Source: Bradyrhizobium sp. (GTDB lineage Bacteria > Pseudomonadota > Alphaproteobacteria > Rhizobiales > Beijerinckiaceae). Taken from it: a stretch of DNA of 64,000 bases. Both the position numbers and the translations under genes were made by a program. How positions within the stretch are numbered: position 1 is the stretch's first letter; every line of letters begins with the position of its first letter. Positions 1-64,000 of this stretch are shown here, one piece after another. The stretch is from the NCBI GenBank assembly GCA_004799435.1, contig SSMV01000169.1, positions 980 to 64,979 of the forward strand, read 5' to 3'. The notes beneath the pieces are model-generated. The model did no database searches. It saw only the letters and a list, made by a program, of their open reading frames with translations, and was not told where the DNA came from.

Positions 1-478
1 AGGAATCGACGAGCCGCGCCGCCAATGGCGACATGGTCATCGGCGCCATGCCCATACCAGCCGAGACCAGCGACACGGCGAGGCTGCGGTGGGTGTCGAA
101 CCAGCCGGTCACGCAGGCCATCATCGGGGCCATGATCGCGGCGGCGGCGCCGCCGACCATCAGGCCGAAAATCAACTGAAATTGAAGAAGCGAGGTCGCC
201 CGGCTGGCGAGCGCCAGACTCGCGGCGAGCAGGACCGAGCCGGTCAAAGTCACCGGCCGGGCGCCAATACGATCGTAAAGCGCGCCCCAGGCGACGCTTG
301 CCGGGGCCATCGCCAGAAAGGCGATCGTCATCGCCGCGGACACTCCGGCGACGGACCAGCCGGTGGCGTGCGAGATCGGCAAGAGAAAAACGGGGAGCGA
401 AAACATCGCGCCGATCGCCATGCAGCCGAGCAGCCCGCCCGCCGCGACAATCACCCAGCGATAATGGGAATCGGTCAT
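1..478 (-). CDS. MFS transporter, 5' part only (runs off the window edge; absent from the ORF track)
   Basis: Manual translation from the ATG at 478: MTDSHYRWVIVAAGGLLGCMAIGAMFSLPVFLLPISHATGWSVAGVSAAMTIAFLAM...WGALYDRIGARPV. Hydrophobic helices plus an MFS motif-A-like G-x3-D-R-x-G-x-R; open to base 1. Confidence 0.88.
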   Translation of the reverse strand, partial: MTDSHYRWVIVAAGGLLGCMAIGAMFSLPVFLLPISHATGWSVAGVSAAMTIAFLAMAPASVAWGALYDRIGARPVTLTGSVLLAASLALASRATSLLQFQLIFGLMVGGAAAAIMAPMMACVTGWFDTHRSLAVSLVSAGMGMAPMTMSPLAARLVDS

Positions 479-554
479 GAAGCGCGATCCTCAAGATGAC
501 GAACCCGGCCTGATTATCGGCCAGCGTTGCGACCATAAAGAGGCTTCCGTGGAA

Positions 555-574
555 AATCAACCCATCGGTTGATT
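555..574. promoter_or_regulatory. Perfect 8-bp inverted repeat AATCAACC-catc-GGTTGATT, candidate repressor operator
   Basis: Read directly from the sequence; lies in the AT-rich divergent intergenic region about 80 bp upstream of the MFS start. Confidence 0.5.
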
Positions 575-717
575 ATTACTCCGCCACCCGTTTTCGCGGT
601 GAACTGCCGAGGTCCGCCGATTGCCGGCCTGTCGGCCTCTGCTAAAATATTGAGCGGCCGGGCGAGAATATCAATTCAACAAACCGCCGATCGGGCGCGA
701 ACTTGGGGGGACGGCTC

Positions 718-1119
718 ATGATGACGTTTCTTTTTTCCGCGCAGGGTCGAATAAACCGGGCCAAATTCTGGTCCTCGATTCTCTATTATTTCGTCGCATC
801 GCTGATCATCGGTGCGATCTATTTTATTCTCTGGCAGATTGTCCCCGGCACGATCGGCGACGACGGGTCGATGCATGTCGAAGGCGTCGCTGCGATCCCC
901 TATTTGATCCTCACGCTAGTCTTTTCCGTGGCCCTGATTTGGTCCGGAGTCTGCATTGGAATCAAGCGTTTCCATGATCGCGACAAATCTGGCTGGTGGA
1001 TCCTGATTCAATTCCTGCCGATCATCGGGGCGTTCTGGTATTTCATCGAGGCCGGCTGCCTGCGCGGCACCGCGGGGCCGAATCGCTTCGGCGCCGATCC
1101 GCTCGCGGGAAGGGCCTGA
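718..1119 (+). CDS. DUF805 family inner-membrane protein
   Basis: FSAQGRINRAKFW at the N-terminus, IKRFHDRDKSGWW, and RGTAGPNRFGADP at the C-terminus. Start could be 703, 718 or 721. Confidence 0.9.
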   Translation: MMTFLFSAQGRINRAKFWSSILYYFVASLIIGAIYFILWQIVPGTIGDDGSMHVEGVAAIPYLILTLVFSVALIWSGVCIGIKRFHDRDKSGWWILIQFLPIIGAFWYFIEAGCLRGTAGPNRFGADPLAGRA

Positions 1120-1129
1120 GCCCTCGCTC

Positions 1130-1172
1130 AAAAAAACAAGCGCGCCGGGCGGAGGTCAGCCTCCCGGCGCGC
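1130..1172 (-). terminator. Rho-independent terminator downstream of the 1196-1477 gene (may also serve the convergent DUF805 gene)
   Basis: GC hairpin gcgcgccgg...ccggcgcgc flanked by an A-run (aaaaaaacaa), which is a U-tract on the minus strand. Confidence 0.75.
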
Positions 1173-1195
1173 TCGATTGGCGATCGGTTGTCGGC

Positions 1196-1477
1196 TCAAT
1201 AGCAGACGTTGATCGCGCGCTGACCGATATAATTGCCCCAGTTGTCGTACATCGGGCGATAGCGGATGCAGCCGGCGTCTTCGGAGGCGATGGCGGCGCC
1301 GGCAGCGAAGCCGATCACGCCGGCGGCGGCGTAGGGGCCCCAACCATGGTAGTGCCACGGATGCCAGGGATGCGGCCACGGACCGGCGGAAGCGGGCGCG
1401 ACGGCGGCGAAAGCGACGATGAGGGCCGCCATCGTTCCGGCGACCGCCTTCTTAAGCGAAACGTTCATTGTCTTCAC
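1196..1477 (-). CDS. Small secreted protein with a signal peptide, His/Trp/Pro-rich segment and two-Cys C-terminus
   Basis: Sec-type leader ending ..APASA, then GPWPHPWHPWHYHGWGPY, a Gly/Ala helix and CIRYRPMYDNWGNYIGQRAINVC. Followed by its own terminator. Confidence 0.75.
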   Translation of the reverse strand: MKTMNVSLKKAVAGTMAALIVAFAAVAPASAGPWPHPWHPWHYHGWGPYAAAGVIGFAAGAAIASEDAGCIRYRPMYDNWGNYIGQRAINVCY

Positions 1478-1592
1478 TCCAGGGTTCGATGCGGCGCCGA
1501 TCGGCGCTACGCCTGGAGCTTACGGGATGAAAAAAGCGCAGGACCGAGGACGGCCCTGCGCTTTGTCAAATCGCGCAAAGGAGAAGCGAGGC

Positions 1593-2855
1593 TTAGGCCG
1601 CTTCCTCCACCGCCGCTTCGTCGCCCTCGCCCGGCTCCGCCTTCGCGGTGCGGCGCTGCGAGCGGCGCAAATGGCTTTCGATCAGCTTCATCGCTTCGAT
1701 TTCGCTGAGCTTCTGCACGGCGGCGATCTCGCGAACGATCCGGTCCAGCGCCGCCTCGTAGAGTTGACGCTCGGAATAGGACTGCTCCGGCTGCGCCTCA
1801 GAGCGATAGAGGTCGCGCACCACCTCGGCGATGGCGTTAATGTCGCCCGAATTGATCTTCGCCTCATATTCCTGCGCGCGACGCGACCACATGGTGCGCT
1901 TGATACGCGCCCGCCCGGTCAGGATCTCAAGCGACTTGCGCGCGACCTCGGGCTCCGACAGCTTGCGCATGCCGACGGCGACGACCTTGGAGGTCGGCAC
2001 GCGCAGGGTCATCTTGTCCTTGGCGAAATTGATCACGTAGAGCTCGAGCCGGAAGCCGGCGACGTCCTGCTCCTCGATCAAGACGATCTGACCGACGCCA
2101 TGGGCCGGATAGACCACGAATTCATTGACCTTGAAGCCCGGACGCGGCGCGGCGGGCTTAACCGCCGCCTTGGCGGCCTCGAGGGGCCCAGCGACCGGCG
2201 CGGCTTCGGCCGGCCGGCCCTTGAAGGGGAACGGCGCGCGCTTGGCGAGCGACGGCGCGACGGCCGGCTGAACAGCGGCGGGGCTGGCGGCGACCGGCTT
2301 GCCCATAAGCGGCTTGCCCATAACCGGCTTGCCCATAACCGGCTTGCCAATGACCGGCTTGCCGGCGACCGGGCTGGCGGCCACCGGCTTCGCAGCCGCA
2401 GGCTTGGCGGTGGCAATTTTGGCGGCGGCGACTTTGGCGGCTTCCTTGGCGGCGGTCTGTTTGGCGTTCAATTTGATTTCCGCTGCCTTGTTGGCCTTTA
2501 CGGCGTGATTGCTCTTTGCTTCATGGGCCTTGGCGTCATGGGCGGCCTTGGCGGCCGCCAGGGCGCGCCGCTTCGCCGCCGCGGCCCGCTTGACGGCGGT
2601 CGCGGCCTTGGCGGCGTTGGCCTTTTTGGCGGCGCTGGCCGCCTTGGCGGCGCGTGCCCGCGCCGCGTCGCTCTTGCCCGATTTCGCTGCGGCTTTGGCC
2701 TTGGCGGTCCGGGCGCTCTTGGCGGCGGACGAGGTGCGGGCGGAGGAAGCCGCCTTGCGCTTACGGCTCGAGGCTGCCCCGGCCGAGGCTTTCGCCTTGC
2801 CGCCGGCCGCTCTCGACGCCTGTCTGGTTGCCTTCTTGCGCGCCGCCATGGCCAA
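1593..2855 (-). CDS. carD: CarD/CdnL-family RNA polymerase-binding regulator with a long Lys/Ala/Pro-rich N-terminal extension
   Basis: GFKVNEFVVYPAHGVGQI, KMTLRVP and MWSRRAQEYEAKINSG are CarD_CdnL_TRCF motifs; lies downstream of fdxA, as usual in alphaproteobacteria. Confidence 0.93.
   Translation of the reverse strand: MAMAARKKATRQASRAAGGKAKASAGAASSRKRKAASSARTSSAAKSARTAKAKAAAKSGKSDAARARAAKAASAAKKANAAKAATAVKRAAAAKRRALAAAKAAHDAKAHEAKSNHAVKANKAAEIKLNAKQTAAKEAAKVAAAKIATAKPAAAKPVAASPVAGKPVIGKPVMGKPVMGKPLMGKPVAASPAAVQPAVAPSLAKRAPFPFKGRPAEAAPVAGPLEAAKAAVKPAAPRPGFKVNEFVVYPAHGVGQIVLIEEQDVAGFRLELYVINFAKDKMTLRVPTSKVVAVGMRKLSEPEVARKSLEILTGRARIKRTMWSRRAQEYEAKINSGDINAIAEVVRDLYRSEAQPEQSYSERQLYEAALDRIVREIAAVQKLSEIEAMKLIESHLRRSQRRTAKAEPGEGDEAAVEEAA
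2279..2383 (-). repeat. In-frame 15-bp tandem repeat, 7 units, encoding PVAAS-PVAGK-PVIGK-PVMGK-PVMGK-PLMGK-PVAAS
   Basis: Plus-strand units such as ccggcttgcccataa, gcggcttgcccataa, ccggcttgcccataa, ccggcttgccaatga and ccggcttgccggcga read directly. Confidence 0.9.
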
Positions 2856-3067
2856 AACTCCAAACGCAAGCCTGACCGGCCGGACAATTCCCGAAACGCC
2901 GGTGCGATCAGACCTTAAGGTTAACGCGATTTGCGCCCTTTATCGCGATATGGGGGCGCAGCTGGTTGAACGCGAGGCCCGCAAGCCTCTTCAACCATTT
3001 CTTTATCACGATTTTGGCCAACAATCAAAAACGAGCAGGCGCCACAGTTAACTACCGGCGCTCCTGT

Positions 3068-3406
3068 TCAATCGCCTTCTCCGGGCTTGGGCGAAAAATA
3101 GGCCTCAAACTTGCCCGGCTTGCCGTCGAATTCCTTCCCGTCGGCCGGCGGCTCATGCTTGGTGGTGATATTGGGCCAGGACTTCGCGTAATCGGCGTTG
3201 ATTTTAAGCCAGGAATCGAGATTGGGCTCGGTGTCGGGCTTGATCGCCTCGGCGGGGCATTCCGGCTCGCACACGCCGCAGTCGATGCACTCGTCCGGGT
3301 GAATGACGAGCATATTCTCGCCTTCGTAGAAGCAGTCGACCGGACAGACTTCAACGCAGTCCATGTACTTGCACTTGATGCAGTTTTCGACAACCACATA
3401 CGTCAT
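3068..3406 (-). CDS. fdxA: 7Fe ferredoxin (FdxA family)
   Basis: [29 protein letters not shown]...[12 protein letters not shown] is the classic Fd I signature. Confidence 0.97.
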
Positions 3407-3486
3407 CGTCGTCCTTCGCCCCGTCCGTTGCTACTGGCGCTCTATATAGGAATTTCGCCGTTAGAAAAGCCGTCTTACGGCGCCTG

Positions 3487-5271
3487 TCATCGGCTCTTGT
3501 CCCGCGATTGCAGCAGCGGCTTGAGATCAAGCAGTTTGGCGAAGGGCGAGTCGAGATTGACGCTCGGCTTACGCGGTTCGGCCCCGGCCGGTCGCGCGGC
3601 GCCCGCCCCCGGTTTGGCGCTGGCCTGGGCGTCGGTCTTGGCCCCAGTCTCGCCGGCTCGGTCCCGGCGATCGTCGCGCCGCTCGCCTCCCCCGTGCGTT
3701 TTGCCGGGGCCTTTGCCGCCTTCGCGCCGCCAGGGCGGCGGTCCGCGCCGCGCCTCGCCGCTTCGTTCCGGTTTCGCCGCCTCGCCGCCTTGAGCCGGCG
3801 CGCCTTCCGCGCCCTTATTGCCGCGCCAGGGTTTGCGAGGCCGCGCGTCGTCGGGACGGCGCATTTGCGCTGGCGGATTGGCGTCGGCAGCGCCGGCCTC
3901 GCGGGGCGGCCCGCGATGACGATGATGCGGCGGATGGCGCGGACGGCGCGGCGCCAGTCGCCAAACCTCGATCATCTCGTCCTCGCCGGGCGCTTCGCCG
4001 GCGGCTGGGATGGTCGTCGGAGTTGGCTCGGCTTGGGCCGCGGCTTCCGACTGTGCGTCGGCCTGGACCTCTGGTTCGGCTTGGGCTTCGGCCTCGCCGG
4101 GGGCGGCCGATTCCGCAACCGGTTCGGATTGCAGGATCGCGTCTGGCTCCGCCGTCGCAATCGCCTTTTCAGGCGCTGCAGCCTCTGCGGCGGGTTCACT
4201 TGCCTGCGCTGCCTCGCCAGCGACAGCCGGCGCGTCGCTCGGCTGAACGGGAGCGGCGACAGAAGCAGCGCGGGATGCGGCGGCGGCGAGATAGGCCGAT
4301 TTCTTCACCGCATGGGCGACAAAGCCGAGCGAACGCAGGATCGAGGCGAAATGCTCGCCCGAACAGCCGGTTAGCGAGGTCATCTGATTGCTGACGACGA
4401 AGCCGTCGGCATCGTCCGACGAACCGGGCGCGCGCGGCAGCGCGACGCGGATCAAATCGGTCAGGCGCTCGACAATATCGACCCGCACCGCGCGTTCGCC
4501 GCAGAGGCGAAACCCGGCGACGCGATAGAGCTCGGCGGAAGCCGGCGGCTCCACGGCGAAAGAGGTGCGCCCCGACGCGGCGAAATGCAGCAGTTTTTCC
4601 GCCGCGCCCTCGCCGTCGCCTTCGGGGCGCGAGAGCGCCCAGAGATGGGCGCAGAGCGTGCGCGCCGACGGCTTCAGCAGGGCCGGAACGAAAATGTAAT
4701 GCGCGCCGAACCGCACGCCGAGCTTGCGCAGCGCCCCGCGCGCCTCCTGATCGAGGCTCTTGACCTGAGCCTTGACGCGTTCGCGTTCGAGCACGCCGAG
4801 CGCCTGCGAAACCTTGAGCGCGATCTCGCGCGCCGGCTCCGTGATCGCCTCGGCGTCGGCCAGGCCGATCAATGGCCCCAGCACTTTGCGCATATGCTCT
4901 GCAAGCCATAGCGACACGCGGCGCTCGGCGGCGGCGCGGCTTTCTGCGGAAAGCGCGTCGTCGGCGAGCAGCACGGCGCGCGGCGCAAGCGGCGCTTCGC
5001 CGGCCGCGAGCTTGGCGACGGGATCGCCGAGCCAGCGGATCGCGCCGTCATTGGCGAGCACCAAAGAATCGTCGACCGCTTCGGCCAGGCGCGCGGCGCG
5101 CGCGGCCAATTCGCTGGCCAGCGCCTCGCGACGCGCCCCATCGTCGACGCCGGCCGTCGCGTCGGCGGCCACATGCGCCCGCAAGCCGCGAATGGCGTTT
5201 GCATCGAAGGCCGGCGCGGACGGCGCGTCTATCGGCGGTTCGCCAGCCTGCGTCGCTTCTGGCTCTGACAT
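3487..5271 (-). CDS. C-terminal domain-only homologue of the alphaproteobacterial MgpS-type (SUV3-like) helicase, with no helicase core
   Basis: Contains LANDGAIRWLGDPVAKL, GVRFGAHYIFVPALLKP, SGRTSF, AVRVDIVERL, MTSLTGCSGEHFASILRSLG and terminal DSPFAKL, which I recognise from the C-terminal half of that family. No Walker A or DExH motif is present. Confidence 0.75.
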   Translation of the reverse strand: MSEPEATQAGEPPIDAPSAPAFDANAIRGLRAHVAADATAGVDDGARREALASELAARAARLAEAVDDSLVLANDGAIRWLGDPVAKLAAGEAPLAPRAVLLADDALSAESRAAAERRVSLWLAEHMRKVLGPLIGLADAEAITEPAREIALKVSQALGVLERERVKAQVKSLDQEARGALRKLGVRFGAHYIFVPALLKPSARTLCAHLWALSRPEGDGEGAAEKLLHFAASGRTSFAVEPPASAELYRVAGFRLCGERAVRVDIVERLTDLIRVALPRAPGSSDDADGFVVSNQMTSLTGCSGEHFASILRSLGFVAHAVKKSAYLAAAASRAASVAAPVQPSDAPAVAGEAAQASEPAAEAAAPEKAIATAEPDAILQSEPVAESAAPGEAEAQAEPEVQADAQSEAAAQAEPTPTTIPAAGEAPGEDEMIEVWRLAPRRPRHPPHHRHRGPPREAGAADANPPAQMRRPDDARPRKPWRGNKGAEGAPAQGGEAAKPERSGEARRGPPPWRREGGKGPGKTHGGGERRDDRRDRAGETGAKTDAQASAKPGAGAARPAGAEPRKPSVNLDSPFAKLLDLKPLLQSRDKSR

Positions 5272-5488
5272 CTCGTTTTCTCTGCCACCTCGATCTCGTC
5301 GATCGGCGCCCGGCTCGCCGCCGCCCTGAGCGAGCGCCGAGGTTCTTTACCTGAGGGGCGCGGCGGCGCCAATGGCGGGCGAAGGGGTTCGGGGCAGCGG
5401 CGCCGCGAGAAACCCATTATTTGCCGTCAAGGCCCCATGGTGCGAAGGGGCGTCTCCGGCCCCGGCCATGGTGATTCGCGACTTCGAC

Positions 5489-7021
5489 ATGTACCGCAAC
5501 TTTCTCTCCGTCGGCGGTTTCACTGCGATGTCGCGGCTGACCGGCTTTGCCCGCGATCTGATGATCGGCGCGGTCATGGGCGTCGGGCCGCTCGCCGACG
5601 CCTTCGTCGTCGCGCTGCGCCTGCCTAACCAGTTTCGCGCCATTTTTGGCGAGGGGGCTTTCAACTCGGCCTATGTGCCGACCTATTCGCGCGTTCTCGC
5701 CGCGCGGGGCGACGAGGCCGCCGCCACGCTGGCGAGCCGCATCTTCACGCTGCTGCTGATCTCGCAACTCGCGCTGCTCGCCGCCGCGTTTTTCTATACG
5801 CCGCAACTCGTCGGGCTGATCGCGCCGGGCTTTTCCGATCATCCCGAGAAATTCGCGCTCGCCGTCACGATGACGCGCATCACCTTTCCCTATCTCGCTT
5901 TCGTCACTCTTGCGACGCTGCATTCCGGCACGCTCAACGCCAATGGCTATTTCAGCGTCGCGGCCTTCGCGCCCGTCTTGCTGAATGTTTTTGTCGTCGG
6001 CTTTCTGGCGCTTGCCTCTCTCTTTCCCAACGCCGGCGAAGCGGCCTGCTGGGGTGTGCTCGCCTCGGGCCTTGCGCAGCTCGTGCTGTTGATGGCGGAG
6101 GCGCGCCGGCGCGGCGTGCTTGAGCGTCTCGCCATACCGCGGCTCGACGCCGACGTGAAACAATTCTTCGCCGCGCTCGGCCCGGCGGTGATCGGTTCGG
6201 CCGGCCAGCAGATCGCCATTCTCGCCGACACGATCCTCGCTTCGCTGCTGCCCCACGACGCCAACTCCTCGATGTATTACGCCGAGCGGCTCTATCAATT
6301 GCCGCTCGGCGTGATCGGCGTCGCCGCCGGCACCGTGCTGCTGCCGGAAATGAGCCGGCGTCTCGCTAATGGCGATCAGCGGGGCGCAGCGGCGGCGCAG
6401 AACCGCTCGATCGCGCTGACCTTCGCGCTCGCCGCGCCATTTCTCGTCGCCTTCCTCGTTCTGCCCGACGAGACGATGCGCGGAGCCTTTCTGCGCGGGG
6501 CTTTCACCGCCGAGGCGGCGCGCGGCTCGGCCCTGGTGCTCGCCGCCTATGGGCTGGGGCTCGCGCCGATGGTGCTGATCCGCTCGGCGATCGCGAGCTT
6601 CCAGTCGCGCGGCGACACAACGACGCCGATGCTGTGTTTCTTCGCCGGTCTCGCGGTCAATCTGGCGCTCAAGCTGACGCTTTATCGCGACCTGGGGCCC
6701 GCCGGCCTGGCCCTCGGCACGGCGGCGGGCGCATGGATCAATTTCGCCTTGCTGCTCGGCGTCGGCAAGCGCTGGGGATGGTTCGCGCCCGACAGGCGGC
6801 TGATCGAAAATGTCGCCGTGGCGCTGATCGGCGTGGGCGCGGCGGCGATCGCCGCGCCCTGGCTCTTCAGTTGGGTCGACGAGTACGTGCGCGACCTCGC
6901 AATGCTGCGAGGCGAACTCGACATTGTCGCCGCCGGCCTGCTTACGCTCGTGGTCTATGGCGCCGTATCGGCCCTGGCGCTGCTCGCGCTCGGCCGTTCG
7001 CCGCGCCGTCAGCCGCTCTGA
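5489..7021 (+). CDS. murJ: Lipid II flippase MurJ (MviN)
   Basis: SRLTGFARD, RLPNQFRAIFGEGAFNSAYVP and YYAERLYQLPLGVIG. Start placed at MYRNF (5489); the ORF track starts at 5372. Confidence 0.95.
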   Translation: MYRNFLSVGGFTAMSRLTGFARDLMIGAVMGVGPLADAFVVALRLPNQFRAIFGEGAFNSAYVPTYSRVLAARGDEAAATLASRIFTLLLISQLALLAAAFFYTPQLVGLIAPGFSDHPEKFALAVTMTRITFPYLAFVTLATLHSGTLNANGYFSVAAFAPVLLNVFVVGFLALASLFPNAGEAACWGVLASGLAQLVLLMAEARRRGVLERLAIPRLDADVKQFFAALGPAVIGSAGQQIAILADTILASLLPHDANSSMYYAERLYQLPLGVIGVAAGTVLLPEMSRRLANGDQRGAAAAQNRSIALTFALAAPFLVAFLVLPDETMRGAFLRGAFTAEAARGSALVLAAYGLGLAPMVLIRSAIASFQSRGDTTTPMLCFFAGLAVNLALKLTLYRDLGPAGLALGTAAGAWINFALLLGVGKRWGWFAPDRRLIENVAVALIGVGAAAIAAPWLFSWVDEYVRDLAMLRGELDIVAAGLLTLVVYGAVSALALLALGRSPRRQPL

Positions 7022-7111
7022 GCGATCCGCGGCTCGGGCTTACCTGACAAGACTTGCTCGAGAGCCGAATTGTGCTAGGCGAATGCCCCGCTCACGCTTT
7101 TTGGGGAATTC

Positions 7112-8347
7112 ATGTCGCGTCGTTCCATCGTCATCGTCGGCGCGGGTCACGCCGGCGTTCAGGCGGCCGCCAGCCTGCGCGAAGAAGGAAGCGACGATGC
7201 GATCACGCTGCTGAGCGCTGAGCGGGATCTGCCCTATCAGCGCCCGCCCCTGTCGAAAGCCTTTCTCAAAGGTGCGATGGACCTCGCCGGCCTGCCGCTG
7301 CGAGCCGAACAATTCTATCGCGAAAAAAACATCGATCTCCGCCTCGGCGTCGCGGCGACGCGCATCGATCTCGCCGCCAAACGGATCGAACTCGCGCACG
7401 GGCCGGCCGAGCCCTTCGATCATCTCATCCTCGCTTTAGGCGCCCGCTCGCGCCCCTTTGCACTGCCGGGCGTCGAACTCGACGGCGTGCTGTCGCTGCG
7501 CAACATCGCCGACGCGCAGGCGATCCGCGAGCGGCTGGGCGCCGGGCGGCGGGTCGTCGTCGTCGGCGCCGGCTTCATCGGCCTTGAGATCGCCGCCACC
7601 GCGCTGGCGCTGAGCGGCGCTGTGACGGTGATCGAAATCGCCGATCGGCCGCTCGGCCGCGCGGTGTCGCCATTGACCTCAGACTTTTTCCGCGACGCGC
7701 ATCGCGCCTTTGGCGCGAGTTTCCGTTTCGGCGTCGGCGTCGCGGCGATCGAAGGCGTGGGCGGAACGGTCACGGCGGTTGTGCTGACCGACGGCGAACG
7801 GCTTGAGGCCGACGTCGTCATCGTCGGGGTCGGCGTCTTTGCCGAGGACCGGCTGGCGCGCGAGGCTGGTCTTGAGAGCAAGGACGGCGTGATTGTCGAC
7901 GAGCATCTTGTCTCATCGAACCCGGCCGTGTCGGCGATCGGCGATGGCGCGCGCTTTCCGCAACATTCGGTTCGTCAGGCGCTGCGTCTTGAATCGGTGC
8001 AGAACGCGGTCGACCAGGGGCGAGCGACGGCGCGGCGATTGATGGGCAAGCCTGAGCCCTATCGCGCGCTGCCGTGGTTCTGGAGCGACCAGGGCGATCT
8101 GAAATTGCAGATCGCCGGCCTGTCGCATCGCGTCGATCGCTGGACGCTGCGCGGCGATCCGCAGTCGCGCGCTTTCGCCGCCTTCGGCTTCGCGGGCCCG
8201 ACGCTGGCGGCGGTGGAGACCGTCAATCGCGGCGCCGATCACATGGCGGCGCGACGCATTATCGGCGGCGGCCTGCCGCTGACGCCCGAAGAGGCGGCCG
8301 ATCCGGCCTTCGATCTGCGCAAGCTGGCGCTGTCCGTCAAGGCGTGA
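7112..8347 (+). CDS. NAD(P)/FAD-dependent ferredoxin reductase (putidaredoxin/rhodocoxin reductase-like)
   Basis: GAGHAG FAD motif, PYQRPPLSKAFL, VVGAGFIGLE NADH motif, RLESVQNA and PWFWSDQ. Confidence 0.92.
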   Translation: MSRRSIVIVGAGHAGVQAAASLREEGSDDAITLLSAERDLPYQRPPLSKAFLKGAMDLAGLPLRAEQFYREKNIDLRLGVAATRIDLAAKRIELAHGPAEPFDHLILALGARSRPFALPGVELDGVLSLRNIADAQAIRERLGAGRRVVVVGAGFIGLEIAATALALSGAVTVIEIADRPLGRAVSPLTSDFFRDAHRAFGASFRFGVGVAAIEGVGGTVTAVVLTDGERLEADVVIVGVGVFAEDRLAREAGLESKDGVIVDEHLVSSNPAVSAIGDGARFPQHSVRQALRLESVQNAVDQGRATARRLMGKPEPYRALPWFWSDQGDLKLQIAGLSHRVDRWTLRGDPQSRAFAAFGFAGPTLAAVETVNRGADHMAARRIIGGGLPLTPEEAADPAFDLRKLALSVKA

Positions 8348-8351
8348 ACCC

Positions 8352-9323
8352 TTACAGCGACGTCCATTTCAGCGCATTGGCGATCTCGCCGACCACGCCG
8401 CGCCGGAACATCAGAACGCAGGCGACGAAAACCGCGCCCTGGATCGCCGTGACCCACTCGCCATATTCGGCGAGATAATTCTGCATCGCGACGACGATCA
8501 CGGCGCCGACCACCGGGCCGTAGAGCGTCCCCATGCCGCCGACCAGCGTCATCAGAACGACTTCGCCCGAAGTGCCGAAACCGACATCCGTCAGCGAAGC
8601 GTTTTGCAACACAATCGCCTTGGTCGCGCCGGCGAGCCCGGCCAGCGCCGCCGACAGCACGAAGGCGACGAGCTTATAGCGGGCGACGCGATAGCCAAGC
8701 GAGACCGCGCGCAGCTCGTTCTCGCGGATCGCCTTGAGCACCTCGCCGAAGGGCGAATTGACGGTGCGATAAATCGCCAGAAAGCCGAAGAGGAAGATCG
8801 CGGCGACGAAGACATAGAGCGTCGCGGTCTGGCTGAGGTCGATCAGCCCGAACAGCCGCCCCTGCGGCACGCCCTGGATGCCGTCCTCGCCATGGGTGAA
8901 GGGCGCCTCGAGGCAGAAGAAATAGATCATCTGCGACAGCGCGACCGTGATCATCGCGAAATAGATGCCCTGGCTGCGGATCGCCAAGACGCCCGCGACC
9001 AGACCAAGCACGCCGGCGCAGGCGACGCCGGCGAGAATCGCCAGCGCCGGATCGAAGCCCCAGACCTTGGCCGCATGGGCGCAGACATAGCTCGCCAGGC
9101 CGAGAAACATCGCATGTCCGAAGGACAGCAGCCCGACATAGCCGATCAGCAGATTGAAGGCGCAGGCGAACAGCGCGAAGCACAGCGCCTGCATGACGAA
9201 ATAGGGATAGGCGACGAAAGGCGCGACGATCAGCAGCGCCAGCAATGCGAGAAAGACGCCGGCGAACTGGCGCCCGTCGCGCGAATGGGCGACGGGCGAA
9301 GCGGCGATCGGATCGACGCTCAT
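8352..9323 (-). CDS. livM: Branched-chain amino acid ABC transporter permease (LivM-like)
   Basis: GYVGLLSFGHAMFLG, YFAMITVAL, AIRENELRAVSLGY and LVGGMGTLYGP. Confidence 0.9.
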   Translation of the reverse strand: MSVDPIAASPVAHSRDGRQFAGVFLALLALLIVAPFVAYPYFVMQALCFALFACAFNLLIGYVGLLSFGHAMFLGLASYVCAHAAKVWGFDPALAILAGVACAGVLGLVAGVLAIRSQGIYFAMITVALSQMIYFFCLEAPFTHGEDGIQGVPQGRLFGLIDLSQTATLYVFVAAIFLFGFLAIYRTVNSPFGEVLKAIRENELRAVSLGYRVARYKLVAFVLSAALAGLAGATKAIVLQNASLTDVGFGTSGEVVLMTLVGGMGTLYGPVVGAVIVVAMQNYLAEYGEWVTAIQGAVFVACVLMFRRGVVGEIANALKWTSL

Positions 9324-9324
9324 C

Positions 9325-10212
<888 letters not shown>

Positions 10213-10247
10213 CGGCTCACGCCCTCTCGACTGTCAGGAAGACTCGG

Positions 10248-10970
10248 TCACACGCCCAGTCGCACATGCAGCCGCTCCATATTGTTGGGATCGAGGTCGG
10301 CGTTGGCGTAGCTAAGCGCAATGCGCCCGTTCTCCATCACGTAGTAGCGGTCCGAGACCGTCGCGGCGAAACGGAAGTTCTGCTCGACCAGCAGAATGGT
10401 GAAGCCCTCCCGTTTCAACTCGGCGATGGTGCGGCCGATCTGGCGCACGATGACCGGCGCCAGACCTTCGGTCGGCTCGTCGAGAATGAGAAACCGCGCG
10501 CCGGTGCGCAGGATGCGCGCGATCGCCAGCATCTGTTGCTCGCCGCCCGACAATTTGCCGCCGCCGCTGGAGAGCCGCTCGGCGAGATTGGGGAAGAGAT
10601 CGAAAATGCGCTCCAGCGTCAGGCCGCCGGTCGCGACGCGCGGCGGCAGCATGAGATTCTCGCGTACGCTGAGGCTGGCGAAAATCGCCCGCTCCTCGGG
10701 GCAGAAGGCGATGCCAAGTCGGGCGATGCGGTCGGAGGTCAGGCCGATCGTCTCGCGCCCGGCGAAACTGACCGAGCCGCTGCGCTTGGAAAGAACGCCC
10801 ATGATCGCCTTGAGCGTCGTCGTCTTGCCGGCGCCGTTGCGGCCAAGCAGCGTCACGACCTCGCCCGGCCGCACCTCGAAGTCGACGCCTTGCAGAATAT
10901 GCGATTCGCCATACCAGGCCTGCAGCCCGGCGACGACGAGCGAAGGCGCGGCGCGCTCAGCCATAGCCAT
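10248..10970 (-). CDS. livF: Branched-chain amino acid ABC transporter ATP-binding protein (LivF-like)
   Basis: [32 protein letters not shown] and LLVEQN. Confidence 0.92.
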   Translation of the reverse strand: MAMAERAAPSLVVAGLQAWYGESHILQGVDFEVRPGEVVTLLGRNGAGKTTTLKAIMGVLSKRSGSVSFAGRETIGLTSDRIARLGIAFCPEERAIFASLSVRENLMLPPRVATGGLTLERIFDLFPNLAERLSSGGGKLSGGEQQMLAIARILRTGARFLILDEPTEGLAPVIVRQIGRTIAELKREGFTILLVEQNFRFAATVSDRYYVMENGRIALSYANADLDPNNMERLHVRLGV

Positions 10971-11718
10971 GCCCGTCACCCATATAGGCCTGCCTGACCT
11001 GCTGATCGGCGGCGATGGTGCGATAATCGCCCTCGGCGAGAATGCGGCCGCGCGTCATGACCGTGATGCGGTCGGAGAGTTCGGCGACCACCTGCAGATT
11101 GTGCTCGACCATGAGAATCGTGCGATTGGCCGAGACGCGCCGGACCAGCGCGGAAATGCGCTCGATGTCTTCGACGCCGAGACCGGCCATCGGCTCGTCA
11201 AGCAGCATCATCTCCGGATCGAGCGCCAGCGTGGTGGCGATTTCCAGCGCGCGCTTGCGGCCATAGGGAAGTTCGACCGCGAGTGTTTTTGCGTGGCCTT
11301 CGAGGCCGACCGATTCCAGCAGCGCGACGGCGGCCTCGTTGAACGGGTCGAGCGCCGTCTTGGCGCGCCAGAAATCGAAATTGTCGCCGCGCTGGCGCTG
11401 CAGCGCGACGCGTACATTTTCGAGCGCGGTCAGATGGGGAAAGATCGCCGAGATCTGAAAGGAGCGCGCCAGGCCGAGGCGGGCGACATCGGCCGGACGC
11501 ATGCGGGTGATGTCGCGGCCCTTGAACAGGATGCGGCCGGCGCTCGGTGTAAGGAATTTGGTCAGCATATTGAAGCAGGTCGTTTTGCCCGCTCCATTGG
11601 GGCCGATCAGCGCATGGATCGAGCCGCGCTTGACCTTCAGGCTGACGTCACTGACCGCCGCGAAGTCGCCGAAGGATTTGCCCAATCCTTCGGTGACAAG
11701 AATTTCGTTTTCGCTCAT
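10957..11718 (-). CDS. livG: Branched-chain amino acid ABC transporter ATP-binding protein (LivG-like)
   Basis: [29 protein letters not shown] and LLDEPMAG. Start placed at MSENEIL. Confidence 0.92.
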   Translation of the reverse strand: MSENEILVTEGLGKSFGDFAAVSDVSLKVKRGSIHALIGPNGAGKTTCFNMLTKFLTPSAGRILFKGRDITRMRPADVARLGLARSFQISAIFPHLTALENVRVALQRQRGDNFDFWRAKTALDPFNEAAVALLESVGLEGHAKTLAVELPYGRKRALEIATTLALDPEMMLLDEPMAGLGVEDIERISALVRRVSANRTILMVEHNLQVVAELSDRITVMTRGRILAEGDYRTIAADQQVRQAYMGDGHGYG

Positions 11719-11850
11719 GGCCGTCGTTCGCCCGCCGGTCCGCGTTCCGCCCCACGTCTCGTTTCCACCAGTCAAGACATGGCTTGGCGGGGGTTGTAAA
11801 GTCCGAAGGACGGCTAAGCGACGAAAGTCGAGGACGAAACGTTTTGGCGC

Positions 11851-12855
11851 TCACACCGCGTCCGGCGGTTCGCCGAGCCGATTATGCAGGCGGCGCTCCC
11901 AATCGAGCGCCTGACGGACGATTTCATCGAGATCGTCGCGCTTGGGCCGCCAGCCGAGCGTCTCGCGCACCTTCTCGGCCTTGGCGATGATCGCGGCCGG
12001 ATCGCCGGGGCGCCGCGGCGCATGATTGACCTTGAAGTCGACGCCGGAGACGCGCTTGACGACGTCGATCACTTCGTTGACCGTCGCGCCGTGGCCGTAG
12101 CCGCAATTGCAGGTCACGCTTTCGCGGCCCGCCCGGAGATAGGCGAGCGCCGCCAGATGGGCGTCGATCAGGTCGGTGATCTGGATATAGTCGCGTAAGC
12201 AGGTGCCGTCGCGGGTCGGGTAATCCTCGCCAAAAATGTCCATGCTGGGAAAGCGGCCGAGCGCGGTCTGGACGCCGCGCTTGATCAGATGCGTGGCTCT
12301 GGGCGTCGATTGGCCGAGCCGGCCTTTCGGATCGGCGCCGGCGACGTTGAAATAGCGTAGCGCAACATAGCGCAAGTCGTAGGCGCGGCTCGCGTCCTGC
12401 AGCATCCATTCGACCATCAGCTTCGAGCGGCCATAGGGCGAGATCGGATTGAGCGGCGTGTCTTCGGCGACCGGCTCGGCCGAGGTCTCGCCATAGACGG
12501 CGGCGGTCGAGGAGAAAATGAAATGCTTGACCCCGCCCTCCACCGCGCTGCGGATGAGGCTCAGCGCCTTGGCGGTGTTATTGTCATAATAGCCGAGCGG
12601 GTCGCTCAGCGAGTCGGGCACGACGATCTTGGCGGCGAAATGGGCGATGGCGTCGACGCCGCGTTCGCGAATCAGCCGGCCGACCAGGGCGGCGTCGCCG
12701 AAATCGCCGACCACCAGTTCGGCCGGCGGCTGAACCGCCCAGGCGAAGCCGGTCGAGAGATTGTCGAGGACCAGAACCTGTTCGCCGGCGTCGATGAGGC
12801 CCAGCGTCATGTGGCCGCCGATATAGCCGGCCCCGCCTGTCACCAAAACCGTCAT
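11851..12855 (-). CDS. galE: UDP-glucose 4-epimerase
   Basis: VLVTGGAGYIGGH, FSSTAAVYG, PYGRSKLMVE and LRYFNVAGAD. The real start is the ATG at 12855; the ORF track over-extends it. Confidence 0.96.
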   Translation of the reverse strand: MTVLVTGGAGYIGGHMTLGLIDAGEQVLVLDNLSTGFAWAVQPPAELVVGDFGDAALVGRLIRERGVDAIAHFAAKIVVPDSLSDPLGYYDNNTAKALSLIRSAVEGGVKHFIFSSTAAVYGETSAEPVAEDTPLNPISPYGRSKLMVEWMLQDASRAYDLRYVALRYFNVAGADPKGRLGQSTPRATHLIKRGVQTALGRFPSMDIFGEDYPTRDGTCLRDYIQITDLIDAHLAALAYLRAGRESVTCNCGYGHGATVNEVIDVVKRVSGVDFKVNHAPRRPGDPAAIIAKAEKVRETLGWRPKRDDLDEIVRQALDWERRLHNRLGEPPDAV

Positions 12856-13042
12856 TATCTTGCCCGCCGGCCTTGCGGACGACGCCCTCTTTTGACAAAT
12901 CCACTGCGATCGGCGAGCCAAGATCGCCCGGCGGAACCGATGAAGGCGCAATACACTTAGATAGGCGGATTGACTAGACTTTCGCGCGCAGCAGCGGGGC
13001 CGACGCGCGCGACCTCCCATCCATCGGAAAGGCGTTTCTTCG

Positions 13043-13924
13043 ATGCGCAAACCTATTCGCAAGGCGGTCTTGCCGGTCGCCGGCCTCGGCACGCGTTTTC
13101 TGCCGGCGACCAAGGCGGTGCCGAAGGAAATGCTGACGGTGGTCGATCGTCCGATTCTGCAGCACGTCGTCGACGAGGCGCGCGAAGCGGGAGTCGAAAA
13201 ATTCATCTTCGTCACCGGGCGCAACAAGGGCGTCATCGAAGACCATTTCGACATCGCCTATGAGCTCGACGACACGCTACGCCGGCGCGGCAAGCATGAG
13301 GCGATCGCCGCCCTGCAGGCCGACATGCTGCCCGAGGGGGCGGCGAGCTTCACCCGCCAGCAGGCGCCGCTCGGCCTCGGCCACGCGGTGTGGTGCGCGC
13401 GCGACCTCGTCGGCGACGAACCCTTTGCGTTGCTGCTGCCCGACATGATCACCGCCGCCGGCCCGCGCGGCGGCCGCTGCCTCGCCCAATGCGTCGACGC
13501 CTATCGCGAATTTGGCGGCAATGTCGTTTCGCTCGAGGCGATTCCAGAATCGGAGACGCGCTATTATGGCGTCGTCGCGGTGGGCGCCGAACATGGCCCT
13601 TCGATCGAGATCAAAGGCATGGTCGAAAAGCCGCCGCCGGGAACAGCCCCGTCCAATCTGATCATCTCGGGACGCTACATCCTGCAGCCGGAAATCTTCG
13701 GCATCCTCGAAAAAGTCGAGAAAGGCGCGGGCGGTGAAATCCAGCTCACCGACGGCATGAGCGAACTCATCAAGACGCAATCCTTCCAGGGCGTACGTTT
13801 CGACGGACGCACCTATGATTGCGGCTCGAAGCTGGGCTTCCTCGTCGCCAATGTCGCCTTCGGCCTGGAGCGCGAAGACCTGGCCCCGGCGCTCAGAGCC
13901 GAATTGAAGAAGATGGCGCTGTAA
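13043..13924 (+). CDS. galU: UTP--glucose-1-phosphate uridylyltransferase
   Basis: KAVLPVAGLGTRFLPATKAVPKEML, QAPLGLGHAVWCA and GEIQLTD. Confidence 0.97.
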   Translation: MRKPIRKAVLPVAGLGTRFLPATKAVPKEMLTVVDRPILQHVVDEAREAGVEKFIFVTGRNKGVIEDHFDIAYELDDTLRRRGKHEAIAALQADMLPEGAASFTRQQAPLGLGHAVWCARDLVGDEPFALLLPDMITAAGPRGGRCLAQCVDAYREFGGNVVSLEAIPESETRYYGVVAVGAEHGPSIEIKGMVEKPPPGTAPSNLIISGRYILQPEIFGILEKVEKGAGGEIQLTDGMSELIKTQSFQGVRFDGRTYDCGSKLGFLVANVAFGLEREDLAPALRAELKKMAL

Positions 13925-13927
13925 GCC

Positions 13928-15496
13928 TCAGCGCTGCAGCCGCAAGCCGAGCATGAAGACATCGGCGACGTAATTGGAGTTGGGGAGGCTGGATTCATAG
14001 GCCTGCCGGGTGGCGCTCGCCTTCAGCACCAGATCGCGCGAGATGTGATATTCGGCGCGTAGCGCAAGATTGGTATTTGAATCGCGCTGCGTGACGCCGA
14101 CATAATCGTCGCCCGTCCAGCTTGCAGTCGCGCCCAGCGTCACGGCGCGGGTCAGCTCATGCGCGATGTCGAGCGAGTAGGTGCGAGTGACGGCGCCCGA
14201 GGCTCCGGCGACAACCGCGTCGCCGAGCGTCGTCTGGGCCTTGGCGGTTATCGTCGTCAGCGGCGTCATCGACCAGATCAGCGAAGCGTCGAATACGGGC
14301 GCGCCGAAATTCGGCAGGCGCGGATCGGCATAGGCGCGCGCGCCATAACCGACGCTTGCTTCGCCGGTCAGCAGTTTGGTGAAAGCGAGCGTCGCGCCGA
14401 CCAGACCCTGCCAGCCGTCGGAATTGCGGTCATAGCCAGTGTAGTCGATCGAAGCGTCGTAGCGACGCGCATCGGCGTCGAGTTCGACGAAGGGCGAGAC
14501 GGCCTCGCTTAAGCGATAGGAGGCGCGGCCGCGCAGGCCCCAGTCGTTGAAATCGTCGCTGGCGAGATCGACGCCGGTGATGCTCTGATAGTCGGTGCGA
14601 TCCCAGGTTCCGTGCAGCGCCAGCGTCAAATCGCCGAATTTCTGTGCGCCGCCGATCGTCGCGCCATAAGTCGAGACCAGCGGATGCTCGGTTGGCCCCG
14701 CGCCACCGCCAAGACCGAGCGAGGCGAGCGTCTGCTCGGCGATGTTGAAGCGTCCCTCTGCGTCAAAGGACAGATCGCGGCTCGCGTCATAGCGCCCGTC
14801 GAGCACGCCATTGGCGGTCGGCGTATTGGCGTTGGGGTCGGCGAAATAATCGGTGTAGCTCCCCTTGAGCAGCCCGTGCAGGTCGCTGCGCGGCCAATCC
14901 GATTGCAGCGCGACGCCGGCTTCGGTCGTCTCGAAACCGGAGCCTGAATGCGGTCCGGGGATGGAATTGGGATTGGCGGCCCAGCCGCCGTCCTCTTCGA
15001 CATAGGGCGTCAGTTTGAGATCGCCGATCCGAACGCCAACTGGATCGAAGGGCTTGTCATCGGGTGTCGGCTTGCGTCTGGCCAGCGTCGGCAAAGCGGC
15101 GACGCTCGCCGCCGGCGGCGTAGCGTCATTGTCAGTCGGACCGCCGCGCAACCCGAGCCGCTGGGCGCCCACATAGGGCTTCAGGGCGGGCAGCGTCTTG
15201 TCGGGCGGCTTGCCGGCGGTCTTGGCCGGTTTCGGCTTCGGCTTGGCGTCAGGGAGAACCGGCGGCGAAACGACCGGCGCGAGCGCGTCGGGCGCGGCAT
15301 CGGCCGCGGACGGCGCAACATTCTGATTGGCGGGAGGCGAGTTCTGGGGAACATTCTGGGCGAGCGTCTCATCAGCGCCGCGCAGACCCGGCGCCTGCTG
15401 CGCGAGGACCGGCGCATTCGCCGCGCCGAGCGCCAGGGCCAGCGCGCCGAAGGCGACGCCTCGGGCGCGACGAAGCTCGAGGAGGCGCGACAGCAC
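13928..15496 (-). CDS. Outer-membrane beta-barrel protein of the polysaccharide-export-associated type (DUF2320/BBP2-like) with a Pro-rich N-terminal linker
   Basis: Signal-like N-terminus, DKPFDPVGVRIG, alternating amphipathic beta strands and a terminal beta-signal VFMLGLRLQR. Start is uncertain. Confidence 0.75.
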   Translation of the reverse strand: MLSRLLELRRARGVAFGALALALGAANAPVLAQQAPGLRGADETLAQNVPQNSPPANQNVAPSAADAAPDALAPVVSPPVLPDAKPKPKPAKTAGKPPDKTLPALKPYVGAQRLGLRGGPTDNDATPPAASVAALPTLARRKPTPDDKPFDPVGVRIGDLKLTPYVEEDGGWAANPNSIPGPHSGSGFETTEAGVALQSDWPRSDLHGLLKGSYTDYFADPNANTPTANGVLDGRYDASRDLSFDAEGRFNIAEQTLASLGLGGGAGPTEHPLVSTYGATIGGAQKFGDLTLALHGTWDRTDYQSITGVDLASDDFNDWGLRGRASYRLSEAVSPFVELDADARRYDASIDYTGYDRNSDGWQGLVGATLAFTKLLTGEASVGYGARAYADPRLPNFGAPVFDASLIWSMTPLTTITAKAQTTLGDAVVAGASGAVTRTYSLDIAHELTRAVTLGATASWTGDDYVGVTQRDSNTNLALRAEYHISRDLVLKASATRQAYESSLPNSNYVADVFMLGLRLQR

Positions 15497-15560
15497 GAAA
15501 CCACTCCTTTCGCCCGCGCGGCGGCCGCCGGCGAGCTTTGCGAGGGTTAGGCCGGTATGG

Positions 15561-15575
15561 TTAATGGCGACTTAA
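15561..15575. promoter_or_regulatory. CtrA-type binding site TTAA-N7-TTAA
   Basis: Exact TTAA-TGGCGAC-TTAA in the divergent intergenic region between the beta-barrel gene and kdsD. Confidence 0.65.
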
Positions 15576-15631
15576 ATCGCCGTGCTGCGGAGGGGTGCAT
15601 GGGCGCGGGCGACCGTGCTAAGAGCGCGCGC

Positions 15632-16621
15632 ATGAGCACACCCGCCGCTGACGCCGTCGATGTCGCCCTGCGCACGATCGCCTTTGAACGACAAGGCCTT
15701 GAGGCCATGGCCGAGGCGCTGCGGGCGCAAGGCGACAATGGGCTCGGAGGGGCATTTCGCCGCGCCGTCGGCCTGATTTCCGCCGCCACAGGACGGGTTA
15801 TCGTCACGGGATTAGGCAAATCCGGCCATGTCGCGCGCAAGATCGCGGCGACGCTCGCCTCGACCGGCCAGCCGGCGATGTTCGTCCACGCCGCAGAGGC
15901 GAGCCATGGCGATCTCGGCATGGTGCAGAATGGCGACGTGGTGATCGCCATCTCCTGGTCGGGCGAGACGGTCGAACTCGCGGCCGTCATCACTTACGCC
16001 AAGCGCTTCGCCATTCCGCTGATCGCGGTGACCGCCAATCCCGACAGCGCGCTCGGCCGCGAGGCCGATGTGCTGCTGTGCCTGCCCAACGCGCCAGAAG
16101 CCTGCCCCAATGGGCTGGCGCCGACCACTTCGACGACCATGCAGCTCGTGATTGGCGACGCGCTGGCGATCGCGCTGCTGGAGAGCCGGCAGTTCTCGGC
16201 CCGCGATTTCCAGATCCTGCATCCCGGCGGCAAGCTCGGCGCCAAACTCGCCTATGTGCGCGACGTCATGCATCGCGGCGAGCGCGTGCCGCGCATCCGC
16301 ATGGGCGCCAAAATGGCCGACGCCATCGTCGAAATGACCAGCAAGGGCTTTGGCTGCGTCGGCGTTTTCGACGAGCGCGACGGGCTGCTCGGCATCATCA
16401 CCGACGGCGATTTGCGCCGGCACCTCAAATCGCGCCTGACCATCGACACGCCGGTCGAAGAGGTGATGACCCGCGCGCCGCGCACCATCGCCCCCGACGC
16501 CCTGGTCGCCGAGGCTTTGGAACTGATCAGCCACAAGATTTCGGCGCTGCTGGTGGTGGAGGCCGGAGCGGTCGTCGGGATCATCCATTTCCACGATCTT
16601 TTGCGGATCGGCGCCGCCTGA
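15632..16621 (+). CDS. kdsD: Arabinose-5-phosphate isomerase, KpsF/GutQ family (SIS plus two CBS domains)
   Basis: VIVTGLGKSGHVARKIAATLASTG, EASHGDLG, GLAPTTST, HPGGKLG and GIITDGDLRR. Start could be 15598 or 15632. Confidence 0.93.
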   Translation: MSTPAADAVDVALRTIAFERQGLEAMAEALRAQGDNGLGGAFRRAVGLISAATGRVIVTGLGKSGHVARKIAATLASTGQPAMFVHAAEASHGDLGMVQNGDVVIAISWSGETVELAAVITYAKRFAIPLIAVTANPDSALGREADVLLCLPNAPEACPNGLAPTTSTTMQLVIGDALAIALLESRQFSARDFQILHPGGKLGAKLAYVRDVMHRGERVPRIRMGAKMADAIVEMTSKGFGCVGVFDERDGLLGIITDGDLRRHLKSRLTIDTPVEEVMTRAPRTIAPDALVAEALELISHKISALLVVEAGAVVGIIHFHDLLRIGAA

Positions 16622-16718
16622 TCGGCGGACGCGGAGCGTTCCGCCGCTCCTTGCCTTGGCCGCCCCGCTATGGCAAAAGCCGCCGTCCGCCGCGGCCTCT
16701 TATCCCGCGTGCGCCAGC

Positions 16719-16793
<75 letters not shown>

Positions 16794-16861
16794 TTCAAGC
16801 CCTTGATGCGGCTTAGCCTCATTCAAACTGGATGCTGAATTTTGGCAGGCGGCCCCTCGTC

Positions 16862-18469
16862 CTAGAGGGCCGCGGGCGGCAAGGGCGGCTTGCCAAGGAT
16901 CATGTCGGCCGCCTTTTCAGCGACCATGATCGTCGGCGCATTGGTATTGCAGGACGGGACGAAGGGCATCACCGAGGCGTCGACGACGCGGATGCCCATG
17001 AGCCCACGCAGCTTGAGATCCGGCGTTACGACAGCCTCCGCGCCCGAGCCCATGGCGCAGGTTCCCGCCGGATGATGGTCGGTCTTGCAGGAGCGATAGG
17101 CGTATTGCGCCAGGTCCTCGTCGGTGTTGAGACCGTCGCCCGGCAGGCGCTCCGCCAGAACATAGGGCTTCAGCGCCGGCTGGCGCAGAATGTCGCGCGC
17201 CAGCCTAAGGCCCTTGATGGCGCATTGGCGATCGTAAGGGTCAGCCCAGTAATTGGGATCGATGAGCGGCGCCGCTTTCGGATCGTCGCTGGCGATCCGC
17301 ACCGTGCCACGCGAGCGGGGGCGCAAGAAGGCCGAGTTCAAAGTCACGCCGGGATTTTTCATCGCCGCGACCCCCGCCTCGATGCCGGAGCCGAGACCGA
17401 GGTGGAATTGAATGTCGGGCGAGCGCGCTTCTCTGTCGGCGTACCAGAAGCCGCCCGTCTCGAAGAGCGTCGAGGTCACCGGTCCGCTCTTGAACAAGAG
17501 ATATTCAAGACCTGCCCAGGCGGTGCGATGCGGGCGCGCGACGCGGTCATAGGTGTGATCGCCGGTGCATTCCGAGATCGCATAGAGATCGAGATGATCC
17601 TGCATATTCGAGCCGACGCCGGGCAGGTCGTGAACGACCGCGACTCCCGCGGCTTTCAGATCGTCGGCCGGACCGATGCCGGAAAGCTGCAGCAGGCGCG
17701 GCGAACCGATAGCGCCGCAACTGATGATGATTTCCCGGTCGGCGTTGAGGGTCGCCGTCCCCGTCCCGGAGGCGATCGTCACGCCCACCGCGCGGCCGTT
17801 GCTGACCTCGATCTTCATCGTTTGCGTATTGAGGCGAACGCTAAGATTTTTGCGACCGAGGATCGGCTTCAAAAAGGCGCTTGACGCTGATGAACGCTCG
17901 GCATTGCGCGTCGAGAGCTGATAATGGCCGATGCCGTCCTGCACGGCGCCGTTGAAATCGTCGTTGAAGGGAATTCCATATTCCTGCGCGGCGCGTAGGA
18001 AGGCGTAGCTGATTGGCGGCGGACTGACCGGATAGGAAACGCCGAGCGGACCGCCATAGCTATGGTAGGCGTTGTGCAGCTTCTGATTGTCCTCGCTGCG
18101 CTTGAAATAGGGGAGGACCTCGCGATAGCTCCAGCCCTGAGCGCCGGCGTCGCTCGCCCAGGAATCATAGTCCTTGGCGTTGCCGCGCGTATAGAGCTGC
18201 GCGTTGATCGTCGAGCCGCCGCCGATGATCTTGGCCTGCGTGTACCAGATGACGCGGCCGTCAAGATGCTTTTGCGGAACGGTGCTCCATCCCCAGCTCG
18301 CGACGCCCTTGGTCATTTTCGCGAAGCCGGCCGGCATACGAAAAAGCGGGTTCCAGTCGCCACCGCCCGCCTCGAGAAGCAGCACCTCGATCGAGGGATC
18401 GGCGCTCAGGCGGTTCGCCAGCACGCAGCCGGCGGGACCGCCGCCAACGACGATGTAATCGTAGCCCAT
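16862..18469 (-). CDS. GMC flavoprotein oxidoreductase, L-sorbose 1-dehydrogenase-like
   Basis: GGGPAG, MPAGFAKMT, GGGSTINA, PGVGSNMQDH, HPAGTCAMG and CNTNAPTIMVAEKAAD. Strongly resembles the Gluconobacter L-sorbose dehydrogenase as I remember it (MPVGFAKMT, GGAFWY, PDLQFH). Confidence 0.85.
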   Translation of the reverse strand: MGYDYIVVGGGPAGCVLANRLSADPSIEVLLLEAGGGDWNPLFRMPAGFAKMTKGVASWGWSTVPQKHLDGRVIWYTQAKIIGGGSTINAQLYTRGNAKDYDSWASDAGAQGWSYREVLPYFKRSEDNQKLHNAYHSYGGPLGVSYPVSPPPISYAFLRAAQEYGIPFNDDFNGAVQDGIGHYQLSTRNAERSSASSAFLKPILGRKNLSVRLNTQTMKIEVSNGRAVGVTIASGTGTATLNADREIIISCGAIGSPRLLQLSGIGPADDLKAAGVAVVHDLPGVGSNMQDHLDLYAISECTGDHTYDRVARPHRTAWAGLEYLLFKSGPVTSTLFETGGFWYADREARSPDIQFHLGLGSGIEAGVAAMKNPGVTLNSAFLRPRSRGTVRIASDDPKAAPLIDPNYWADPYDRQCAIKGLRLARDILRQPALKPYVLAERLPGDGLNTDEDLAQYAYRSCKTDHHPAGTCAMGSGAEAVVTPDLKLRGLMGIRVVDASVMPFVPSCNTNAPTIMVAEKAADMILGKPPLPPAAL

Positions 18470-18484
18470 CAGCCTACCTTCAGA

Positions 18485-19984
18485 TCAATGAAGCTCGGTC
18501 TTGACGATATGGTCCGCGACGCGCAGCGCCTGCGCCGCAATCGTCAGCGAGGGATTGACCGCCGCCGAGGTCGGCAGACACGAAGCGTCGACGACGAAGA
18601 GATTGGGGTGATCCCAGGCGCGGCAGTAAGGATCGAGCGGCGATGTCGCGGGATCCGCGCCGATACGAATGGTGCCGCATTGATGTGACGGCGTGCGGCG
18701 ATCGAAGGGCCGCGTCAGAACGATCGGATAGCCCGCCGCGCGCAGCCGCTCTTTGAAGGCGTCGACGAGTTTCAGATGCGTCCCCCAGTTGCTGCGCTTC
18801 CAGTCAAGATGGATTTGGCCGCCGTTCACGGTGACGCGGCTCTCCGGATTGGGAAGGTCCTCGCTCATCGCGTACCAGTCGACCGCGCGCCGCGACAGCG
18901 GCGAGAGAAGCCATTCCGGAAAACGCCGCAGGTTCGCTTTCAGGATCGGCGCGCTCACGCGGCCAAGCAACTGGATATTGCCGAGCGGCGCGCCGCCATG
19001 TCCATCATCGAAGTAGAAGTCGTTGACGCCGAGCGTCTTCTGATAGATCGAGTCATTGACGGCTCTGGGGTCGATCGCCAGCATCGCGGTCGTATTGTGA
19101 TTCATGAAATGCCGCCCGACCATGCCTGATCGATTGGCGATGCCGCCGTCGCGCGAGGAGAGCAGAAGGACGGCGGAATTGACCGCGCCGGCCGACAGGA
19201 TGACGGTCTTGGCCACTATGCGCTTGCGTTCGCCGTCGATCGTCGCTTCGACGCCGGATATTCGTTTTCCGTCGGCGTCCAGCAACAGGCGTTCGACCTT
19301 GGCGCGCTCGCGCAATTCGACATTGGGATAGCGAAACGCCTCGGCGAGCCCGCAGCTTTCGGCGTCCATCTTGCCGAAGCCGGTATCGGGAAATGCGTCC
19401 CAGGGCGTCTTCGCCCGCGCCAGCCAGCGATCGATGTCGACCCCTAGGGGCAGCGAGAATGGGTGCAGGCCGACGCGCGTCATGCGCTCGCGCACAAGCG
19501 CGATCGCCGGCTCGTCGGGAACGGGCGGAAAGGGATAGGGCGCGGAATGGTCCGGCTCAGTGGGATCGCCGCCGAGCGCGCCATGCGCGCGATAGAGTCT
19601 TTCCGCACGACCATACCAGGGTTCGAGCTCGCCATATTCGAAGGGCCAGCCCGGCGTCGCGCCGTCAGGATAGTCGACCGGCCGGAAGTCCCGCGCCCGG
19701 TAGCGCAGCAGGACCGCGCCATAGAGTTTGGTGTTTCCCCCGACGTAATAATAATTGCCGGGATTGAAAGTTACGCCGGCGCCGTCGATCCAGGATTCCT
19801 GCGGCCGGTACACGCCGCGCTGGAATATGGCGCGCGCGTCGCGCGCGTCGGGAGAATCCGGCAAGCGCGAGCCGCGCTCGAGGATGAGGATTTTCGCGCC
19901 GGAGGGCGCCAATCCGGCCGCGCAGGTCGCGCCGCCCATTCCCGATCCGACGATCAGAATGTCAACCGTCTCAGGATCTGTCAT
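18485..19984 (-). CDS. Second GMC-family flavoprotein oxidoreductase (different subfamily)
   Basis: GSGMGG, VGGNTKLYGA, GRHFMNH, SHQCGTIRIG and PTSAAVNPSLTIAAQALRVA. Confidence 0.88.
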   Translation of the reverse strand: MTDPETVDILIVGSGMGGATCAAGLAPSGAKILILERGSRLPDSPDARDARAIFQRGVYRPQESWIDGAGVTFNPGNYYYVGGNTKLYGAVLLRYRARDFRPVDYPDGATPGWPFEYGELEPWYGRAERLYRAHGALGGDPTEPDHSAPYPFPPVPDEPAIALVRERMTRVGLHPFSLPLGVDIDRWLARAKTPWDAFPDTGFGKMDAESCGLAEAFRYPNVELRERAKVERLLLDADGKRISGVEATIDGERKRIVAKTVILSAGAVNSAVLLLSSRDGGIANRSGMVGRHFMNHNTTAMLAIDPRAVNDSIYQKTLGVNDFYFDDGHGGAPLGNIQLLGRVSAPILKANLRRFPEWLLSPLSRRAVDWYAMSEDLPNPESRVTVNGGQIHLDWKRSNWGTHLKLVDAFKERLRAAGYPIVLTRPFDRRTPSHQCGTIRIGADPATSPLDPYCRAWDHPNLFVVDASCLPTSAAVNPSLTIAAQALRVADHIVKTELH

Positions 19985-20007
19985 CGCGTCACTCGCCCGG
20001 CCCGCAA

Positions 20008-21120
20008 CTAGACCCGGCGGCTGGTCTGCGGATCGAACAGAACCGCCTTGTCGAGATTGAATGCGAAGGAGACATTTTGTCCCGGCCGCACGTCGGCGTC
20101 GGCGCGCATCCGCGCGGTGACTTCCTTGCCGGCGATCTTCGTCACCACGAAAGTGTCCGAGCCGGCCGGCTCGACGAGATCGACATGCGAGGCGAAAGTC
20201 GCGATGTTTTTCGACTTGCGGTCGGCGCTTTCCGGGTCGCTCACCGCCTCCGGGCGAATGCCAAGAATGACGATACCGCCGTCGCGCAGCTTCGTCGCGT
20301 CGGCGCTGTTCGGCGCCGGCAGGACGATCGGTTCCGCGCCGGGGCGGTCGACCACGATCGAAGCGGCGCCGTTGGTCTTCGACACTTTCGCCTCGATGAG
20401 ATTCATCGAGGGCGAGCCCATGAAATCGGCGACGAAGAGATTGGCCGGCGTGTTGTAAATCTCGTAGGGGCTGCCGACCTGTTGCAATTCGCCGTCCTTC
20501 AGCACGGCGATGCGGGTCGCGAGGGTCATCGCCTCGATCTGGTCATGCGTGACATAGACGATCGTCGTTCCGGTCTGGTGATGAAGCCGTTTGATCTCGA
20601 TGCGCATGTCGACGCGCAATTTGGCGTCGAGGTTGGAGAGCGGTTCGTCGAACAGGAACACGCGCGGTTGGCGCACCAGAGCCCGGCCCATGGCGACGCG
20701 CTGGCGCTGGCCGCCTGACAGCTGGCTCGGCCGCCGATTGAGCAAATGCTCGATTTGCAGCGTCTTGGCGACATCGGCCACCGCCTTGTCGCGCTCCGGC
20801 TTCGGCACGCCGCGCATTTCCATGCCGAAGGCCATGTTCTGCGCGACCGACATGTTGGGATAGAGCGCGTAGGACTGGAACACCATCGCGATGTCGCGCT
20901 TCGAGGGATGGAGATCGTTGATTACGTCGCCGTCGATGCTGATCTCGCCGGAGGTGATCGATTCCAGTCCGGCGATCATGTTGAGCAGGGTCGATTTGCC
21001 ACAGCCCGACGGCCCGACGAGAACGAGGAAGCCGCCCTTCTCCAGGGTCAGATCGATGCCCTTGATAATCTCCAGCGCGCCGAAGCGCTTGCGCAGAGCG
21101 TTGATCTCAAGAAAGGCCAT
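20008..21120 (-). CDS. Sugar ABC transporter ATP-binding protein (MalK/MsmK family)
   Basis: GPSGCGKST, LSGGQRQRVAMGR, FDEPLSNLDAKLR and a C-terminal TOBE/OB region. Confidence 0.96.
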   Translation of the reverse strand: MAFLEINALRKRFGALEIIKGIDLTLEKGGFLVLVGPSGCGKSTLLNMIAGLESITSGEISIDGDVINDLHPSKRDIAMVFQSYALYPNMSVAQNMAFGMEMRGVPKPERDKAVADVAKTLQIEHLLNRRPSQLSGGQRQRVAMGRALVRQPRVFLFDEPLSNLDAKLRVDMRIEIKRLHHQTGTTIVYVTHDQIEAMTLATRIAVLKDGELQQVGSPYEIYNTPANLFVADFMGSPSMNLIEAKVSKTNGAASIVVDRPGAEPIVLPAPNSADATKLRDGGIVILGIRPEAVSDPESADRKSKNIATFASHVDLVEPAGSDTFVVTKIAGKEVTARMRADADVRPGQNVSFAFNLDKAVLFDPQTSRRV

Positions 21121-21123
21121 GAT

Positions 21124-22071
21124 CTATCCCTTCACCGCGCCGGCCATCAGACCGCGCACGAAATAACGGCCGCCGACGATATAGACGAACAGCGTCGGCC
21201 CCGCGGCGATGATCGCTGCGGCCATATTGACATTATATTCAACGATGCCCGTCGAGGTGTTGACGAGATTGTTCAAGGCGACCGTCATCGGCGAGGAGTC
21301 GCCCGCCGCAAAAGTCGAGCCGAACAGAAAGTCGTTCCAGATGTTGGTGAACTGATAGATCACCGTCACGATGATGATCGGCGTCGAATTCGGCAGAAGG
21401 ATGCGACGAAAGATCTGAAAAAAACTCGCGCCGTCGATCTGCGCCGCCTTCACCAATTCGGTCGGAAACGCCTCGTAATAGTTGCGGAAGAACAGGGTGG
21501 TGAAGCCGAGGCCATAAATGACGTGGACGATCACCAGATTGACGGTCGGATTGCCGAAGCCGAAAGCGTAGCCCGTCGCATCGATCAGCGAATTGCCGAT
21601 CTCGCCGAGATAGCCGAGGATCACCGCCATCGGAATGATGACCGACTGGAACGGGATGAAGCAAGCAAACAGCATCATGCCGAAGACCAGTTTATGGCCG
21701 GGGAAGCGCCATTTGGTCAGCACGTAGCCGTTCAACGCGCCGAGCATGGTCGAGATCGCCACCGCCGGCACGACCATTTTGATCGAATTCCAGAAATAGC
21801 CGGCGATGCCGGCCGTGTCCGAAACGCCGATGCGCGCCTCGCCCCAGGCCTGCACCCAGGGGTCGAAAGTCAGGTGATGCGGCAGGGCGAACATATTGCC
21901 GCCGGTCACTTCGTCGAGCGGCTTCAGCGATGTCATCACCATGACGACAAGCGGAATGAGATAGACGAAAGCAAAGAGGAGCAGCAGGCCGTAAATCACC
22001 ACGCGGGTGAGATTGGAGTGGCGCGCCGGCTCGCGGGCAGGCGGCGACGTGATGAGATCGGCGGCGCTCAT
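21124..22071 (-). CDS. Carbohydrate ABC transporter permease (MalG-type)
   Basis: EAA loop ELVKAAQIDGAS and IWNDFLFG. Its ATG overlaps the upstream stop (ATGA); the ORF track over-extends it. Confidence 0.93.
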   Translation of the reverse strand: MSAADLITSPPAREPARHSNLTRVVIYGLLLLFAFVYLIPLVVMVMTSLKPLDEVTGGNMFALPHHLTFDPWVQAWGEARIGVSDTAGIAGYFWNSIKMVVPAVAISTMLGALNGYVLTKWRFPGHKLVFGMMLFACFIPFQSVIIPMAVILGYLGEIGNSLIDATGYAFGFGNPTVNLVIVHVIYGLGFTTLFFRNYYEAFPTELVKAAQIDGASFFQIFRRILLPNSTPIIIVTVIYQFTNIWNDFLFGSTFAAGDSSPMTVALNNLVNTSTGIVEYNVNMAAAIIAAGPTLFVYIVGGRYFVRGLMAGAVKG

Positions 22072-23018
22072 CGACCCTTCTCCCGAAGCTCGGAATAGAG
22101 ATAGGGCACCATGATCGCGGCGATGGTCATCAACATGATGACCGCGGCGGTCGAGCCGACCGCCATCTGATTGCGGGTGAAGGTGAAGGAATACATGAAG
22201 GTCGACGGCAACTCCGCCGCGCCGCCGGGATTCTTGCCGGTGACCGAGAGCACCAGATCGTAGGATTTGATCGCCATATGGGTGAGAATGATGATGGCGG
22301 ACAGAAAGACCGGCCGCATGATTGGGATAATGATGCGCCGGTAGGTCTGAAAGGCCGACGCGCCGTCGATCTGCGCGGCTTTGATGATTTCGCCGTCGAC
22401 GCCGCGAAGCCCGGCGAGGAACATCGCCATGACGAAACCGGACGTCTGCCAGATTCCGGCGATGGCGACGCAATAGATCATCATGCGCGGATTGACGACC
22501 CAATCGAAATGAAAACTCGTCCAGCCCCAGTCGTGCATGGCTTTCTCGAGCCCGATGCCCGGATCGAGAAACAGTTTCCAGGCCGTGCCGGTCACGATGA
22601 AGGACAGCGCGAGCGGATAGAGATAGATCGGCCTCAAGATGCCTTCGCCGCGGATCTTCTGATCGAGCAGGATCGCCAGCGTCAGGCCCAGCACCAGACA
22701 GAAAAAGACATAGAGGCCGCCGAACAGGCCCATGTTGACGATCGCCGTGTACCAGTTCGACGGCGGGTCGGATTGAAAGGTCCAGTCCCACAGGCGCCGG
22801 TAGTTCAGCAAGCCGACGAGATGCGTGCTCGCGAAGGCCTTGGAATTGGTGAAAGAGAGAAAGAACGTCCACAGGTTGAAGCCGTAGACGAAGACGAGCA
22901 CCAGAATGAAAGACGGCGCCAGGACGAGCTTCGGCAAAAGATTTTGCAGGCGCTGTCGCGCCAGTCCGCGACGAGCGCGAGTCGTTTTGACCACGGTCGG
23001 CGCCACACTTACGGTCAT
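22068..23018 (-). CDS. Carbohydrate ABC transporter permease (MalF-type)
   Basis: EAA loop EIIKAAQIDGAS and IWQTSGFVMAMFLAGL. Confidence 0.93.
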   Translation of the reverse strand: MTVSVAPTVVKTTRARRGLARQRLQNLLPKLVLAPSFILVLVFVYGFNLWTFFLSFTNSKAFASTHLVGLLNYRRLWDWTFQSDPPSNWYTAIVNMGLFGGLYVFFCLVLGLTLAILLDQKIRGEGILRPIYLYPLALSFIVTGTAWKLFLDPGIGLEKAMHDWGWTSFHFDWVVNPRMMIYCVAIAGIWQTSGFVMAMFLAGLRGVDGEIIKAAQIDGASAFQTYRRIIIPIMRPVFLSAIIILTHMAIKSYDLVLSVTGKNPGGAAELPSTFMYSFTFTRNQMAVGSTAAVIMLMTIAAIMVPYLYSELREKGR

Positions 23019-23053
23019 CGAACGGACCCGGCCTTATCTGAAACGGGGACGAA

Positions 23054-23080
23054 CCCTCCCTCGCGCAAGGCGAGGGAGGG
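23054..23080 (-). other. 11-bp GC stem-loop immediately downstream of the substrate-binding protein gene (mRNA stabiliser or partial terminator)
   Basis: ccctccctcgc-gcaag-gcgagggaggg is a perfect stem; the U-tract on the minus strand is weak. Confidence 0.65.
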
Positions 23081-23091
23081 CTTTTATCAGA

Positions 23092-24357
23092 TTATTTGGC
23101 GTTATTGAGCGCCTTGTCCAGCTCCGCAACGGCGGCGTCGGACGTCTTGATCTCGCCGTGGAAGAACTTCGTCACCACGTCGTGATAGGCGCCAGCGACC
23201 GCCGGCGGCTGCGCGTAGTTCTGCGCCATGGAGCCGACGAAGGTTCCGGCCGCGTTGGCGGCCTTGACGTCGGCGATGCCCTTCTTGCCGCACATGTCGA
23301 AGGCGGTGTCGGGAACATCCATACGCGCCGGCACCGAACCCTTGACGACGTTGAACGCCGACTGGAAGCTCGGGCTCATCGTCGCGTCGGCGAGCGCGAG
23401 CTGCGCGCCCTGGCGGTCGGCCGAGACCTTGAACATCGCGAACATGTCGGTGTTGTAGATCACGGAGCCGTCGGTGCCGGGGAAGCGATAGCAAAGGAAG
23501 TCTTTGCCCGCTTCCTTGTTGGCGGCGCGGAACTCGCCCTTCGCCCAGTCGCCCATCACCTGAACGAGCGCGTCGCCCTTGATCACCATGGCGGTCGCGA
23601 GGTTCCAATCGCGGCCGGCGTAGTTCGGGTCGACGTAATCGCGCAGCTTGGCGAGATTGTCGAAGGACTTCTTCATCGTGTCGGACTTCAGAGCGCCTTC
23701 GTCCAGGTCGACGAACGCCTTCTTGTAGAATTCGATGCCGCCGGTGGAGGCCACGACCGAATCGAAGAGGGTCGCTTCCTGCCACGGCTGGCCGCCGAGC
23801 GCGAGCGGGATGACCCCCGCCGCCTTCGCCTTGCCAAGCAGCGCAACGAAATCGTCGAAGTTCTTCGGCTCGGTTCCGCCGATCTTGTCCATCACGGACT
23901 TATTGATCCACACCCAGTTGACCGAATGGATGTTGACCGGAACCGCGTCCCACTTGCCGTCCGTTGTGGTGAACTTCTGCAGGGCCTGCGGAACGACCTT
24001 CGCCCAATCCTCCTTCTTGGCTAGCGACGAGATGTCGCCGAGCTTGCCGGCTTCCGCGTAGTCGACCGCGAAATAACCGAGGATCTGCGAGGCGGTGGGC
24101 GGATTGCCCGCCGCGACCATCGCCTTCAGGGCGGTCATCGCGCCTTCGCCGCCACCGCCGGCGATCGGCACGTCCTTCCAGGCGTAGCCTTCTTTGGCGA
24201 GATCCTGCTTGAGGACGTTCAGCGCGGCTGCTTCGCCGCCCGAAGTCCACCAATGCAGCATCTGGATTTCTTTGTCCTCAGCGGCAATGGCGCCTGAGGT
24301 CAGGCCGAGCGCTCCCGCGGTCATCACGCTCGCCATCAAAATCGAACGAAGTTTCAT
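23092..24357 (-). CDS. Sugar ABC transporter substrate-binding protein (glucose/mannose GtsA-like family)
   Basis: Signal peptide, QMLHWWTSGGEAAAL, VPVNIHSVNW, LALGGQPWQ, DWNLATAM and MGDWAKGEF. Confidence 0.92.
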   Translation of the reverse strand: MKLRSILMASVMTAGALGLTSGAIAAEDKEIQMLHWWTSGGEAAALNVLKQDLAKEGYAWKDVPIAGGGGEGAMTALKAMVAAGNPPTASQILGYFAVDYAEAGKLGDISSLAKKEDWAKVVPQALQKFTTTDGKWDAVPVNIHSVNWVWINKSVMDKIGGTEPKNFDDFVALLGKAKAAGVIPLALGGQPWQEATLFDSVVASTGGIEFYKKAFVDLDEGALKSDTMKKSFDNLAKLRDYVDPNYAGRDWNLATAMVIKGDALVQVMGDWAKGEFRAANKEAGKDFLCYRFPGTDGSVIYNTDMFAMFKVSADRQGAQLALADATMSPSFQSAFNVVKGSVPARMDVPDTAFDMCGKKGIADVKAANAAGTFVGSMAQNYAQPPAVAGAYHDVVTKFFHGEIKTSDAAVAELDKALNNAK

Positions 24358-24445
24358 GGGCTAACCTTCCTATTACGCTCCCTCCGCCGGATACGGCCCG
24401 GCTGCCGGATACAGGAGTCTTTGCCGACTCCCGATTGCTGCGATT

Positions 24446-25975
24446 TCAGGCTCCGCGTGGGAGCCACCAACTCGTTCTCGGACCGGTGTGGACGTGAAAC
24501 GTCTTTTCCTCGGTGTAGTCTTTCACCGCGTTGCGCCCCAATTCGCGGCCGACGCCCGACTGGCGATAGCCGCCGAACGGCAGTTCCGGCGTTCCGTCCA
24601 TGAATGTGTTCACCCAGATCGTGCCGGCGCGCACGCCGCGACCGACGCCGATGGCCGTGTCGACGTCGCGGCTCCAGACGCTGGCGGACAGGCCGTAGTC
24701 GGTGGCGTTGGCGAGCGCGATCGCTTCCTCGCGCGTATCGAAACTCAGCGTGACGACAACCGGGCCGAAGACTTCAGCGCGTGCGATCGCCATCGCCGCA
24801 GTCACCTTGTCGACGATTGTCGGCGCCATGAAAAACCCGCTCGACTCCAGCCTGCCGCCGCCCGCCCGAACCTGCGCGCCGTCGCGTTCGGCGGCAGTTA
24901 CGTGATCCTCGATCTTCCCGAGATGATCCGAAGTGATGATCGCGCCGACGCGCGTATCCGCATCGAGTGGGTCCCCGACCTTCACGCTCCTGGCGCGCGC
25001 CGCCAGACCTTCGATGAACTCATCGGCGATGCTCGAATGAAGAAGCAAGCGGGAGCCGGCATTGCAGCATTCGCCCGCGTTGAAATAGGCGCCGAACGTG
25101 GCGGCGTCGAGCGCCGCATCCATATCCGCGTCGGGAAAGATCAATTGCGGGTTCTTGCCGCCAAGCTCCATCGAGACTTTTTTCAATGTCGCGGCGCCCG
25201 CCGCGACGGCCGCGCGACCCACCCGCGTCGAACCGGTGAAGGAGATCATGTCGACCTCCGGATCGGCGGTGAGCGGCGCGCCGACCTCCGGCCCGTATCC
25301 CGTCACGACGTTGCAGACGCCTTCCGGCAGGCCGGCCTCGGCCAACAGGTTCATCAGATGCAGCGTCGAGGCTGACGTCATCTCGCTCGGCTTCACGACG
25401 CATGTGCAGCCTGCGGCGAGCGCGAAAGGCAGCTTTTGCGACACGATCAGAAACGGGAAATTCCACGGCGTGATGATCGAGACGACGCCGATCGGTTCCC
25501 TCAGCACCACGCCCAACCGGTCGGCGCCGAGATTTGCGTAGCTTTCGCCCGAAAGCTCTCTCGCCAATGAAGCGGCGTAACGCCAGATGTCCGCGGCGCC
25601 TTCGATTTCGCCGCGCGCCTGAGCGAGCGGCTTTCCCGACTCCAAAGTGTCGAGAATTGCGATCAGTTCACGATCGCGGTCGATCAGATCGGCCGTCTTC
25701 AGGAGAAGACGCGCGCGGTTGGACGCCGTCTCGCGCGGCCACGGTCCATTGTCAAAGGCGAGGCGCGCAGCGGCGATGGCGGCGCGCGCATCCTCCGCGC
25801 GACCGCGCGGGATGCGCGTCACGACGACCCCATGCGCCGGGCTCGATCGCTCGATCATCTCGCCGTCGCCGCCAACCGCGCGACCCGCGATGCTCATCGC
25901 GCGATCGCGCGGAAAGCGCGCGAGCGCGTCGTTCAGCTTCTTCGTGTCAACGGCGATGCGTGCGGGGGCGTTCAT
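24446..25975 (-). CDS. NAD(P)-dependent aldehyde dehydrogenase, L-sorbosone dehydrogenase (SNDH)-like
   Basis: ITPWNFP, FTGST, MELGGKN, catalytic GECCNAGSR and GGYRQSGVGRE. ERSSPAH..VTRIPR and the C-terminal GPRTSWW recall Gluconobacter SNDH. Confidence 0.9.
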   Translation of the reverse strand: MNAPARIAVDTKKLNDALARFPRDRAMSIAGRAVGGDGEMIERSSPAHGVVVTRIPRGRAEDARAAIAAARLAFDNGPWPRETASNRARLLLKTADLIDRDRELIAILDTLESGKPLAQARGEIEGAADIWRYAASLARELSGESYANLGADRLGVVLREPIGVVSIITPWNFPFLIVSQKLPFALAAGCTCVVKPSEMTSASTLHLMNLLAEAGLPEGVCNVVTGYGPEVGAPLTADPEVDMISFTGSTRVGRAAVAAGAATLKKVSMELGGKNPQLIFPDADMDAALDAATFGAYFNAGECCNAGSRLLLHSSIADEFIEGLAARARSVKVGDPLDADTRVGAIITSDHLGKIEDHVTAAERDGAQVRAGGGRLESSGFFMAPTIVDKVTAAMAIARAEVFGPVVVTLSFDTREEAIALANATDYGLSASVWSRDVDTAIGVGRGVRAGTIWVNTFMDGTPELPFGGYRQSGVGRELGRNAVKDYTEEKTFHVHTGPRTSWWLPRGA

Positions 25976-25986
25976 GGTCCTCGGTC

Positions 25987-26760
25987 CTATCGGCCGCTGA
26001 AAACTGGCGCGCGCTTGGCGCGGAAAGCCGCTCGGCCTTCAGCCAGATCTTCGGTGTAAGCCGTAAGCGCGCCTGCGAGCCCCTCGATCGGAGCATCCCG
26101 ATCCTCCCCTTCGGCCGCATTGATCATCGACTTGATCATTTGAACTGCGAGCGGCCCACGCTTGGCTATATCTGCAGCAAGAACGTGCGCGCGAGAAGCC
26201 CCTTTGCCTTTTGCCACGACTTCATCGACGAGTCCGAGCGTTAGAGCTTCCTCCGCCGTGAAGACTGCGCCGGCCAGCGCCATTCGTCTTACAATAGAGG
26301 CGCCGAAGCGACGCACGAGTCTCTGCGTGCCCGACCAGCCCGGCGCCATGCCCAATCCCGATTCAGGAAGACCGAGTTTGACGCCGCTCTCGGCGATGCG
26401 AATGTCGCCAACAGCGGCAAGTTCCAGGCCTCCGCCCAAGGCGTGACCTGCCAGCACGACGATCAACGGCACGCGAAGACGCGCCAGGGCTTCCAGAGCG
26501 CGGTGTCCGGCGCGCGTCCAGTCGCGCCACATTTCCAAAGGCGGCAGATCGCCCCAAGCCGCGATGTCGCCGCCCGCGCAAAAGGCCTTGCCCTCGCCCG
26601 ACAGGATCGCCACTCGCATGTCAGTGGACGCGTCGATCGCCCGCGCGCTTTCCAAAAGAGCGTCGATCATCGATCGGTCGAGCGCGTTCAGCTTGTCCGG
26701 TCGCTTCAGCGTCAGGAACGCGCAAGGGCCTTCGAAACGCAATTCGACAAAGGCATTCAT
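25987..26760 (-). CDS. Enoyl-CoA hydratase/isomerase (crotonase) family protein
   Basis: RPDKLNAL, AFCAGGDI, GHALGGGLEL, LGLPESGLG and WSGTQRLVR; both catalytic-type Glu positions are present. Confidence 0.92.
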   Translation of the reverse strand: MNAFVELRFEGPCAFLTLKRPDKLNALDRSMIDALLESARAIDASTDMRVAILSGEGKAFCAGGDIAAWGDLPPLEMWRDWTRAGHRALEALARLRVPLIVVLAGHALGGGLELAAVGDIRIAESGVKLGLPESGLGMAPGWSGTQRLVRRFGASIVRRMALAGAVFTAEEALTLGLVDEVVAKGKGASRAHVLAADIAKRGPLAVQMIKSMINAAEGEDRDAPIEGLAGALTAYTEDLAEGRAAFRAKRAPVFSGR

Positions 26761-28358
26761 TGCAGCGTCTCCCGCGCCGGCCGTAGCTGCAGATTGAACG
26801 GCTCAGGGTTGAACAGCGCCGCGTCCATCGTCCGGACGTGCTGGGCCACGCGAAGCGGAAATTCCGCCTGCGCGAGAATGTCGCGCTCGAGATCGACGCC
26901 AAGCGCGATCTCTATGACCGTCACGCCGTCGCGCTCCAGGCGCATAACGCAACGTTCGGTGACATAGACAATGTCCTGTCCCTGCGCGACGGCGCGCGGA
27001 CCGGAGAAGGAAATCTGCTCGACCGCTTCGACGAGCTTTTTGACTTTACCTTCCTTGACGATCGAAACCGCGCCATCGCGCACGTCGAGCTTCGCCCCGG
27101 CCGTGAAATAGCCGGAGAAGACGATCTTTTTTGCCCGCGCGGTGATGTCGACAAAACCGCCGGCGCCGGCGGTCACATGCGGACGCACGCCGAGCTTGGA
27201 CACATTGACGGAGCCGCCCTTGTCGATCTGCAGGAAGGAGAGCAACGACATATCGAAGCCGGCGCCCTGGAAGTAAGTAAATTGGTGGGGCGACTGGACA
27301 ATCGCCTCGGCGTTGGAAGCGCAACCGAACTGGAAATCGAGCAGCGGCACGCCGCCGACGGCGCCCTGTTCGATGACCCAGGTCACCGCGCCGTGGCGGC
27401 CTTCCTCAATCAGGATGCGCGGCACATTTGCAGATATGCCGAAGCCGATATTGACGGCGTCGCCGTCGCGCAGCTCCTGGGCGACGCGTCTGGCGATCAC
27501 TTTGGCAATGTCGAACTTCGGGATTTCGAACGACGACAGCGGCCGAAAGATCTCGCCGGAGATCGCCGGCTCATAGACGGTGTTGGTCGTCTGCAACTGA
27601 TCGGGCGCGACGACGATATAGTCGACCAGAACGCCCGGCACGACGACGTCATGGGGACGGATCGTGTCGGCGGCGGCGAGACGCTTAACCTGCGCAATGA
27701 CGATCCCGCCATTGTTGCGAACCGAGAGCGCCTGATCGAGCGGCCCCAGCACGCCGCCTTCATGTTCGTAGGAGAGATTGCCGCGTTCGTCGGCCGTCGT
27801 GGCGCGAATGATCGCGATATGCGGAGTGATCGTCGGAAAGAAGAGCCATTCATCGTCAGCGAAATTGACGCGCTTGACGATCGGATCGACGGCGGCCTTA
27901 GCGTTCATCGCGCAGCCCTCATGGAGCGGATCGACAAAGGTCTCCATGCCGACTTTCGTCAACACGCCCGGCCGCTTGGCGGCGGCTTCGCGATGAATGT
28001 CGAAGAGAATGCCAGAGGGGACGTTGTAGGCCGGGATCGCGTCGTCGCAGATCATCTTCCAGATCGCCGGCGGCTCGGCCGAGGACGGCCCGGACGGATA
28101 AGAGCCCGCCAGCACTCGCGCCAGGCATCCGGATTTCGCGATATGATCGACGCCCTTGACGCCCCACATGTCGCCCGCCGCGATCGGGTGCAATGTCGTG
28201 AGATCGCGCGGGTGACCGTCGGCGTCGAATCTTTCTCCGATCGCTTTAAGAACCGCGTCCGGGCAGCCAAGCGCCGAAGAGGACGAGACCGTTACGATCG
28301 CGCCATCAGGAATGAGACAAGCAGCGGCGGCGGCGGAAATGACTTTTTTCTTCGCCAT
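26757..28358 (-). CDS. Acyl-CoA:acetate/3-ketoacid CoA transferase (family I, fused alpha/beta, YdiF/Pct-like)
   Basis: AIIRATTADERGN, NGGIVIAQV, NIGFGIS, catalytic IEQGAVGG and GAGGFVDIT. Confidence 0.92.
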   Translation of the reverse strand: MAKKKVISAAAAACLIPDGAIVTVSSSSALGCPDAVLKAIGERFDADGHPRDLTTLHPIAAGDMWGVKGVDHIAKSGCLARVLAGSYPSGPSSAEPPAIWKMICDDAIPAYNVPSGILFDIHREAAAKRPGVLTKVGMETFVDPLHEGCAMNAKAAVDPIVKRVNFADDEWLFFPTITPHIAIIRATTADERGNLSYEHEGGVLGPLDQALSVRNNGGIVIAQVKRLAAADTIRPHDVVVPGVLVDYIVVAPDQLQTTNTVYEPAISGEIFRPLSSFEIPKFDIAKVIARRVAQELRDGDAVNIGFGISANVPRILIEEGRHGAVTWVIEQGAVGGVPLLDFQFGCASNAEAIVQSPHQFTYFQGAGFDMSLLSFLQIDKGGSVNVSKLGVRPHVTAGAGGFVDITARAKKIVFSGYFTAGAKLDVRDGAVSIVKEGKVKKLVEAVEQISFSGPRAVAQGQDIVYVTERCVMRLERDGVTVIEIALGVDLERDILAQAEFPLRVAQHVRTMDAALFNPEPFNLQLRPARETLQ

Positions 28359-30403
<2,045 letters not shown>

Positions 30404-30443
30404 GCTTCACTCCCCCAGAATTCTTATGATTCTGGCGCTAACA

Positions 30444-30459
30444 TTTGGATCGCTCCAAA
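30444..30459. promoter_or_regulatory. Candidate LacI operator 1, TTTGGATCGCTCCAAA
   Basis: Near-perfect palindrome with a central CG, typical of LacI family operators, about 40 bp upstream of the LacI start. Confidence 0.65.
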
Positions 30460-30520
30460 AACAAACCCAGCAGCACCATAGACACGCTGGAACTATTGGA
30501 TTGATCATTTGCCTTGATTA

Positions 30521-30534
30521 TTGGAACGTGCTAA
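30521..30534. promoter_or_regulatory. Candidate LacI operator 2, TTGGAACGTGCTAA
   Basis: Degenerate copy of the same TTGGA-CG-CCAA-type palindrome upstream of the divergent flavoprotein gene. Confidence 0.45.
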
Positions 30535-30588
30535 AAATGTTAACGAGTTTCTAATTCCTCGTCAACTCCGAATTTCGCGGAAACGTCC

Positions 30589-32664
30589 TTGGCCCCGCCC
30601 GTCCCGCAATCCATCCTCGACGGATTGACCGACGTGACCATGCCTCGGCTGGCCAATGAAAGGCCGCCGGGGGATCTCGCGAGGGTCGGGCCCTATATCT
30701 TGCCCATCCAGCGCAGCGAAGCGCTTGTGCTTGGCAGCGGCGCGGCTGGCTTACGCGCCGCCGTCGAGTTGAAACGTCGCGATGTCGACGTTGTGGTCGC
30801 AAGCCAGAGCGCCTTCGGCGGAACTTCAGCCTGTTCAGGCTCCGATAAACAAACGCTGCACACCGCCAACAGCGCCGGACGCGGCGACGATTTCCAGGCG
30901 CTCGCCGATGCGCTGGGCGCCGGCGGCGCGATGGACGAGGACACCGCCTATGTCGAAGCGGTAGGTTCGGCGCGGGCGCTCGCCTCGCTTCAATTCATGG
31001 GCCTGCCGATTCCTCAGGATCGGCTGGGCGGCGTGTTGCGTTATCAAACCGACCATGACGAGATCGGCCGCGCGACAAGCTGCGGGCCTCGCACCTCGCG
31101 TCTCATGGTGCAGGCGCTGGCGCGCGAGGCGATCCGTCTTGAGATTCCGATCTTCAATCACACGACGGGCGTTCGCATTCTTGTTGCGGACGACGCGAGC
31201 CCGCGCGCAGTCGGCGTGATTGCCGCCGCGCCGGAAAAGAGAACGGCGGAAAATCCCTACGGTCTCACGGTCTTCCTTTCCGACGCCATTGTCCTTGCCG
31301 CCGGCGGCCCCGGCGAGCTCTATCGCGACAGCGTCTATCCGAAACATTGTTTCGGATCGCTCGGCCTCGCATTGGAGGCCGGCGTCGAGGCGGTCAATCT
31401 GACCGAAAGCCAATTCGGCATCGGCACGCCGCGCTATAATTTTCCGTGGAATCTGTCGGGCACTTACGTGCAATGCATGCCTTATATTTTTTCGCGCGAC
31501 GCGCGGGGCGTCGAACATAATTTTCTAACTGAGTACTACCGCACGACGCAGGAGCTCGCGTCCAACATCTTCCGCAAGGGCTATCAATGGCCGTTCCATG
31601 CCACGCGCATGCTCGACTTCCGATCGAGCCTGCTCGACCTCGCCGTCTATCGCGAGACCCGACTGCAGCGAAAAGTGTTCATGGATTTCAACCGCAACCC
31701 GCTGCCCGCGCCCGGCGACAGGCCGTTCAGCCTCGATCGTCTGGAGGACGACGTGCGCGCCTATCTAGAGAAGAGCGGTGCCCTGCTTGAGGCGCCGATC
31801 GATCGTCTGCGGAAAATGAACCCGCTCGCGATCGAGCTCTACAAGCGCTACAAATATGACATCACGCGCGATCCGCTCGAATTTGCGATCAACAATCAGC
31901 ATATGAATGGCGGCCTCGCCGTCGACGCCTGGGGCCGAACGACTCTCGCCGGCTGCTACGCCATCGGGGAGGCGGCGGGAACTCATGGCGTGACGCGGCC
32001 CGGCGGCGCCGCGCTGACCGCCGGTCAGGTCTTCGGTACGCGATGCGCCGAGCATATCGCCTCGATGCGCAAGCCTCACAAGACAGTCAATTCTGAGTCG
32101 CGCGCGATCGAAGCGGCCGTCGCGAGAATCATCGACGCCCTCAAAAGCGAGAACGGGTTGAGCGCGAAGTCGATCCGCGACGAAATCCAGGCGCGCATGA
32201 GCGATCACGCCGGAATTCTTTGCAAGCGCGATGACGTCAATCGCGCCAAGACGGCGGCGGCCGCCTTGAACCAATCGATTCGACAGCAAGGCGTCGCCTT
32301 CGCCGGCGCCAATGAGGCGCTGCGGGCGCTGCAGTGGCGGCAATCCGCTCTGGCGTCGGAAGCCATTCTCACGGCGCTGGCGTTCTATCTCGATCGCGGC
32401 GGCGGCAGCCGCGGCGCGCGCGCCGTTTGCTCGTCGAGCGGCGATCAGGTTCCCCAGGGCAGAAGCGGCCCCATCGAACAGGCCCGCTTCGTTTCGGAAC
32501 GGCCGCAGGATCGCGCCGAACAGATTCACATCCGATTGCGCGACGAAGCGTTCGTCTGCGAGCCACGGCCCATTCGCAAACGAAACCGCAACGACTCGCC
32601 GTTTTTCGAACGCGACTGGCCGGACTATCTGACGGGCGCGATCCATGATCCGCCTCCCGGATGA
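30589..32664 (+). CDS. Stand-alone FAD-binding protein of the SdhA/FrdA/NadB fold, function unknown
   Basis: LGSGAAGLRAA, VLAAGGPG, QHMNGG, GEAAGTHGVTRPGGAAL and the C-terminal GGSRGA. No Fe-S or membrane subunits are nearby. Start codon is uncertain. Confidence 0.82.
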   Translation: MAPPVPQSILDGLTDVTMPRLANERPPGDLARVGPYILPIQRSEALVLGSGAAGLRAAVELKRRDVDVVVASQSAFGGTSACSGSDKQTLHTANSAGRGDDFQALADALGAGGAMDEDTAYVEAVGSARALASLQFMGLPIPQDRLGGVLRYQTDHDEIGRATSCGPRTSRLMVQALAREAIRLEIPIFNHTTGVRILVADDASPRAVGVIAAAPEKRTAENPYGLTVFLSDAIVLAAGGPGELYRDSVYPKHCFGSLGLALEAGVEAVNLTESQFGIGTPRYNFPWNLSGTYVQCMPYIFSRDARGVEHNFLTEYYRTTQELASNIFRKGYQWPFHATRMLDFRSSLLDLAVYRETRLQRKVFMDFNRNPLPAPGDRPFSLDRLEDDVRAYLEKSGALLEAPIDRLRKMNPLAIELYKRYKYDITRDPLEFAINNQHMNGGLAVDAWGRTTLAGCYAIGEAAGTHGVTRPGGAALTAGQVFGTRCAEHIASMRKPHKTVNSESRAIEAAVARIIDALKSENGLSAKSIRDEIQARMSDHAGILCKRDDVNRAKTAAAALNQSIRQQGVAFAGANEALRALQWRQSALASEAILTALAFYLDRGGGSRGARAVCSSSGDQVPQGRSGPIEQARFVSERPQDRAEQIHIRLRDEAFVCEPRPIRKRNRNDSPFFERDWPDYLTGAIHDPPPG

Positions 32665-32725
32665 AGCCAGTCATTGAATTCGCGAGACGTCAAAACGCCG
32701 TCGAGGAGTTCATTTGGCAGTTGCG

Positions 32726-34432
32726 TTATTCGGAGACGCGCTCCAGCCGCAGGCAAGAGAACTCGGCGCTCTCCGCATCGCGGAAAATTCTGAACTCGAC
32801 GTTTTCGCTTCTCTCCGCCAGGCGGAATTCGAAAATTCCGTCGCGCGGCCAGCGCCGGCGTGAAAGGACGACCTCGTTTCCCTGGCTTTTGACGACGTCG
32901 AGCTTGGCCCCGTGATAGATAAGGTTTTCGCCGCTGGCTTTGAGATAACGGCCGCGCCACAGGCCCGCATCGAGCGTCATATGCGGCCCCCACATCGCGG
33001 ATAGGGCTTCGTCGACGGTCGGGTGCGGCGAAAAATAGGCGATGATCGCGCCGGCAGGATCATAGATCGGCCTGCCGAAGCCCGTTCGATAATGAAAGTC
33101 GGTCGGATCGAGGATATGAACGTGGCGGCCGGTAATCTGTTCGGCCGCCTGCTGCATCAGGCCGGCGCGCACATCGGCGGCGAGAAATTTGCGCAGCGCG
33201 AATGTCTGTCGATCGCCCGATACGTCCTGCCAGAGTTCGCTATATCGATAGTCCTTCTTACCCACGCCGGCATGGTGGAGGAAAAATGAATATCGCCAGT
33301 CCTGGGGAAACATTTCGCCGTCTGGCATGAAGTTGAAATCGGCGGTCAAGGGAAACAGGGGAATGCCGAGCGCGACGCGTTTCGCGTTGAGAAATCCCTG
33401 CTCGAATTGGGGCAGGCCCCACACGACCTCGTCCCGCAAGGCCTCAAGCAATTTGAGATTGCGATTCGCAAACACCATGACGCCGCTATTGAAATAGTCG
33501 CGCGACGGTAAACGGCCGTCGAGGCTGTAAAGCTCGTTCGTCTGCGAATAATAGTCGTCTCGGGAGAAGAACCTTCCCTCTGGAAAGGCGCCGAGCGCGT
33601 CTTCCGGGACGATCGCGAAGACGTCGGGCGAGCCGGGTCGGATCAGCACGTCGGCGTCGATCACTAGCGCGCGGTCATAGGCTTTGGCGACATCGAGCGC
33701 GGCGGCTTTGAGCCGCTGGGGCGGGAGGGGAGAATTGTCGCCCACGACGGCGCAATCCGCGCCGATTCGCCGCGCATAGGCCTCGGCGAAGGGCAAAGTG
33801 ATTTTAAGTTCGCCTTTGGCGCGTTCGCCCCGGGCGGGAATGACGATGACTTTACGACCTTCCTTCACTGGGGCGGAGCGCCGTTGTCGGATCGCGGCCC
33901 AGGGTCGAAGAACAAGGAATTGCTCGCCCTCGAAAAGCGTGTCGAATAATGCCCGCATGTTGCGATAGCGACTTCGCCGCCAATCGTGAACGAGGACAAC
34001 GCCGTCTTCTGTGACAATCTGCGCGGCCGTCAGCGCGCATTCCCCGCGGCGACGCCCGTCGATCAGCGCGACGTCAAACTCGGCGCCGATCAGAAAGGGA
34101 TAAGAGGAATAAGACGGATATTGATCGTCCTGCGATTCTGACGGCCCTTGAAGATCCAGGCGTCGAAAATGAAGAAACGGATAGCGAGGCAGGCTCGCCG
34201 AGACGCCCCGTTGATAGGAATCCTCATGGTCGATCGACAGCACCATGGGATCGCGGCGCGTCGCCGCAATCGCGCACAGGACTTTCGTCGATTCGCCGCT
34301 TCCCCATTCGAGAAATCGGCTTGCCGTCGGCGCAAAACGCTTGATCAGCGCGGTCAGTTCGCCGGAGAAATTGGCGCCGTAGCGGCCCTTGATTGAATCG
34401 AGGAAGGTCACGTCGCAGTCCGCTCGTATCAC
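32726..34432 (-). CDS. Fusion of a class I SAM-methyltransferase-like domain, a GT8-like glycosyltransferase domain and an unknown C-terminal domain
   Basis: FLEWGSGEST and FDVALIDGRRR (methyltransferase-like); LVIDADVLI (DxD), YFNSGVMV, EQGFLN and FFLHHAG (GT-A/GT8-like). Start could be 34432 or 34411. Confidence 0.7.
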   Translation of the reverse strand: MIRADCDVTFLDSIKGRYGANFSGELTALIKRFAPTASRFLEWGSGESTKVLCAIAATRRDPMVLSIDHEDSYQRGVSASLPRYPFLHFRRLDLQGPSESQDDQYPSYSSYPFLIGAEFDVALIDGRRRGECALTAAQIVTEDGVVLVHDWRRSRYRNMRALFDTLFEGEQFLVLRPWAAIRQRRSAPVKEGRKVIVIPARGERAKGELKITLPFAEAYARRIGADCAVVGDNSPLPPQRLKAAALDVAKAYDRALVIDADVLIRPGSPDVFAIVPEDALGAFPEGRFFSRDDYYSQTNELYSLDGRLPSRDYFNSGVMVFANRNLKLLEALRDEVVWGLPQFEQGFLNAKRVALGIPLFPLTADFNFMPDGEMFPQDWRYSFFLHHAGVGKKDYRYSELWQDVSGDRQTFALRKFLAADVRAGLMQQAAEQITGRHVHILDPTDFHYRTGFGRPIYDPAGAIIAYFSPHPTVDEALSAMWGPHMTLDAGLWRGRYLKASGENLIYHGAKLDVVKSQGNEVVLSRRRWPRDGIFEFRLAERSENVEFRIFRDAESAEFSCLRLERVSE

Positions 34433-34531
34433 CGCCCGGCGCCGACAGCGGCAAAATCAAGGTCGATCCCGGCGTCAAAAAGACCAAATCAATTTCGATA
34501 TTTTCACCGATATATCTTCGCGGCAAGAGCA

Positions 34532-35419
34532 ATGCGTCATGTGGTTTTAGTGGCGCTTCGCGATGGCGCGCCTCGCCGCAGTCACTGGGGACGAAATTTG
34601 ATTGGGCGATCGATCGGCGCCGGCGCTCTCCGAATCGCCTTCACGGCGCGGCGAAGGAGGCTCAATCCCGCCAAGACCGGGCTGCCGGTGGAAACCGTCG
34701 CGATCGCCTCGGGCTCAGGCGCGCGGCTCGCCGGCTGGTTTCTGCCGGGCGAAAGCCGTCGCGGCGCAGTCCTGCTGCTGCATGGCGTGACCGACACGCG
34801 CATGAACCTGGTCAAGCGCATGCGGTTCCTCAACCGAGCCGGCTTTGCGATCCTCGCCATCGACTTTCAGGCGCATGGCATGAGCGAAGGGCGGACCATC
34901 ACGCTCGGGGCTCGCGAGAGCCTCGACGCGCGGGCGGCGCTCGCCTGGCTGCGCGCGCGGCTGCCGGACGAGAAGATCGGCGTCATCGCAATCTCGCTCG
35001 GCGGCGCGGCGACGCTGATCGGCGACGAGCCCTTCGCCGCGGATGCGCTGGCGCTCGAGTCGGTCTATCCCGACATCGACCGCGCGACGCGAAAACGTTT
35101 CCGCCGCTTCGTCGGCCCGCTCGCCGAATCGTTCACCCGCGCGGCGCTCGCCTGCGGCGAAACCGCGTTTGGAATCGACCGGCGCAAGCTGCGCCCGGTC
35201 GATGCGATCGGCGGCGTTTCGGCGCCGATCTTCATTCTTTCCGGCGCGCGCGATCCCTGGACGCCAATCGAAGAGGCGCGTGAACTCTTCGCCTGCGCAC
35301 AACCGCCCAAGATTCTGTGGGAGGTTGCCGGCGCCGGACATGTCGACCTCTATGACTTCGCACCGGACGAATACCGGCGGCGGATGGTCGCTTTTCTCAC
35401 CGAGTCTATATCGCGCTGA
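34532..35419 (+). CDS. Alpha/beta hydrolase
   Basis: LLLHGV, IDFQAHGMSEG, nucleophile elbow IAISLGG, SGARDPWT and AGHVDL. Confidence 0.88.
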   Translation: MRHVVLVALRDGAPRRSHWGRNLIGRSIGAGALRIAFTARRRRLNPAKTGLPVETVAIASGSGARLAGWFLPGESRRGAVLLLHGVTDTRMNLVKRMRFLNRAGFAILAIDFQAHGMSEGRTITLGARESLDARAALAWLRARLPDEKIGVIAISLGGAATLIGDEPFAADALALESVYPDIDRATRKRFRRFVGPLAESFTRAALACGETAFGIDRRKLRPVDAIGGVSAPIFILSGARDPWTPIEEARELFACAQPPKILWEVAGAGHVDLYDFAPDEYRRRMVAFLTESISR

Positions 35420-35634
35420 GCGTCGCCGCTCAGTCCCGCAAACCAGCCTCGAGACGCCGGAGCGCATCTGGCGTGACAAAGGGCACGCTGGATTTGCGGG
35501 TGGACGCCGCTGGCTGGACAAGCGGGCGGCAATTGCTTCAATTCCCCCGCCGGTGGCCAACGAACGAACGCGGGCCATAGCCGCCTCAAAAACGACCGGC
35601 AGCATTGCGCCAACCTTCGAGCCTAAGTCGCATT

Positions 35635-36936
35635 ATGCAGGACAGAATTCATTTCGAAGCGCTGTTGCGCCACCCGTTCAACTCTGAAGAGCGGATGAGG
35701 TTCAGACGGAAAGCGAAAGGTACACCGCTGCGCCGATCTTCTGGATCGAGCGAGCCGCCTCAGCAATCCCACAAGGGCCCGCCAACGGCGGATGACTGGC
35801 TCAAGGCGCGCTGGGCAGCGGTGTCGGCCATCCCGATTTTTCCCGAATCGATGACGCAGCGGCGCATCACCATCGTCACCGACAGCATTGGCCCCTCATC
35901 GCTGTTCGGCGGGGTAGGAACCGCGCTGATCCTAGGGGCGCTGTGGGCCAAGCGGTCCAAGGCTCGGCTGCGGATCGTCACGCGGACCGAGGCGCCGGAG
36001 ACGGGCGCGCTGGCCAGGGTGCTTGCAGCCAATAACCTGACCTTCGACGGCCAGGCCGAATTCCGCCATCACCCAAGGGACGGCCACCGCGAGCTCGCCG
36101 TCGGCGAGCACGACCTGTTCCTGTCGACCTTCTGGGGGACAACGCGAGCCCTGTTGAACACCGTAGGCGCCAAACGCATCGTCTCTTTGCTGCAGGACGA
36201 CGAGCGAATGTTCTACCCCTACGGTGACGAGCGTCTGGAATGCGAGCTTGCGATGGCCGCTCCGCTCAGGCGTGTTGTGGTGAATACGATGCTTTTGCGC
36301 GATCATCTCACAACGGGCGCCGGCGCGATCGATGGGTTGACCGAACGCGCGATTGCCTTTGAGCCGGCCTTCATCGGCGGCGCCCGCAAACCCGATGGCG
36401 GCGAAAGGAAGCGCCGCCTCCTGTTCTACGCGCGTCCGCATAACCTGCGAAACCTGTTTGCGACGGGGGTCGCCGCCTTAAGCGAAGCCATCTTGCAGGG
36501 CCTGCTCGACTCTGAGGCGTGGGAAGTGCATTTCGTCGGAGGCGACGCGCCCGAGATCGAATTTCGCGGCGGCGTAAAGGTCATTCGCCACGACATGATG
36601 GGTTGGCGCGAGTACAAGACCTTCCTGACTTCGATCGACGCCGGCTTTGTGCTCATGTACACGCCGCACCCTTCCTATCCGCCTCTCGATCTCGCGGCCA
36701 TGGGCGTCCCGGTGCTGACCAATCAGTGCGGATTGAAGACAGATCTTGCGCGATATTCGGCGAATATCCTCAGCGCCCCTCTCGCCCCCCAGACCTTGGT
36801 CGAAGGGTTGGGGCGCTTGATCGCATTGGCCGAGGACCGAGACCGGCTCGAGAAGAACCTGGCCGAGGATCACATTTGCCGCGACTGGGCGCAGGCGCTT
36901 GACCCTGTCGTCGCCGACCTCGACACACTTTGGTAG
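35635..36936 (+). CDS. WsaF-like rhamnosyltransferase / GT-B glycosyltransferase
   Basis: SLFGGVGTA, FLSTFWGT, LLQDDERMFYP, LFYARPHNLRNLF and LMYTPHPSYPPLDLAAMG. Start is uncertain (35605, 35635 or 35695). Confidence 0.75.
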   Translation: MQDRIHFEALLRHPFNSEERMRFRRKAKGTPLRRSSGSSEPPQQSHKGPPTADDWLKARWAAVSAIPIFPESMTQRRITIVTDSIGPSSLFGGVGTALILGALWAKRSKARLRIVTRTEAPETGALARVLAANNLTFDGQAEFRHHPRDGHRELAVGEHDLFLSTFWGTTRALLNTVGAKRIVSLLQDDERMFYPYGDERLECELAMAAPLRRVVVNTMLLRDHLTTGAGAIDGLTERAIAFEPAFIGGARKPDGGERKRRLLFYARPHNLRNLFATGVAALSEAILQGLLDSEAWEVHFVGGDAPEIEFRGGVKVIRHDMMGWREYKTFLTSIDAGFVLMYTPHPSYPPLDLAAMGVPVLTNQCGLKTDLARYSANILSAPLAPQTLVEGLGRLIALAEDRDRLEKNLAEDHICRDWAQALDPVVADLDTLW

Positions 36937-36946
36937 GCTCGAGCGC

Positions 36947-38161
36947 ATGCAGCGCGAATTGATCCCGCAACCTGTGTCTTACAGCGCTCCATGGGACGCC
37001 GAGACGGTGGAATCGCGTGCAGCGGAACTGCTGCACGGCAAAAGCGCGAGGGTCGCGTATCTTTACGGACGTCTGGATACGTCCACATTCCGCTACCGCG
37101 TCTACAATATGGTCGAAGCGCTGCGTGCGGCGCCAGACTCCGGCGTCACGGCAAGCTGGTTCGCGCTTTGCGAAGCCGATGTCTTGATGCGCCTTCTGCC
37201 GCAGATCGATGTGCTCGTGATCGCGCGACTGCAATATGACTATCAGGTTGCGAATCTGATTGCGCGCGCGCGGACGCTTCGCGTGAGAGTGTTGGCCGAT
37301 TTCGACGACCTCGTCTTTGACGTCCGCTATGCCCACCTCCTGTCGGCCAACAACGATTGCGACACGACGGTCGAAGAGCACTGGCAGCGCGTGTTCGCGG
37401 CGTTTGGCCGGATGCAGGCTAGCCTATCGCTTTGCGACGGCGGCATCACGACAAACGGTTTTCTGGCCGAAAAAATGGCGGGCGTTGTCGACGGCCCGGT
37501 GCGGATCGTCCCGAACTTCCTCAACCGTCGCCAACAAGAACTGTCCGGCAGGCTGTTGGAGGCCAAACAGGCAAGGAATTTCGCGGGGGATGGCCGCGTC
37601 ACCATTGGCTATTTCAGCGGATCGGCAACCCACAATCTGGACTTTGAGACAGCGCTGACCGCGCTCGTTGAACTCATGCGCGAGGACCGGAGCGTTGACC
37701 TCAGGATCGTCGGTCATATGAGGGCGTTCGATTCCCTGACGGAGTTCGCCAACCGCGTGGAATGGATCGACCTTCAGGACTGGGTCAATCTTCAAATCAA
37801 GATTGCCGAGGTCGAAATCAATATCGCGCCTTTGCAGCAGAACGACTTCACGAACTGCAAAAGTGAGCTGAAGTTCTTCGAGGCGGCTGCCGTCGGCGTC
37901 TGGACCTGCGCGAGCCGTACCTTTGCCTTCGATGCGGCGATCGCCGATCCAGCGCATGGGCGGCTGACTGAAAACTCCGACTGGAGCGCGGCCCTGCGGG
38001 AAGCCGTTGCGCTTGCGCGCGACAAAGCGGCCTATAGCGAACGCGCGCGGACTACGGCGCGCTACGCGCTCGATCGCTACGGCTGGGATAGGAATACTTC
38101 CGCCATCGTCGGGGCCTTGCAGACTTCGAATCGATTGAGTGACAATGCCTTCGCTGGCTGA
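36947..38161 (+). CDS. GT-B (family 4-like) glycosyltransferase
   Basis: STFRYRVYNM, DFDDLVFD, IGYFSGSATHNLDF, NIAPLQQNDFTNCKSELKFFEAA. Confidence 0.8.
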   Translation: MQRELIPQPVSYSAPWDAETVESRAAELLHGKSARVAYLYGRLDTSTFRYRVYNMVEALRAAPDSGVTASWFALCEADVLMRLLPQIDVLVIARLQYDYQVANLIARARTLRVRVLADFDDLVFDVRYAHLLSANNDCDTTVEEHWQRVFAAFGRMQASLSLCDGGITTNGFLAEKMAGVVDGPVRIVPNFLNRRQQELSGRLLEAKQARNFAGDGRVTIGYFSGSATHNLDFETALTALVELMREDRSVDLRIVGHMRAFDSLTEFANRVEWIDLQDWVNLQIKIAEVEINIAPLQQNDFTNCKSELKFFEAAAVGVWTCASRTFAFDAAIADPAHGRLTENSDWSAALREAVALARDKAAYSERARTTARYALDRYGWDRNTSAIVGALQTSNRLSDNAFAG

Positions 38162-38292
38162 CTGGATTCTCGGCGCCATTGTCGCCGAAGACGTGTTTGC
38201 CAGCCGCAAATCGCCGGCGAGCGTGTCACGATCGGCGAGGCGAACGACTTTCGCCGTCATCTTGACCGCAGCAAAATAGGACATCTTGTTCG

Positions 38293-39348
38293 ATGTCACG
38301 AACCGAACGGATTCTCGAGGGCGTCACCAAGGATATGCGCGGCATCGAGGTTGCGCCTTGGTTTGCGCCGCTCGCGCCCAAGCGTCAGGGCTTCAATTGT
38401 CTCACCCTCGATATCTTCGATCGCGAAACGCTCATTCAACGCGCCAAAGCCGATCCGAACATTCCGCGCGACGGGGCCGACGCGATCGAGGCCGTCGATC
38501 TTGTGGGCAATGCCTCAGAAATCGAGGCGCTTGTTCCCGCGCGTGACCACGGCGCTTTCGACTACGTGGTCAGCTCGCATAATTTCGAACACCTGCCCAA
38601 CCCGATCAAATTCCTCCAGGGTTGTAGCCGCGTTCTGAAGCCGGGCGGCCTCCTGTCGATGGCCGTGCCCGATGGGCGGGCGTGTTTCGATTTTTTCCGT
38701 CCGCACACCACCGTCGGCGACTGGTTACTCGCCTATCGTGACGCCCGCATCAAGCCGAGCGCCGACCAGCTCTTCCAATCTCGCGCCTATAGGTCGGCGC
38801 TGCGCAACGACGGCAAGGATCTTTACGCCTTCTCGATCCAAGACGATCCGGCGCGCGTGACAATGACCGGAGACCTTGACGAGGCCTATCGCGCTTGGCT
38901 GAGCACGACCGAAGCCGATCCCTATGTCGACGCGCATTGCTCGGTCATGACTCCCGCATCTTTCGAACTTCTGATTGAGGAGTGCCGGCATCTCGGCTTG
39001 ACGTCTTTCGCGTGCGTCAGCGTTTCAGAGCCTGTCGGTTGCGAGTTCTACGTTCGCCTGGTGAACAAGGCCGAGGCGTCGTCCTCCGGGGACTTCAATG
39101 CGATCCGCACCGGCTTGGCGCACCGCATATGGAGTGAACGGGCGGCTGCTGCAGTGAACGCGGCCGATCGCACCGCTCCGTCGCCAGGTAGGATCGCCAA
39201 ACCGGAGGCCGGCGTAAAAGTGGCGCTTTCCACATCGGCAAACAAGCTAGATCGGCGTCCAGAGCCGAGTTTTCGTAAGAAGCTGAGCCTCAGGTACATT
39301 CACCCGCTCAAGAAGCGCATCGATGAATTCCGGGAGTCGATAGGATAA
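38293..39348 (+). CDS. Class I SAM-dependent methyltransferase of surface-glycan loci
   Basis: GIEVAPWFAP, FDYVVSSHNFEHLPNP and LKPGGLLSMAVPD. Confidence 0.8.
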   Translation: MSRTERILEGVTKDMRGIEVAPWFAPLAPKRQGFNCLTLDIFDRETLIQRAKADPNIPRDGADAIEAVDLVGNASEIEALVPARDHGAFDYVVSSHNFEHLPNPIKFLQGCSRVLKPGGLLSMAVPDGRACFDFFRPHTTVGDWLLAYRDARIKPSADQLFQSRAYRSALRNDGKDLYAFSIQDDPARVTMTGDLDEAYRAWLSTTEADPYVDAHCSVMTPASFELLIEECRHLGLTSFACVSVSEPVGCEFYVRLVNKAEASSSGDFNAIRTGLAHRIWSERAAAAVNAADRTAPSPGRIAKPEAGVKVALSTSANKLDRRPEPSFRKKLSLRYIHPLKKRIDEFRESIG

Positions 39349-39548
39349 CGAGCGACCCGGCCCGCGGCGGCCATCCTGGGACGATGAAATCCGGCTGACG
39401 TGACAAATCTGTCGCTCGACGCCGGCCGCTTCTATCGACTGCGCACGACCGAAGGCGCTCGTGAGCGCGGCTATGCGCGCTTTTCATTTGATCGCGATTT
39501 CCATGCGATCGGTCCATAGCCGCCGAATGAACAATCCGCGACGGCTCG

Positions 39549-41552
39549 CTATTGCTCAATCAGCGCGCGAACCTTCGCGCCCAGCGCATCCAGCGCAAAT
39601 GGCTTGGTCAGCATGTCCATGCCTGGGGCAAGGAAGTCGGCGCGACGCGTGGCCTCGGAAGCGTAACCGCTGACGAAGAGAATCTTCAAATTAGGCCGCG
39701 CGGCTCGGGCGACCTCGGCGAGTTTGCGGCCATTGATATGAGGCAGCACGACGTCGGACACCATGAGATGTATGGGTCGGTCGGATTTGAGGATCGGAAT
39801 GGCGACGCGCGCGTCGGGCGTGGCGAGAACCGAATAACCCAGCTCCTCCAGAACATCGGTGATGATCGATCGAACCGTGACGTCGTCCTCGACGACCAGG
39901 ATCCGCTCGCCTTTTCCACGCGGCGCGACAAGCGGCGCGGCGCTGATCTCGATGGCGTCCTGCAAGGCGCGGGGCAGGAAGAGTTCGACGGTCGTGCCGT
40001 AGCCGACCTGGCTGCGGATTTGCAGGTGGCCGCGACTCTGTCGGGCAAATCCGGCGATCATCGAAAGTCCGAGACCCGTTCCCTCTCCCACCTGTTTGGT
40101 GGTGAAGAAAGGATCGGTCGCTTTGGCGATCACCTCCGGCGACATGCCGGTTCCCGTGTCCGCTACGCTGATGACGACATAATCGCCCGGCTCAAGGCCC
40201 TCGTGGCGGGAGGTGTAGGTCTCCTCAAGCCGGGCGTTCGCCGTCGAAATCGTCAACGCGCCGCCCTCAGGCATCGCGTCGCGCGAATTGATCGCCAGAT
40301 TCAAAATGGCGTTTTCGAGCTGATTGGCGTCGGTGAAAGCGTTCCAGAGATTGTCGGCAAGACGGGCGTGCAGCTGAATGGGTTCGCCCAATGTCCGGTG
40401 AAGAAGATCCTGGATACTGGCGATCAGGCGATTGACGTCGTTCGGCCTGGGATCGAGCGGCTGACGGCGGGCGAAGGCGAGCAGGCGATGCGTGAGAGCG
40501 GCCGCGCGATGCGCCGATAGCGTCGCGGCGTCCATGAAGCGGGGGATATCGTCAAGGCGCGTCCCCGTCGCCATGCGCCTGCGGACGAGATCGAGCGAGC
40601 CGATGATGCCGGTCAGCAGATTGTTGAAATCATGCGCGATGCCGCCGGTGAGATGGCCTATGGCCTCCATTTTCTGGGACTGGCGCAGAGCCTCTTGAGC
40701 GCTCGCCAATTCGATCTCGGCCAGTTTTTCTGCAGTGATGTCCCGGCCGGTGCAATAGACAAAGCCGTCTTCCTGGATGCCGATCCATGAAATCCAGCGA
40801 TAGCCGCCATCCTTGCAGCGATAGCGATTGACGAAGCGAAGCGCCGGCTGATCGGCGAGCGTCAGTTCAAAACCAGCGCGCGTGTGTTCCAGATCGTCGG
40901 GATGCAGAAGTTCGAAAATCGACATGCTGGCGACTTCCGACTCGGACCAGCCAAGCACGGCCTGCCATGCCGGGTTTGACGTCTCGAAATAGCCTTTCGC
41001 ATTCAAGGCGCCCAGAAGATCGGGGCTGAGACTCCAGGTCAGGCTGCGCGCCTGGGCGCGCTCGATGACCCGTCTCTCAAGATCGAGATTGAGAGCGCGC
41101 AGACGCGCCTCGGACTCCCTCAGCGCGTTTTCGGTGGCGTGTCTTTTTGTCTGATCCGATCCCTCGACGAAAATCGCCGTGACGTCGCCTGCTTCATTCT
41201 TGACCGGCTGATAGACGAAATCGAGAAACCGGGTTTCTGGCGCGCCGCCATCGGGCGGTTGAAGCGCAATCTCGATGTTATGGCCGATGAAGGGCTTTCC
41301 GCTGGAAACGACGCCATCGAGCAGGGCTAAAAACCCCTGGCTCTCGATCTCAGGAAAGGCCTCGCGAACAGTTCGTCCGATGACAGGGCGCCCGACCAAA
41401 GATTTATAGGCCGGATTCGCCAATGCGAACCGATAGTCGGGGCATTGAAGAAGCGCTGAGAAACTCGGCGATTGAGCGAATATCTCGCGAAGTCTCGCCA
41501 GCTCGTCGCCGCCGTCCGTCTCTCCCGTGGAATTATCGTTGGCGCCGCTCAT
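39549..41552 (-). CDS. Hybrid sensor histidine kinase (two PAS, HisKA, HATPase, REC)
   Basis: [10 protein letters not shown]-box, [23 protein letters not shown], and receiver VVEDD..SDVVLP..SGY..KPF. The real start is MSGAND (41552). Confidence 0.93.
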
Positions 41553-41654
41553 AGGTCTATGACTACTCGAAGATGTCGCCGGGGTCAGCCCCGCTTTCCC
41601 GCCGTGCTGGTTTCGGGCTAAACCGCTTCTTCTCACCAAGCGGCGGGTTGGGGT

Positions 41655-42593
41655 GTGACGCAGCAAAAGACGACGAAGGCGAAAGCGCCGAGCGCGCAGC
41701 CGGTCGCCGTCGATCTCACCGCCGTTCTGGTCGCGGTGGCCGACGGGCGTCCGCTCGTCATGACGATTGAGGACGGGTGGGCGTTGCCGTCGGGCCCCTT
41801 CGCGGTCGAGCATCGCTCGCTGCAGGCGGGTTTGCGCGGCTGGGTGGAGCGCCAAACCGGGCATCCGCTCGGCTATGTCGAACAGCTCTACACCTTCGCC
41901 GATTCGGATCGCCGCCAGGGCGTCGAAGGCGCGCAGGCGATTTCGATCAGTTATCTCGGCCTGTTGCAGGCGCAACCTTCGATCGTGCCACTGACCGGCT
42001 GGCGGCCTTGGTACGACTACTTCCCCTGGGAGGATCATCGCGGCGGCGCGCCGCAGCTTATCGCCAAGACAATCGCGCCCGAATTGCGCCGCTGGGCGAA
42101 AAGCGGCGAGACGGGCGCGCGCTGGAACCGCGCGGCGATCGCCTTCGGTCTCGAGGGGCGAGGCTGGAACGAGGAGCTGGTTCTACAGCGCTACGAGCTC
42201 CTTTATGAGGCTCAGTTGATCGCCGAGGCGCAGCAGGCGTCACGCAAAGGCGCGGCGGAACTCGGCCGCCCGATGATCGGCGATCATCGGCGAATTCTCG
42301 CCACCGGCATCGCCAGGGTGCGCGCCAAGATCAAATACAATCCCGTTGTGTTCGAACTGATGGCCCCTGTCTTCACCATGCTGCAGCTGCAGCGCTGCGT
42401 TGAGGCGATTGCCGGGCTCGATGTCCATAAGCCGAATTTCCGGCGTCTCATCGAGCAGCAGCAACTCGTCGAAGAGACTGGCGAATCCGTCACCGACACC
42501 GGCGGGCGGCCAGCCAGGGCCTTCCGCTTCCGCGCCGCCGTCCGTGAGGAGCGCGCTGCGGCCGGAACGAAATTGCCGCTCGCCCGCTCTTGA
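41655..42593 (+). CDS. nadQ: NAD-responsive regulator NadQ (NUDIX-like plus wHTH)
   Basis: LPSGPF, QTGHPLGYVEQLYTFAD, FPWEDHR, LATGIARVRAKIKYNP and KPNFRRLI; lies directly upstream of nadABC. Confidence 0.88.
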   Translation: MTQQKTTKAKAPSAQPVAVDLTAVLVAVADGRPLVMTIEDGWALPSGPFAVEHRSLQAGLRGWVERQTGHPLGYVEQLYTFADSDRRQGVEGAQAISISYLGLLQAQPSIVPLTGWRPWYDYFPWEDHRGGAPQLIAKTIAPELRRWAKSGETGARWNRAAIAFGLEGRGWNEELVLQRYELLYEAQLIAEAQQASRKGAAELGRPMIGDHRRILATGIARVRAKIKYNPVVFELMAPVFTMLQLQRCVEAIAGLDVHKPNFRRLIEQQQLVEETGESVTDTGGRPARAFRFRAAVREERAAAGTKLPLARS

Positions 42594-42595
42594 CA
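42590..42595 (+). promoter_or_regulatory. Candidate sigma70 -35 hexamer TTGACA of the nadABC promoter, overlapping the nadQ stop codon
   Basis: Exact TTGACA followed by an AT-rich block containing the NadQ boxes. Confidence 0.5.
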
Positions 42596-42599
42596 CGCC

Positions 42600-42646
42600 T
42601 TATTCTCATGATAAGTATATCCTATATATTCTCGTTGTGAGTATAA
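42600..42646. promoter_or_regulatory. Two tandem NadQ operators: TTATTCTCATGATAAGTATAT (42600-42620) and ATATTCTCGTTGTGAGTATAA (42626-42646)
   Basis: Both 21-mers match the NadQ consensus as I recall it (ttATRCTCannntGAGYATaa), and sit immediately before nadA. Confidence 0.82.
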
Positions 42647-42650
42647 AGCC

Positions 42651-43631
42651 ATGCTTGCATTGGAGACGCCACAGCCGGCAAGCGTCCTCTATGCGCGGGT
42701 CAGCCGTGTCATCACGCCGATGGAATGGCCGGCCTTCGCCGCCGACGCCGAGGCGATCCTGCGCCTGAAGCGCCAACGCGAGGCGATCATCCTCGCCCAC
42801 AACTACCAATCGCCCGAGATCTTCCACTGTGTCGCCGATGTGGTCGGCGACAGCCTGGCGCTGGCGCGCGAGGCGGCGCGAAGCGACGCCAAAGTGATCG
42901 TGATGGCGGGCGTCCATTTCATGGCCGAGACCGCCAAGCTCATGAATCCGTCGAAGATTGTGCTGACCCCCGACCTAAAAGCTGGATGTTCGCTCGCCGA
43001 GTCGATCACACCGGCCGATGTCGCGCTGCTGCGGGCGGCCTATCCCGGCGTTCCGATCGTCACTTACGTCAACACCTCGGCCGCAGTGAAGGCGGTCTCC
43101 GATATTTGCTGCACCTCGGCCAACGCCCGCAAAGTCGTCGAATCGCTTGGCGTTCCACGCGTCATCATGATCCCCGATGAATATCTGGCGCGCAATGTTG
43201 CGGCGGAAACCTCGGTCGAGATCATCGCCTGGCGCGGACGCTGCGAAGTGCATGAACAATTCACCGCCGCCGACATTCGCGAATTGCGCGAGGCCCATCC
43301 AGACGCAATCGTCCTCGCCCATCCCGAATGTTCGCCCGAAGTCGTCGCGGCTGCCGATTTCGCCGGCTCGACCGCCGACATGATCGGCTATGTCGGACAG
43401 AAGCGGCCGGCGCGCGTGGCGCTCGTCACCGAATGTTCGATGAGCGACAATGTCGCGGTTCATTATCCGGAAGTCGAGTTCGTGCGGCCCTGCGCGCTCT
43501 GTCCGCATATGAAGCGCATAACGCTCGCCAAGATCCGGCGCGCGTTGGAGACGCTGTCGGACGAAGTGACGATCGATCCCGCAATCGCCGCGCCGGCGCG
43601 CCGCGCGGTCGAACGGATGCTGGCGCTATGA
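42651..43631 (+). CDS. nadA: Quinolinate synthase
   Basis: [40 protein letters not shown] and CPHMKRIT. Confidence 0.97.
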
Positions 43632-45172
43632 ACGCCGAGTTCCTGCCGCTGCGCGGTGGCGCCGTCATCATCGGCGCAGGCCTCGCCGGGCTGATGACGG
43701 CGCTGGAACTGGCGCCGCGGCCGGTCGTCGTCCTCTCCAAGGGGCCGCTCGGCGGCGAAGGTTCGACGCTCTTGGCGCAAGGCGGCCTCGCCGCCGCGCT
43801 CGGCGCCACGGATAGTCCTCAAGCCCATGCCGCCGACACGCTCCGAGCTGGCGACGGGCTCTGCGATCCGGCGGCGGTCGAATTTTTCACCGACGCCGCT
43901 CCGGCGGCGATCGAAATACTGGCGCGGCTCGGCGTGCGTTTCGATCGCGACGCCAATGGCGCTTATGCGCTCGGCCTCGAGGCGGCCCATCGCAGCGCGC
44001 GGATCGTCCGTGCCGGCGGCGACGGCAGCGGCCGCGAATTGATGCGGGCGCTTGTCGAGGCGGCGCGCGCGACGCCATCGATCGCCATTCTCGAAGGCGT
44101 CGAAGCGAGACGGTTGATCGTCGAGGAGAGCAAGATTTGCGGCCTTGTCGCCTCTGGGCCGGCCGGCGTCGTGTCGCTGGCCGCCGACAAGGTGGTGATC
44201 GCGACGGGCGGAATCGGCGGCCTTTTTGAGGACAGCACCAATCCGCCAACCAGCTTTGGCCAGGGCCTAGCGCTCGCCGCGCGCGCCGGCGCGGCCCTCG
44301 CCGATGTCGAATTCATTCAATTTCACCCGACCGCGCTCGATGTCGCCGGCCTGTCGCCGCCGTTAGTCAGCGAGGCGGTGCGCGGCGAAGGCGCGATCCT
44401 GATCGATGAGACCGGCGAGCGCTTCATGGCCGATACGCCGGGCGCGGAGCTGGCGCCGCGCGATATTGTCGCGCGCGCCATCTGGCGCCGTCGCGCCGCC
44501 GGCCGGCGCGTGTATCTCGACGCGCGCGCGGCGCTTGGAGCCCGTTTCGCAACGCGCTTTCCGACCATCGCCGCCGCCTGCGTGGCGAATGGCGTCGATC
44601 CGGCGCATGAACCGATCCCGGTGCGCCCGGCGCAGCATTATCATATGGGCGGCGTCGCTGTGGACGCCGAAGGCCGCAGCTCGGTCGCCGGCCTGTGGGT
44701 CTGCGGCGAGGCCGCGGCGACCGGATTGCACGGCGCCAATCGGCTGGCGAGCAATTCGCTGATCGAGGCGGTGGTCGGCGCGGCGGCCGTGGCGCGCTCG
44801 ATCGAAACGACGTCATCGCGCGAGGCGAAATTGCCGCGCGCTCTAAATCGTCCACCCAGCGCGTCCGATCCCCGGTCCATCCGGCCGCTGCTTTCGCGAG
44901 CGGCGGGGGTCGAACGCGACGCCGCCTCCTTGCGCGCCGCGCTCGCGCCTCTGGCGGCGCTCGCGCGTTCAACGGCTCCGAGCGCCGATCCGGCGGCGGT
45001 CGCGCTGACGATCGTCGCGGCGGCCTTCCGTCGCGAGCATAGTCTTGGCGCGCATTTCCGTCTCGATTTTCCGCAGCGCCCCGCCGCGCCGCGCCGCTCG
45101 CGCATCACGCTCGACGAAGCGCTGGCGACTGCGGACGCGCTCGCGCCGGTCGCCCTCGCCAAACGAGCTTAG
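43628..45172 (+). CDS. nadB: L-aspartate oxidase
   Basis: [36 protein letters not shown] and [12 protein letters not shown]. The ATG overlaps the nadA stop. Confidence 0.96.
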
Positions 45173-45190
45173 AACAGATCGAGCCAAACC

Positions 45191-46042
45191 ATGCCTCTTG
45201 TTCCGCTCCCTCAATTGCTCATCGAACCGATCGTGCGCGGCGCGCTCCTCGAAGACCTTGGGCGCGCCGGCGACATCACCACTGACGCGATCGCCGCGTC
45301 CGACAGCAAAATGAAAACCGTCATGGCCGCGCGGCAGGCCGGCGTCGTCGCTGGCGTCGATCTCGCGGCGCTGGCCTTCACATTGATCGATCCGGCGGTG
45401 CGATTTGTCGCGCTGGCGCCCGACGGCGCCACCGTCGCGCCGGGAACGCCGATTGCGACGATCGAGGGTTCGGCCCGCGGCGTGCTCACCGGGGAGCGCG
45501 TCGCGCTCAATTTCGTCTGCCGCCTCAGCGGCGTCGCCAGCGCGACTGCGAAGCTGGTCGCCGCCGTCGCGGGAACCAAAGCGCGCATCGTCTGCACTCG
45601 CAAGACGACGCCAATGATGCGGGCGATCGAGAAACACGCCGTGCGCGCCGGCGGCGGCGCCAACCATCGCTTCGGCCTCGACGATGCGGCGCTGATCAAG
45701 GACAATCACGTCGCAATCGCCGGCGGCGTCGGCGAGGCGATCCGGCGCGTGCGCGCGCATGTCGGCCATCTCGTCAAAATCGAAGTCGAGGTCGACACGC
45801 TCGCGCAGCTCGAGGAAGCACTCACTGTGGGCGCCGACGCCGTGCTGCTCGACAATATGACGCTCGACGACTTGCGGCGCGGCGTCGCCATGATCGGCGG
45901 CCGGGCGATCAGCGAAGCCTCGGGCCGCGTCGATCTCGAGACCGCCGCCGCCATTGCCGCCACGGGCGTCGATCTCATATCGGTCGGCTGGATCACCCAT
46001 AGCGCGCCGATCCTCGACATCGGGCTCGATTACGCGGCCTAG
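45191..46042 (+). CDS. nadC: Nicotinate-nucleotide pyrophosphorylase (carboxylating)
   Basis: EDLGRAGDITT, CTRKTTP, HRFGLDD, IKDNH, EVEVD and LLDNM. Confidence 0.97.
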   Translation: MPLVPLPQLLIEPIVRGALLEDLGRAGDITTDAIAASDSKMKTVMAARQAGVVAGVDLAALAFTLIDPAVRFVALAPDGATVAPGTPIATIEGSARGVLTGERVALNFVCRLSGVASATAKLVAAVAGTKARIVCTRKTTPMMRAIEKHAVRAGGGANHRFGLDDAALIKDNHVAIAGGVGEAIRRVRAHVGHLVKIEVEVDTLAQLEEALTVGADAVLLDNMTLDDLRRGVAMIGGRAISEASGRVDLETAAAIAATGVDLISVGWITHSAPILDIGLDYAA

Positions 46043-46215
46043 TGGCGACTTCTCGCAGGAAGCCTTAAGGCCGCATCGGACCGACGAACATTGTTATCGA
46101 ATGGCTAACCAACCCGAGGAAAACCGGCCCTATCGGGATCACTATTCGGTGACGAAAAGGCGAGGCCGTGAGACCTTGCGTCTTGCGCTGTTCGTCTTTT
46201 TGGCCGGGAACGCCG

Positions 46216-48342
46216 ATGACCGATGCTGCCCCCGACGCCGCCCTTGAGGCGGTCATCGAAGCCAGGGTTCATGCGGAGCTCCAGCGTCGGCTGCAGATCA
46301 CGCCGGCATTGTTCCATTCCATCGACGAGAAGGGTCGTCTCGTCGCGGTGAGCGACGCCTGGCTCGCCAAATTCGGCTATACGCGCGAAGAGGTCATCGG
46401 GCGCCTTTCCTCGGAGTTTTTGACCGAAGCCTCGCGCGAATTCGCGGTTTCCAAGGTGCTGCCGGAATTCTTTCGCACCGGGCGCTGCGAGAATGTCGCC
46501 TATCAGATGGTGCGCAGGGACGGCGAGATTCTCGACGTGCTTCTCTCCGCGATGCTCTACCGCGGGCCGTCGAGCCACGGCTGCCTTTCCTTCGCAGTCA
46601 TCACCGACGTCACAGCGCTCAGCCAGACCAAGCGCCGGCTCGCCGAGAGCGAGCAGCTCTACCGTTGCGTGGTCGAAGACCAGTCCGAGCTGGTTTCGCT
46701 GGCCTCGGCGGACGGCGAACTGCGCTTTGTCAATCGCGCTTACGCGGATTTCTACGGCCTTGCTCCAGAGGCGATGATCGGCAGAAATCTGTTCGACTTC
46801 GTTCCCGAGGATCAGCGGGAATCGCTGAAGGCGCATTTTGGCCGGGTCTGTGCGGCGAAGAGCGTCATCGAGGACGAAAATCAGGTGATCTCGCCGACCG
46901 GCGAGAAGCGCTGGCTCGCCTGGACCAATCGCGCGCTGGTCGACGCGGACGGGCAGGTGACCGCCATCCATTCGGTCGGGCGCGACGTCGAGAATCGCGT
47001 GCGCGCTGAACAGCTCCTCAACGAAAGCGAAGCCCGCTACCGGTTCCTTGCCGAGAACTCGACCGATGTGATCATGCTGCTGGATACGAGCGGAAAGCGA
47101 TTCTACGTCTCGCCTTCCTGCAAGGCGCTGACCGGCTTCACGCCGGAGGAAATGCTCGCCAGCCGAACCCAGGACAGCGTCCATCCCGACGATCTCGAGC
47201 GCGGGTTGACGGCGCTCGCCAATCCGCAAGGCGAAGTCACAATCTGCTACCGGATGCGCCGCAAGGCGGGCGGCTATGTCTGGGTCGAGGCGGTCTGCAA
47301 GCCGGTTGTCATCGAAGGGCAGGGCGAACGGCGGCTGGCGGTGCTGCGCAACATCGACGAGCGCGTCGCCGCCGAGCAACGTCTGCTTGAGAGCGAGGCG
47401 AAATATCGGCTGCTTGCCGACAATAGCAATGACATGGTCGTCCAGCTCGATCGCGACCTCGTCCGCCGCTACGCCTCGCCGGCCTGCCGGGAGATCCTCG
47501 GCTACGAGCCGGAGGAGATGATCGGCGTCAGGCCTGTCGACATGGCGCATCCCGAGGATGCGCCACAATTGGAACTGGCGCTGCAATCGCTGCTGAATGG
47601 CGAGGTCGACCGGCATTCGAGCGTCAATCGCCTTCGCCACAGCAATGGCTCCTGGATCTGGGTCGAGGCGACGCTGCGAGCGATCAGAGACGCGGCGACC
47701 AGCACGGTCACCGGCATAACCGGCGCACTGCGCGACATTTCCATTCGCAAGGCGGTCGAAGACGAACTCGAACAGGCCAATCGGCGATTGCAGACGCTCG
47801 CCGGCGAGGACGCCCTGACGGGTCTCGCCAATCGGCGTGCTTTCGACGAGGCGATCGCGCGCGAATTCCGGCGCGCCAGGCGCGAGAAAAGCGCCGTCGG
47901 CCTGATCATGATCGACGTCGATCGATTCAAGAGGTTCAACGATCGTTACGGGCATCTGGCGGGGGACGATTGCCTGCGACGCATCGGCGGCGCGATTGCC
48001 GGCGTGCTGAAGCGACCGGGCGACATGGCGGCGCGTTACGGCGGCGAGGAATTCGTCGTGCTGCTGCCAAATACCGACAAGCAGGGCGCCGCCAAGGTCG
48101 CCGATCGCATCCGTCAATGCGTCGCCGATCTTTGCATCCCGCACAAGGACAACGAGCGTGGATATGTAACGATCAGCGCCGGCGCGAGCGTGACGCCGCC
48201 CGGGGCCGACATCACGCCCGACACGCAAATCGCCATCGCCGACGGAGCGCTCTATCGCGCGAAAGGACTGGGCCGCAACACCGTCGTTGTCGGACTGGAG
48301 ACCCACACATCCCACCAGCGCCGACCGGCCGACGCCGCGTGA
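46216..48342 (+). CDS. Diguanylate cyclase with four PAS domains
   Basis: Four PAS-like repeats, then DALTGLANRR, DVDRFKRFNDRYGH, the RPGD (RxxD) I-site and GGEEF. Confidence 0.94.
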   Translation: MTDAAPDAALEAVIEARVHAELQRRLQITPALFHSIDEKGRLVAVSDAWLAKFGYTREEVIGRLSSEFLTEASREFAVSKVLPEFFRTGRCENVAYQMVRRDGEILDVLLSAMLYRGPSSHGCLSFAVITDVTALSQTKRRLAESEQLYRCVVEDQSELVSLASADGELRFVNRAYADFYGLAPEAMIGRNLFDFVPEDQRESLKAHFGRVCAAKSVIEDENQVISPTGEKRWLAWTNRALVDADGQVTAIHSVGRDVENRVRAEQLLNESEARYRFLAENSTDVIMLLDTSGKRFYVSPSCKALTGFTPEEMLASRTQDSVHPDDLERGLTALANPQGEVTICYRMRRKAGGYVWVEAVCKPVVIEGQGERRLAVLRNIDERVAAEQRLLESEAKYRLLADNSNDMVVQLDRDLVRRYASPACREILGYEPEEMIGVRPVDMAHPEDAPQLELALQSLLNGEVDRHSSVNRLRHSNGSWIWVEATLRAIRDAATSTVTGITGALRDISIRKAVEDELEQANRRLQTLAGEDALTGLANRRAFDEAIAREFRRARREKSAVGLIMIDVDRFKRFNDRYGHLAGDDCLRRIGGAIAGVLKRPGDMAARYGGEEFVVLLPNTDKQGAAKVADRIRQCVADLCIPHKDNERGYVTISAGASVTPPGADITPDTQIAIADGALYRAKGLGRNTVVVGLETHTSHQRRPADAA

Positions 48343-48343
48343 G

Positions 48344-49315
48344 TCACGCCTCGCGGCCCATATCCGTCAGGCGAATTCGGCACCACAGACCCTCCTGTCG
48401 ATAGTCGAGCGAGACCTCGCCATTGGACCCCAACGCGGCGAGCATGAGGCGGCTCCCCGATCCCGTCCGCGACGGCGGCGACACCGGCGGCCCGCCTTCC
48501 TCTCGCCAATCCAGCCAGATTTCTGAATTGTCCCGTCGCCATTCCATCGCGACATGACCCGTCTGCGATGTCAGCGCGCCATGTTTCAGGGCGTTGGTCC
48601 CCAGTTCGTGAACGACGAGCGACAGTCCGAGCGCATGATCCTGCGACAGATCGGTCGAAGGCCCGCTCAATCGAAACGCGGCGGCGCCAAAAGGTTCGAT
48701 GACCCGGTCGAGCAGCGTTTGCAGATCGACGAAGCCGCCGGTCGGCGCGTCGATTCTCTGGCTGCGCGCCAGCGCCTGGAGCCGGGCCTCGAAGGCGCTC
48801 CGATATTCTTCGATTGTCGCCTCGGGCGGAACCTGCTGGGCGATTGCGGCGACGGTCGCCAGCAGATTGCGCATGCGGTGTTGCATTTCGTCGGCCAGCA
48901 GAACAGCGCGTTCCTCCGATCGGGCGAGCGCGTCGACGAGAGCGCGCATTTGCGAGGCGATGGCGATGAGGACACCGCTGGCGATGCAGAAGATCGCCAG
49001 CCGATCGGTCCAGGAGAACACGAGGCTATGGGCGTCGGCGGGGCCGGACCACAGAAGCGTCGCCGCGACGCAGGAAAGAACGATGGCCGAGACGCCGGCG
49101 AGCGCGCCGCCCCATAGCGCGGCGGCGACCGTCGCCGGGAAATAGACGACAAACGGGGCGCCGCCGTGGAGCGCGGGATCGAAGAGGAACCGAACGAGGG
49201 TCGCGAAGCCGACGCAGCCCGCCGCGCCGACCTGGCCCTGCCAAAGCGGCGGCGATTTGGCCAGGCCGGCCCGCAGCCGGCGGCCAATGTCGGAAGCGCG
49301 CTGTCGCCAATTCAT
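48344..49315 (-). CDS. Membrane sensor histidine kinase (DUF4118-like TM domain plus HWE-type kinase)
   Basis: PFVVYFPATVAAALWGG, EMQHRMRNLLA, HELGTNALKHGAL and WREEGGP. Start placed at MNWRQ (49315). Confidence 0.85.
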   Translation of the reverse strand: MNWRQRASDIGRRLRAGLAKSPPLWQGQVGAAGCVGFATLVRFLFDPALHGGAPFVVYFPATVAAALWGGALAGVSAIVLSCVAATLLWSGPADAHSLVFSWTDRLAIFCIASGVLIAIASQMRALVDALARSEERAVLLADEMQHRMRNLLATVAAIAQQVPPEATIEEYRSAFEARLQALARSQRIDAPTGGFVDLQTLLDRVIEPFGAAAFRLSGPSTDLSQDHALGLSLVVHELGTNALKHGALTSQTGHVAMEWRRDNSEIWLDWREEGGPPVSPPSRTGSGSRLMLAALGSNGEVSLDYRQEGLWCRIRLTDMGREA

Positions 49316-49460
49316 TTTTGCCCCGGCGCCGCCAAAATCCAGGCTTGCGCCGGCGACGTCCAATTGTCGATTTTGGGCCGCTTTTATCAAATGATGAAAT
49401 TCCCCGCCGACGCCAGCTGTCCCATTCGACAGGCTTCTTTTTGCGCGCCCTCGCCGCTCG

Positions 49461-50069
49461 TCATTCCGGCTTCTGATCTTTTGCCGCCGCGCGAACCCGC
49501 GCTGGACGCGAGACGCAGCGGGCGACGTAATCCTCAAGCGCCTTGGTTTTCTTGTCGCCGAGGAGAGGCGAACTCATGAAAAGCGCGAAGGCCCCGGCGT
49601 AGAGCACATCCGCCGCGCTGAACCGCTCGCCGGAGATATAGGGTTGGGCCGCCAGACGCGCGTTTACGAAACTCATCGCCTCGTCGGAATCGACCCAGCC
49701 CGCCGTTCCTCGCGGCACCGCTACCTGCATGAATTTCGAGGTGAAGGCGGGCTCGATCACCCCGGAATAATAGGCGAGCGCGGTTAGAAACGCGCCGCGG
49801 CCGGGATCGCCAATCCTCGGCCCAAGACCCGCTTGGGGAAACTTGTCCGCCAGATAGAGCGCAATGGCGATCTGTTCGAAAACTTCGGCTGCGCCATCCT
49901 TCAGGAGCGGAACCTTGCCGTGGGGGTGCGGATTGGCGGAATCGAGCGCGCCCGATCCGTCGGCGCGGCGGATCGAGACATATTGGATTTCATAGGGTGC
50001 GCCGATCTCCTCCAGCAGCCACAAAAATCGCGACGAACGCGAGCGTGGCGCATGGATCAGCGTGAGCAA
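49461..50069 (-). CDS. Glutathione S-transferase family protein
   Basis: SRSSRFLWLLEE, NPHPHGKVPLL, FEQIAIALYL and FSAADV. Confidence 0.92.
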   Translation of the reverse strand: MLTLIHAPRSRSSRFLWLLEEIGAPYEIQYVSIRRADGSGALDSANPHPHGKVPLLKDGAAEVFEQIAIALYLADKFPQAGLGPRIGDPGRGAFLTALAYYSGVIEPAFTSKFMQVAVPRGTAGWVDSDEAMSFVNARLAAQPYISGERFSAADVLYAGAFALFMSSPLLGDKKTKALEDYVARCVSRPARVRAAAKDQKPE

Positions 50070-50191
50070 GGAAAATCTCCATCCAGCCGAACGCGCCCTA
50101 GAAAATCATATACTTTCACGAAGGGCCTTCACCGCGTGCGAAACCTGGCGCGAGGCTAGCAGAAACCGGCGGCCGGCAAAATCGGCGTTCC

Positions 50192-51013
50192 TTAGGCCCG
50201 CAGCCGATAGCCGGTGCGAAAAATCCAGACCAGGATCGCCAGACACACAGCGATAAACAGGGCTGTGAAGGCGAGGCTGGCTTCGATGCTGACGTCGCCG
50301 ACCCCGTAGAAGCTCCAGCGGAAGCCGCTGACGAGATAGACCACCGGGTTGAACAGGCTGAACGTGCGCCAGAACGGCGGCAGCATGTCGATCGAATAGA
50401 ACGAGCCGCCGAGAAAAGTCAGCGGGGTCAGAATCAGCGCCGGAACCAGATTGAGCTGCTCGAAACTCTTGGCCCAGATACCGATGATGAAGCCGAACAG
50501 GCTGAAGGCGACCGAGGTCAGAACAAGGAAGGCGATCATCCAGACGGGATGGAGGATCGTCACATTGACGAAGAGTTCCGCCGTCGCGAGGATGATGAGG
50601 CCGATGCCGACCGATTTGGTCGCCGCCGCGCCGACATAGGCGAGCACCGCCTCCACCGCCGACATGGGCGCCGATAACAACTCGTAGATGGCGCCGGTGA
50701 ATTTAGGGAAATAGATGGCGACGGAAGCGTTCGACACGCTCTGCGTCAATAGCGAGAGCATAATCAGGCCGGGCACGATAAAGGCGCCGTAGCTCACCCC
50801 GCCGACCTGGCTGATGCGCGAACCGATGGCGCCGCCGAAGACGATGAAATAGAGCGCGGTGGTGATGACCGGCGACACCACGCTCTGGATCAGCGTGCGC
50901 AGTGTGCGCCTGATCTCGTTGCGATAGATCGCCCAGACGCCTGGCCCGTTGAAAGCCAGCGACATCATGGGCCTATTCGTGATGGGCGTGTCGGTCATGG
51001 GCATGTTGCTCAT
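50192..51013 (-). CDS. ABC-2 type transporter permease (YadH-like)
   Basis: [30 protein letters not shown] and [13 protein letters not shown]. Alternative start at 50968. Confidence 0.88.
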
Positions 51014-51939
51014 GGGCGCTTGGCCTCCACCAGGCTGACAAAAATATCCTCGAGCGTCGAGTTCGACGTCTCGAGATCGGAATAGCCGACGCCGAGACTG
51101 TCGAGCTTTTGCAGCAGCGCCGGCATGCCATTGTCGGGCGCCTTGGCGTCGAAATCATAGACGAGCCGGCTTCCCTCGGCCGCGAGCGAAAGCGACCAGT
51201 CGGACAAGGCTTCCGGCAGAACCGCGAGCGGCGTCTTCAAAGTCAGCGAGAGATGCCGCTTGCCGAGCCGGCGCATCAGCGCGACCTTGTCTTCGACCAG
51301 CGCCAGTCTGCCTTCCTTCATGACGCCGACGCGGTCGGCCATCTCCTCGGCCTCCTCGATATAATGCGTTGTCAGGATGATCGTAACGCCGGTTTCGCGC
51401 AATTTGCGCACCAGCGCCCACATGTCGCGGCGCAGGTTGACGTCGACGCCGGCGGTCGGCTCGTCAAGGAACAGAATATCGGGCTGATGGCTCAACGCCT
51501 TGGCGATCATTGTGCGCCGCTTCATGCCGCCCGACAGTTGGATGACGGGCGAGTCGCGCTTTTCCCACAGCGAAAGATCCTTGAGCAGGCCCTCGAGATA
51601 GGCGTCGTCCGGTCGCTTGCCGAATAGGCCACGCGACAGACGGACGTTGCTCCAGACGGTCGAAAAAATGTCGAGCGCGATCTCCTGCGGCACCAGGCCG
51701 ATGCGCGAGCGCGTCGCGCGGTAATTCGTCAGATTGTCGAGGCCGCCGACCAGCACCTGGCCGCCGCTCTTGTTGACCGAGCCGCAGACGATCGAGATCA
51801 GCGTCGTCTTGCCTGCGCCATTCGGGCCAAGCAAGGCGAAGATCTCGCCCTGAGCGATTTCGAGATTGACGTCGTGAAGCGCCTCGAAGCCGCTCGCATA
51901 GACTTTGGAGAGATGGGCAAGCGAAAGAATCGGCGGCAT
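51010..51939 (-). CDS. ABC-2 type transporter ATP-binding protein (YadG-like)
   Basis: [26 protein letters not shown] and [15 protein letters not shown]. Confidence 0.92.
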
Positions 51940-52021
51940 TCAAAGCTCCGAAACGGAAGAGAACGCGACCCGGCGACCGGTCATCATCGAACGGGAGGGC
52001 GCCGCCCCGCTCGGGCGGCGC

Positions 52022-53326
52022 TCATTTCGCGCCGATTCGCGCCAGACGCAAGGCGACCGAGCGCGCATGAGCCGAAAGCCCCTCGGCTTCGCCCAATGTC
52101 GCCGCGGCGGGCCCGAGCGCCGCAAGCGCCTTGGCGTCGCATTGGAGAAGCGAAGTGCGCTTAAGAAAATCGCCGACGCCGAGGCCGGAGGAAAAGCGCG
52201 CCGAGCGGGCGGTCGGCAGCACATGGTTGGAGCCGCCGACATAGTCGCCGATCGCCTCGGGCGTATAGGGCCCGATAAAAATCGCCCCCGCATTGGCGAC
52301 CTGCTCGGCGAGCGCCTCGCCGTCGCGCGCAATGATTTCGAGATGTTCCGGCGCAAGTCGATTGACGAGCGCGATCGCCCTGGCCAGTGCGGGGACGAGA
52401 ATGATCGCGCCATTGTCGCGCCAGCTCGCGCCGGCGATTGCGGCGCGCGGCAGCGTCGCGAGCTGGGCCATCACTGCCGCCTCGACGGCGCGGGCGAGCG
52501 CGGGATCATCGGTGACGAGGATCGACTGCGCCGCCGCGTCATGTTCGGCCTGGGCGAGCAGGTCGGCGGCGATGAATTCAGCGTCGGCGCTCGAATCGGC
52601 GAGCACCACCACTTCCGACGGCCCGGCGATCATGTCGATGCCGACGGTCCCAAACACCTGACGCTTGGCGGCCGCGACATAGGCGTTGCCCGGACCGACG
52701 ATCTTGTCGACGGGCGCGACGCTCTCGACGCCATAGGCGAGCGCCGCGATCGCCTGCGCGCCGCCGATGCGGTGGATTTCGGTGACGCCGGCGATCTTCG
52801 CCCCCGCCAGCACCAGCGGGTTGAGCTTGCCGTCCGGCGTTGGCACAACCATGGCGAGGCGGCGACAGCCGGCGACCCGCGCCGGCGCGGCGTTCATGAT
52901 CACCGAAGATGGGTAACTCGCCGCGCCCCCCGGCACATAGAGGCCGACAGAATCGATAGGGCGCCAGCGCCAGCCGAGCCGGACGCCGAGCCCATCGACA
53001 AAGGACACGTCCTCGGGCGTCTGGCGGGCGTGATAGGCGACGACGCGCTCGTGAGCGAATTGAAGCGCCTTCAGCGCCGCGGGATCGCAGGCGGCAAACG
53101 CGGCCTCGATTTCGGCGGCGGTGACCCGCGTGCCCGAACGCGAAAGATCGACGCGATCGAAACGCAGCGTGTAATCGAGCAGCGCCGCATCGCCGCGCTT
53201 GCGCACGTCGGCAATGATCGCGGCGACAACGGCGTCGACGTCGGCCGCCGCCTCGCGCTTGGCGCCGAGCAAGGCTTGAAAGCGCGACTCGAAATCCGTC
53301 GCGCCCATGTCGAGAGTGACCGCCAT
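52022..53326 (-). CDS. hisD: Histidinol dehydrogenase
   Basis: GLYVPGG, GGAQAIAALAYG, GPGNAYV, DMIAGPSE, QAEHD, PEHLE and GSNHVLPT. Confidence 0.97.
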   Translation of the reverse strand: MAVTLDMGATDFESRFQALLGAKREAAADVDAVVAAIIADVRKRGDAALLDYTLRFDRVDLSRSGTRVTAAEIEAAFAACDPAALKALQFAHERVVAYHARQTPEDVSFVDGLGVRLGWRWRPIDSVGLYVPGGAASYPSSVIMNAAPARVAGCRRLAMVVPTPDGKLNPLVLAGAKIAGVTEIHRIGGAQAIAALAYGVESVAPVDKIVGPGNAYVAAAKRQVFGTVGIDMIAGPSEVVVLADSSADAEFIAADLLAQAEHDAAAQSILVTDDPALARAVEAAVMAQLATLPRAAIAGASWRDNGAIILVPALARAIALVNRLAPEHLEIIARDGEALAEQVANAGAIFIGPYTPEAIGDYVGGSNHVLPTARSARFSSGLGVGDFLKRTSLLQCDAKALAALGPAAATLGEAEGLSAHARSVALRLARIGAK

Positions 53327-53347
53327 CCTGCGCTCCGCAAACTCGGC

Positions 53348-53785
53348 CTAGACCGGCTCGGCGCTGGTCAAGGCATGGCCGGGGCATTCCTGCGCCGGGC
53401 GGCGCGGACCGATGTCTCTTAACTCGGCTTCGAGACATTCGACCTCGAGCCGCACCACAGCGCCGTCGGCGAAGGCGAGCAGCACCATGCCCGAGGGCGG
53501 ATCGGTCTTCTCGAAACTCACCGCAAGCAGATTGAGCACGCGGCCCTCCTCGCCCTCGTCGAGGCCGAGGTGAGACACTTTGAGCACGCGATCGAAGCGT
53601 AGCACCGAACCGACGCGCTCGGCCCGCCCACTCGCGGAGGCCGCCCAGTCGTAACGCAATCCGCTGATCAGGAACCGCTTCTGGCCCGGCAGCCAGCGCA
53701 GATCGGCGCGACGCAGGCAGGTGTCCTGCGTATGCGCGGAAATCACGCCGAGACCCTCGCGATCGAGCGCGATCAGCTTGAGCAT
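53348..53785 (-). CDS. DUF2948 family protein
   Basis: MLKLIALD..L.VISAH.QD and RLEVECLEAELRDIG; sits in its usual position between murA and hisD. Confidence 0.85.
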   Translation of the reverse strand: MLKLIALDREGLGVISAHTQDTCLRRADLRWLPGQKRFLISGLRYDWAASASGRAERVGSVLRFDRVLKVSHLGLDEGEEGRVLNLLAVSFEKTDPPSGMVLLAFADGAVVRLEVECLEAELRDIGPRRPAQECPGHALTSAEPV

Positions 53786-53807
53786 ATCCAGTGTGCGTTC
53801 CATCACC

Positions 53808-55097
53808 CTAGCCCGAAATGCGCTCGATGTCGGCGCCGCAGGCGGCGAGCTTATGCTCGAGCCGTTCGAAGCCGCGATCGAGATGATAGACGCGATTGAC
53901 CGTCGTTTCGCCCTCGGCGGCAAGCGCCGCGATGACGAGCGACACCGAGGCGCGCAGATCGGTCGCCATCACCGGCGCGCCGGCCAGACGATCGACGCCT
54001 TCGACGATTGCCGTGTCGCCCTCCAGCTTGATGCGCGCGCCAAGGCGCGCCAGTTCCTGGACGTGCATGAAACGGTTTTCGAAAATCGTTTCGGTGATCC
54101 GCGAGACGCCGCGCGCCCGCGTCATCAGCGCCATGAATTGCGCCTGAAGATCGGTCGGAAAGCCGGGGAAGGGCGCGGTCGAGATGTCGACCGGCGCGAT
54201 GCCGGAACCGTTGCGCGTCACGCGCACGCCGCGATTGTCGCTCGAAACATGCGCGCCCGCCTGCGACAAGACGTCCAGCGCCTCCTGAAACAGATCGGGC
54301 TGAACGCCTTCGAGTAGAATGTCGCCGCCCGTCATCGCAACCGCCGTCGCATAAGTGCCGGCCTCGATGCGATCGGGCAACACGCGATGGCGCGCGCCGT
54401 CGAGACGGGCGACGCCGACGATCTCGATCGTCGAGCTTCCCGCCCCTTTGATGCGCGCGCCCATCTTATTCAAACAATCCGCGAGATCCTTCACCTCCGG
54501 CTCGCGCGCAGCGTTGCTGATCAGCGTCGAGCCATGGGCGAGCGCGGCGGCCATCATCGCCACATGCGTGCCGCCGACCGTCACTTTGGGGAAGACGATC
54601 TCACCGCCGCACAGGCCCTTTGGCGCCCGGGCGACGACATAGCCGTTCTCGATTGCGATCTCGGCCCCGAGCTTCTCAAGCGCCATCAGCAGGAGATCGA
54701 CCGGCCTCGTGCCGATCGCACAGCCGCCCGGCAGCGAGACGCGCGCTTCGCCCATGCGCGCCAGCAGTGGCGCGACCACCCAGAAACTCGCGCGCATGCG
54801 CGACACGAGGTCATAGGGCGCGGTGGTGTCGACGATCGCGCTGGCGCGCAGATGCGCGGTCTGGCCGGCCATCGCCTCCTCGCCGAGCCGCTTGCCGTCG
54901 ACCGAATAATCGACGCCGTGATTGCCGAGAATGCGCACGAGCTGGCTGACATCGGCGAGGCGAGGCAGATTCTCCAGCGTCAGCGTCTGGTCGGTCAGCA
55001 GCGAGGCGATCATCAGCGGCAGCGCGGCGTTTTTGGCGCCGGAAACCGGAATCACACCCTGAAGCTTGGCGCCGCCGCGGATTTGAATGCGATCCAT
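53808..55097 (-). CDS. murA: UDP-N-acetylglucosamine 1-carboxyvinyltransferase
   Basis: [49 protein letters not shown] and DLRAS. Confidence 0.98.
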
Positions 55098-55139
55098 GCC
55101 TGGTTCCTTCTCGCCCAGTTCCTTCTCGCCGACCGGCTT

Positions 55140-55310
55140 TCACCGGTTTGGATTGTCGCTTGCCGCTTGCGGCTGCGCCGCCGCCTGACCCTCCGGCGAC
55201 GTCCGACCGCGCTGTTGCGCCTTGCGGCGCTTGAGGTTTGCCCGCAGTGCGGCCGCCAGCCGCTCTTGCTGTCGTCGCCGCGCTTCGTCCTGTCTCTCGC
55301 GCCCGACCAT
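55140..55310 (-). CDS. Small basic hypothetical protein upstream of murA
   Basis: ERLAAALRANLKRRKAQ motif, which I recall preceding murA in many alphaproteobacteria; GAGGCG-type RBS before the ATG at 55310. Confidence 0.6.
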   Translation of the reverse strand: MVGRERQDEARRRQQERLAAALRANLKRRKAQQRGRTSPEGQAAAQPQAASDNPNR

Positions 55311-55422
55311 TTCGCCTCTTTCGCGTCGCCTTTCTTGGGCGTCGCCTTTTCTGAGGGCAGCGCGCTTGATAGGCCGCCGGCGAAGGCCGGGCAAGCCAAA
55401 AGGGCTGGGGTTCGTTCGAGCG

Positions 55423-57093
55423 CTATCCGGCCTTTTCAATCAGGCTCTTGGCCGCCGCGCGCGCCGCGCCGGTGATTTCCGCGCCCGCCAGCATCCGGGC
55501 GATTTCCTCGCGCCTGGCCGCCGAATCGAGCGACAGAACCTGGGTCGCGACCCGCTCGCCCTTGGCGATCTCATTTTTGACGATGCGAAAATGCTGCTGC
55601 GATCGGGCGGCGACCTGCGGCGCATGGGTCACGGCGAGCACCTGCGCCCGGGCGGCGAGCCGGGCGAGGCGCTGGCCGATCGCATCGGCGACCGCGCCGC
55701 CGACGCCGGTGTCGATTTCGTCGAAGACCAGCGTCGGCGCGGTGCCGCGCTCGGCGAGCGAGACTTTCAGCGCGAGCAGAAAACGCGCCAATTCTCCGCC
55801 CGAGGCGACCTTCATCAGCGGGCCCGGTCGCGAGCCGGGATTGGTCTGGACGCAGAATTCGGCGCGGTCGCAGCCCTCGGGCGCGACTTGCGCGTCGTCG
55901 CGCGTCAGCTCGACGGCGAAACGCGCGCGCTCGAGCTTCAGCGCCGGCAATTCACCATTGACCGCTTTCTCGAGTTCGCGCGCGGCGGCAAGACGCGCCT
56001 TCGACAGCGCAATCGCCGCAGCAGCGTAGGCGGCCGCGGCGGTCTTCGTCTCGGCTTCGAGCGCAGCGATGCGCTGCTCGCCGGCGCTGAGATCGGCGAT
56101 CTCGTCGGCGAATTTGCGCGCCAGCGCGGGGAGAGCATCGACCGCCACCGCATATTTGCGCGCCATGCCACGCAGGGCGAAGAGACGCTCCTCGCATTTC
56201 TCCAATTCGCGCGGATCGAAATCGCAGGCGGCAAGCGCCGTTTCGACCGCCAGCGTTGCGCTTTCCAGCGCTTGCATCGCGTCGTCGAGCGCCTGCACGC
56301 TCGGCTCGATCAGCGTAGGCGCCTGGACCATGCGTCGCTGCAGCCGACGCGAGATTGCCGCCAGCACCGGCAGGATCGCCGAATCGCCCGAGAGATTGTC
56401 ATGCGCTTCGCGGATGTCGGCGGCGACCTTCTCGCCCTGCATCATCCGCTGGCGACGTTCGGCCAAGGCCTCTTCTTCGCCGGGCTGCGGATCGAGCTTG
56501 GTCAATTCGTCATGCGCGTGGCGCGCATAATCGGCCGCCTGGCGTGCGGCGGCGACGCGGGCGCGCTCGGCCGCCAGCGCGCTTTCAAGCTCGCGCAAAG
56601 TCACGCAGGCGGCGCGCGTCGCGTCGCAAAGCGCGCCATGGCCGCCGTAAGAATCGACCAGCGCACGATGGGTGGAGGCGTCGAGCAGGGCGCGCTCGTC
56701 ATGCTGACCGTGGATCTCGACCAGCCCGGCGGCCAGCGCGCGCAGGGTCTGAGCACTGACGCTCTGGTCGTTGACGAAGGCGCGCGTGCGTCCATCGGCG
56801 AGCTGGACGCGCCGCAGGATCAATTCACCTTCGGCGTCGATATCCTGCTCGGCCAATGCGGCGAAGGCGGCATGGTCGGGCGCGAGATCGAAAGCGGCGA
56901 CGACCTGGCCCTGGCTCTGGCCGTGGCGCACCAGCGCGCCGTCGCCTCGCGCGCCCAGCGCCAGGGACAAGGCGTCGAGCAGGATCGATTTGCCGGCCCC
57001 GGTCTCGCCGGTGAGGATCGTCAACCCGCTGGAAAACTCAAGCTCCAACTGGTCGATCAGCACAATGTCGCGGATCGAAAGCCGGGCGAGCAT
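55423..57093 (-). CDS. recN: DNA repair protein RecN
   Basis: GETGAGKS, IHGQHD, ASGGELARF and FDEIDTGVGG..VTHAPQVA. Confidence 0.98.
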   Translation of the reverse strand: MLARLSIRDIVLIDQLELEFSSGLTILTGETGAGKSILLDALSLALGARGDGALVRHGQSQGQVVAAFDLAPDHAAFAALAEQDIDAEGELILRRVQLADGRTRAFVNDQSVSAQTLRALAAGLVEIHGQHDERALLDASTHRALVDSYGGHGALCDATRAACVTLRELESALAAERARVAAARQAADYARHAHDELTKLDPQPGEEEALAERRQRMMQGEKVAADIREAHDNLSGDSAILPVLAAISRRLQRRMVQAPTLIEPSVQALDDAMQALESATLAVETALAACDFDPRELEKCEERLFALRGMARKYAVAVDALPALARKFADEIADLSAGEQRIAALEAETKTAAAAYAAAAIALSKARLAAARELEKAVNGELPALKLERARFAVELTRDDAQVAPEGCDRAEFCVQTNPGSRPGPLMKVASGGELARFLLALKVSLAERGTAPTLVFDEIDTGVGGAVADAIGQRLARLAARAQVLAVTHAPQVAARSQQHFRIVKNEIAKGERVATQVLSLDSAARREEIARMLAGAEITGAARAAAKSLIEKAG

Positions 57094-57112
57094 GGTGGGG
57101 CGTCTCTGCCTG

Positions 57113-58006
57113 TCAGGAGGGGACGACGGCGTGGTAGAGCTTGGAAATCCACGACTCCTGATTTTCCTTCGGCGCGAGGCCGCCGCCCTTCAGAAGATTA
57201 TAGGCGTCGTGATACCATTGCCCGTCGGGAAAGTTATGGCCGAGCACGGCCGCGGCAGTCTGCGCTTCATCCGTGATGCCGAGACCGAGATAGGCTTCCG
57301 TCAGGCGATAGAGCGCCTCTTCCGCATGGCGGGTCGTCTGATAGCTGGTCAGGACGTTGCGAAAGCGGTTGATCGCCGCCGTGTAATTGCGCCGGTTGAG
57401 ATAGAAGCGGCCGACCGACATTTCTTTGCCGGCCAGTTGATCCGACGTGACCTGAATCTTGTATTTCGAATCCTCGACATATTCGGAATCAGGATAGTCG
57501 TGCACCACCTGTTTGAAGGTTTCGAGCGCCTTGGCGGCGCGCTCCTGATCGCGCGAAATATCGGGAATCTGATTGTAATAGGAACTCGCCTGCAGATAGA
57601 GCGCATAGGCGGCTTCGGTCGATTTGGGATAGAGCTTGACGTAGCGCTCGGCCGTGGTGGCGCAGGTGTCGTAATCGCCCGCTTGATATTGGGCGTAGGT
57701 CGTCATCAGGAGACCTTTGCGCGCCCAATCCGAATCGGGGAACTTGTCGCCGAGATCGGTGAATTTCTTGGCCGCCTCCTGCGGCGCGCCATTGGCGAGC
57801 TGCGCCAGGCCCTGGTCATAGACCTTGCTCGCCGGGACATCCGGCTCGATCACCGTCTTATATTTCGCCGGGGCGAACGGATTCCAGTCGTCGAACGTTG
57901 AGCAGGAGGCCAAGCCGAAAGCGACGCCGGCCACCGCGCCGGCGAACAGTAGCTTGCGCGCGCCGCTGGCGAGGAACGCACGGAAATTCGAGGCGGCGAA
58001 GGTCAT
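57113..58006 (-). CDS. bamD: Outer-membrane protein assembly lipoprotein BamD
   Basis: Lipobox LASC, TPR helices, RDQERA, LAGKEMSVGRFY and ILGHNFP-type motif (VLGHNFP). Confidence 0.95.
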   Translation of the reverse strand: MTFAASNFRAFLASGARKLLFAGAVAGVAFGLASCSTFDDWNPFAPAKYKTVIEPDVPASKVYDQGLAQLANGAPQEAAKKFTDLGDKFPDSDWARKGLLMTTYAQYQAGDYDTCATTAERYVKLYPKSTEAAYALYLQASSYYNQIPDISRDQERAAKALETFKQVVHDYPDSEYVEDSKYKIQVTSDQLAGKEMSVGRFYLNRRNYTAAINRFRNVLTSYQTTRHAEEALYRLTEAYLGLGITDEAQTAAAVLGHNFPDGQWYHDAYNLLKGGGLAPKENQESWISKLYHAVVPS

Positions 58007-58153
58007 GCGTTGAACTCGGATGTTGCGTAGCGCGAACCACGGCGCCTCGGGGCGCTGTTTAGCGCAATGCGCGCCCCCGCGCCACCCGGCGACCCCATGA
58101 ACTATATTAAGCTGGAGGATTATGGCGACGAGGCGGCGGCGGCCCCGCCCGTG

Positions 58154-59101
58154 TCAGTCGGCGTTGGCGGCGTAGGCGGTCGCCACCCGGCCGATTGCGC
58201 CGGCGCCCATCGCATAAGTCCGGCGCGGCGCGCCGTCGACAACCTCATAAGCGCGGCGGTCGGCGAACAGCGCCGAGAGCATCATCGCATTGATCTTATG
58301 GCCGGGACGATAGGAGTGATAGGCGCCGATGATCGGCGCGCCGGCCAGGGCGAGATCGCCGATGGCGTCGAGCGCCTTGTGGCGCACGAATTCGTCGACG
58401 TAGCGCAGGCCCTCGGGGTTGAGCACAGCGTCGCCATCGAGCGCGACGGAATTTTCGAGCGACGAGCCGAGCGCAAAGCCGGCCTGCCAAAGCTTCTTGA
58501 CGTCGCTGACGAAGCCGAAGGTGCGGGCGCGGGAAATGTCTTTGCGGAAGGTCGCGGGATCGAGATCGAAGGCGCGACGCTGGCGGCCAATCGCCGCCGC
58601 CTCGAAATCGATCTCGATGTCGAGGCGCAGGCCGCGTCCGCCCGGTTTGAGTTCAGCGTAGGCGGCGCCGCTTTCGACGCGCAGCGGGCGCACAACGCGG
58701 ATGAAACGGCGCGGGCGTCCCTGATGGACGAGGCCGACCGAATCGATCGCCGCAACGAAAGGCGCCGCCGAACCGTCCATCACGGGGACTTCTGGCCCGT
58801 CGATCTCGATCAGCGCATTGTCGACATTGAGGCCGGCGAGAGCCGCCATGAGATGTTCGACGGTCGCTACCGCCGCGCCGCTCGAATCGCCCAGCACCGT
58901 GCAAAGCGCCGTCTGGGTTACGTTCGACCATTTCGCCTCGATCAGGCGTTCGCGCCCCTCAGGCAGGCCGGTGCGAAGAATGACAATTCCGGATTCGACG
59001 TCGGCTGGATGGATCACGACGCGGGCGGGCTGAGCGGAATGAACGCCGAAGCCGCAAATCTCGACACGATCGCGAAGCGTCGTCTGAAAACCAGGTTTCA
59101 T
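58154..59101 (-). CDS. lpxC: UDP-3-O-acyl-N-acetylglucosamine deacetylase
   Basis: GFGVHS, TVEHLMAAL, EVPVMDGSA, ARTFGF, EFVRHKALDAIGDL and GHKIN. Confidence 0.97.
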   Translation of the reverse strand: MKPGFQTTLRDRVEICGFGVHSAQPARVVIHPADVESGIVILRTGLPEGRERLIEAKWSNVTQTALCTVLGDSSGAAVATVEHLMAALAGLNVDNALIEIDGPEVPVMDGSAAPFVAAIDSVGLVHQGRPRRFIRVVRPLRVESGAAYAELKPGGRGLRLDIEIDFEAAAIGRQRRAFDLDPATFRKDISRARTFGFVSDVKKLWQAGFALGSSLENSVALDGDAVLNPEGLRYVDEFVRHKALDAIGDLALAGAPIIGAYHSYRPGHKINAMMLSALFADRRAYEVVDGAPRRTYAMGAGAIGRVATAYAANAD

Positions 59102-59320
59102 ATAACACATGTCCCCACAGGCGCGCCGGTTGGCAGCTTTCCCGTCCGACGGTTCTCGACGTCTATCGCGTCGCTTCGTCGTCCACCCCGGCCATTTTCC
59201 GCGTCTGGCGTTCCCCATCGGCGTCGATAGCCTGTCGACGATAGGCGCGCTGTTCCCGACGGCCAAATCACCTTTCGTGAACGAAAGTTACACATCTGGA
59301 TAACTATCATTTCATTATTT

Positions 59321-59335
59321 ATAACAATGCGTTAA
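59321..59335 (-). promoter_or_regulatory. CtrA-like box TTAA-CGCATTG-TTAT (one mismatch) upstream of lpxC
   Basis: Reverse complement of ataacaatgcgttaa, within an AT-rich patch between the ftsZ terminator and lpxC. Confidence 0.4.
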
Positions 59336-59376
59336 TCTCGTTGCCCGAGCTCGGCCACGAGCCCCGCACGACGACG

Positions 59377-59406
59377 AAAAACGGCCGCGGCGGGAGCCGC
59401 GGCCGT
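59377..59406 (-). terminator. Rho-independent terminator after ftsZ
   Basis: acggccgcgg-N6-ccgcggccgt is a perfect 10-bp stem followed by TTTT on the minus strand. Confidence 0.85.
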
Positions 59407-59443
59407 CAGGCCAATTCACCGATTCGCCCGGTTTAGCCGTGAT

Positions 59444-61042
59444 TTAGTTGGATTGACGGCGCAGAAACGCCGGAATCTCAAGCTGTTCGTCCTCAAGTGT
59501 GGCGGGGCGCCCAGGCGCCCGTCCATGCGGATCGAGCTGTCCCTGAGCCGGCCGCGGCGCGGTCGGACGGGGCTGCGGGCGCCCGTATTCGGCGTGCAGG
59601 GCGGCGGCGGTCGGCCGGGGCGGCGCGACGGGCGGGGCGATCGCGCGCGGCGCGGCCTCTTCCTCATGCCGGTTGATGCCGAAAGCCGCGAGCTTCTCCA
59701 GAAGCGAACGACGGCGCGTCTCGATTTGGGGCGGCGCGTTGGACGCTTCCCCGCGATGGGCGCGCAACTGCGTCTGGGCGATCGGCGGCAATTCGTCGAT
59801 CTGCGGCATGCGCGGGGCGCGCAGGGCCGGCTGCTCGGGCGCCGGCGGGATGAAAGCTTCCTCCTCGGCGTATTCTTCCACCGGCTCTTCTTGCGGCGGC
59901 TCGACATAGGCGACCGGCCGGGGCTGCGCCGGGCGGATGTCGACGGCGGCGATCGGCGCCGACTCGACATAGGGCTCAGCGGCCGGAATGGACGCGGGCA
60001 TCGGGCGCGGAATGGCGCGCGAGCGCGGCGGGACTTCGATCCTGAGCGGTTCAACCGGCTCGATCTTTTCCTGAGCCGCGCGGTCGATGCCGGTCGCGAC
60101 CACCGAAACGCGCACCACGCCGTCGAGCGCGGAATCGAATGTCGCGCCAAGGATGATGTTGGCGTCTTCATCGACCTCCTGACGAATGCGGCTTGCCGCC
60201 TCGTCGACCTCGTAGAGGGTCAGGTCATTGCCGCCGGTGATCGAGATCAGCAACCCGCGCGCGCCGCGCATCGAGGTCTCGTCGAGCAGCGGATTGGCGA
60301 TCGCCGCTTCGGCGGCGAGCACCGCGCGACGTTCGCCGGTCGCTTCGCCGGTGCCCATCATCGCCTTGCCCATCTCACTCATGATCGAGCGCACATCGGC
60401 GAAGTCGAGGTTGATCAGGCCTTCCTTGACCATCAGGTCGGTGATGCAGGCGACGCCCGAATAGAGCACCTGGTCCGCCATCGCGAAAGCGTCGGCGAAC
60501 GTGGTCTTTTCATTGGCGACCCGGAAGAGATTCTGATTGGGAATGACGATCAGCGTGTCGACGCATTTCTGCAGCTCGGCGATGCCGCCATCGGCGAGAC
60601 GCATCCGGCGCTGCCCTTCGAAATGGAAGGGCTTGGTGACGACGCCGACCGTCAGGATGCCAAGCTCGCGGGCGATGCGGGCGACCACCGGCGCAGCGCC
60701 AGTGCCGGTGCCGCCGCCCATGCCGGCGGTGACGAAGGCCATATGCGCGCCGGCGATGTGATCGCGGATCTCTTCGAGCGCCTCCTCGGCGGCGGCCCGG
60801 CCGACTTCCGGCTTGGAGCCAGCGCCCAGGCCCTCGGTCACCTGCATGCCCATTTGAATGATGCGTTCGGCGCGCGAGGACGCCAACGCTTGGGCGTCGG
60901 TGTTGGCGACGACGAAGTCGACGCCCGACAGACCCGACACGATCATGTTGTTGACCGCGTTGCCGCCGGCGCCGCCGACGCCGCAAACGATGATACGGGG
61001 CTTCAGCTCCCGCAGTTCCGGCGCCTTTAGATTGATCGACAT
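59444..61042 (-). CDS. ftsZ: Cell division protein FtsZ with a long C-terminal linker
   Basis: [13 protein letters not shown], tubulin signature [15 protein letters not shown] and the C-terminal [12 protein letters not shown]. Confidence 0.99.
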
Positions 61043-61129
61043 AGCTGGCCTCATCTCTTGGACGCCCGCTGGCGCCGGTTTAACGCATTTCTTCACTCGC
61101 GCCGCGCCGGGTCCCTCCGGCGTCGCGCG

Positions 61130-62443
61130 TCAAAAACTCTCTTTCAACCACCTGCCCACGCGCGCGACATAGCCGGCGTCGTCATCGGACGCGCGATCGG
61201 CGCGACCCGGCTCGAAATGTTCGATCCCCGCCACCTGCGGATAGACCAGCAGGCCGACCGCCGCCGCGAAGGCGGGGCTTTTGGCCGACTCGGGCAGGCC
61301 CTCGACGCCGATCGGCCGACCGATACGCGCCTGACTGGAAACGATGGCGCGGGCGAGCTCCGGCAGGCCGGTGAGCTGACAGCCGCCGCCGGTCAGCACC
61401 AGGCGGCGTCCGGCGTGAATGCCAAGCCCGGCCGCCTTCAGACGATCGCGCGTGAGTTCAAGAATTTCCTCGACCCTGGGGCGAATGATGCGCACCAGTT
61501 CGGCTTTGGGCAGATGGGTCGAATGATCGAGATCGTCGCCGACGCGCTGGACGGCGATCGAGTCGCGCTCGTCCGAAGGCGAAGCGATGCAGGCGCCATA
61601 GAGCGTCTTCAGCCGCTCGGCGTCGGCGAGACTGACCGAGAGGCCACGCGCGATATCCATCGTGATATGGCCGCCGCCGACCGCGATGGCGTCGACATGG
61701 ATGAGCCGCCCGCCGGCGAAGACGCCGATTGTCGTTGAGCCGCCGCCGAAATCGACCACCGCCGCGCCGAGTTCGACCTCATCGTCGATCAGCGTCGAAA
61801 GACCGGTGGCGTAAGGCGTCGCCACCATCGCGCCGATGCGCAAATGGCAGCGCTCGATCGCCAGCATGAGATTGCGCGCTGCGGCCGCCTCGCATGTGGC
61901 GACATGCATTTCGGCGCCGAGTTCCTCGCCGACCATGCCCTTGGGGTCGCGCACGCCGGCTGCGCCGTCGAGCCAGAAGCCGGTTGGCGCCGCATGCAAC
62001 ACGGCGCGACCGGAATAGGAGCCGGCGGCAGAGGCTGCTTCGAGCACGCGATGAATGTCGCCCTGGGTCACTGCCTTGCCGCGCAATGCGATCTTGGCGT
62101 CGAAGAGGCGCGACGACAGACGGCCGCCCGACATATTGACCACGACGCTGTCGACCTCGACGCCCGACATGCGTTCGGCCGCGTCGATGGCGAGCCGAAT
62201 GGCGCCTTCGGCCGCTTCGAGATCGACGATCGCCCCGGCCTTGACGCCGCGTGAACGCTGATGGCCGATGCCGAGCACGCGGCAGCGATGGGTGCGATCG
62301 GGCGTTGCGGCGGCAAGCTCGATCGGCGTCAGGCGGGCGATCAGGCTGACGACTTTCGACGCCCCGACATCGAGCACCGAGAGAACGGCCGATTTGCGCG
62401 GCGGCAATTGCCGCATTCGCGGCGTGAGGGGGCGGAAGGTCAT
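61130..62443 (-). CDS. ftsA: Cell division protein FtsA
   Basis: LDVGASKV, VVDFGGGST, AERLKTLYG, VLTGGGCQL and the C-terminal amphipathic WLKESF. Confidence 0.97.
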   Translation of the reverse strand: MTFRPLTPRMRQLPPRKSAVLSVLDVGASKVVSLIARLTPIELAAATPDRTHRCRVLGIGHQRSRGVKAGAIVDLEAAEGAIRLAIDAAERMSGVEVDSVVVNMSGGRLSSRLFDAKIALRGKAVTQGDIHRVLEAASAAGSYSGRAVLHAAPTGFWLDGAAGVRDPKGMVGEELGAEMHVATCEAAAARNLMLAIERCHLRIGAMVATPYATGLSTLIDDEVELGAAVVDFGGGSTTIGVFAGGRLIHVDAIAVGGGHITMDIARGLSVSLADAERLKTLYGACIASPSDERDSIAVQRVGDDLDHSTHLPKAELVRIIRPRVEEILELTRDRLKAAGLGIHAGRRLVLTGGGCQLTGLPELARAIVSSQARIGRPIGVEGLPESAKSPAFAAAVGLLVYPQVAGIEHFEPGRADRASDDDAGYVARVGRWLKESF

Positions 62444-63390
62444 TGCGCGACCTTCTTGGGCTTGGCGGCGTCGCGCGCGGCGGCGGCTTCCTCCGACAGG
62501 CGGACGAAGACGCGGCCGGGAACGCGCAGATCGACGGAGAGAATGTCACGCTCGAGAAGACGCGACTGGCGTTCCTCGGTCAGCAGCGTCGCCATTGCGG
62601 CGAGCGGATCGACTTCCGGCAATTCAACGTCGACGCCCGAGCGCATCTTGAGCGTCCAGCGGCGATCGCCGACCCGCACGCCGGCGACGATGCGCGGGCG
62701 TAGTTCGGCCGAAGCATCGAGCAGGGCCTGATATTCGTCGAGATGGGCATTGGCGCCTTCGCCGACGACGAAAGGCAGCGCTTGATATTTGTCGCGCATC
62801 GTGTCGATCGCCGTACCGTCGGCGGCCACCGCGCTGATTTCGCCGTCCTTCTGCCACAGCCCGGCTGGCGTGCGCTCGACGATGTCGATGACGATGCGGT
62901 CGGGATAGAGCTTGCGCACGCCCGCCTGTTTGATCAGCGGCTGGGCCTCGAGATTTTTGCGCGCTCTACCCGCGTCGTAGAAGGGCAAGGACGTCTTGCC
63001 GTCGACGCCGGCGAGCGCCAGGATTTCGTTTTCAGAGAGTTGCGACTGGCCGGAGATCGTCACCGCCGAGACGCCGAAGCCGAGCGCGCGCGCGGCATAG
63101 TCGCCGACGCCGCCTTCGCGGGCGACGAAAGCCTGATATTCGCCGCCGCGCTCAGCGCCATAGGCGGTCACGCCGGCAAGCAGCGCCGCGGCCAGCGTGA
63201 GGCCGAGGCCGCGCGGCGCGGGCTTGGCGAAATGCAGCGTCCAGCGGGTCGGGCCGCGCCGGGCGCGCTCGCCCCTGAGCAGCACGCGAGCAGGCGCGAA
63301 CGCGGCGCGCGGGGCGATGCCCAGCGCAGCCGGCGGCCGCAGACCATACCCGCCGCTCAACGATTGCACGACGCGTCCTCCACCATCCAT
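62440..63390 (-). CDS. ftsQ: Cell division protein FtsQ
   Basis: Single TM segment, POTRA domain (ISGQSQLSENEIL, VRKLYPDRIVIDIVERTP) and DLRVPGR. The start MDGGGR overlaps the ddl 3' end. Confidence 0.93.
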   Translation of the reverse strand: MDGGGRVVQSLSGGYGLRPPAALGIAPRAAFAPARVLLRGERARRGPTRWTLHFAKPAPRGLGLTLAAALLAGVTAYGAERGGEYQAFVAREGGVGDYAARALGFGVSAVTISGQSQLSENEILALAGVDGKTSLPFYDAGRARKNLEAQPLIKQAGVRKLYPDRIVIDIVERTPAGLWQKDGEISAVAADGTAIDTMRDKYQALPFVVGEGANAHLDEYQALLDASAELRPRIVAGVRVGDRRWTLKMRSGVDVELPEVDPLAAMATLLTEERQSRLLERDILSVDLRVPGRVFVRLSEEAAAARDAAKPKKVAQ

Positions 63391-64000
63391 TCCACCAACG
63401 CGCCGAAGGAAAGACCGGCGTGGGCCGCCATTTCCGGCACCAACGAAGTCTCCGTCATGCCTGGCTGGGTGTTGACCTCCAGGCACGCCAGCTCTCCGGA
63501 TTCCCCCTTCGACTCGTCAAAACGAAAATCGGCCCGGCTGACCCCGCGACAGCCGAGCGCGCGATGCGCCCTGAGCGCCAACTCTTGGACTTCATGGTAA
63601 ATTTTTGGTTTAATTTTCGCCGGAAGGACGTGGACGGAGCCGCCCTTGGCGTATTTCGCGTCATAACCGTAGAAGGCTTCCGAAACCGGCTGGATTTCGA
63701 TGACGTCCAACACCTTGTCGCCCATGACGGCGCAGGTCAGTTCCTTGCCGTCGACGAATCGCTCGGCGAGCAGCCGGTCGCCATAAGGCCAGTCGGCGCG
63801 GCCGACCTCCTGGGGCGGATGGGCGCGCCCCTCCTTGACGATCACGACGCCGAAGGACGAGCCCTCGCTGATCGGCTTCAGCACATAGGGCGGCTCGAGC
63901 ACATGGCGGCGCGCCGCTTCGGCGCGATCGACCACGACGCCATAGGCGACCGGCACGCCGGCGGCGGCGAGCGCCACCTTGGCGAGATCTTTCTGCATCG
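63357..64000 (-). CDS. ddl: D-alanine--D-alanine ligase, 3' part only
   Basis: KPISEGSSFGV, YGYDAKY, RADFRFD and LEVNTQPGMTETSLVPE; runs off the window edge. Confidence 0.96.
   Translation of the reverse strand, partial: MQKDLAKVALAAAGVPVAYGVVVDRAEAARRHVLEPPYVLKPISEGSSFGVVIVKEGRAHPPQEVGRADWPYGDRLLAERFVDGKELTCAVMGDKVLDVIEIQPVSEAFYGYDAKYAKGGSVHVLPAKIKPKIYHEVQELALRAHRALGCRGVSRADFRFDESKGESGELACLEVNTQPGMTETSLVPEMAAHAGLSFGALVEWMVEDASCNR

Follow-up and report, generated by a model that had tools for sequence, protein, structure and literature searches.

A conserved operon around an anhydrofructose reductase gene suggests a CoA-dependent breakdown of anhydro-sugars

The window analyzed here is a stretch of 64,000 nucleotides from a contig of Bradyrhizobium sp., in which the genes for a LacI-family repressor, a 1,5-anhydro-D-fructose reductase (Afr), a CoA-transferase, a crotonase, an aldehyde dehydrogenase (ALDH), an ABC importer of the glucose type, and two GMC flavoenzymes form a compact operon on the minus strand (16862-30403; Table 1). 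The stop codon of lacI overlaps the start of afr as ATGA, the TAG stop of afr is followed by the ATG of the CoA-transferase gene with zero gap, and the latter overlaps the crotonase gene in a second ATGA, all of which can be read directly in the sequence. The same overlap is found at the junction of the two permease genes, the start of permease 2 having been reset to the ATG at 22071, with GGGAGAAGG upstream and an overlap with the stop of permease 1. The other intergenic gaps in the operon measure 3-88 nt. The original prediction had listed all these genes on the minus strand, together with the two overlaps and the zero-gap junction around afr, and each is present as described; it had also reported the operon to be free of P450 or monooxygenase genes, and the domain search found neither domain in the operon. 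There is one importer per operon.

Table 1. Features of the afr locus, with positions in the window.
Feature	Position	Strand	Domains and remarks
LacI-family repressor	29366-30403	-	Pfam LacI HTH and Peripla_BP_1/3 domains
afr, 1,5-anhydro-D-fructose reductase orthologue (Gfo/Idh/MocA)	28359-29369	-	
Fused family I CoA-transferase (YdiF/Pct/FadX type)	26757-28358	-	Pfam CoA_trans domain
Crotonase-family enoyl-CoA hydratase/dehydratase	25987-26760	-	Pfam ECH_1
Non-acylating aldehyde dehydrogenase (ALDH), optional member	24446-25975	-	Pfam Aldedh, 547 bits
CUT1 periplasmic sugar-binding protein, glucose-binding family	23092-24357	-	SBP_bac_1 domain
ABC permease 1	22068-23018	-	BPD_transp_1 domain
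ABC permease 2	21124-22071	-	BPD_transp_1 domain
ABC ATPase (UgpC/MalK type)	20008-21120	-	ABC_tran, OB_MalK, TOBE domains
GMC-2, FAD sugar dehydrogenase (secondary-alcohol type)	18485-19984	-	GMC_oxred_N and GMC_oxred_C
GMC-1, choline-dehydrogenase/alcohol-oxidase-like flavoenzyme (primary-alcohol type)	16862-18469	-	GMC_oxred_N and GMC_oxred_C
691-aa FrdA/SdhA/NadB-like flavoprotein, divergent from lacI	30589-32664	+	FAD_binding_2 domain
LacI-type operator 1 (TTGGATCGCTCCAA)	30445-30458		Predicted; upstream of lacI
LacI-type operator 2 (TTGGAACGTGCTAA)	30521-30534		Predicted; in the gap separating lacI from the divergent flavoprotein gene

Afr matches the crystallized reductases of Sinorhizobium morelense (2GLX, E = 1.6e-137) and S. 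meliloti (4KOA, E = 8.9e-134) over its full length, shares 64% identity with the copy of S. meliloti Ak57, and retains the GASTIA motif, the lysine of the EKP motif, and the D..H catalytic pair. Judged by these sequence comparisons, it is a true orthologue of the crystallized 1,5-anhydro-D-fructose reductases, which bears out its earlier assignment. The CoA-transferase gene lies directly downstream of afr in 74 of the 77 informative loci, from many genera of the Alpha- and Betaproteobacteria, a conservation of gene order far greater than chance would produce. The core genes (afr, those of the CoA-transferase and crotonase, the ABC importer genes, and both GMC genes) occur in 48-49 of 49 genomes of the Hyphomicrobiales and Burkholderiales. 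When 400 Alphaproteobacteria were sampled evenly, 3 genomes carried afr, and in 2 of these it adjoined the CoA-transferase gene. In S. meliloti, a source species of the crystallized enzyme, the gene annotated as afr sits in an equivalent operon. The original prediction depended on afr being accompanied by the CoA-transferase and hydratase genes in other genomes, and this linkage is kept across classes, S. meliloti included.

The CoA-transferase aligns with E. coli YdiF (2AHU) over residues 5-518 (E = 3e-94), scores 333 bits with the NCBIfam model FadX, and conserves the catalytic glutamate (E333 in YdiF). The crotonase retains both catalytic glutamates (E113 and E133), and its closest solved relative is the 3-hydroxypropionyl-CoA dehydratase 5ZAI (E = 2.7e-49), the best match by a margin of 11 orders of magnitude in E-value.

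The binding protein of the importer, the N-terminus of which resembles a signal peptide, matches 4R2B (E = 4e-158) and is related to the glucose-binding proteins of Pseudomonas (5DVF/5DVI), Thermus (2B3B), and SAR11 (8HQQ), the last of which was crystallized with D-glucose. Membership of this family would be as expected for a 1-deoxy-pyranose ligand. The nearest solved relatives of GMC-2 are the catalytic subunits of the Burkholderia FAD-glucose dehydrogenase (6A2U, E = 1e-34) and the Gluconobacter fructose dehydrogenase, and its C-terminus is pyranose-oxidase-like. Those of GMC-1, which scores 556 bits with the NCBIfam choline dehydrogenase subfamily, under the cut-off of 605, are choline dehydrogenase, a chloramphenicol-oxidizing GMC enzyme, and alcohol oxidases. 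Each of the two genes is present in 48 of the 49 operons.

The divergent 691-aa flavoprotein, which the SdhA, FrdA, and NadB models match weakly, is a newly recognized part of the afr system. Its gene adjoins the operon in all 14 of the Roseiarcus/Bradyrhizobium loci of the flavoprotein type. In Rhizobacter, R. grahamii, and Rhizobium sp. CCGE531, a copy with 62-64% identity follows GMC-1 in the same orientation. In the window, the gene ends at 32664, which is also the end of the interval described in the original prediction, where it was not named. Two mutually exclusive accessory sets can be recognized, that is, the flavoprotein, with or without a KdgK-like kinase, and DUF993 with SDR, Dabb, and glycerate kinase; the flavoprotein occurs in 15 of the 49 genomes and DUF993 in 30, never together, and 4 operons have neither within the surveyed span. 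The ALDH, which reached the cut-off of no NCBIfam equivalog, is an optional member of the operon, being present in 34 of the 49 surveyed operons and missing from 15 (28/30 of the DUF993 type versus 6/15 of the flavoprotein type).

In Rhizobium sp. CCGE531, Rhizobacter, and one Roseiarcus, the last gene of the operon encodes the KdgK-like kinase. Among the NCBIfam models, 2-dehydro-3-deoxygluconokinase fits it best (250 bits, versus 125 for the next family, with an equivalog cut-off of 400), and the enzyme could alternatively phosphorylate 2-ketogluconate or a different ketoacid. In the Rhizobiaceae, the operon is accompanied by glycerate kinase and ALDH genes, while the genome of the window has Eda and KDG-kinase-like genes side by side, unlinked to the operon. 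The accessory kinases of the relatives fit a 2-keto-3-deoxy-acid product.

Only two matches of the TTGGAACGTTCCAA type are present in the whole 64-kb window, versus 0.1 expected by chance, and both fall inside a single intergenic region of 185 bp; operator 1 differs from this palindrome by 2 mismatches. At least one such site occurs at the equivalent position upstream of lacI in 60 of the 64 full-length afr loci, mostly paired, and 117 of the 119 matches in these loci lie upstream of lacI. The conserved operator pair upstream of lacI is, like the place of the flavoprotein in the system, a new finding. The position of operator 2 could allow the control of both lacI and the flavoprotein gene, which is probably co-regulated with the operon. 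Tentatively, at rather less than even odds, the operon can be read as a LacI-controlled catabolic unit for neutral 1,5-anhydro-hexoses or -hexitols (1,5-anhydrofructose, 1,5-anhydroglucitol, and 1,5-anhydromannitol).

The Afr of Sinorhizobium reduces 1,5-anhydro-D-fructose to 1,5-anhydro-D-mannitol. The conserved association of afr with the CoA-transferase and crotonase genes suggests that anhydro-sugars may be broken down by an undescribed CoA-dependent pathway, and no CoA route for these sugars was found in the published literature. The most economical scheme, because the accessory kinases fit its product, leads to 2-keto-3-deoxygluconate (KDG); we give it a probability of about 0.4, and infer all of its steps besides the Afr reaction. 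The sugar would be taken up by the glucose-type ABC system, and GMC-2 would convert 1,5-anhydroglucitol to 1,5-anhydrofructose, which Afr would then reduce to 1,5-anhydromannitol, the two enzymes jointly funneling substrates toward the manno form. The exocyclic CH2OH would be oxidized to the carboxylate (2,6-anhydro-D-mannonate) by GMC-1, alone or with an aldehyde dehydrogenase, and the YdiF-type CoA-transferase would make the thioester. The crotonase would take the acidic proton beside the ring oxygen and eliminate the neighboring hydroxyl, giving a cyclic enol ether, the hydration of which would open the ring to yield KDG or its CoA ester, with the CoA being handed on to the next substrate molecule. 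In the organism of the window, the product would enter central metabolism through the unlinked KDG-kinase/Eda pair, and in the Rhizobiaceae, through aldol cleavage followed by ALDH and glycerate kinase.

GMC-1 resembles enzymes acting on primary alcohols, some of which carry the oxidation on to the acid, and this would support oxidation at C6. In E. coli, homologous CoA-transferase, crotonase, and flavoprotein genes accompany an acid importer (a TRAP system), whereas GMC-1 and ALDH are absent, and the absence of GMC-1 where the acid is imported fits a role in making it. By our own derivation, the stereochemical argument of the original prediction is chemically correct, given that the manno form leads to 3-deoxy-D-erythro-hexulosonate (KDG) and the gluco form to the L-threo isomer. 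The pathway that it proposed is partly supported, by the identity of Afr, the gene linkage, the catalytic residues, and the kinase context, but its use of the ALDH alongside GMC-1 at C6 is doubtful: many otherwise complete operons have no ALDH, which may therefore act not at C6 but on glyceraldehyde. Other points also count against the KDG scheme. Mannose is the published product of 1,5-anhydromannitol (see below), and the KdgK-like kinase scores under its equivalog cut-off. The usual substrates of YdiF/Pct-type transferases and 3-hydroxypropionyl-CoA dehydratase are C2-C4 acids. The carbon to which crotonases add water is C3 and not C2, and enol ethers with an alpha-acyl group hydrolyze poorly, which leaves the ring-opening step without an enzyme. 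The scheme also provides no role for the flavoprotein, or for the DUF993/SDR/Dabb set of other lineages.

It is possible, if unlikely, that ring opening proceeds by a different mechanism, with the CoA-transferase and crotonase coming into play only later, on a small fragment. A 3-keto sugar formed by GMC-2 might, for example, undergo beta-elimination and dicarbonyl cleavage to a C3 acid, such as 3-hydroxypropionate, lactate, or glycerate, with the crotonase acting as a 3-hydroxypropionyl-CoA dehydratase, as its best solved relative does, and glycerate kinase taking the other half. The YdiF/Pct-type transferases are short-chain enzymes, and glycerate kinase recurs near CoA-transferase/crotonase pairs, including the afr-less clusters of pSymA and Roseateles, which additionally carry acyl-CoA dehydrogenase and ETF; the CCGE531 operon also holds a levoglucosan-dehydrogenase-like (C3-oxidizing) Gfo/Idh/MocA gene. 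However, the conserved core contains no lyase, hydrolase, or acryloyl-CoA reductase, and Afr and GMC-1 would have no clear role, while the translational coupling of afr, CoA-transferase, and crotonase suggests consecutive or closely linked steps.

Oxidative cleavage of the ether bond by the accessory module, rather than the crotonase, seems more doubtful. The NadB-like flavoprotein would oxidize the C-H beside the ring oxygen of a 2-alkoxy acid, by analogy with the action of aspartate oxidase on an amine, and water would open the ring to a 2-keto acid; DUF993/SDR/Dabb would be the equivalent in other lineages, and the CoA-transferase would pair with the crotonase as a CoA-dependent sugar-acid dehydratase, acting at an earlier or later step. 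The mutual exclusion of flavoprotein and DUF993, each of which shares the LacI-operator promoter region or lies inside the operon, is consistent with this, as is the E. coli flavoprotein (55% identity), the gene of which overlaps the CoA-transferase/crotonase pair next to the TRAP acid importer, and the kinase that follows the flavoprotein may equally be of the 2-ketogluconate type. Against this, the 4 operons with neither gene imply that the module is perhaps non-essential or encoded elsewhere, and a 2-keto acid would offer no alpha proton to a later crotonase step, which constrains the order of the steps. The substrate site of the flavoprotein is also unlike that of every characterized family member, and a profile test detected no similarity between DUF993 and DapA.

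The published route, in which 1,5-anhydrofructose is converted to 1,5-anhydromannitol and then D-mannose by C-1 oxygenation (Kuhn et al. 2006, as summarized in PMC12441222), is retained in the account given by a 2025 review (PMC12441222). If it is real, which would leave the CoA enzymes to a second, unrelated substrate of the regulon and is improbable here, the oxidation of C1 would fall to an unlinked oxygenase or, by way of dehydrogenation plus hydration, to GMC-2. This reading has an experimental report of mannose behind it (Kuhn et al. 2006, via PMC12441222), the nearest solved relative of GMC-2 oxidizes C1 of glucose, and the genome has two P450 genes elsewhere, unlinked to the operon; in the account in PMC12441222, however, the oxygenase has not been found in ~20 years. 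None of CoA-transferase, crotonase, and GMC-1 is required for a mannose route, although their genes are coupled to afr in 48-49 of 49 genomes of two classes, mostly through overlaps of stop and start codons, and the single importer of each operon also argues against a second substrate.

Least probable of all, and very unlikely, is a natural substrate other than an anhydro-sugar (glucose-derived osones, sorbose-type ketoses, a C- or O-glycoside, or a plant cyclitol or polyol), with 1,5-anhydrofructose reduction as a side activity: Kuhn and colleagues reportedly found in 2006 that Afr also reduces 2-keto-aldoses (osones), and the solved relatives of the binding protein take glucose or galactose, but CoA chemistry would be superfluous for ordinary hexoses. 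In S. meliloti, the orthologous binding-protein gene is reportedly induced by dextrin rather than by a defined anhydro-sugar (Mauchline 2006, as cited elsewhere), although anhydro-sugar ends in commercial dextrins are conceivable, as a conjecture. It also counts against this reading that, according to the summary in PMC12441222, 1,5-anhydrofructose was the substrate on which S. morelense was isolated, Afr being purified as the enzyme responsible.

The system to which afr belongs is real, conserved, well delimited, and catabolic. In the window, the eleven listed genes (lacI, afr, CoA-transferase, crotonase, aldehyde dehydrogenase (ALDH), the sugar-binding protein (SBP), two permeases and ATPase of an ABC importer, GMC-2, and GMC-1) all lie on the minus strand, and their domain content matches the original prediction. 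The tight junctions described there can be read directly from the sequence: lacI and afr overlap in ATGA, as do the CoA-transferase and crotonase genes, and the TAG stop codon of afr directly abuts the ATG of the transferase gene, with zero gap. The two permease genes also overlap in ATGA, once the start of permease 2 is set at 22071, and the other intergenic gaps in the operon are of 3–88 nt. A domain search recovered no oxygenase domain in the operon, as had been claimed for P450s and monooxygenases, and there is none among the annotated genes of the operons of S. meliloti, Microvirga, Rhizobium, and Peteryoungia.

The 73-nt spacer between the SBP and permease genes contains a GC-rich hairpin with an 11-bp stem (CCCTCCCTCGC...GCGAGGGAGGG), which may be an mRNA-stabilizing or attenuating element that raises the output of the SBP. 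The flavoprotein gene, divergent from lacI, is adjoined by an open reading frame (ORF) of 568 aa, for which a weak match to Methyltransf_24 is the only one found. None of the RNA sequencing runs contain the window, which is present only in soil-metagenome DNA runs.

Coordinates of the operon, its surroundings, and related features at other loci
Feature	Sequence	Coordinates	Strand
Operon, lacI to GMC-1	Window	16862-30403	minus
GC-rich hairpin	Window	23054-23080	
SBP gene	Window	23092-24357	minus
ALDH gene	Window	24446-25975	minus
Predicted LacI operator	Window	30445-30458	
Predicted LacI operator	Window	30521-30534	
Flavoprotein gene (691 aa)	Window	30589-32664	plus
ORF of 568 aa	Window	32726-34432	minus
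Eda and KDG/KDGal-kinase-like genes	C183 (another contig of the window's genome)	15888-17691	
Lone afr and DHDPS-family gene	L023 (Beijerinckiaceae MAG)	4991-6933	
ORF of ~428 aa	L050	15182-16468	
KdgK-like kinase and aldolase genes	L086 (Rhizobium sp. CCGE531)	7340-9408	
Flavoprotein gene of the ytfB-rplI island	L142 (E. coli)	8001-10052	

The product of afr aligns over its full length with the 1,5-anhydrofructose reductases (AFRs) 2GLX of S. morelense (E = 1.6e-137) and 4KOA of S. meliloti (E = 8.9e-134), the next Gfo/Idh/MocA structure being reached at 9e-31. In the alignment, the GASTIA dinucleotide-binding motif, the catalytic lysine (EKP), and the Asp...His pair are identical to those of the AFRs, and the roles of these residues were reportedly assigned by Dambe et al. 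in 2006. This full-length similarity and the retained motifs point to an AFR orthologue (EC 1.1.1.292), as had been proposed.

The CoA-transferase is a fused family I enzyme, with the alpha and beta domains in a single chain of ~530 aa, which aligns with YdiF over residues 5-518, and in which both pcaI- and pcaJ-type halves are detected. In family I, a glutamate of the YdiF E333 type forms the enzyme-CoA thioester, and this residue is retained here (viEqGavGG, vs. tvEtGpiGG in YdiF). The distant paralogues of the transferase (37–41% identity) are found beside acetate/alcohol genes, PHA genes, or an SDR-MaoC pair adjoining hut genes, which are unrelated settings, and were rejected as a clue to the substrate. 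The crotonase (ECH_1, 150 bits) has residues E113 and E133 aligned with both catalytic glutamates of its nearest solved relative, the 3-hydroxypropionyl-CoA dehydratase 5ZAI. GMC-1 contains the N-terminal FAD domain (172 bits) and the C-terminal substrate domain (126 bits) of its family, and its structural relatives place it near choline dehydrogenase and the alcohol oxidases that act on primary alcohols. The GMC domains of GMC-2 are weaker (43 and 63 bits, with each model matched only in part), and this protein groups with the catalytic subunits of the FAD-glucose and fructose dehydrogenases, which oxidize ring or secondary positions of sugars. The SBP is a near relative of 4R2B, within the glucose/galactose-binding group, and the ALDH is of the ordinary non-acylating type, with no specific equivalog matched.

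A scan for Afr, with one genome per species, recovered 80 loci, 77 of which had enough flanking sequence. The CoA-transferase gene lies directly downstream of afr in 74 of these 77 loci, counting a frameshift-broken copy in a poor assembly (L054), and is followed by the crotonase gene wherever the contig continues, so that the co-occurrence of afr with both CoA genes in other genomes, on which the original prediction had staked itself, is clearly present. The genera that carry the operon include Roseiarcus, to which the window probably belongs, Bradyrhizobium, Labrys, Shinella, Pararhizobium, Rhizobium, Devosia, Aminobacter, Mycoplana, and Pelagibacterium, together with the betaproteobacterial Rhizobacter and Hydrogenophaga. 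The operon is nevertheless rare: afr was found in only three of 400 evenly sampled alphaproteobacterial genomes, with an adjacent transferase gene in two of the three. On the chromosome of S. meliloti, the annotated order is LacI-AFR-CoA transferase-crotonase-ALDH-ABC-GMC-SDR-GMC-glycerate kinase, with DUF993 divergent.

Two copies of the palindrome TTGGAACGTTCCAA are found in the window, where 0.1 would be expected by chance, and both lie in the 185-bp spacer between lacI and the flavoprotein gene. In 60 of the 64 full-length afr loci, at least one site of this type, usually paired, lies at the corresponding position, which makes autoregulation of the operon by its own LacI very probable. The divergent gene, which encodes the flavoprotein here and DUF993 elsewhere, is probably under the same control. 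When the promoter region was searched for inverted repeats in general, nothing was returned, and the operator surfaced only through a motif search with TTGGAACGTTCCAA.

The components of the system were tabulated in 49 loci extended by 16 kb. The core consists of afr, transferase, crotonase, ABC system, and both GMC genes, with each component present in 48–49 of the 49, and it may be accompanied by one of two accessory sets, which are never found in the same genome. DUF993 is encoded in 30 of the genomes, among them those of Rhizobiaceae, Labrys, and Aminobacter; an SDR almost always goes with it, and a Dabb protein and glycerate kinase are frequent companions. The other set, in 15 genomes (all Roseiarcus, one Bradyrhizobium, and Rhizobacter), has the 691-aa flavoprotein instead, which resembles FrdA, SdhA, and NadB. 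The flavoprotein gene is co-directional with the operon and follows GMC-1 in Rhizobium sp. CCGE531, R. grahamii, and Rhizobacter (62–69% identity). Because it travels with the operon in differing arrangements, the flavoprotein belongs to the system, and is not a mere neighbor. We know of no characterized member of its family. In three relatives (CCGE531, Rhizobacter, and one Roseiarcus), although not in the window itself, the flavoprotein gene is followed by that of a KdgK-like kinase, which scores 250 bits against an equivalog cut-off of 400 bits. The ALDH gene, in turn, is present in 28 of the 30 DUF993-type operons vs. 6 of the 15 of the flavoprotein type.

A number of observations concern the variable genes themselves. 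The ALDH gene is variably present within the genus: in a comparison with L001, L005, L008, and other loci, it is found in the window and in five of 13 Roseiarcus-like loci surveyed, as a clean insertion between the crotonase and SBP genes. In about 25 loci of Pararhizobium, Shinella, and Rhizobium, such as L050, an ORF of ~428 aa, with 53–78% identity across genera, lies between the ALDH and SBP genes; neither Pfam nor NCBIfam provides a match for it, and it is absent from the window. In CCGE531, the gene of a class I fructose-bisphosphate aldolase lies 180 nt after that of the KdgK-like kinase, and a levoglucosan-dehydrogenase-like Gfo/Idh/MocA gene precedes that of the flavoprotein, a hint that this lineage may have additional or different steps. 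The assignment of DUF993 as a DHDPS-type aldolase, on the PGAP label of "dihydrodipicolinate synthase family", was rejected, given that Pfam recovers DUF993 only, and that the sole structure (4DNH) is uncharacterized. The comparison by hhalign of a 49-sequence DUF993 alignment with the DapA of the window's genome gave no match (probability 0.1), a weak negative, given the shallowness of the alignment (Neff 2).

It is quite probable that Afr and the CoA enzymes share a single pathway, acting on an acid derived from an anhydro-sugar. The best available reading of this pathway is the originally predicted route to 2-keto-3-deoxy-D-gluconate (KDG), to which we assign a probability of about 0.4. In this scheme, GMC-2 and Afr would convert both anhydroglucitol and anhydrofructose into the manno form, which GMC-1 would oxidize at C6 to 2,6-anhydro-D-mannonate. 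The thioester formed by the CoA-transferase would render a ring-carbon proton acidic, and the crotonase would remove the adjacent hydroxyl, leaving an enol ether, the hydration of which would open the ring to KDG. The scheme is chemically coherent, and uses each core enzyme once. The predicted stereochemistry is borne out by renumbering from the new carboxylate, with the manno form leading to 3-deoxy-D-erythro-hexulosonate, that is, KDG, and the gluco form to the L-threo isomer, which offers a reason for the unusual manno specificity of Afr. The Afr reaction is the sole established step, and we infer all of the others.

This reading survives in amended form, given that the ALDH, which had been assigned to the oxidation of C6, is optional and may have a downstream role, and that the flavoprotein should not have been left out. 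As it stands, the scheme gives no part to the flavoprotein, DUF993, SDR, or Dabb protein. The addition of water by crotonases takes place at C3 rather than C2, and acyl-bearing enol ethers are not labile, which leaves the scheme without a ring-opening enzyme. The accessory genes fit a 2-keto-3-deoxy-acid product, either through the KdgK-like kinase or through the ALDH and glycerate kinase, the latter as in the lower branch of the non-phosphorylative Entner-Doudoroff pathway. The entry of KDG into metabolism is available in the window's genome, where Eda (PF01081, 120 bits) is encoded beside a KDG/KDGal-kinase-like PfkB gene, unlinked to the operon. Only 1 nt separates these two genes, which lie downstream of a further CUT1 sugar ABC system, and this Eda is the only PF01081 aldolase of the genome.

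The individual steps of the route to KDG have counterparts in known systems. In the furfural/HMF (Trudgill) pathway of Cupriavidus basilensis, which includes the GMC oxidase HmfH, the formation of furoyl-CoA, and the crotonase-family HmfE, a GMC enzyme likewise oxidizes a CH2OH group beside the ring oxygen to an acid, which is then activated with CoA, and a cyclic alpha-alkoxy-enoyl-CoA is converted to a 2-oxoacyl-CoA, with the crotonase-family enzyme acting late. That pathway differs in its aromatic furan, its molybdenum hydroxylase, its activation by a ligase rather than a transferase, and its product, which is 2-oxoglutarate and not a sugar acid. In the carnitine metabolism of E. coli, the CoA-transferase CaiB and the crotonase CaiD remove water from a beta-hydroxy acid in CoA-ester form, with the CoA recycled from product to substrate. 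The likeness to the operon is one of logic only: CaiB belongs to family III, whereas the transferase of the operon is of family I, and the carnitine system involves neither a sugar substrate nor the opening of a ring. The 3,6-anhydro-L-galactose (AHG) pathway, with AHG dehydrogenase and 3,6-anhydrogalactonate cycloisomerase, and the unsaturated-uronate route, with GH88 hydration, KduI/KduD, KdgK, and Eda, resemble the proposal in the conversion of an anhydro-sugar to an acid and in the carbanion chemistry beside the carboxylate, by which the ether is opened to a 2-keto-3-deoxy-hexonate. In the latter route, the enol-ether hydration by GH88 opens pyranose rings. The enzymes of both, which belong to the enolase superfamily and the glycoside hydrolases, nevertheless act on free carboxylates, with no CoA ester. 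The summary in PMC12441222 also describes an anaerobic route of gut bacteria for 1,5-anhydroglucitol and 1,5-anhydromannitol (Ma et al. 2024), in which phosphorylation by the PTS is followed by an oxygen-sensitive, glycyl-radical cleavage of the C-O bond, to yield 1-deoxyfructose-6-phosphate. The substrates, and the problem of opening a 1-deoxy pyranose ring, are the same, but no enzyme family is shared with the operon.

Other explanations, taken together, have slightly better than even odds. The role of the transferase and crotonase might be confined to a C3 fragment that results from some other cleavage of the ring; the two families usually handle C2–C4 acids, and the afr-linked transferases, a clade with at least 62% internal identity and only ~40% identity to YdiF, may have a specificity different from the short-chain (C2–C4) pattern of YdiF and Pct. 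The flavoprotein could itself cleave the ether, by a NadB-like oxidation beside the ring oxygen. The published alternative, as summarized in PMC12441222, is that of Kuhn, Yu, and Giffhorn (2006), who reported that Sinorhizobium reduces 1,5-anhydrofructose to 1,5-anhydromannitol with AFR, and then forms mannose from it by oxygenation at C-1. The first step is unchanged here, with an orthologous afr, and the afr of S. meliloti lies in the same operon, but the published scheme makes no use of the CoA-transferase, crotonase, two GMC enzymes, or flavoprotein. An oxygenase acting on C1 of 1,5-anhydromannitol is absent from the operon, although two P450 genes, unlinked to the operon, are present in the window's genome, so that the lack of a P450, which would have excluded this route, had to be rejected as an argument.

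Related clusters without afr extend the range of the CoA genes. A paralogous cluster of ~25 kb is found on pSymA of S. meliloti (L082) and on a plasmid of Roseateles sp. XES5 (L083), where a CUT2 ABC sugar importer, Zn-ADH, ALDH, and GMC-1-like enzyme are followed by an AKR, CoA-transferase (68%), crotonase, glycerate kinase, second AKR, acyl-CoA dehydrogenase, and SDR, and then by DUF993, a TIM-barrel sugar-phosphate isomerase, ETF, and ETF-QO. In E. coli, the ytfB-rplI island encodes an SDR, TIM isomerase, crotonase, CoA-transferase, flavoprotein, and TRAP importer, and the flavoprotein gene overlaps that of the YdiF-type CoA-transferase. The uncharacterized E. coli islands (ytfB-rplI and dnaB-qor) share with the operon the flavoprotein (55% identity), transferase (38%), crotonase (39%), and an SDR of the same subfamily; they differ in the import of acids, by TRAP or other carboxylate carriers, and in having no afr, GMC genes, or sugar ABC system. 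The LacI operator is absent from the ytfB-rplI copy, where the regulator is of the TetR type. The GMC-1/ALDH pair is missing beside an importer of the acid type, and present beside one for neutral sugars, a pattern that fits GMC-1 as the source of the carboxylate needed by the transferase. Extended to all these loci, the proposal is that aerobic Proteobacteria open the ring through a CoA thioester (C6 carboxylate, CoA-transferase, crotonase elimination, and enol-ether hydration to KDG), and that the same toolkit, with the flavoprotein or DUF993, would form a widespread, unrecognized CoA-dependent sugar-acid branch, including the E. coli islands and pSymA; in this broad form it is tentative, with the odds against it.

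A search of mainly open-access literature returned no account of a pathway for anhydro-sugars that depends on CoA, nor of the proposed intermediates or DUF993, and a very recent report in a subscription journal is possible. A 2025 review still ascribes the step after Afr to an unidentified P450-like enzyme, and records no oxidative pathway for 1,5-anhydroglucitol (PMC12441222). For the aerobic fate of 1,5-anhydromannitol, a question that dates from 2006, the operon provides a concrete gene set that is open to genetic tests in S. meliloti; the interest of the operon is high because a model rhizobium thus allows a 20-year-old gap to be addressed directly by experiment. If true, the CoA route would represent a new mechanism for opening the ether ring of a sugar, would count among the very few steps of sugar catabolism that depend on CoA, and would provide a function for DUF993 and the uncharacterized flavoprotein family, as well as suggesting a substrate class for the related E. 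coli islands. It would also supply oxygen-tolerant enzymes for the degradation of 1,5-anhydroglucitol, which the same review identifies as the missing requirement if the neutropenia of GSD Ib and G6PC3 deficiency is to be approached with a probiotic (PMC12441222).

Homologues of afr also occur singly, outside the operon, with 72–78% identity (L023, L029, L030, and G171). In L029 and L030, the lone homologue lies among housekeeping genes, and in L023, it is directly followed by a true DHDPS-family (PF00701) gene.

Follow-up and report, generated by a model that had tools for sequence, protein, structure and literature searches.

Paralogs of sorbose and sorbosone dehydrogenase encoded with 1,5-anhydro-D-fructose reductase in Bradyrhizobium may oxidize C6 of 1,5-anhydro-D-mannitol

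Industrial production of a vitamin C precursor relies on the L-sorbose dehydrogenase (SDH) and L-sorbosone dehydrogenase (SNDH) pair, whose physiological role is not addressed in the literature that we found. A related pair, a GMC oxidoreductase (GMC-1) and an aldehyde dehydrogenase (ALDH), is encoded near afr, the gene for 1,5-anhydro-D-fructose reductase (Afr), in a 64,000-nucleotide stretch of Bradyrhizobium sp. DNA, here called the window. The established product of Afr is 1,5-anhydro-D-mannitol, and since 2006 no enzyme has been assigned to the step that follows it when 1,5-anhydrofructose is degraded aerobically (PMC12441222). The locus raises the question of which substrate the pair serves, a ketose or the 1,5-anhydro-alditol, the latter having been proposed in the initial annotation.

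Both genes are minus-strand open reading frames exactly where that annotation placed them, and both are intact members of one operon of 11 closely packed minus-strand genes. The order is lacI–afr–CoA transferase–crotonase–ALDH–sugar ABC importer–GMC-2–GMC-1, with lacI first, GMC-1 last, and 6 kb between the GMC-1 and ALDH genes. By coordinate, the features are:

16862..18469, minus strand: GMC-1, cytoplasmic FAD-dependent GMC oxidoreductase, clade-A paralog of Gluconobacter L-sorbose dehydrogenase
18485..19984, minus strand: GMC-2, divergent GMC flavoenzyme (Pfam and PDB matches)
20008..21120, minus strand: MalK/UgpC-type ABC ATPase, 68% identical to the S. meliloti ortholog
21124..22071, minus strand: CUT1 ABC permease 2, revised start at the ATG at 22071, overlapping the permease-1 stop
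22068..23018, minus strand: CUT1 ABC permease 1
23092..24357, minus strand: periplasmic solute-binding protein (SBP; SBP_bac_1) with a signal peptide
24446..25975, minus strand: ALDH, NAD(P)-dependent aldehyde dehydrogenase, clade-A paralog of L-sorbosone dehydrogenase
25987..26760, minus strand: crotonase (enoyl-CoA hydratase/dehydratase, ECH; ECH_1), with a 4-nt overlap with the CoA-transferase gene
26757..28358, minus strand: fused family-I CoA-transferase (CoAT) of the YdiF/FadX type (CoA_trans)
28359..29369, minus strand: afr, 1,5-anhydro-D-fructose reductase ortholog (matches to 2GLX and 4KOA; start-codon analysis)
29366..30403, minus strand: LacI-family regulator (LacI and Peripla_BP_3)

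Start-codon analysis moved the afr start to the ATG at 29369, which forms an ATGA overlap with the lacI stop. Neither a terminator-like nor a promoter-like site was found directly 3' of GMC-1. A search of sequencing runs with sampled words returned only contigs from soil, peat, and permafrost metagenomes, with shares of 0.05–0.08 and no run marked as RNA, and a megablast comparison of the region with plasmids yielded partial matches only, at ~75% identity.

GMC-1 (535 aa) has the two-domain GMC fold (GMC_oxred_N, PF00732, E 1.6e-50; GMC_oxred_C, PF05199, E 1.7e-36), an N-terminal FAD motif of the GxGxxG type (VVGGGPAG at residue 7), the motifs HHPAGT at 465 and CNTNAPT at 507, and the C-terminal catalytic His/Asn region; no signal peptide was found in it. 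It is 48% identical to G. potus SDH, with reciprocal best hits across genomes that carry a single copy. The SDH reference is the 531-aa GMC gene adjoining SNDH in Gluconobacter, whose 90%-identity cluster contains the UniRef entry 'Sorbose dehydrogenase'. The ALDH (509 aa; full Aldedh domain, E 5e-164) aligns over residues 21–503 with the G. oxydans L-sorbosone dehydrogenase 7W5L (508 bits, E 1.5e-151) and shares 49% identity and reciprocal best hits with the Gluconobacter NAD(P)-sorbosone dehydrogenase. The motifs ELGGKNP, PWNFP, and ECCNAG are conserved between the ALDH and 7W5L, and the ALDH has the catalytic Cys together with the conserved Glu/Asn residues. ECCNAG (ALDH residues 302–307) is the catalytic loop with adjacent cysteines; in most members of the SNDH subfamily, a non-catalytic Cys is kept just before the catalytic one (Cys295/Cys296; PMC10602560). 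The S. meliloti ALDH of known structure, 3U4J, scores 542 bits but is a third paralog, at 49–51% identity, and not the cluster ortholog.

One alternative reading of these proteins is an ordinary choline dehydrogenase/betaine-aldehyde dehydrogenase (BetA/BetB) pair. In NCBIfam the top-scoring names are indeed choline dehydrogenase and BADH, and the best PDB match of GMC-1 is a choline dehydrogenase. However, every curated cut-off is missed, both by GMC-1 (PRK02106, 556 against 605; TIGR01810, 465 against 732) and by the ALDH (BADH TIGR01804, 460 against 669). In both protein trees, the outgroup is made up of BetA/BetB-like pairs encoded side by side, and the window genes lie in a LacI-regulated sugar operon. 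Sub-cut-off scores, outgroup position, and operon context together effectively refute the BetA/BetB identity, which we consider scarcely credible.

In the GMC tree, GMC-1 belongs to an afr-linked clade A (SH-aLRT 95) and Gluconobacter SDH to its sister clade B (SH-aLRT 99). The ALDH tree mirrors this split, the window ALDH sitting outside the characterized SNDH clade in the sister clade, and such mirroring is in keeping with a pair that functions together. The adjacent cysteines occur in all clade A and clade B ALDHs whose motif region was recovered and in no outgroup ALDH. The resemblance to SDH/SNDH originally noted therefore reflects true homology, documented by reciprocal best hits, mirrored trees, and retention of the SNDH-type Cys-Cys loop; membership in the SDH/SNDH clades themselves does not hold, the pair forming a sister paralogous clade that coexists with them in single genomes. 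Eight genomes carry both clades, which implies differing substrates.

The coexistence bears on a literal reading of the homology, in which the two proteins would be true ketose and osone dehydrogenases that convert L-sorbose or D-fructose through the osone to a 2-keto-aldonic acid, as for 2-keto-L-gulonate, with Afr acting on osones. SDH and SNDH are indeed the closest characterized relatives, and Afr reportedly reduces glucosone to mannose. Beyond the substrate difference implied by the two clades, a 2-keto acid would offer no alpha-proton to the accompanying crotonase unless it were reduced first, and the SBP is of an aldopyranose-binding type. Its PDB matches include 4R2B (530 bits), 5DVF and 8HQQ ('binding protein component of ABC sugar transporter'), and the glucose-binding protein 2B3B, so that it resembles monosaccharide (glucose) binding proteins. 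We regard the literal reading as quite improbable.

The neighborhoods of the two clades share a core. Across the order, 35 of 40 sampled GMC-1-family loci have an ALDH, CoAT, or ECH homolog within 10 kb, and the same neighbors recur in Gluconobacter, Paracoccus, and Acidothermaceae. In both clades, Gluconobacter included, the pair is accompanied by the same CoA-transferase and usually also by a crotonase, an association that is new here. MOFRL glycerate-kinase genes recur adjoining this GMC/ALDH/CoAT/ECH module. In clade B, the ALDH gene either overlaps the GMC gene or lies directly against it, and the ALDH is missing from 4 of 14 afr-type (clade-A) clusters. Clade B, which contains the characterized SDH/SNDH, has neither afr nor GMC-2 nearby; its neighbors are a LysR regulator in Gluconobacter and elsewhere Zn-ADH, AKR, ACAD, SDR, and a ribose-type importer. 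It follows that the module by itself shows no specificity for Afr products.

The window and Gluconobacter systems share both protein families (about 48–49% identity each), the Cys-Cys loop, a CoA-transferase neighbor (63–65% identity between the window CoAT and the gene that immediately follows SDH in Gluconobacter), and presumably the oxidation of a primary alcohol beside a pyranoid ring oxygen to the aldehyde and then the acid. They differ in that the Gluconobacter genes overlap, whereas the window pair is split by the transporter and GMC-2 and, as a clade-A pair, is found with afr, GMC-2, a CUT1 importer, and LacI.

The window afr product matches S. morelense AFR (2GLX; 461 bits, E 1.6e-137) and S. 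meliloti AFR (4KOA; 449 bits, E 8.9e-134) over residues 27–355, the next PDB match reaching only 110 bits. A GMC-1 homolog lies 5–13 kb from afr in 26 of the 31 afr-bearing genomes of the order, representing at least ten families, a retention that is likewise new here; the other five carry afr without GMC-1. The linkage to afr originally proposed for the pair stands for clade A and fails for the SDH/SNDH clade itself, where afr is absent. On the Bradyrhizobium plasmid pNK6a, the GMC beside afr is 73% identical to GMC-2, and GMC-1, ALDH, CoAT, and ECH are all missing. GMC-2 is the closest partner of afr elsewhere, and on Bradyrhizobium plasmids afr occurs with GMC-2 alone. In its Pfam and PDB matches, GMC-2 shows a distant likeness to the catalytic subunits of FAD-glucose and fructose dehydrogenases.

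That the module and afr can be found apart suggests an alternative in which the operon serves some other pyranoid or glycosidic substrate. GMC-1, ALDH, CoAT, and crotonase would then form a general CoA-dependent route that yields and dehydrates sugar acids, and Afr would be only peripheral to it, for instance clearing reactive 1,5-anhydrofructose or osones. The module is widespread without afr, beside Zn-ADH, AKR, ACAD, SDR, or a ribose-type transporter, afr is also found without the module, and the S. meliloti SBP ortholog smc04396 is described as dextrin-induced in a remark in PMC4960864. Yet the translationally coupled lacI–afr–CoAT–ECH arrangement is kept in more than ten families, afr still adjoins ECH in a genome in which the cluster is split, and in two further clusters paralogous afr-like genes again adjoin GMC-1-like genes. 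We judge this alternative unlikely.

A close match to the whole operon is the S. meliloti chromosomal cluster from SMc04400 (afr) to SMc04390 (annotated 'L-sorbose dehydrogenase'), which has identical gene order and orientation. All eleven proteins are 49% to 73% identical to those of the window, among them the LacI regulator in the equivalent position (49%), the ALDH (64%), GMC-1 (69%), and the CoAT (73%). Two genes of the S. meliloti cluster are absent from the window: one for an SDR, inserted between those for GMC-2 and GMC-1, and one for a MOFRL glycerate kinase, which follows that for GMC-1. The literature found on SMc04390–SMc04400 consists of a proteomics table and the one dextrin-induction remark, with no function for the non-afr genes, and a literature search gave no report of induction of the S. 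meliloti transporter by anhydro-sugars. S. meliloti also carries a clade-B copy on pSymA, which shares 74% identity with Gluconobacter SDH and lies away from any afr. This copy is relevant to the mention, in the initial annotation, of rhizobial sorbose dehydrogenases acting on 1,5-anhydroglucitol (1,5-AG): a corresponding paper exists (Araki et al., as cited in PMC8135088), and according to that citation a Sinorhizobium 'sorbose dehydrogenase' reacts with 1,5-AG. The enzyme concerned may be the pSymA clade-B paralog and not the afr-linked copy.

The chemistry invoked for a link between ketoses and anhydro-alditols is sound, in that L-sorbopyranose maps stereochemically onto 1,5-AG and D-fructopyranose onto 1,5-anhydro-D-mannitol. 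The latter has a single primary alcohol, at C6. Within a joint pathway reading, GMC-1 is inferred to be the oxidizer of this alcohol. Based on the genomic data, a simple model would suggest that GMC-1 and ALDH oxidize C6 of the Afr product to the acid, which would then undergo CoA activation and ring opening, an interpretation to which we give about even chances. SDH/SNDH homology, the mirrored trees, module co-occurrence, afr linkage, the nature of the Afr product, and the crotonase glutamates are counted in its favor, as are the glucose-type SBP, an Eda-type aldolase, and the 1,5-AG-reactive Sinorhizobium SDH cited in PMC8135088. Counted against it are the published C-1 oxygenation route, two P450 genes in the genome, the S. 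meliloti transporter reported as dextrin-induced, afr without GMC-1 in 5 of 31 genomes, afr with GMC-2 alone on Bradyrhizobium plasmids, the lack of afr and GMC-2 near the characterized SDH/SNDH clade, the 4 of 14 clusters lacking ALDH, and the possibility that the 1,5-AG-reactive SDH is the pSymA paralog.

A further alternative keeps the published route. In S. morelense, as Kuhn et al. 2006 are summarized in PMC12441222, a P450-like enzyme yet to be identified is proposed to oxygenate 1,5-anhydromannitol at C-1, yielding mannose. If an unlinked oxygenase acted in this way on the Afr product here, GMC-1 and ALDH would function elsewhere in a co-regulated pathway, the ALDH for example on glyceraldehyde or another late aldehyde. 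The genome does have two P450 genes, and the recurrent MOFRL glycerate-kinase neighbors hint at a glycerate or glyceraldehyde end product. But both P450 genes lie away from the operon, neither P450 nor mannose-handling genes were found in any cluster inspected, and the oxygenase is still unidentified 20 years on (PMC12441222). The overlap or abutment of clade-B ALDH and GMC genes and the mirrored trees fit consecutive steps, and we consider this route to be a rather improbable account of the pair. GMC-1 itself was set aside as the 'C-1 oxygenase', since C1 bears no hydroxyl and the chemistry would be atypical for GMC enzymes.

For the C6 reading, we consider the following course the most likely. 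A 1,5-anhydro-hexose or 1,5-anhydro-hexitol would be imported and brought into the manno configuration, with Afr reducing 1,5-anhydrofructose and GMC-2 possibly first oxidizing a ring carbon of 1,5-AG. As a consecutive alcohol–aldehyde–carboxylate couple, GMC-1 would take C6 of 1,5-anhydro-D-mannitol to the aldehyde and ALDH would yield 2,6-anhydro-D-mannonate (1,5-anhydro-D-mannuronate). Because a CoA-transferase requires a carboxylate, the product of the pair would be an acid, and the CoAT (E 3e-94 to YdiF, PDB 2AHU) would form its thioester. The crotonase, which keeps both catalytic glutamates (GGGLE113LA and LPE133S), would eliminate the beta-hydroxyl at the old C4, and hydration of the resulting enol ether would open the ring to 2-keto-3-deoxy-D-gluconate (KDG) or its CoA ester. 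C6 oxidation and 4,5-elimination of the manno isomer would give exactly KDG, and of the gluco isomer the L-threo isomer; that only the manno isomer leads to KDG would explain the presence of Afr. One Eda-type aldolase is encoded in the genome.

The proposed sequence has an analogy in the unsaturated uronates formed and degraded by polysaccharide lyases and GH88/GH105 hydrolases, where likewise a C6 carbonyl acidifies the C5 proton and the substituent on C4 is lost by elimination, after which hydration of the 4,5-enol ether opens the pyranose ring to a 2-keto-3-deoxy acid. It would differ in using a thioester and a crotonase on a free 4-OH, and the proteins are non-homologous. Ring C–C hydrolysis of the BadH/BadI type (SDR plus crotonase-family hydrolase) was set aside, as the window has no SDR and the ether bond would survive. 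Relative to the S. morelense/S. meliloti 1,5-anhydro-D-fructose pathway, an Afr ortholog remains the first enzyme, and C6 oxidation with CoA-dependent elimination, by afr-linked genes, would replace or parallel the C-1 oxygenase.

The GMC, ALDH, family-I CoA-transferase, and crotonase would constitute a conserved catabolic module, joined here to a glucose-type ABC importer, afr, and GMC-2. A more far-reaching version, which we offer tentatively as possible rather than probable, is that the four enzymes perform an undescribed aerobic, CoA-dependent opening of the non-hydrolyzable 1,5-anhydro-hexitol ether ring to KDG in place of the 'C-1 oxygenase', and that Gluconobacter SDH/SNDH, instead of being dedicated producers of 2-keto-L-gulonate, catalyze the two opening steps of a sister catabolic pathway that also depends on CoA. 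The literature searched for a combination of anhydro-sugars or SDH/SNDH with CoA-transferase or crotonase yielded nothing relevant.

The genes beside afr provide a concrete candidate set for the step after Afr, and the pair, judged by gene content, may plausibly account for the degradation of 1,5-anhydro-sugars by aerobic soil bacteria. According to a 2025 review, no aerobic route for 1,5-AG is known, and an aerobic enzyme that degrades 1,5-AG would matter for lowering it in GSD-Ib and G6PC3 neutropenia (PMC12441222); 1,5-AG-specific enzymes would also be directly useful in clinical assays of this analyte. More generally, the conserved linkage of SDH/SNDH to genes for a CoA-transferase, a crotonase, and a glycerate-kinase-like protein suggests a role in catabolism, and in production strains such a pathway might compete with the buildup of 2-keto-L-gulonate.

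The genes for the flavoenzyme GMC-1 and the aldehyde dehydrogenase (ALDH), which the initial annotation had compared with the L-sorbose and L-sorbosone dehydrogenases (SDH/SNDH) of Gluconobacter, are real open reading frames, and both belong to one minus-strand operon that runs from 30403 down to 16862 in the window:

29366-30403, minus strand: lacI, first gene, by domain annotation
28359-29369, minus strand: afr, 1,5-anhydro-D-fructose reductase, second gene
26757-28358, minus strand: fused family-I CoA-transferase, third gene
25987-26760, minus strand: crotonase, fourth gene
24446-25975, minus strand: ALDH, fifth gene
23092-24357, minus strand: solute-binding protein of a CUT1 sugar ABC importer
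22068-23018 and 21124-22071, minus strand: permeases of the CUT1 importer
20008-21120, minus strand: ATPase of the CUT1 importer
18485-19984, minus strand: GMC-2, a second GMC flavoenzyme, between the ATPase gene and GMC-1
16862-18469, minus strand: GMC-1, last gene of the operon

Overlaps of 4 nt join lacI to afr, the CoA-transferase gene to the crotonase gene and the two permease genes to each other, afr and the CoA-transferase gene abut directly, and the other intergenic gaps measure 3-88 nt, a packing so tight that it indicates co-transcription. The solute-binding protein carries a signal peptide but GMC-1 has none, and the oxidations are therefore assigned to the cytoplasm, acting on an imported solute. 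Divergent from lacI lies a gene for a 691-aa FAD_binding_2 flavoprotein (30589-32664, plus strand), which is not conserved; the corresponding place in S. meliloti is taken by a DHDPS-family gene.

The best PDB matches of Afr are two crystallised 1,5-anhydro-D-fructose reductases (2GLX, E = 1.6e-137; 4KOA, E = 8.9e-134), with the third-best at just 110 bits. The nearest solved relatives of the solute-binding protein are binding proteins of sugar transporters, one of them named a glucose-binding protein; the crotonase retains its two catalytic glutamates, and the CoA-transferase is similar to YdiF of E. coli. GMC-1 has the full make-up of a GMC flavoenzyme, and its scores do not reach the curated thresholds for choline dehydrogenase. 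The ALDH matches the L-sorbosone dehydrogenase of G. oxydans (7W5L) with 508 bits and contains adjacent cysteines (ECCNAG), a feature of most SNDH-subfamily members (PMC10602560).

The 7W5L sequence, rebuilt from the alignment, served as the query to fetch Gluconobacter loci, in which the gene for a 531-aa GMC protein begins inside the SNDH gene (498 aa); this GMC protein shares a 90%-identity cluster with a G. oxydans UniRef entry titled 'Sorbose dehydrogenase'. In the window, by contrast, GMC-1 and the ALDH gene are parted by the importer and GMC-2. GMC-1 is 48% identical to Gluconobacter SDH, is the best match to an SDH query in its own genome (509 versus 265 bits for the runner-up) and finds SDH as its best match in a reverse search of two Gluconobacter genomes; ALDH and SNDH are likewise best matches (393 versus 273 bits). 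Maximum-likelihood trees, one of 67 GMC and one of 68 ALDH sequences and both with an outgroup of BetA/BetB-like pairs, agree on two sister clades well apart from BetA/BetB: clade A, with the window proteins and their S. meliloti chromosomal orthologues, and clade B, with Gluconobacter SDH/SNDH, Paracoccus and many Hyphomicrobiales proteins. Both occur together in eight sampled genomes and are therefore paralogous subfamilies, which probably differ in substrate. The proposed likeness holds in the broad sense, in that the pair is by phylogeny a genuine sister lineage, and the nearest one, of SDH/SNDH; in the strict sense it fails, the pair lying outside the SDH/SNDH clades themselves.

S. meliloti holds both module types, clade A with afr on the chromosome (locus L001) and clade B on pSymA, where L105 (CP073679.1, 805704-831293) comprises ribose-type ABC, Zn-ADH, ALDH, GMC, crotonase, AKR and ACAD genes; in strain ABS7 a group II intron and a ParDE toxin-antitoxin pair interrupt the pSymA operon. 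The L001 record (CP090106.1, 3.72 Mb), titled 'plasmid pSymB' yet carrying leuB, asd and the SMc-type afr cluster, looks like a chromosome, and the source appears to be mislabelled.

In every Gluconobacter locus a CoA-transferase gene lies directly 3' of SDH, its product 63-65% identical to that of the window, and is followed by a MOFRL/DUF4147 glycerate-kinase-like gene, an acyl-CoA dehydrogenase, an SDR and a DUF993 gene. These neighbours suggest that the industrial SDH/SNDH pair is part of a CoA-dependent catabolic operon in Gluconobacter. In the Gluconobacter potus locus L003:7965-17227 (likewise L010-L015, L020, L026 and L030), SNDH-SDH and the CoA-transferase gene (64%) have a LysR regulator upstream. 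Paracoccus, Sinirhodobacter, Fuscovulum and many Hyphomicrobiales show the order ALDH-GMC-(AKR)-CoA-transferase-crotonase, with genes for a Zn-ADH and an ABC importer of the ribose type upstream. The order on two contigs from actinobacteria (Acidothermaceae) is ALDH-CoA-transferase-crotonase-...-GMC. Forty GMC-1-family loci were taken from 300 sampled genomes of the order; in 35 of them an ALDH, CoA-transferase or crotonase homologue is present within 10 kb. A literature search found no paper linking SDH/SNDH with neighbours of the CoA-transferase/crotonase type.

The substrate of a CoA-transferase must be a carboxylate. The recurrence of this linkage is the strongest evidence that GMC and ALDH would act consecutively, taking a primary alcohol to an acid, and that the pathway would continue beyond this acid instead of ending with it. 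ALDH is absent from 4 of 14 clade-A clusters, where either it is encoded elsewhere and acts in trans or GMC-1 performs both oxidations, as choline oxidase does. In the afr-type clusters L060, L062, L065 and L073 (genomes G292, G184, G236 and G084), the solute-binding protein gene directly follows the crotonase gene, with no ALDH between them.

The linkage to afr on which the initial annotation relied proved stable. On the chromosome of S. meliloti this operon recurs with its gene order intact, from afr (SMc04400) to SMc04390, which PMC12542648 calls 'L-sorbose dehydrogenase', and with protein identities of 49% to 73%; it contains two further genes, for an SDR and a glycerate kinase, both missing from the window operon. 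Of the 31 other genomes in the order sample that have an afr orthologue, 26, representing at least 10 families, carry a GMC-1 homologue on the same contig at a distance of 5-13 kb. One genome with a split cluster still has afr adjoining the crotonase gene, and four genomes, two of them from the family to which the window belongs, have afr in unrelated surroundings. Eight more genomes of that family were sampled; all of them lack GMC-1, and just two have afr. The operon thus has a patchy distribution, which may stem from horizontal transfer. Homologues with 81-89% identity are nonetheless plentiful in metagenomes from soil and peat, and some of the NCBI records carry the name Roseiarcus.

Bradyrhizobium plasmids carry just afr, GMC-2 and an MFS permease, flanked by transposases, and since GMC-2 is kept there without GMC-1, it is the tightest partner of afr. 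On Bradyrhizobium diazoefficiens plasmid pNK6a (L002:15992-20494), afr and GMC-2 are 71% and 73% identical to those of the window, and the unit recurs on ten similar conjugative Bradyrhizobium plasmids, with GMC-1, ALDH, CoA-transferase and crotonase absent. Two paralogous clusters on contig 27 of genome G128 (L098 and L099) pair an afr-like Gfo/Idh/MocA gene (46%, 41%) with a GMC-1-like gene (48%, 44%), one also with ALDH and the other with GMC-2; this association of reductase and GMC types therefore arose or persisted repeatedly. In L063, a cluster without ALDH and transporter, the afr orthologue (G264:C1:4787006-4787992) has an in-frame TGA and may be decaying.

1,5-Anhydro-D-mannitol has one primary alcohol, at C6. 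It is the known product of Afr (PMC12441222). The sugar mapping advanced in the initial annotation is correct, L-sorbopyranose being 5-hydroxy-1,5-anhydro-D-glucitol and D-fructopyranose 5-hydroxy-1,5-anhydro-D-mannitol; SDH chemistry at C1 of sorbose therefore corresponds to oxidation of an anhydro-alditol at C6. In the proposed mechanism, C6 oxidation of 1,5-anhydro-D-mannitol would give 2,6-anhydro-D-mannonate and then its CoA thioester, in which the alpha-proton (old C5) is acidic and the beta carbon (old C4) bears a hydroxyl, so that it would be a crotonase substrate. Dehydration would yield a 4,5-enol ether, whose hydration would open the ring, by the logic of unsaturated-uronate hydrolases. 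Worked from Fischer projections, the manno isomer would lead exactly to 2-keto-3-deoxy-D-gluconate and the gluco isomer to the L-threo isomer, which would offer a rationale for Afr and possibly for GMC-2 acting on 1,5-anhydroglucitol. The window's genome encodes one Eda-type aldolase.

Several observations count against oxidation of an anhydro-alditol at C6. In the published route (PMC12441222), a P450-like enzyme that has yet to be identified hydroxylates 1,5-anhydromannitol at C-1 to give mannose, and the window's genome has two P450 genes, both away from the operon. The pSymA clade-B operon encodes a GMC protein 74% identical to Gluconobacter SDH, and this paralogue, not the afr-linked one, may be the Sinorhizobium SDH that Araki et al. 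(2015) reported to react with 1,5-anhydroglucitol. Clade B is not linked to afr, and the clade-A clusters lacking ALDH weigh in the same direction, as does the dextrin induction of the S. meliloti solute-binding protein gene smc04396 reported in PMC4960864. The initial reading is thus upheld in part: the pair, though not a member of the SDH/SNDH clades, is their sister, forms part of a conserved CoA-dependent module and has a stable linkage to afr. On context and chemistry, a native 1,5-anhydro-alditol substrate oxidised at C6 is the most coherent reading, with about an even chance of being correct. The pair and its operon bear directly on an acknowledged question, the step that follows Afr in aerobic 1,5-anhydrofructose catabolism.

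Follow-up and report, generated by a model that had tools for sequence, protein, structure and literature searches.

Co-inheritance with afr points to a cytoplasmic GMC flavoenzyme of Bradyrhizobium as a possible aerobic entry step for 1,5-anhydroglucitol

1,5-Anhydro-D-glucitol (1,5-AG) is a major human polyol, and its 6-phosphate causes neutropenia in GSD-Ib and G6PC3 deficiency. To our knowledge, the bacterial routes known for its breakdown rely solely on oxygen-sensitive glycyl radical enzymes. A 2025 review notes that an aerobic 1,5-AG pathway has yet to be described and that a probiotic approach would require a 1,5-AG enzyme that works in air (PMC12441222). The locus described here, from Bradyrhizobium sp., raises the question of what the second of two GMC flavoenzymes in a sugar operon does. 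The original prediction for this enzyme, GMC2, was oxidation of 1,5-AG at C2 to 1,5-anhydro-D-fructose (1,5-AF), followed by reduction by the product of the nearby afr gene, with a 3-keto-forming glycoside oxidase as the alternative. The operon lies on the minus strand of the window (the whole analyzed stretch of 64,000 nucleotides) and is composed as follows.

29366..30403, minus strand: LacI-family repressor gene, at the operon head; its position is conserved among related loci
28359..29360, minus strand: afr, matching PDB 2glx (1e-137) and 4koa (9e-134) without gaps over 328 residues
24446..28358, minus strand: downstream module within this operon, made up of CoA transferase, enoyl-CoA hydratase, and aldehyde dehydrogenase
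26757-28358, minus strand: CoA transferase, by profile match
25987-26760, minus strand: enoyl-CoA hydratase, by profile match
24446-25975, minus strand: aldehyde dehydrogenase (ALDH), by profile match
20008..24357, minus strand: CUT1-type sugar ABC transporter, by profile matches
23092-24357, minus strand: ABC binding protein, whose S. meliloti ortholog is SMc04396
21124-22872, minus strand: ABC fused permease, by profile matches
20008-21120, minus strand: ABC ATPase, by profile matches
18485..19984, minus strand: GMC2, a predicted 499-aa cytoplasmic FAD-dependent GMC-fold dehydrogenase/oxidase of the Cys-less branch of FAD-GDH/FDH catalytic subunits (ORF, Pfam, PDB, AF2, and Foldseek)
16862..18469, minus strand: GMC1, a 535-aa choline-dehydrogenase-type GMC flavoprotein, the downstream neighbor of GMC2 in 69 of 72 related loci

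The GMC2 gene is real and conserved. Its reading frame is uninterrupted over 499 codons in the ORF list of the window, and full-length orthologs with 63-81% identity are present in 80 retrieved loci. The ABC ATPase gene lies upstream at a distance of 23 nt, and the spacer to GMC1 is exactly 15 nt (tctgaaggtaggctg) and holds an AGG-rich, ribosome-binding-like stretch; between these three genes, no promoter-like or terminator-like sites were seen on the minus strand. GMC1 is full-length choline-dehydrogenase-like (GMC_oxred_N, 172 bits; NF002550, 556 bits; TIGR01810, 465 bits) and aligns weakly with GMC2, at 22% identity over 282 residues, approximately the N-terminal half (E = 2e-6 for a single comparison). 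Therefore, the earlier description of a tandem of two GMC genes from different subfamilies, 15 bp apart, is correct. A choline dehydrogenase/L-sorbose dehydrogenase-type (BetA-like) assignment of GMC2 itself was rejected, since its scores against the BetA-type models are far below the cut-offs (NF002550, 54.6 bits against 605; TIGR01810, 48 bits against 732) and no full-length match was obtained.

The operon is the same as that of the 1,5-AF pathway of S. morelense and S. meliloti. The S. meliloti locus comprises lacI, afr, CoA transferase, hydratase, ALDH, ABC transporter, the GMC2 ortholog (SMc04392, 63% identical), an SDR gene, and GMC1 (SMc04390), with SMc04400 as the experimentally defined afr. 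AFR is the sole characterized enzyme of this pathway, and the GMC enzymes are given no role in the published scheme. The review states that S. morelense, the strain of the published pathway, was isolated with 1,5-AF as the sole carbon source (PMC12441222); growth on this substrate would call for no 1,5-AG oxidation, which counts against such a role of GMC2. Expression of SMc04396, the binding-protein ortholog, is induced by dextrin (PMC4960864), and a proteomics table reports SMc04390, SMc04391, and SMc04392 as detected, with levels that shift together. The literature searched yielded neither a functional study of the SMc04390-SMc04401 genes nor a biochemically or genetically characterized member of the GMC2 clade, SMc04392 included. 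R. leguminosarum GmcA was considered as a relative of GMC2 and rejected, as it is a 550-aa classical GMC protein (PMC7105596).

To place GMC2 within the GMC family, we combined profile, sequence, and structure comparisons. Both Pfam domains score above their gathering scores (GMC_oxred_C, 63.1 bits; GMC_oxred_N, 43.5 bits), each model being covered partially, and the AF2 model (pLDDT 95.6) matches GMC structures at a Foldseek probability of 1.00. The best PDB match is 6a2u (E = 1.2e-34), with residues 2-499 of GMC2 on residues 4-540; the sequence search also returned 7w2j, an FDH, at E = 5e-20, and the model superposes on FDH and GDH structures with TM scores of 0.80-0.83. The following parts of the protein are informative.

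19931..19948, minus strand: FAD-binding GxGxxG motif (GSGMGG, residues 13-18), whose glycines 13, 15, 17, and 18 show little or no variation in the family alignment
19349..19408, minus strand: former Fe-S position, residues 193-212 (TPWDAFPDTGFGKMDAESCG), from the 6a2u and family alignments
18671..18685, minus strand: HQCGT with His434, the predicted catalytic base, from alignments
18542..18559, minus strand: VNPSLT with Asn477, which completes the GMC His/Asn pair and is nearly invariant in the family alignment

His434, the predicted catalytic base by analogy with GMC enzymes in general, and Asn477 align with the equivalent residues of BcGDH. The BcGDH alpha subunit of Burkholderia cepacia (PDB 6a2u and 8grj; TM 0.80) shares with GMC2 the GMC fold, the FAD motifs, the His/Asn pair, and a full-length match, and it acts on a sugar hydroxyl. 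BcGDH is a periplasmic enzyme that contains a 3Fe-4S cluster, is joined by a disulfide to its Tat hitch-hiker partner, and hands electrons on to a cytochrome c with three hemes (PMC9727119). GMC2, in contrast, is approximately 24% identical, some 40 residues shorter, and cytoplasmic, and it has lost the Fe-S cysteines and has no such partners: a single Cys is left in residues 193-212 (five in the whole protein), where relatives show CxxCxxCDGFPC and BcGDH shows CCGNNNCMPIC. The top structural match is the FDH large subunit of Gluconobacter japonicus (PDB 7w2j and 8jej; TM 0.81-0.83, identity 20-22%), which oxidizes a secondary alcohol on a sugar ring, as proposed for GMC2, but is part of a membrane-bound heterotrimer dependent on Fe-S and cytochrome.

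GMC2 thus has full-length homology to the catalytic subunits of flavoprotein-cytochrome c sugar dehydrogenase complexes, and the Cys-rich Fe-S stretch of these subunits was not found in it. The original prediction had GMC2 lacking SDH-like motifs; this applies to the Fe-S stretch, whereas the resemblance to FAD-GDH/FDH catalytic subunits belongs to GMC2 and not to GMC1. Its further statements, that GMC2 has no signal peptide and no adjacent cytochrome or small subunit, were borne out. There is no space for a signal peptide, because GSGMGG begins at residue 13, and a small-subunit or cytochrome gene beside GMC2 is ruled out because the spacers are just 23 nt and 15 nt. No gene for a Tat hitch-hiker small subunit or a three-heme cytochrome c was found next to GMC2, where the operon genes are all assigned, and PF13618 (hitch-hiker small subunit) has zero matches in the 98.9%-complete genome. 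We rejected for GMC2 the label "putative dehydrogenase transmembrane protein" used in S. meliloti, since hydrophobicity peaks over 19 residues (from residue 256) that form a buried strand/helix in a confident globular model. We propose, as one part of the best explanation, that GMC2 arose from a catalytic subunit of the bacterial flavoprotein-cytochrome c sugar dehydrogenases, and that 3Fe-4S cluster, Tat hitch-hiker subunit, and cytochrome were lost along the way. GMC2 would then exemplify a periplasmic Fe-S/cytochrome-linked subunit pared down to a stand-alone cytoplasmic flavoenzyme. The tree of the family was obtained by a quick IQ-TREE run.

Which carbon GMC2 would oxidize is a separate matter. 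Its best solved relatives, BcGDH alpha and FDH, all act on sugar hydroxyls, which supports a role such as 1,5-AG 2-oxidation; against this, the regiochemistry is unreadable from family membership, as relatives oxidize C1 (GDH) or other positions. GMC pyranose 2-oxidases do oxidize 1,5-AG at C2 (PMC8135088), and the fungal enzyme (PDB 1tt0 and 2igk) is a GMC flavoenzyme carrying out the very reaction proposed for GMC2. It is, however, a homotetrameric, extracellular/periplasmic, H2O2-forming enzyme with covalent FAD, and its similarity to GMC2 is limited to TM 0.66-0.69, 14-16% identity, and a C-terminal sequence match. Accordingly, GMC2 scores 48 bits against TIGR02462 (cut-off 545), over residues 434-495 only, and membership in the pyranose 2-oxidase/glycoside 3-oxidase clade was rejected, as the matches to 8qve, 7dve, and 7qf8 span only residues ~413-494.

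These last structures are relevant to a different regiochemistry, in which GMC2 would oxidize an anhydro-alditol or glycoside at C3 or C4 and the keto-sugar would then be eliminated or reduced otherwise, for example by the S. meliloti SDR. Bacterial glucoside 3-dehydrogenases, which belong to the FAD-GDH family, accept 1,5-AG and oxidize C3. The C-glycoside and glycoside 3-oxidases are the next fold neighbors after FDH/GDH, and PsG3Ox (7qf8), CarA (7dve), and DaCGO1 (8qve) are, like GMC2, stand-alone bacterial GMC enzymes of ~495-530 aa that oxidize ring hydroxyls of pyranosides. They act at C3 of glycosides, and their TM scores of 0.65-0.67 compare with 0.80 or more for FDH/GDH, the sequence similarity being confined to the C-terminal ~80 residues (E ~1e-11), which weakens the 3-keto alternative of the original prediction. 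The SDR gene that separates GMC2 from GMC1 in S. meliloti, and gaps of similar size in three further loci (L058, L064, and L072), would suit C3/C4 oxidation, but the operon has no eliminase of the sugar-phosphate isomerase/epimerase type. Together with the genomic partner of GMC2 described below, this makes oxidation at C3 or C4 unlikely.

That partner is Afr, a gapless, roughly two-thirds-identical ortholog of a crystallized C2 ketoreductase. In a sample of 401 genomes evenly drawn from the order, afr is present in 33 of the 36 CoA-transferase loci with GMC2 and in none of the 23 without it, and 37 of the 43 afr matches lie within 16 kb of GMC2, counts that come from related genomes and therefore from events that are not independent. 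Gain and loss of the two genes thus go hand in hand. Pairs of the two genes without the CoA module occur in at least four unrelated contexts. On Bradyrhizobium plasmids, afr (71% identical) lies directly beside GMC2 (73%) and the genes for CoA transferase, hydratase, and GMC1 are missing; these three are likewise missing in genome G323, where the afr-GMC2 pair adjoins a GH2 beta-mannosidase-like gene. Genome G136 combines a Cys-containing GMC2 relative with an afr-like gene and a gene of the AGE sugar 2-epimerase/isomerase family. These neighbors indicate C2/manno chemistry, and the gene co-varying with GMC2 encodes a C2-specific ketoreductase, both of which speak against C3/C4 oxidation. In genome G343, the operon reads afr-SBP-permease-ATPase-GMC2, with a CoA transferase-hydratase-ALDH-GMC1-lacI unit approximately 880 kb away. 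Paralogous CoA-transferase operons exist without any GMC2. Altogether, the genome context supports a function of GMC2 with Afr, upstream, in entry and epimerization, outside the CoA-dependent part.

Our best explanation is therefore that GMC2 oxidizes 1,5-AG to 1,5-AF, the step by which this ring-locked sugar would enter aerobic catabolism; we assign this explanation a rough probability of 0.45, a joint figure that includes the proposed descent; the substrate, the C2 position, and the electron acceptor are inferred, and the evidence pointing to a 1,5-AG 2-dehydrogenase/oxidase is the genomic coupling to Afr. The ABC transporter would bring in a ring-locked polyol of gluco configuration, with 1,5-AG as the likeliest candidate. 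GMC2, as a soluble cytoplasmic FAD-dependent dehydrogenase/oxidase of sugar secondary alcohols, would use His434 as base and transfer the hydride from C2 to FAD, yielding 1,5-AF, with O2, a quinone, or another molecule as the presumed electron acceptor. The co-inherited, NADPH-dependent Afr would then reduce 1,5-AF stereospecifically to 1,5-anhydro-D-mannitol (1,5-AM). The net result would be a gluco-to-manno epimerization that funnels both 1,5-AG and 1,5-AF into a manno-configured intermediate, to be handled by GMC1, ALDH, CoA transferase, and hydratase; the manno configuration would yield KDG after CoA-dependent ring opening. GMC2 and Afr may, on this tentative assignment, form the first oxygen-tolerant 1,5-AG entry route, built on an Fe-S-less cytoplasmic descendant of periplasmic sugar dehydrogenases. 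Should GMC2 be a 1,5-AG 2-dehydrogenase, it fills the first step of an aerobic 1,5-AG pathway and accounts for the manno configuration of the Afr product; being small, soluble, and of a single subunit, it could also stand in for fungal pyranose oxidase in 1,5-AG sensing. Should this assignment prove wrong, a large uncharacterized clade that includes SMc04392 is still defined and tied to the unfinished anhydrofructose pathway of 2006.

The redox epimerization put forward in the original prediction thus gains from the co-inheritance, the CoA-less pairs, and the G343 split, but two observations count against it as a full account. First, the linkage of GMC2 to GMC1 is more constant than that to afr, and the adjacency is kept even where the order is inverted (L069 and L073). 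Second, the operons of a sister subclade (52-57% identity) encode a ThDP enzyme and a HisD-like dehydrogenase but lack afr. The near-invariant GMC1 adjacency and this subclade therefore imply that the coupling to Afr is only part of the story. GMC2 operons with no afr nearby were also seen in G233, G288, L044, and L058, and R. etli-type operons retain a GMC2-like/GMC1-like pair with afr absent. CoA transferase and hydratase accompany GMC2 in 57-58 of 60 loci, but ALDH does so in only 19 of them.

Such a pairing could reflect joint oxidation of the C6 end, in which GMC1 would produce a C6 aldehyde and GMC2 an acid or lactone from the hydrated aldehyde or from an internal hemiacetal; the dispensability of ALDH would therefore be accounted for. 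The constancy of the GMC1 pair, its persistence when inverted and in the afr-less R. etli-type operons, and the fact that BcGDH, the closest solved relative, oxidizes a hemiacetal carbon all fit this scheme. It is nevertheless quite improbable: GMC2 parts from GMC1, ALDH, and CoA transferase in G343 and stays with afr and the transporter, afr-GMC2 modules without GMC1 occur, paralogous CoA-transferase operons do without GMC2, and GMC2 is found both with and without ALDH, so that their distributions are not complementary. A role of GMC2 as an ALDH substitute was considered and rejected for the last of these reasons.

The self-contained afr-GMC2 modules, which come with a transporter only and of which one lies beside the beta-mannosidase-like gene, favor one further scheme. 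In place of the 1,5-AG oxidation that we favor, GMC2 could act after Afr and convert 1,5-AM to mannose, by removing hydride from the ether carbon C1 with addition of water, such that afr and GMC2 would by themselves lead from 1,5-AF all the way to mannose; the closest solved relative does act on C1 of a pyranose. However, GMC catalysis normally requires a hydroxyl at the hydride-donating carbon, we know of no GMC precedent for ether-carbon oxidation, and the always-linked CoA module would be left without a role. The published scheme from 1,5-AM to mannose invokes hydroxylation at C-1 by an enzyme that is not yet identified, which leaves room for GMC2, but the review terms the activity cytochrome P450-like (PMC12441222). 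We consider this conversion very unlikely; if true, ether-carbon C1 oxidation by GMC2 would be chemistry new to GMC enzymes.

The flavoprotein gene under study, GMC2, is gene 9 of 10 in a minus-strand operon of the window. Its open reading frame has an ATG start and 499 codons and coincides exactly with the predicted coordinates, 18485-19984.

Genes of the GMC2 operon in the window, in operon order
29366-30403, minus strand: gene 1, lacI
28359-about 29360, minus strand: gene 2, afr (NADPH-dependent 1,5-anhydrofructose reductase, Afr)
26757-28358, minus strand: gene 3, CoA transferase
25987-26760, minus strand: gene 4, enoyl-CoA hydratase
24446-25975, minus strand: gene 5, aldehyde dehydrogenase (ALDH)
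23092-24357, minus strand: gene 6, sugar-binding protein
21124-22872, minus strand: gene 7, fused permease
20008-21120, minus strand: gene 8, ABC ATPase
18485-19984, minus strand: gene 9, GMC2
16862-18469, minus strand: gene 10, GMC1 (choline-dehydrogenase type)

The spacers flanking GMC2 are 23 nt (ATPase side) and, as expected for the proposed tandem GMC pair, 15 nt (GMC1 side; tctgaaggtaggctg, with a ribosome-binding-like AGG run inside). No minus-strand promoter-like or terminator-like sites were found between the genes of this stretch. Both ABC permease components are fused in one 582-codon gene in the window, preceded on its 5' side by a 219-bp gap, and in the closest 80 loci, whereas in S. 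meliloti and Rhizobium each component has its own gene.

We found that the two flavoproteins indeed belong to clearly different GMC subfamilies, since GMC1 is a full-length match to choline-dehydrogenase models (NF002550, 556 bits), whereas GMC2 scores 55 bits on that model and shares 22% identity with GMC1 in an alignment confined to the N-terminal 282 residues. The top PDB sequence match of GMC2 is the alpha subunit of Burkholderia cepacia FAD-glucose dehydrogenase (BcGDH; 6a2u, E 1.2e-34, residues 2-499), with the large subunit of Gluconobacter fructose dehydrogenase (FDH; 7w2j, E 5e-20) a further best match; similarity to pyranose oxidases, C-glycoside oxidases, choline oxidase and cholesterol oxidase is limited to the last ~80 residues. 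An AlphaFold model built with 52 diverse homologues was very confident (pLDDT 95.6, pTM 0.95), and in Foldseek FDH and BcGDH ranked top (TM 0.80-0.83), followed by bacterial glycoside and C-glycoside 3-oxidases and pyranose oxidases (TM 0.65-0.69). The FAD motif GSGMGG (residues 13-18) is intact, and His434 (in HQCGT) and Asn477 (in VNPSLT) are kept. The protein opens directly with a Rossmann strand and therefore has no signal or Tat peptide, as the original prediction held. GMC2 is an FAD enzyme of the cytoplasm and carries the GMC His/Asn pair; oxidation of sugar hydroxyls is the reaction catalysed by the characterised members of its family. The "transmembrane" label of its S. meliloti orthologue, SMc04392, is not supported, because the most hydrophobic GMC2 stretch lies buried in the globular model, where it forms a strand and a helix.

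In BcGDH-type enzymes, a 3Fe-4S cluster in the catalytic subunit accepts electrons from FAD, a Tat hitch-hiker small subunit mediates export, and the electrons go to a three-heme cytochrome c (PMC9727119). A search for GMC2 homologues returned 707 clusters with E-values of 1e-30 or below among 1.84 billion representatives. When their best full-length members were aligned, most relatives had C-x-x-C-x-x-C-D-G-[FY]-P-C where BcGDH has its cluster cysteines; the same position reads TPWDAFPDTG in GMC2 and its close relatives. In a quick maximum-likelihood tree, a single clade of 19 rows (99% SH-aLRT) includes GMC2, SMc04392 and every other operon member; it lacks the cysteines in 19/19 rows and is nested among Cys-containing proteins. 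The small-subunit family PF13618 had no match across the window's genome (98.9% complete), which, with the short spacers, bears out the claim that no small subunit or cytochrome adjoins GMC2. Given the missing cysteines and the lack of PF13618, we conclude that GMC2, although homologous to the BcGDH-type catalytic subunit, stands outside that kind of complex. New here are the family placement of GMC2 and the finding that it has shed its Fe-S site and its partner subunits; no characterised member of the Cys-less clade was found in the literature searched. The cysteine motif (columns of GMC2 residues 186-204) also occurs in many stand-alone relatives of ~500 aa, where it suggests an Fe-S cluster; as far as checked, these have no signal peptide.

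The genome collection yielded 448 GMC2 relatives, and the best 80 loci (63-81% identity) come from Roseiarcus and other Hyphomicrobiales MAGs, Bradyrhizobium, Methylocapsa, Microvirga, Kaistia, Alsobacter, Dongiaceae and Geminicoccaceae. Within these best 80 of 448, GMC1 lies directly downstream of GMC2 in 69/72 loci of enough extent; in the 60 with enough upstream flank we found afr in 56, CoA transferase in 57, hydratase in 58 and binding protein in 57. ALDH was present in just 19/60, with no substitute gene in its place elsewhere. The S. meliloti operon around the experimentally defined afr comprises LacI, AFR, CoA transferase, hydratase, ALDH, ABC transporter, the GMC2 orthologue (63% identical to the window's), an SDR, GMC1 and glycerate kinase. 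Unlike in the window, the SDR gene (SMc04391, 13491-14264 of locus L081) separates GMC2 from GMC1; the kinase gene (16236-17507) lies 3' of GMC1, and three further loci (L058, L064, L072) have a GMC2-GMC1 gap the size of this insertion. A proteomics table confirms the tags SMc04390 ("L-sorbose dehydrogenase"), SMc04391 (SDR) and SMc04392 ("putative dehydrogenase transmembrane protein"), all detected and shifted in concert. The binding-protein gene SMc04396 is reported to be dextrin-induced (PMC4960864). In Rhizobium sp. CCGE531 (L085, 14301-19660), GMC1 is followed by a Gfo/Idh/MocA gene, an SdhA-like FAD protein (homologue of window 30589-32664, divergent from lacI), a sugar kinase and fructose-bisphosphate aldolase; the last two would suit a keto-deoxy-sugar-acid end product.

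If GMC2 feeds Afr its substrate, the two genes should be co-inherited and separable from the CoA module. We therefore compared coordinates of GMC2, CoA transferase, Afr and GMC1 matches in a single, evenly drawn set of 401 genomes from the window's order. All four genes occur together in 33/45 GMC2-clade loci (54% identity or more). Where a CoA-transferase orthologue is accompanied by GMC2, afr lies within 16 kb in 33/36 loci; where GMC2 is missing, it does so in 0/23. Being drawn from related genomes, the counts do not amount to a statistical test; even so, the pattern is clear. Three loci retrieved from the GMC2-less set (L095, L096, L098) share the architecture of the window's operon but represent a paralogue of it, present in other Hyphomicrobiales; it lacks both afr and GMC2, as L095 shows, and probably serves a related substrate with no need of epimerisation. 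The order of this "type II" operon (L095, 6183-15970) is GMC1-like (49%), CoA transferase (68%), hydratase (55%), binding protein, permease, ATPase, GMC1-like (63%).

Four contexts retain afr and GMC2 and lack the CoA module. On Bradyrhizobium plasmids such as pNK6a, afr (71%) adjoins GMC2 (73%), with a divergent MFS permease and flanking transposases; in genome G323 afr and GMC2 are adjacent, with LacI and GH2 beta-mannosidase-like genes as neighbours; and in G136 a Cys-containing relative of GMC2 (46% identical) shares an operon with an afr-like gene (51%), an AGE-family (GlcNAc 2-epimerase-type) protein, a sulfatase and an ABC transporter. Most telling is genome G343, where one operon holds afr, binding protein, permease, ATPase and GMC2, and CoA transferase, hydratase, ALDH, GMC1, lacI and an SdhA-like gene lie ~880 kb away. 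The window-type operon is thereby divided: transporter, GMC2 and Afr make up an entry module, and GMC1, ALDH, CoA transferase and hydratase a downstream module. The evidence that GMC2 is coupled to Afr, and not to the CoA module, is new here.

The proposed GMC2-Afr partnership is thus supported as regards co-inheritance and separability; against it, the GMC2-GMC1 link is at least as constant, persisting under inverted gene order (L069, L073), and a few GMC2 operons in the 401-genome sample have no afr nearby. A sister GMC2-like subclade (identity put at 52-57% or at 46-54%; R. etli pC, Thalassospira, Priestia megaterium plasmids) also sits in operons without afr (L083 1485-12140, L099 3398-12467, L100 914-9485), next to genes for ThDP-binding acetolactate-synthase-like and HisD-like (histidinol-dehydrogenase-like) enzymes, an ABC or MFS sugar transporter and often an aspartate-ammonia-lyase-like protein. 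GMC2 might instead join GMC1 in converting C6 to the acid, and the dispensability of ALDH would then make sense; given the G343 split and GMC2 and ALDH distributions that are not complementary, we regard this as improbable.

We favor, tentatively and with a probability of about 0.45, a redox epimerisation in which imported 1,5-anhydro-D-glucitol (1,5-AG), or a close gluco-configured analogue, would be oxidised at the C2 hydroxyl by GMC2 to 1,5-anhydro-D-fructose, which Afr would then reduce to 1,5-anhydro-D-mannitol (1,5-AM). By stereochemical reasoning on paper, it is the manno configuration that would lead to 2-keto-3-deoxy-D-gluconate via C6 oxidation, CoA activation, 4,5-dehydration and ring opening. 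A precedent for the chemistry is the C2 oxidation of 1,5-AG by fungal GMC pyranose 2-oxidases (PMC8135088). The partner with which GMC2 is co-inherited, Afr, is a C2-specific NADPH ketoreductase, and the window's copy aligns without gaps to the crystallised enzyme 2glx (328 residues, ~two-thirds identity, E 1e-137); oxidation at C3 or C4 by GMC2 is unlikely, if somewhat less so than the C6 route. Least probable is direct C1 oxidation of 1,5-AM to mannose, a type of reaction for which we know of no precedent among GMC enzymes. It would account for a step that has no assigned enzyme in the literature (PMC12441222). The remaining probability falls to substrates other than anhydro-sugars.

The nearest afr relatives in the window's own family (72%; G048 and G212; L089 8149-9159 and L090) stand alone among unrelated neighbours such as an ArsR regulator and malic enzyme, and these two genomes yielded neither a GMC2 nor a CoA-transferase orthologue; the window operon may therefore have been laterally acquired. 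On a Gemmobacter fulvus plasmid (L101, 7989-10361), a GMC2 relative (47%) is directly followed by a shikimate-dehydrogenase-like gene, another flavoprotein-NAD(P) reductase pairing, one that would fit a cyclic polyol.

Follow-up and report, generated by a model that had tools for sequence, protein, structure and literature searches.

A fused family I CoA-transferase (CoAT) and a crotonase-fold enoyl-CoA hydratase/dehydratase (ECH) are encoded as a translationally coupled pair inside a LacI-controlled operon of Bradyrhizobium sp., directly downstream of a gene that, judged from its sequence, encodes an orthologue of 1,5-anhydro-D-fructose reductase (AFR). The operon recurs over many Hyphomicrobiales genera, and the best explanation for it is a role in the aerobic use of 1,5-anhydro-hexoses and -hexitols (1,5-anhydro-D-fructose, -mannitol and -glucitol). 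For the CoAT-ECH pair itself we tentatively propose, at a little less than an even chance, a CoA-recycling dehydratase function in which the acid formed from an oxidised, imported anhydro-hexitol would be converted to a 2-keto-3-deoxy product. The window analyzed here is the whole 64,000-nt stretch of contig SSMV01000169.1 (assembly GCA_004799435.1), and all coordinates refer to it.

Gene content and control of the operon

The operon comprises, in order, genes for LacI, the AFR-type Gfo/Idh/MocA reductase, CoAT, ECH, an aldehyde dehydrogenase (ALDH), a CUT1 substrate-binding protein, two permeases, a MalK-type ATPase and two GMC oxidoreductases (Table 1). The lacI and afr genes share an ATGA overlap, the TAG of afr lies directly against the ATG of the CoA-transferase gene, and the CoA-transferase and crotonase genes again overlap as ATGA, while an 11-nt gap with GAGGA separates the crotonase from the ALDH gene. 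The codon bias of the CoA-transferase and crotonase (GC3 about 0.78) indicates that both are real genes. A preliminary description of this DNA, made from the letters alone, had placed the pair within a sugar operon, and the presence of LacI, AFR and the CUT1 transporter genes in one run with CoAT-ECH bears this out.

Table 1. Features of the operon and of the divergent flavoprotein gene (coordinates in the window).
Feature	Coordinates	Strand	Evidence or remark
GMC oxidoreductase (GMC535), 535 aa, choline-dehydrogenase-like	16862..18469	-	PRK02106 at 556 bits, cut-off 605
GMC-type flavoprotein (GMC499), 499 aa, cytoplasmic	18485..19984	-	no signal peptide, no Cys cluster
MalK/UgpC-type ABC ATPase	20008..21120	-	PF00005, OB_MalK, TOBE_2
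ABC permease 2	21124..22071	-	PF00528; start overlaps permease 1 stop as ATGA
ABC permease 1	22068..23018	-	GC3 profile; 89% identical orthologue in related locus L001
CUT1 sugar ABC transporter substrate-binding protein	23092..24357	-	PF01547; signal peptide at N-terminus
NAD(P)-dependent aldehyde dehydrogenase (ALDH), 509 aa	24446..25975	-	PF00171 at 546.7 bits
Crotonase-fold enoyl-CoA hydratase/dehydratase (ECH), 257 aa	25987..26760	-	PF00378 at 150.5 bits
Fused family I CoA-transferase (CoAT; YdiF/Pct type), 533 aa	26757..28358	-	catalytic Glu330 in VIEQG
1,5-anhydro-D-fructose reductase (AFR) orthologue, 336 aa	28359..29369	-	ATG start overlaps lacI stop
LacI-family repressor, first operon gene	29366..30403	-	PF00356 and Peripla_BP_3
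Operator-like palindrome TTGGATCGCTCCAA	30445..30458		lacI/flavoprotein intergenic region
Second operator-like palindrome TTGGAACGTGCTAA	30521..30534		lacI/flavoprotein intergenic region
SdhA/NadB/TfrA-like FAD flavoprotein, divergent, ~674 aa from ATG at 30640	30640..32664	+	PF00890

The gap between lacI and the divergent flavoprotein gene holds two copies of a putative LacI operator, TTGGAACGTTCCAA, and nearly all related loci likewise have two copies upstream of lacI. The 3.5-Mb genome has only 5 matches to the operator-like sequence (with up to 2 mismatches), two lying in this gap, and a genome-wide scan for further sites returned no other convincing regulon member. The flavoprotein is probably co-regulated with the operon through this common operator region. 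Every NCBIfam match to the protein falls far under its cut-off. Its position is conserved in the genus. A gene within the operons of Rhizobium CCGE531/BG6 shares 62-64% identity with it, and the flavoprotein of an E. coli CoAT-ECH island 55%.

The AFR orthologue matches the biochemically characterized 2GLX over its full length (328 residues, ~64% identity, E 1.6e-137) and 4KOA at 8.9e-134, and it keeps the GASTIA dinucleotide motif, the EKP lysine and DITVHD (D-x-x-x-H). The reductase of the Sinorhizobium morelense 1,5-anhydro-D-fructose pathway (EC 1.1.1.292; 2GLX, 4KOA) thus has its counterpart next to CoAT here, and the annotated AFR gene of S. meliloti shares one operon with CoAT and ECH orthologues.

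Three further oxidoreductases are encoded in the operon. The ALDH is BADH-like at 460 bits and scores 274.8 against TIGR01722 (cut-off 448.5), so it is not of the CoA-acylating MMSDH type; several operons within the genus have no ALDH gene. GMC499, distant kin of the catalytic subunits of FAD-glucose and fructose dehydrogenases, is a candidate oxidase for a secondary alcohol on the sugar ring. GMC535 finds choline dehydrogenase (9LQ0, 3e-105) and a chloramphenicol-inactivating oxidoreductase (8B7S, 1.3e-100) in the PDB; these relatives include an oxidase that takes a primary alcohol to the acid (in chloramphenicol), and GMC535 is a candidate oxidase for the C6 primary alcohol.

Active sites of the CoA-transferase and the crotonase

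Both CoA_trans halves are present in a single chain, within the ~520-540 aa of the fused YdiF/Pct subgroup: an alpha half (PF01144 at 87.5 bits, residues 9-250; TIGR02429 over residues 1-251) and a beta half of the pcaJ/scoB type (TIGR02428 over residues 286-491). Residues 5-518 align with E. coli YdiF (PDB 2AHU, E 3e-94), and E330, in VIEQGAVGG, is aligned with the ETG of YdiF as part of an E-x-G motif and is unchanged in 7 orthologues (63-100% identity). From this alignment, Glu330 is predicted to form the covalent glutamyl-CoA thioester of family I ping-pong catalysis. The fused alpha/beta architecture, the length of ~530 aa and the aligned catalytic Glu are shared with YdiF and with Clostridium propionicum Pct, but identity is only ~40%, and the protein belongs to a separate clade that is tied to sugar-type clusters and whose members are 60-92% identical to one another versus 37-42% to YdiF-like paralogues of the same genomes. 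The genome has no second copy at E<=1e-50. Against the staphylococcal FadX equivalog NF052271 it reaches 332.7 bits, under the cut-off of 750, and databases name it 'propionate CoA-transferase' or 'acyl CoA:acetate/3-ketoacid CoA transferase'.

The oxyanion hole of the crotonase is complete, with G64 (equivalent to Ala65 of the Metallosphaera sedula 3-hydroxypropionyl-CoA dehydratase, Ms3HPCD) and G110, and so is the catalytic pair E113 and E133 (rat Glu144/Glu164; Ms3HPCD Glu113/Glu133), which is unchanged in 83 orthologues. The preliminary description had called a family I CoA-transferase with a catalytic glutamate in IEQG, which is E330, and a crotonase; both identifications stand, the crotonase having a canonical two-Glu hydratase/dehydratase site. 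The best PDB match of the crotonase is Ms3HPCD (5ZAI, 2.7e-49), compared with 4.9e-32 for AcuH (5XZD) and 4.9e-23 for MenB (2IEX).

We mapped the acyl pocket onto the Ms3HPCD residues described previously (PMC6048173). Ms3HPCD is the nearest structural relative and has the same catalytic tetrad, a similarly tight alpha3 region and aromatic pocket residues, but where it has F70, F81, Y142 and W232 the crotonase has W69, W81, W142 and G230. The four-aromatic C3-C4 pocket of the Ms3HPCD type is therefore not present, and the tunnel-blocking Trp232 has given way to a position that is always S, G or T in the family. The signature residues are unchanged in the 83 orthologues and the Trp69/Trp81/Trp142 combination is not found in the other crotonases of the genome, which points to a family-specific pocket. 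Accessory islands of E. coli that encode TRAP transporters hold a CoAT-ECH module with this Trp triad as well.

Conservation and relatives of the operon

In an even sample of the Hyphomicrobiales (401 genomes), CoAT adjoins AFR in 34 of 42 AFR orthologues, and the other 8 are without an adjoining CoAT; conversely, 25 of 59 CoAT loci are not beside AFR. Of 65 full-length related loci, 63 have ECH after CoAT, 64 have LacI and 55 have AFR. The Bosea and E. coli loci apart, all contexts examined have a GMC535 homologue alongside CoAT-ECH. This conserved tie to sugar genes agrees with the earlier view that the pair does not serve fatty-acid oxidation.

The accompanying genes vary. For instance, S. 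meliloti versions of the operon have a glycerate kinase, DUF993 and an SDR annotated as 3-ketoacyl-ACP reductase. The chromosomal afr operon of this species has neither flavoprotein nor ACAD; a paralogous cluster on pSymA carries ACAD, ETF, SDR and glycerate kinase beside CoAT-ECH, the last of these directly 3' of ECH. A Bosea cluster with CoAT-ECH carries ACAD. The Rhizobium CCGE531 operon encodes a KdgK-like kinase, a levoglucosan-DH-like Gfo protein and, inside the operon, the flavoprotein, which in the E. coli island directly follows CoAT; a TIM-barrel isomerase accompanies the pair in other loci. The SDR and DUF993 of these relatives were not found in the Bradyrhizobium genome, which has an eda/kdgK-like pair, and no thiolase occurs in any cluster seen. 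The only DUF993 structure, 4DNH, is unannotated and thus gives no functional clue.

The preliminary description was right that ACAD, 3-hydroxyacyl-CoA dehydrogenase and thiolase are absent from the cluster within the window. Its wider statement that there are no beta-oxidation partners holds locally, but the divergent flavoprotein adjoins the operon and relatives carry an SDR, or ACAD with ETF. Because of these same genes, the premise of its proposal for a dehydratase on a sugar acid-CoA, that no dehydrogenase precedes the crotonase, is weaker than was stated; the two-Glu site and the context fit the proposal itself.

A possible CoA-recycling dehydratase and its alternatives

In the pathway that we propose, the CUT1 transporter would import the anhydro-sugar, GMC499 and AFR would set the configuration at C2 (glucitol to anhydrofructose to anhydromannitol), and GMC535, with ALDH where present, would oxidize the C6 primary alcohol to the carboxylate. 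CoAT would then load this acid onto CoA through the Glu330 thioester. Since a thioester makes the alpha-H acidic, the two-Glu crotonase could eliminate the beta-hydroxyl, yielding a 2-oxo-3-deoxy acid or a cyclic enol-ether precursor. The product would hand its CoA to the next substrate molecule, so that no ATP would be spent, and would undergo KDG-type cleavage (KdgK/Eda in this genome).

Several observations argue for this dehydratase function: the intact canonical machinery of both enzymes, the translational coupling of afr, CoAT and ECH below a 64% identical AFR, the conservation of both neighborhoods (63/65 and 34/42 loci), the common LacI operator in nearly all related loci, and a family-specific pocket with three Trp and a small residue at the Ms3HPCD Trp232 position. 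An acid substrate is suggested by the acid-forming partners GMC535 and ALDH, and a keto-deoxy acid product by the KdgK-like kinase of CCGE531, the glycerate kinase and DUF993 of S. meliloti and the eda/kdgK-like pair here.

There are also precedents for a CoA-transferase and a crotonase acting together as a net hydratase or dehydratase. In the carnitine system of E. coli, the CoA-transferase CaiB and the crotonase CaiD shuttle CoA, and a beta-hydroxy acid is dehydrated without ATP. Paralogous CoAT-ECH clusters add ACAD with ETF much as cai/fix adds CaiA with FixAB, but CaiB is a family III enzyme with a quaternary amine acid as substrate, unlike the family I enzyme and sugar-acid context here. 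AcuN (acryloyl-CoA transferase) and AcuK (acryloyl-CoA hydratase), which we compared by gene arrangement and description, are likewise encoded side by side, as a net hydratase on the free acid, and share the dddC-dddA-acuN-acuK transcript of Halomonas with genes for a GMC-type alcohol dehydrogenase and an ALDH (PMC5651017, PMC13104084), types also found in our operon. That system differs in its acrylate/3-HP and DMSP context and its LysR/TetR control, in place of LacI, a sugar ABC transporter and AFR, and in its MMSDH-type ALDH. A sugar acid carried as a CoA thioester has a precedent in the deoxyribonate cluster of Klebsiella michiganensis (Price et al., 2019; PMC6365646), which resembles the S. 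meliloti operons in its glycerate kinase, its Pct-like CoA-transferase of family I and an SDR that carries the annotation 3-oxoacyl-ACP reductase; it differs in having a CoA-synthetase and a thiolase and no crotonase, and its evidence is genetic only.

Other observations speak against the dehydratase function. The published Sinorhizobium route from AFR through anhydromannitol and P450-like C-1 oxygenation to mannose has no CoA step (PMC12441222). The hydratases that ECH most resembles are short-chain (C3-C4) ones and its alpha3 helix region is tight, which would suit a small acyl group better than a pyranose ring. The simple scheme leaves no necessary role for the SDR, DUF993, the TIM-barrel isomerase, ACAD with ETF or the flavoprotein, and CoAT and AFR also occur apart (25/59 and 8/42 loci).

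Some of these genes would find a use if the chemistry resembled beta-oxidation, which we consider unlikely: the flavoprotein (ACAD with ETF in the paralogous clusters) would desaturate the acyl-CoA or the acid, the crotonase would add water, and in relatives the SDR would oxidize the 3-hydroxyl ahead of C-C cleavage to a glyceryl unit. The position of the flavoprotein at the operator region, within the CCGE531 operon and after CoAT in E. coli fits such a scheme, as do the ACAD of the pSymA and Bosea clusters and the ETF, SDR and glycerate kinase of pSymA, and glyceryl-CoA and a glycerate kinase also form the end of the deoxyribonyl-CoA route of K. michiganensis (PMC6365646). However, the chromosomal afr operon of S. 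meliloti does without flavoprotein or ACAD, thiolase is absent from all clusters seen, this genome lacks the SDR and DUF993, and a polyhydroxy acid already has a beta-OH, making desaturation and hydration unnecessary. It is rather improbable that CoAT-ECH acts later in the pathway on a C3-C4 fragment (3-hydroxypropionyl-, glyceryl- or lactoyl-CoA) instead of a C6 sugar acid, or on acrylate/3-hydroxypropionate like AcuN/AcuK. The kinship with Ms3HPCD, the compact aromatic pocket, the pSymA glycerate kinase directly after ECH and an ALDH-GMC-CoAT-ECH order (seen in related loci L021-L024 and pSymA) that mirrors dddC-dddA-acuN-acuK favor a small substrate, yet the ALDH is not MMSDH/DddC-type, ECH is no nearer AcuH than many other hydratases, the tunnel-closing residue is Gly, Ser or Thr in this family, we see no way from an anhydro-hexose to 3-HP, and acrylate metabolism leaves LacI, the sugar transporter and the AFR coupling unexplained. 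We had considered an acrylate/3-HP module first, given the 5ZAI match and the GMC and ALDH genes, and down-weighted it for the non-MMSDH ALDH and the sugar context.

The preliminary description also entertained a ring-opening, crotonase-fold hydrolase (BadI/MenB-like or thioesterase-like) cleaving the ether or a ring C-C bond. BadI opens alicyclic acyl-CoAs, and an anhydro-aldonyl-CoA, being a tetrahydropyran-2-carboxyl-CoA, is a formal analogue of these. We nevertheless regard this option as very improbable: the two hydratase glutamates never vary among the orthologues, hydratases make up all of the top matches with MenB far weaker, neither the other catalytic set nor the closest kinship expected of a BadI/MenB-type enzyme is found in the crotonase, and C-C cleavage would leave the ether intact. 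PEG-type ether oxidation, furoyl-CoA chemistry (HmfE-like) and BadI-type ring cleavage were rejected, as required partners or catalytic residues are missing. That an ordinary short-chain fatty-acid CoA-transferase and crotonase merely hitch-hike in the sugar operon is scarcely credible; the database names and generic family matches would allow it, but the tight coupling, the arrangement conserved over many genera, the distinct CoAT clade and the family-specific pocket all tell against it.

Purely by inference, 2,6-anhydro-mannonyl-CoA could be the substrate and the ether ring could be opened. It is possible, if on balance doubtful, that the operon encodes the whole of an aerobic, CoA-dependent route by which the ether ring of 1,5-anhydro-hexitols is opened and which replaces or parallels the P450-like C-1 oxygenase step. 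C6 oxidation would give 2,6-anhydro-D-mannonate, CoAT would make its thioester, and the Trp-lined crotonase would remove the C3 hydroxyl to form a cyclic enol ether, 'KDG-2-ene', an analogue of the sialic-acid glycal DANA. Hydration of the enol ether, spontaneous or aided by the flavoprotein or the SDR/DUF993 set, would then deliver KDG for Entner-Doudoroff cleavage. Crotonases do not normally add water at C-alpha of an alpha-alkoxy-enoyl thioester, and ring opening would therefore need a catalyst other than the crotonase.

To our knowledge, no enzyme following AFR in aerobic anhydrofructose catabolism has been identified since 2006. A 2025 review still lists it as 'unidentified P450-like', describes no aerobic 1,5-anhydroglucitol route, and names an aerobic enzyme metabolizing this compound as the missing piece for a probiotic that would lower intestinal 1,5-anhydroglucitol in patients with GSD-Ib or G6PC3-deficiency neutropenia (PMC12441222). 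Searches combining anhydrofructose or anhydroglucitol with CoA-transferase, enoyl-CoA hydratase or gene cluster returned nothing relevant in the searchable literature, and a CoA-ester dehydration step in aerobic anhydro-sugar breakdown was found in no paper there. The tie of AFR to CoAT and a crotonase thus provides concrete candidate genes and a testable mechanism for the step after AFR. If true, CoA-thioester-assisted dehydration of a sugar acid would join the enolase-superfamily and IlvD/Edd dehydratases as a third chemical solution, and the ring-opening route, should it also be true, would establish CoAT-ECH(WWW) as a large module family with members in the E. coli islands.

An anhydrofructose reductase operon with CoA enzymes

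The two genes that the preliminary description placed in a sugar operon, a fused family I CoA-transferase (CoAT) and a crotonase (ECH), are present as described and belong to a tightly packed run from 30403 down to 16862 in which every gene lies on the (-) strand. The lacI stop overlaps the start of the following Gfo/Idh/MocA reductase gene (ATGA), and the CoAT ATG comes immediately after the TAG of the latter. Further ATGA overlaps join CoAT to ECH and the two ABC permease genes to each other, and the 11 bases between ECH and ALDH contain GAGGA. The Gfo/Idh/MocA protein matches the 1,5-anhydro-D-fructose reductases of S. morelense (2GLX, E 1.6e-137) and S. meliloti (4KOA, E 8.9e-134) with ~64% identity along the whole chain, retaining GASTIA, EKP and DITVHD, and the next structure is reached only at 9e-31. 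Judged by its sequence, it is a 1,5-anhydro-D-fructose reductase (AFR) and not a generic family member.

The closest solved structure to CoAT is E. coli YdiF (2AHU, E 3e-94, residues 5-518 aligned), a fused family I enzyme whose glutamyl-CoA intermediate has been trapped. E330 of CoAT, the "IEQG" glutamate singled out earlier, aligns with the glutamate of the YdiF ETG motif and is unchanged across orthologues with identity as low as 63%.

Features of the operon and of its divergent neighbor (window coordinates)
Feature	Position	Strand	Description
Flavoprotein	30640-32664	+	divergent, SdhA/NadB-like
Predicted operator	30521-30534		LacI-type palindrome, consensus TTGGAACGTTCCAA, between lacI and the flavoprotein gene
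Predicted operator	30445-30458		as above
LacI	29366-30403	-	repressor
AFR	28359-29369	-	Gfo/Idh/MocA reductase; corrected start, ATG at 29369
CoAT	26757-28358	-	533 aa; PF01144/TIGR02429 (alpha) in N-terminal half, TIGR02428 (beta) in C-terminal half
ECH	25987-26760	-	257 aa; PF00378, 150.5 bits
ALDH	24446-25975	-	
CUT1 binding protein		-	
Two permeases		-	
MalK-type ATPase		-	
GMC499	18485-19984	-	499-aa GMC-type flavoprotein
GMC535	16862-18469	-	535-aa choline-dehydrogenase-like GMC

Distribution and regulation across the order

When a pattern search was run over a single genome for each species, it found 80 loci whose CoAT is 70-88% identical to that of the window; they belong to uncultured relatives, Bosea, Labrys, Microvirga, Sinorhizobium, Ensifer, Rhizobium, Mesorhizobium, Phyllobacterium, Shinella, Brucella/Ochrobactrum and others. 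Among the 65 loci with full flanks, ECH lies directly 3' of CoAT in 63, accompanied by LacI (64/65), an AFR orthologue (55/65), GMC499 (51/65), the binding protein (47/65), ALDH (45/65) and DUF993 (43/65); SDR (at least 36/65), GMC535 (at least 31/65) and glycerate kinase (at least 2/65) are undercounted because the operon extends beyond the flank. An even sample of the order (401 genomes) holds an AFR orthologue in 42 genomes, with CoAT at most 500 bp away in 34 of them, and 25 of its 59 CoAT loci sit in contexts other than AFR. Outside the genus, the nearest AFR relatives, from the same family and 72-73% identical (G142:C129:13160-14149 and G645:C1:88583-89569, locus L112), occur in two genomes in which no CoAT of the window's clade was found; AFR-type reductases therefore also serve without the CoA module.

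The annotated S. meliloti record has DUF993 divergent from LacI, "1,5-anhydro-D-fructose reductase", CoA-transferase, enoyl-CoA hydratase and ALDH, and this afr operon continues with an ABC transporter, GMC, "3-ketoacyl-ACP reductase", GMC and glycerate kinase. On S. meliloti pSymA, a paralogous set begins with genes for a CUT2 sugar ABC transporter, Zn-ADH, ALDH and GMC, followed by an AKR gene divergent from CoAT, ECH and glycerate kinase, and then ACAD, SDR, DUF993, a TIM-barrel isomerase and ETF beta/alpha. The Bosea locus lacks AFR (ACAD and DUF993, divergent from LacI, CoAT, ECH, SDR, an amino-acid-type ABC transporter and an AGE-family epimerase), and in E. coli an island flanked by ytfB and rplI carries TetR divergent from SDR, a TIM isomerase, ECH, CoAT, a flavoprotein and a TRAP transporter. 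Thus, the preliminary statement that beta-oxidation partners are missing holds locally, in the window; several clusters of relatives carry SDR, or ACAD with ETF.

The AFR-type operon of Rhizobium sp. CCGE531 has no SDR; on its plasmid (L110:2340-7699) the operon adds a levoglucosan-dehydrogenase-like Gfo protein (top family match levoglucosan dehydrogenase, 306 bits, under the cut-off), an SdhA/NadB-like flavoprotein, a KdgK-like kinase and a class I FBA. Many Rhizobiaceae loci have an ORF between ALDH and the binding-protein gene; that of Sinorhizobium chiapasense (381 aa, L065:13925-15070) has no match in Pfam or NCBIfam. SDR and DUF993 are absent from the window's genus, where they were lost or never present. 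ALDH, present in the window, is missing from about half of the same-genus operons (L001, L026-L029, L033, L035, L036) and is therefore dispensable or replaced.

The divergent flavoprotein is always kept in the window's genus. It shares 62-64% identity with a gene lying within the AFR operons of Rhizobium CCGE531 and BG6 (L110:4420-6501, L111:7983-10064) and 55% with the E. coli island flavoprotein; a Subdoligranulum record holds a 36% homologue. With up to three mismatches, TTGGAACGTTCCAA has two matches in the 64-kb window, both between lacI and the flavoprotein gene, and with up to two it has five in the 3.5-Mb genome, both intergenic sites included. Because they share this predicted operator pair, the flavoprotein is very probably co-regulated with the LacI operon. 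Two copies stand upstream of lacI in nearly every related locus covering that region, AFR-less Bosea included, and the conserved core is the LacI/operator/CoAT/ECH set. In two relatives, further perfect sites lie well within the operon or beyond its end (L047:18750 and L069:20638) and suggest a second regulated promoter there.

The crotonase pocket and the proposed chemistry

ECH aligns to the Metallosphaera sedula 3-hydroxypropionyl-CoA dehydratase (Ms3HPCD; 5ZAI, E 2.7e-49), and residue roles were read off this alignment using the structure paper (PMC6048173). The oxyanion-hole positions G64 and G110 and both catalytic glutamates, E113 and E133, are present, which by active-site residues makes ECH a predicted canonical hydratase/dehydratase. 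The Ms3HPCD pocket has four aromatics (F70, F81, Y142 and W232), of which F81 and W232 close its bottom, and admits at most four carbons (PMC6048173), whereas ECH has W69, W81, W142 and G230 at these positions. The three tryptophans are kept in 83/83 collected orthologues and paralogues, position 230 being Ser, Gly or Thr throughout; they recur in the E. coli island crotonase (37% identity to ECH) and were not found in the other crotonases of the window's genome. On this comparison, the triad is a signature of the ECH clade. Sugar-binding pockets are typically tryptophan-rich, and we infer that the triad may form one in ECH.

The most economical reading of the pair is a CoA-recycling dehydratase, by analogy with AcuN/AcuK, a CoA-transferase/crotonase pair that hydrates acrylate, and with CaiB/CaiD, which dehydrate carnitine. 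The acid would be supplied by the operon's own enzymes, with GMC535 as the candidate, which most resembles choline dehydrogenase and 8B7S, a chloramphenicol-inactivating GMC oxidoreductase that oxidises a primary alcohol. Choline oxidase-type enzymes can complete the oxidation from alcohol to acid; such an activity in GMC535 would account for the dispensability of ALDH and is possibly the reason for its absence. The AFR product 1,5-anhydro-D-mannitol would thereby yield 2,6-anhydro-D-mannonate, whose thioester would have an acidic alpha-hydrogen, and the two-glutamate site of ECH could then remove the beta-hydroxyl. Loss of water in this way would leave a cyclic enol ether, the hydrate of which would be a 2-keto-3-deoxy product (KDG); adding water at C2 lies outside the usual chemistry of crotonases.

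A KDG-type product would fit the KdgK-like kinase of the Rhizobium operon, the glycerate kinase of S. meliloti and an eda/kdgK-like pair in the window's genome. This last pair (contig C183:8470-17691) consists of an Eda-like aldolase (139 bits, slightly below the cut-off) and then a KdgK-like PfkB kinase, with genes for an enolase-superfamily dehydratase-like protein and a CUT1 binding protein nearby; the glycerate kinase of this genome is at C183:43584-44831. One genetic precedent for sugar-acid CoA esters exists: the deoxyribonate cluster of K. michiganensis, which encodes a Pct-like transferase and a glycerate kinase. The sugar-acid-CoA dehydratase put forward in the preliminary description is plausible, supported by its context of a LacI-AFR operon with a candidate acid-forming GMC; the 2,6-anhydro-mannonyl-CoA substrate and the ether cleavage suggested there are hypothetical.

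Other readings draw on parts of the same evidence. A beta-oxidation-like hydration following the flavoprotein would involve a gene that the genus always keeps, and ACAD with ETF accompanies the pair on pSymA; the window's genus has neither SDR nor DUF993, and we consider this route unlikely. Given its overall likeness to short-chain hydratases, ECH could just as well accept a small substrate, and beside this likeness stands the tryptophan triad with its altered position 230; action on a C3-C4 compound seems to us rather improbable. The earlier suggestion of a crotonase-fold hydrolase is disfavoured by the canonical E113 and E133, leaving ring opening by ECH very improbable. That CoAT and ECH merely hitch-hike is hardly credible: they do occur in other contexts, and they are packed directly behind AFR here, and CoAT is found close to it in most AFR-bearing genomes sampled.

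Implications for anhydro-sugar use

The aerobic route of Rhizobiaceae leads from AFR to anhydromannitol and, after C1 hydroxylation by a still unidentified P450-like enzyme, to mannose, and for 1,5-anhydroglucitol no analogous oxidative route is described (2025 review, PMC12441222). In a full-text literature search, no relevant paper connected anhydro-sugars with CoA-transferases or enoyl-CoA hydratases, and within the literature searched the CoA-dependent portion of the AFR operon therefore seems not to have been described. Pairs of a CoA-transferase and a crotonase that act as a (de)hydratase are already known; the new element is a putative pair of this type placed among sugar genes.

If S. 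meliloti afr is SMc04400, then smc04396 is the binding protein of the afr operon (L106:17061-18293). Induction of smc04396 by dextrin is mentioned in a passage of PMC4960864, citing Mauchline 2006. On the same condition, dextrin-derived anhydro-sugars would be the inducer of the S. meliloti afr operon. The CoAT/ECH operon brings a question that has stood since 2006 within reach of direct tests in laboratory rhizobia.
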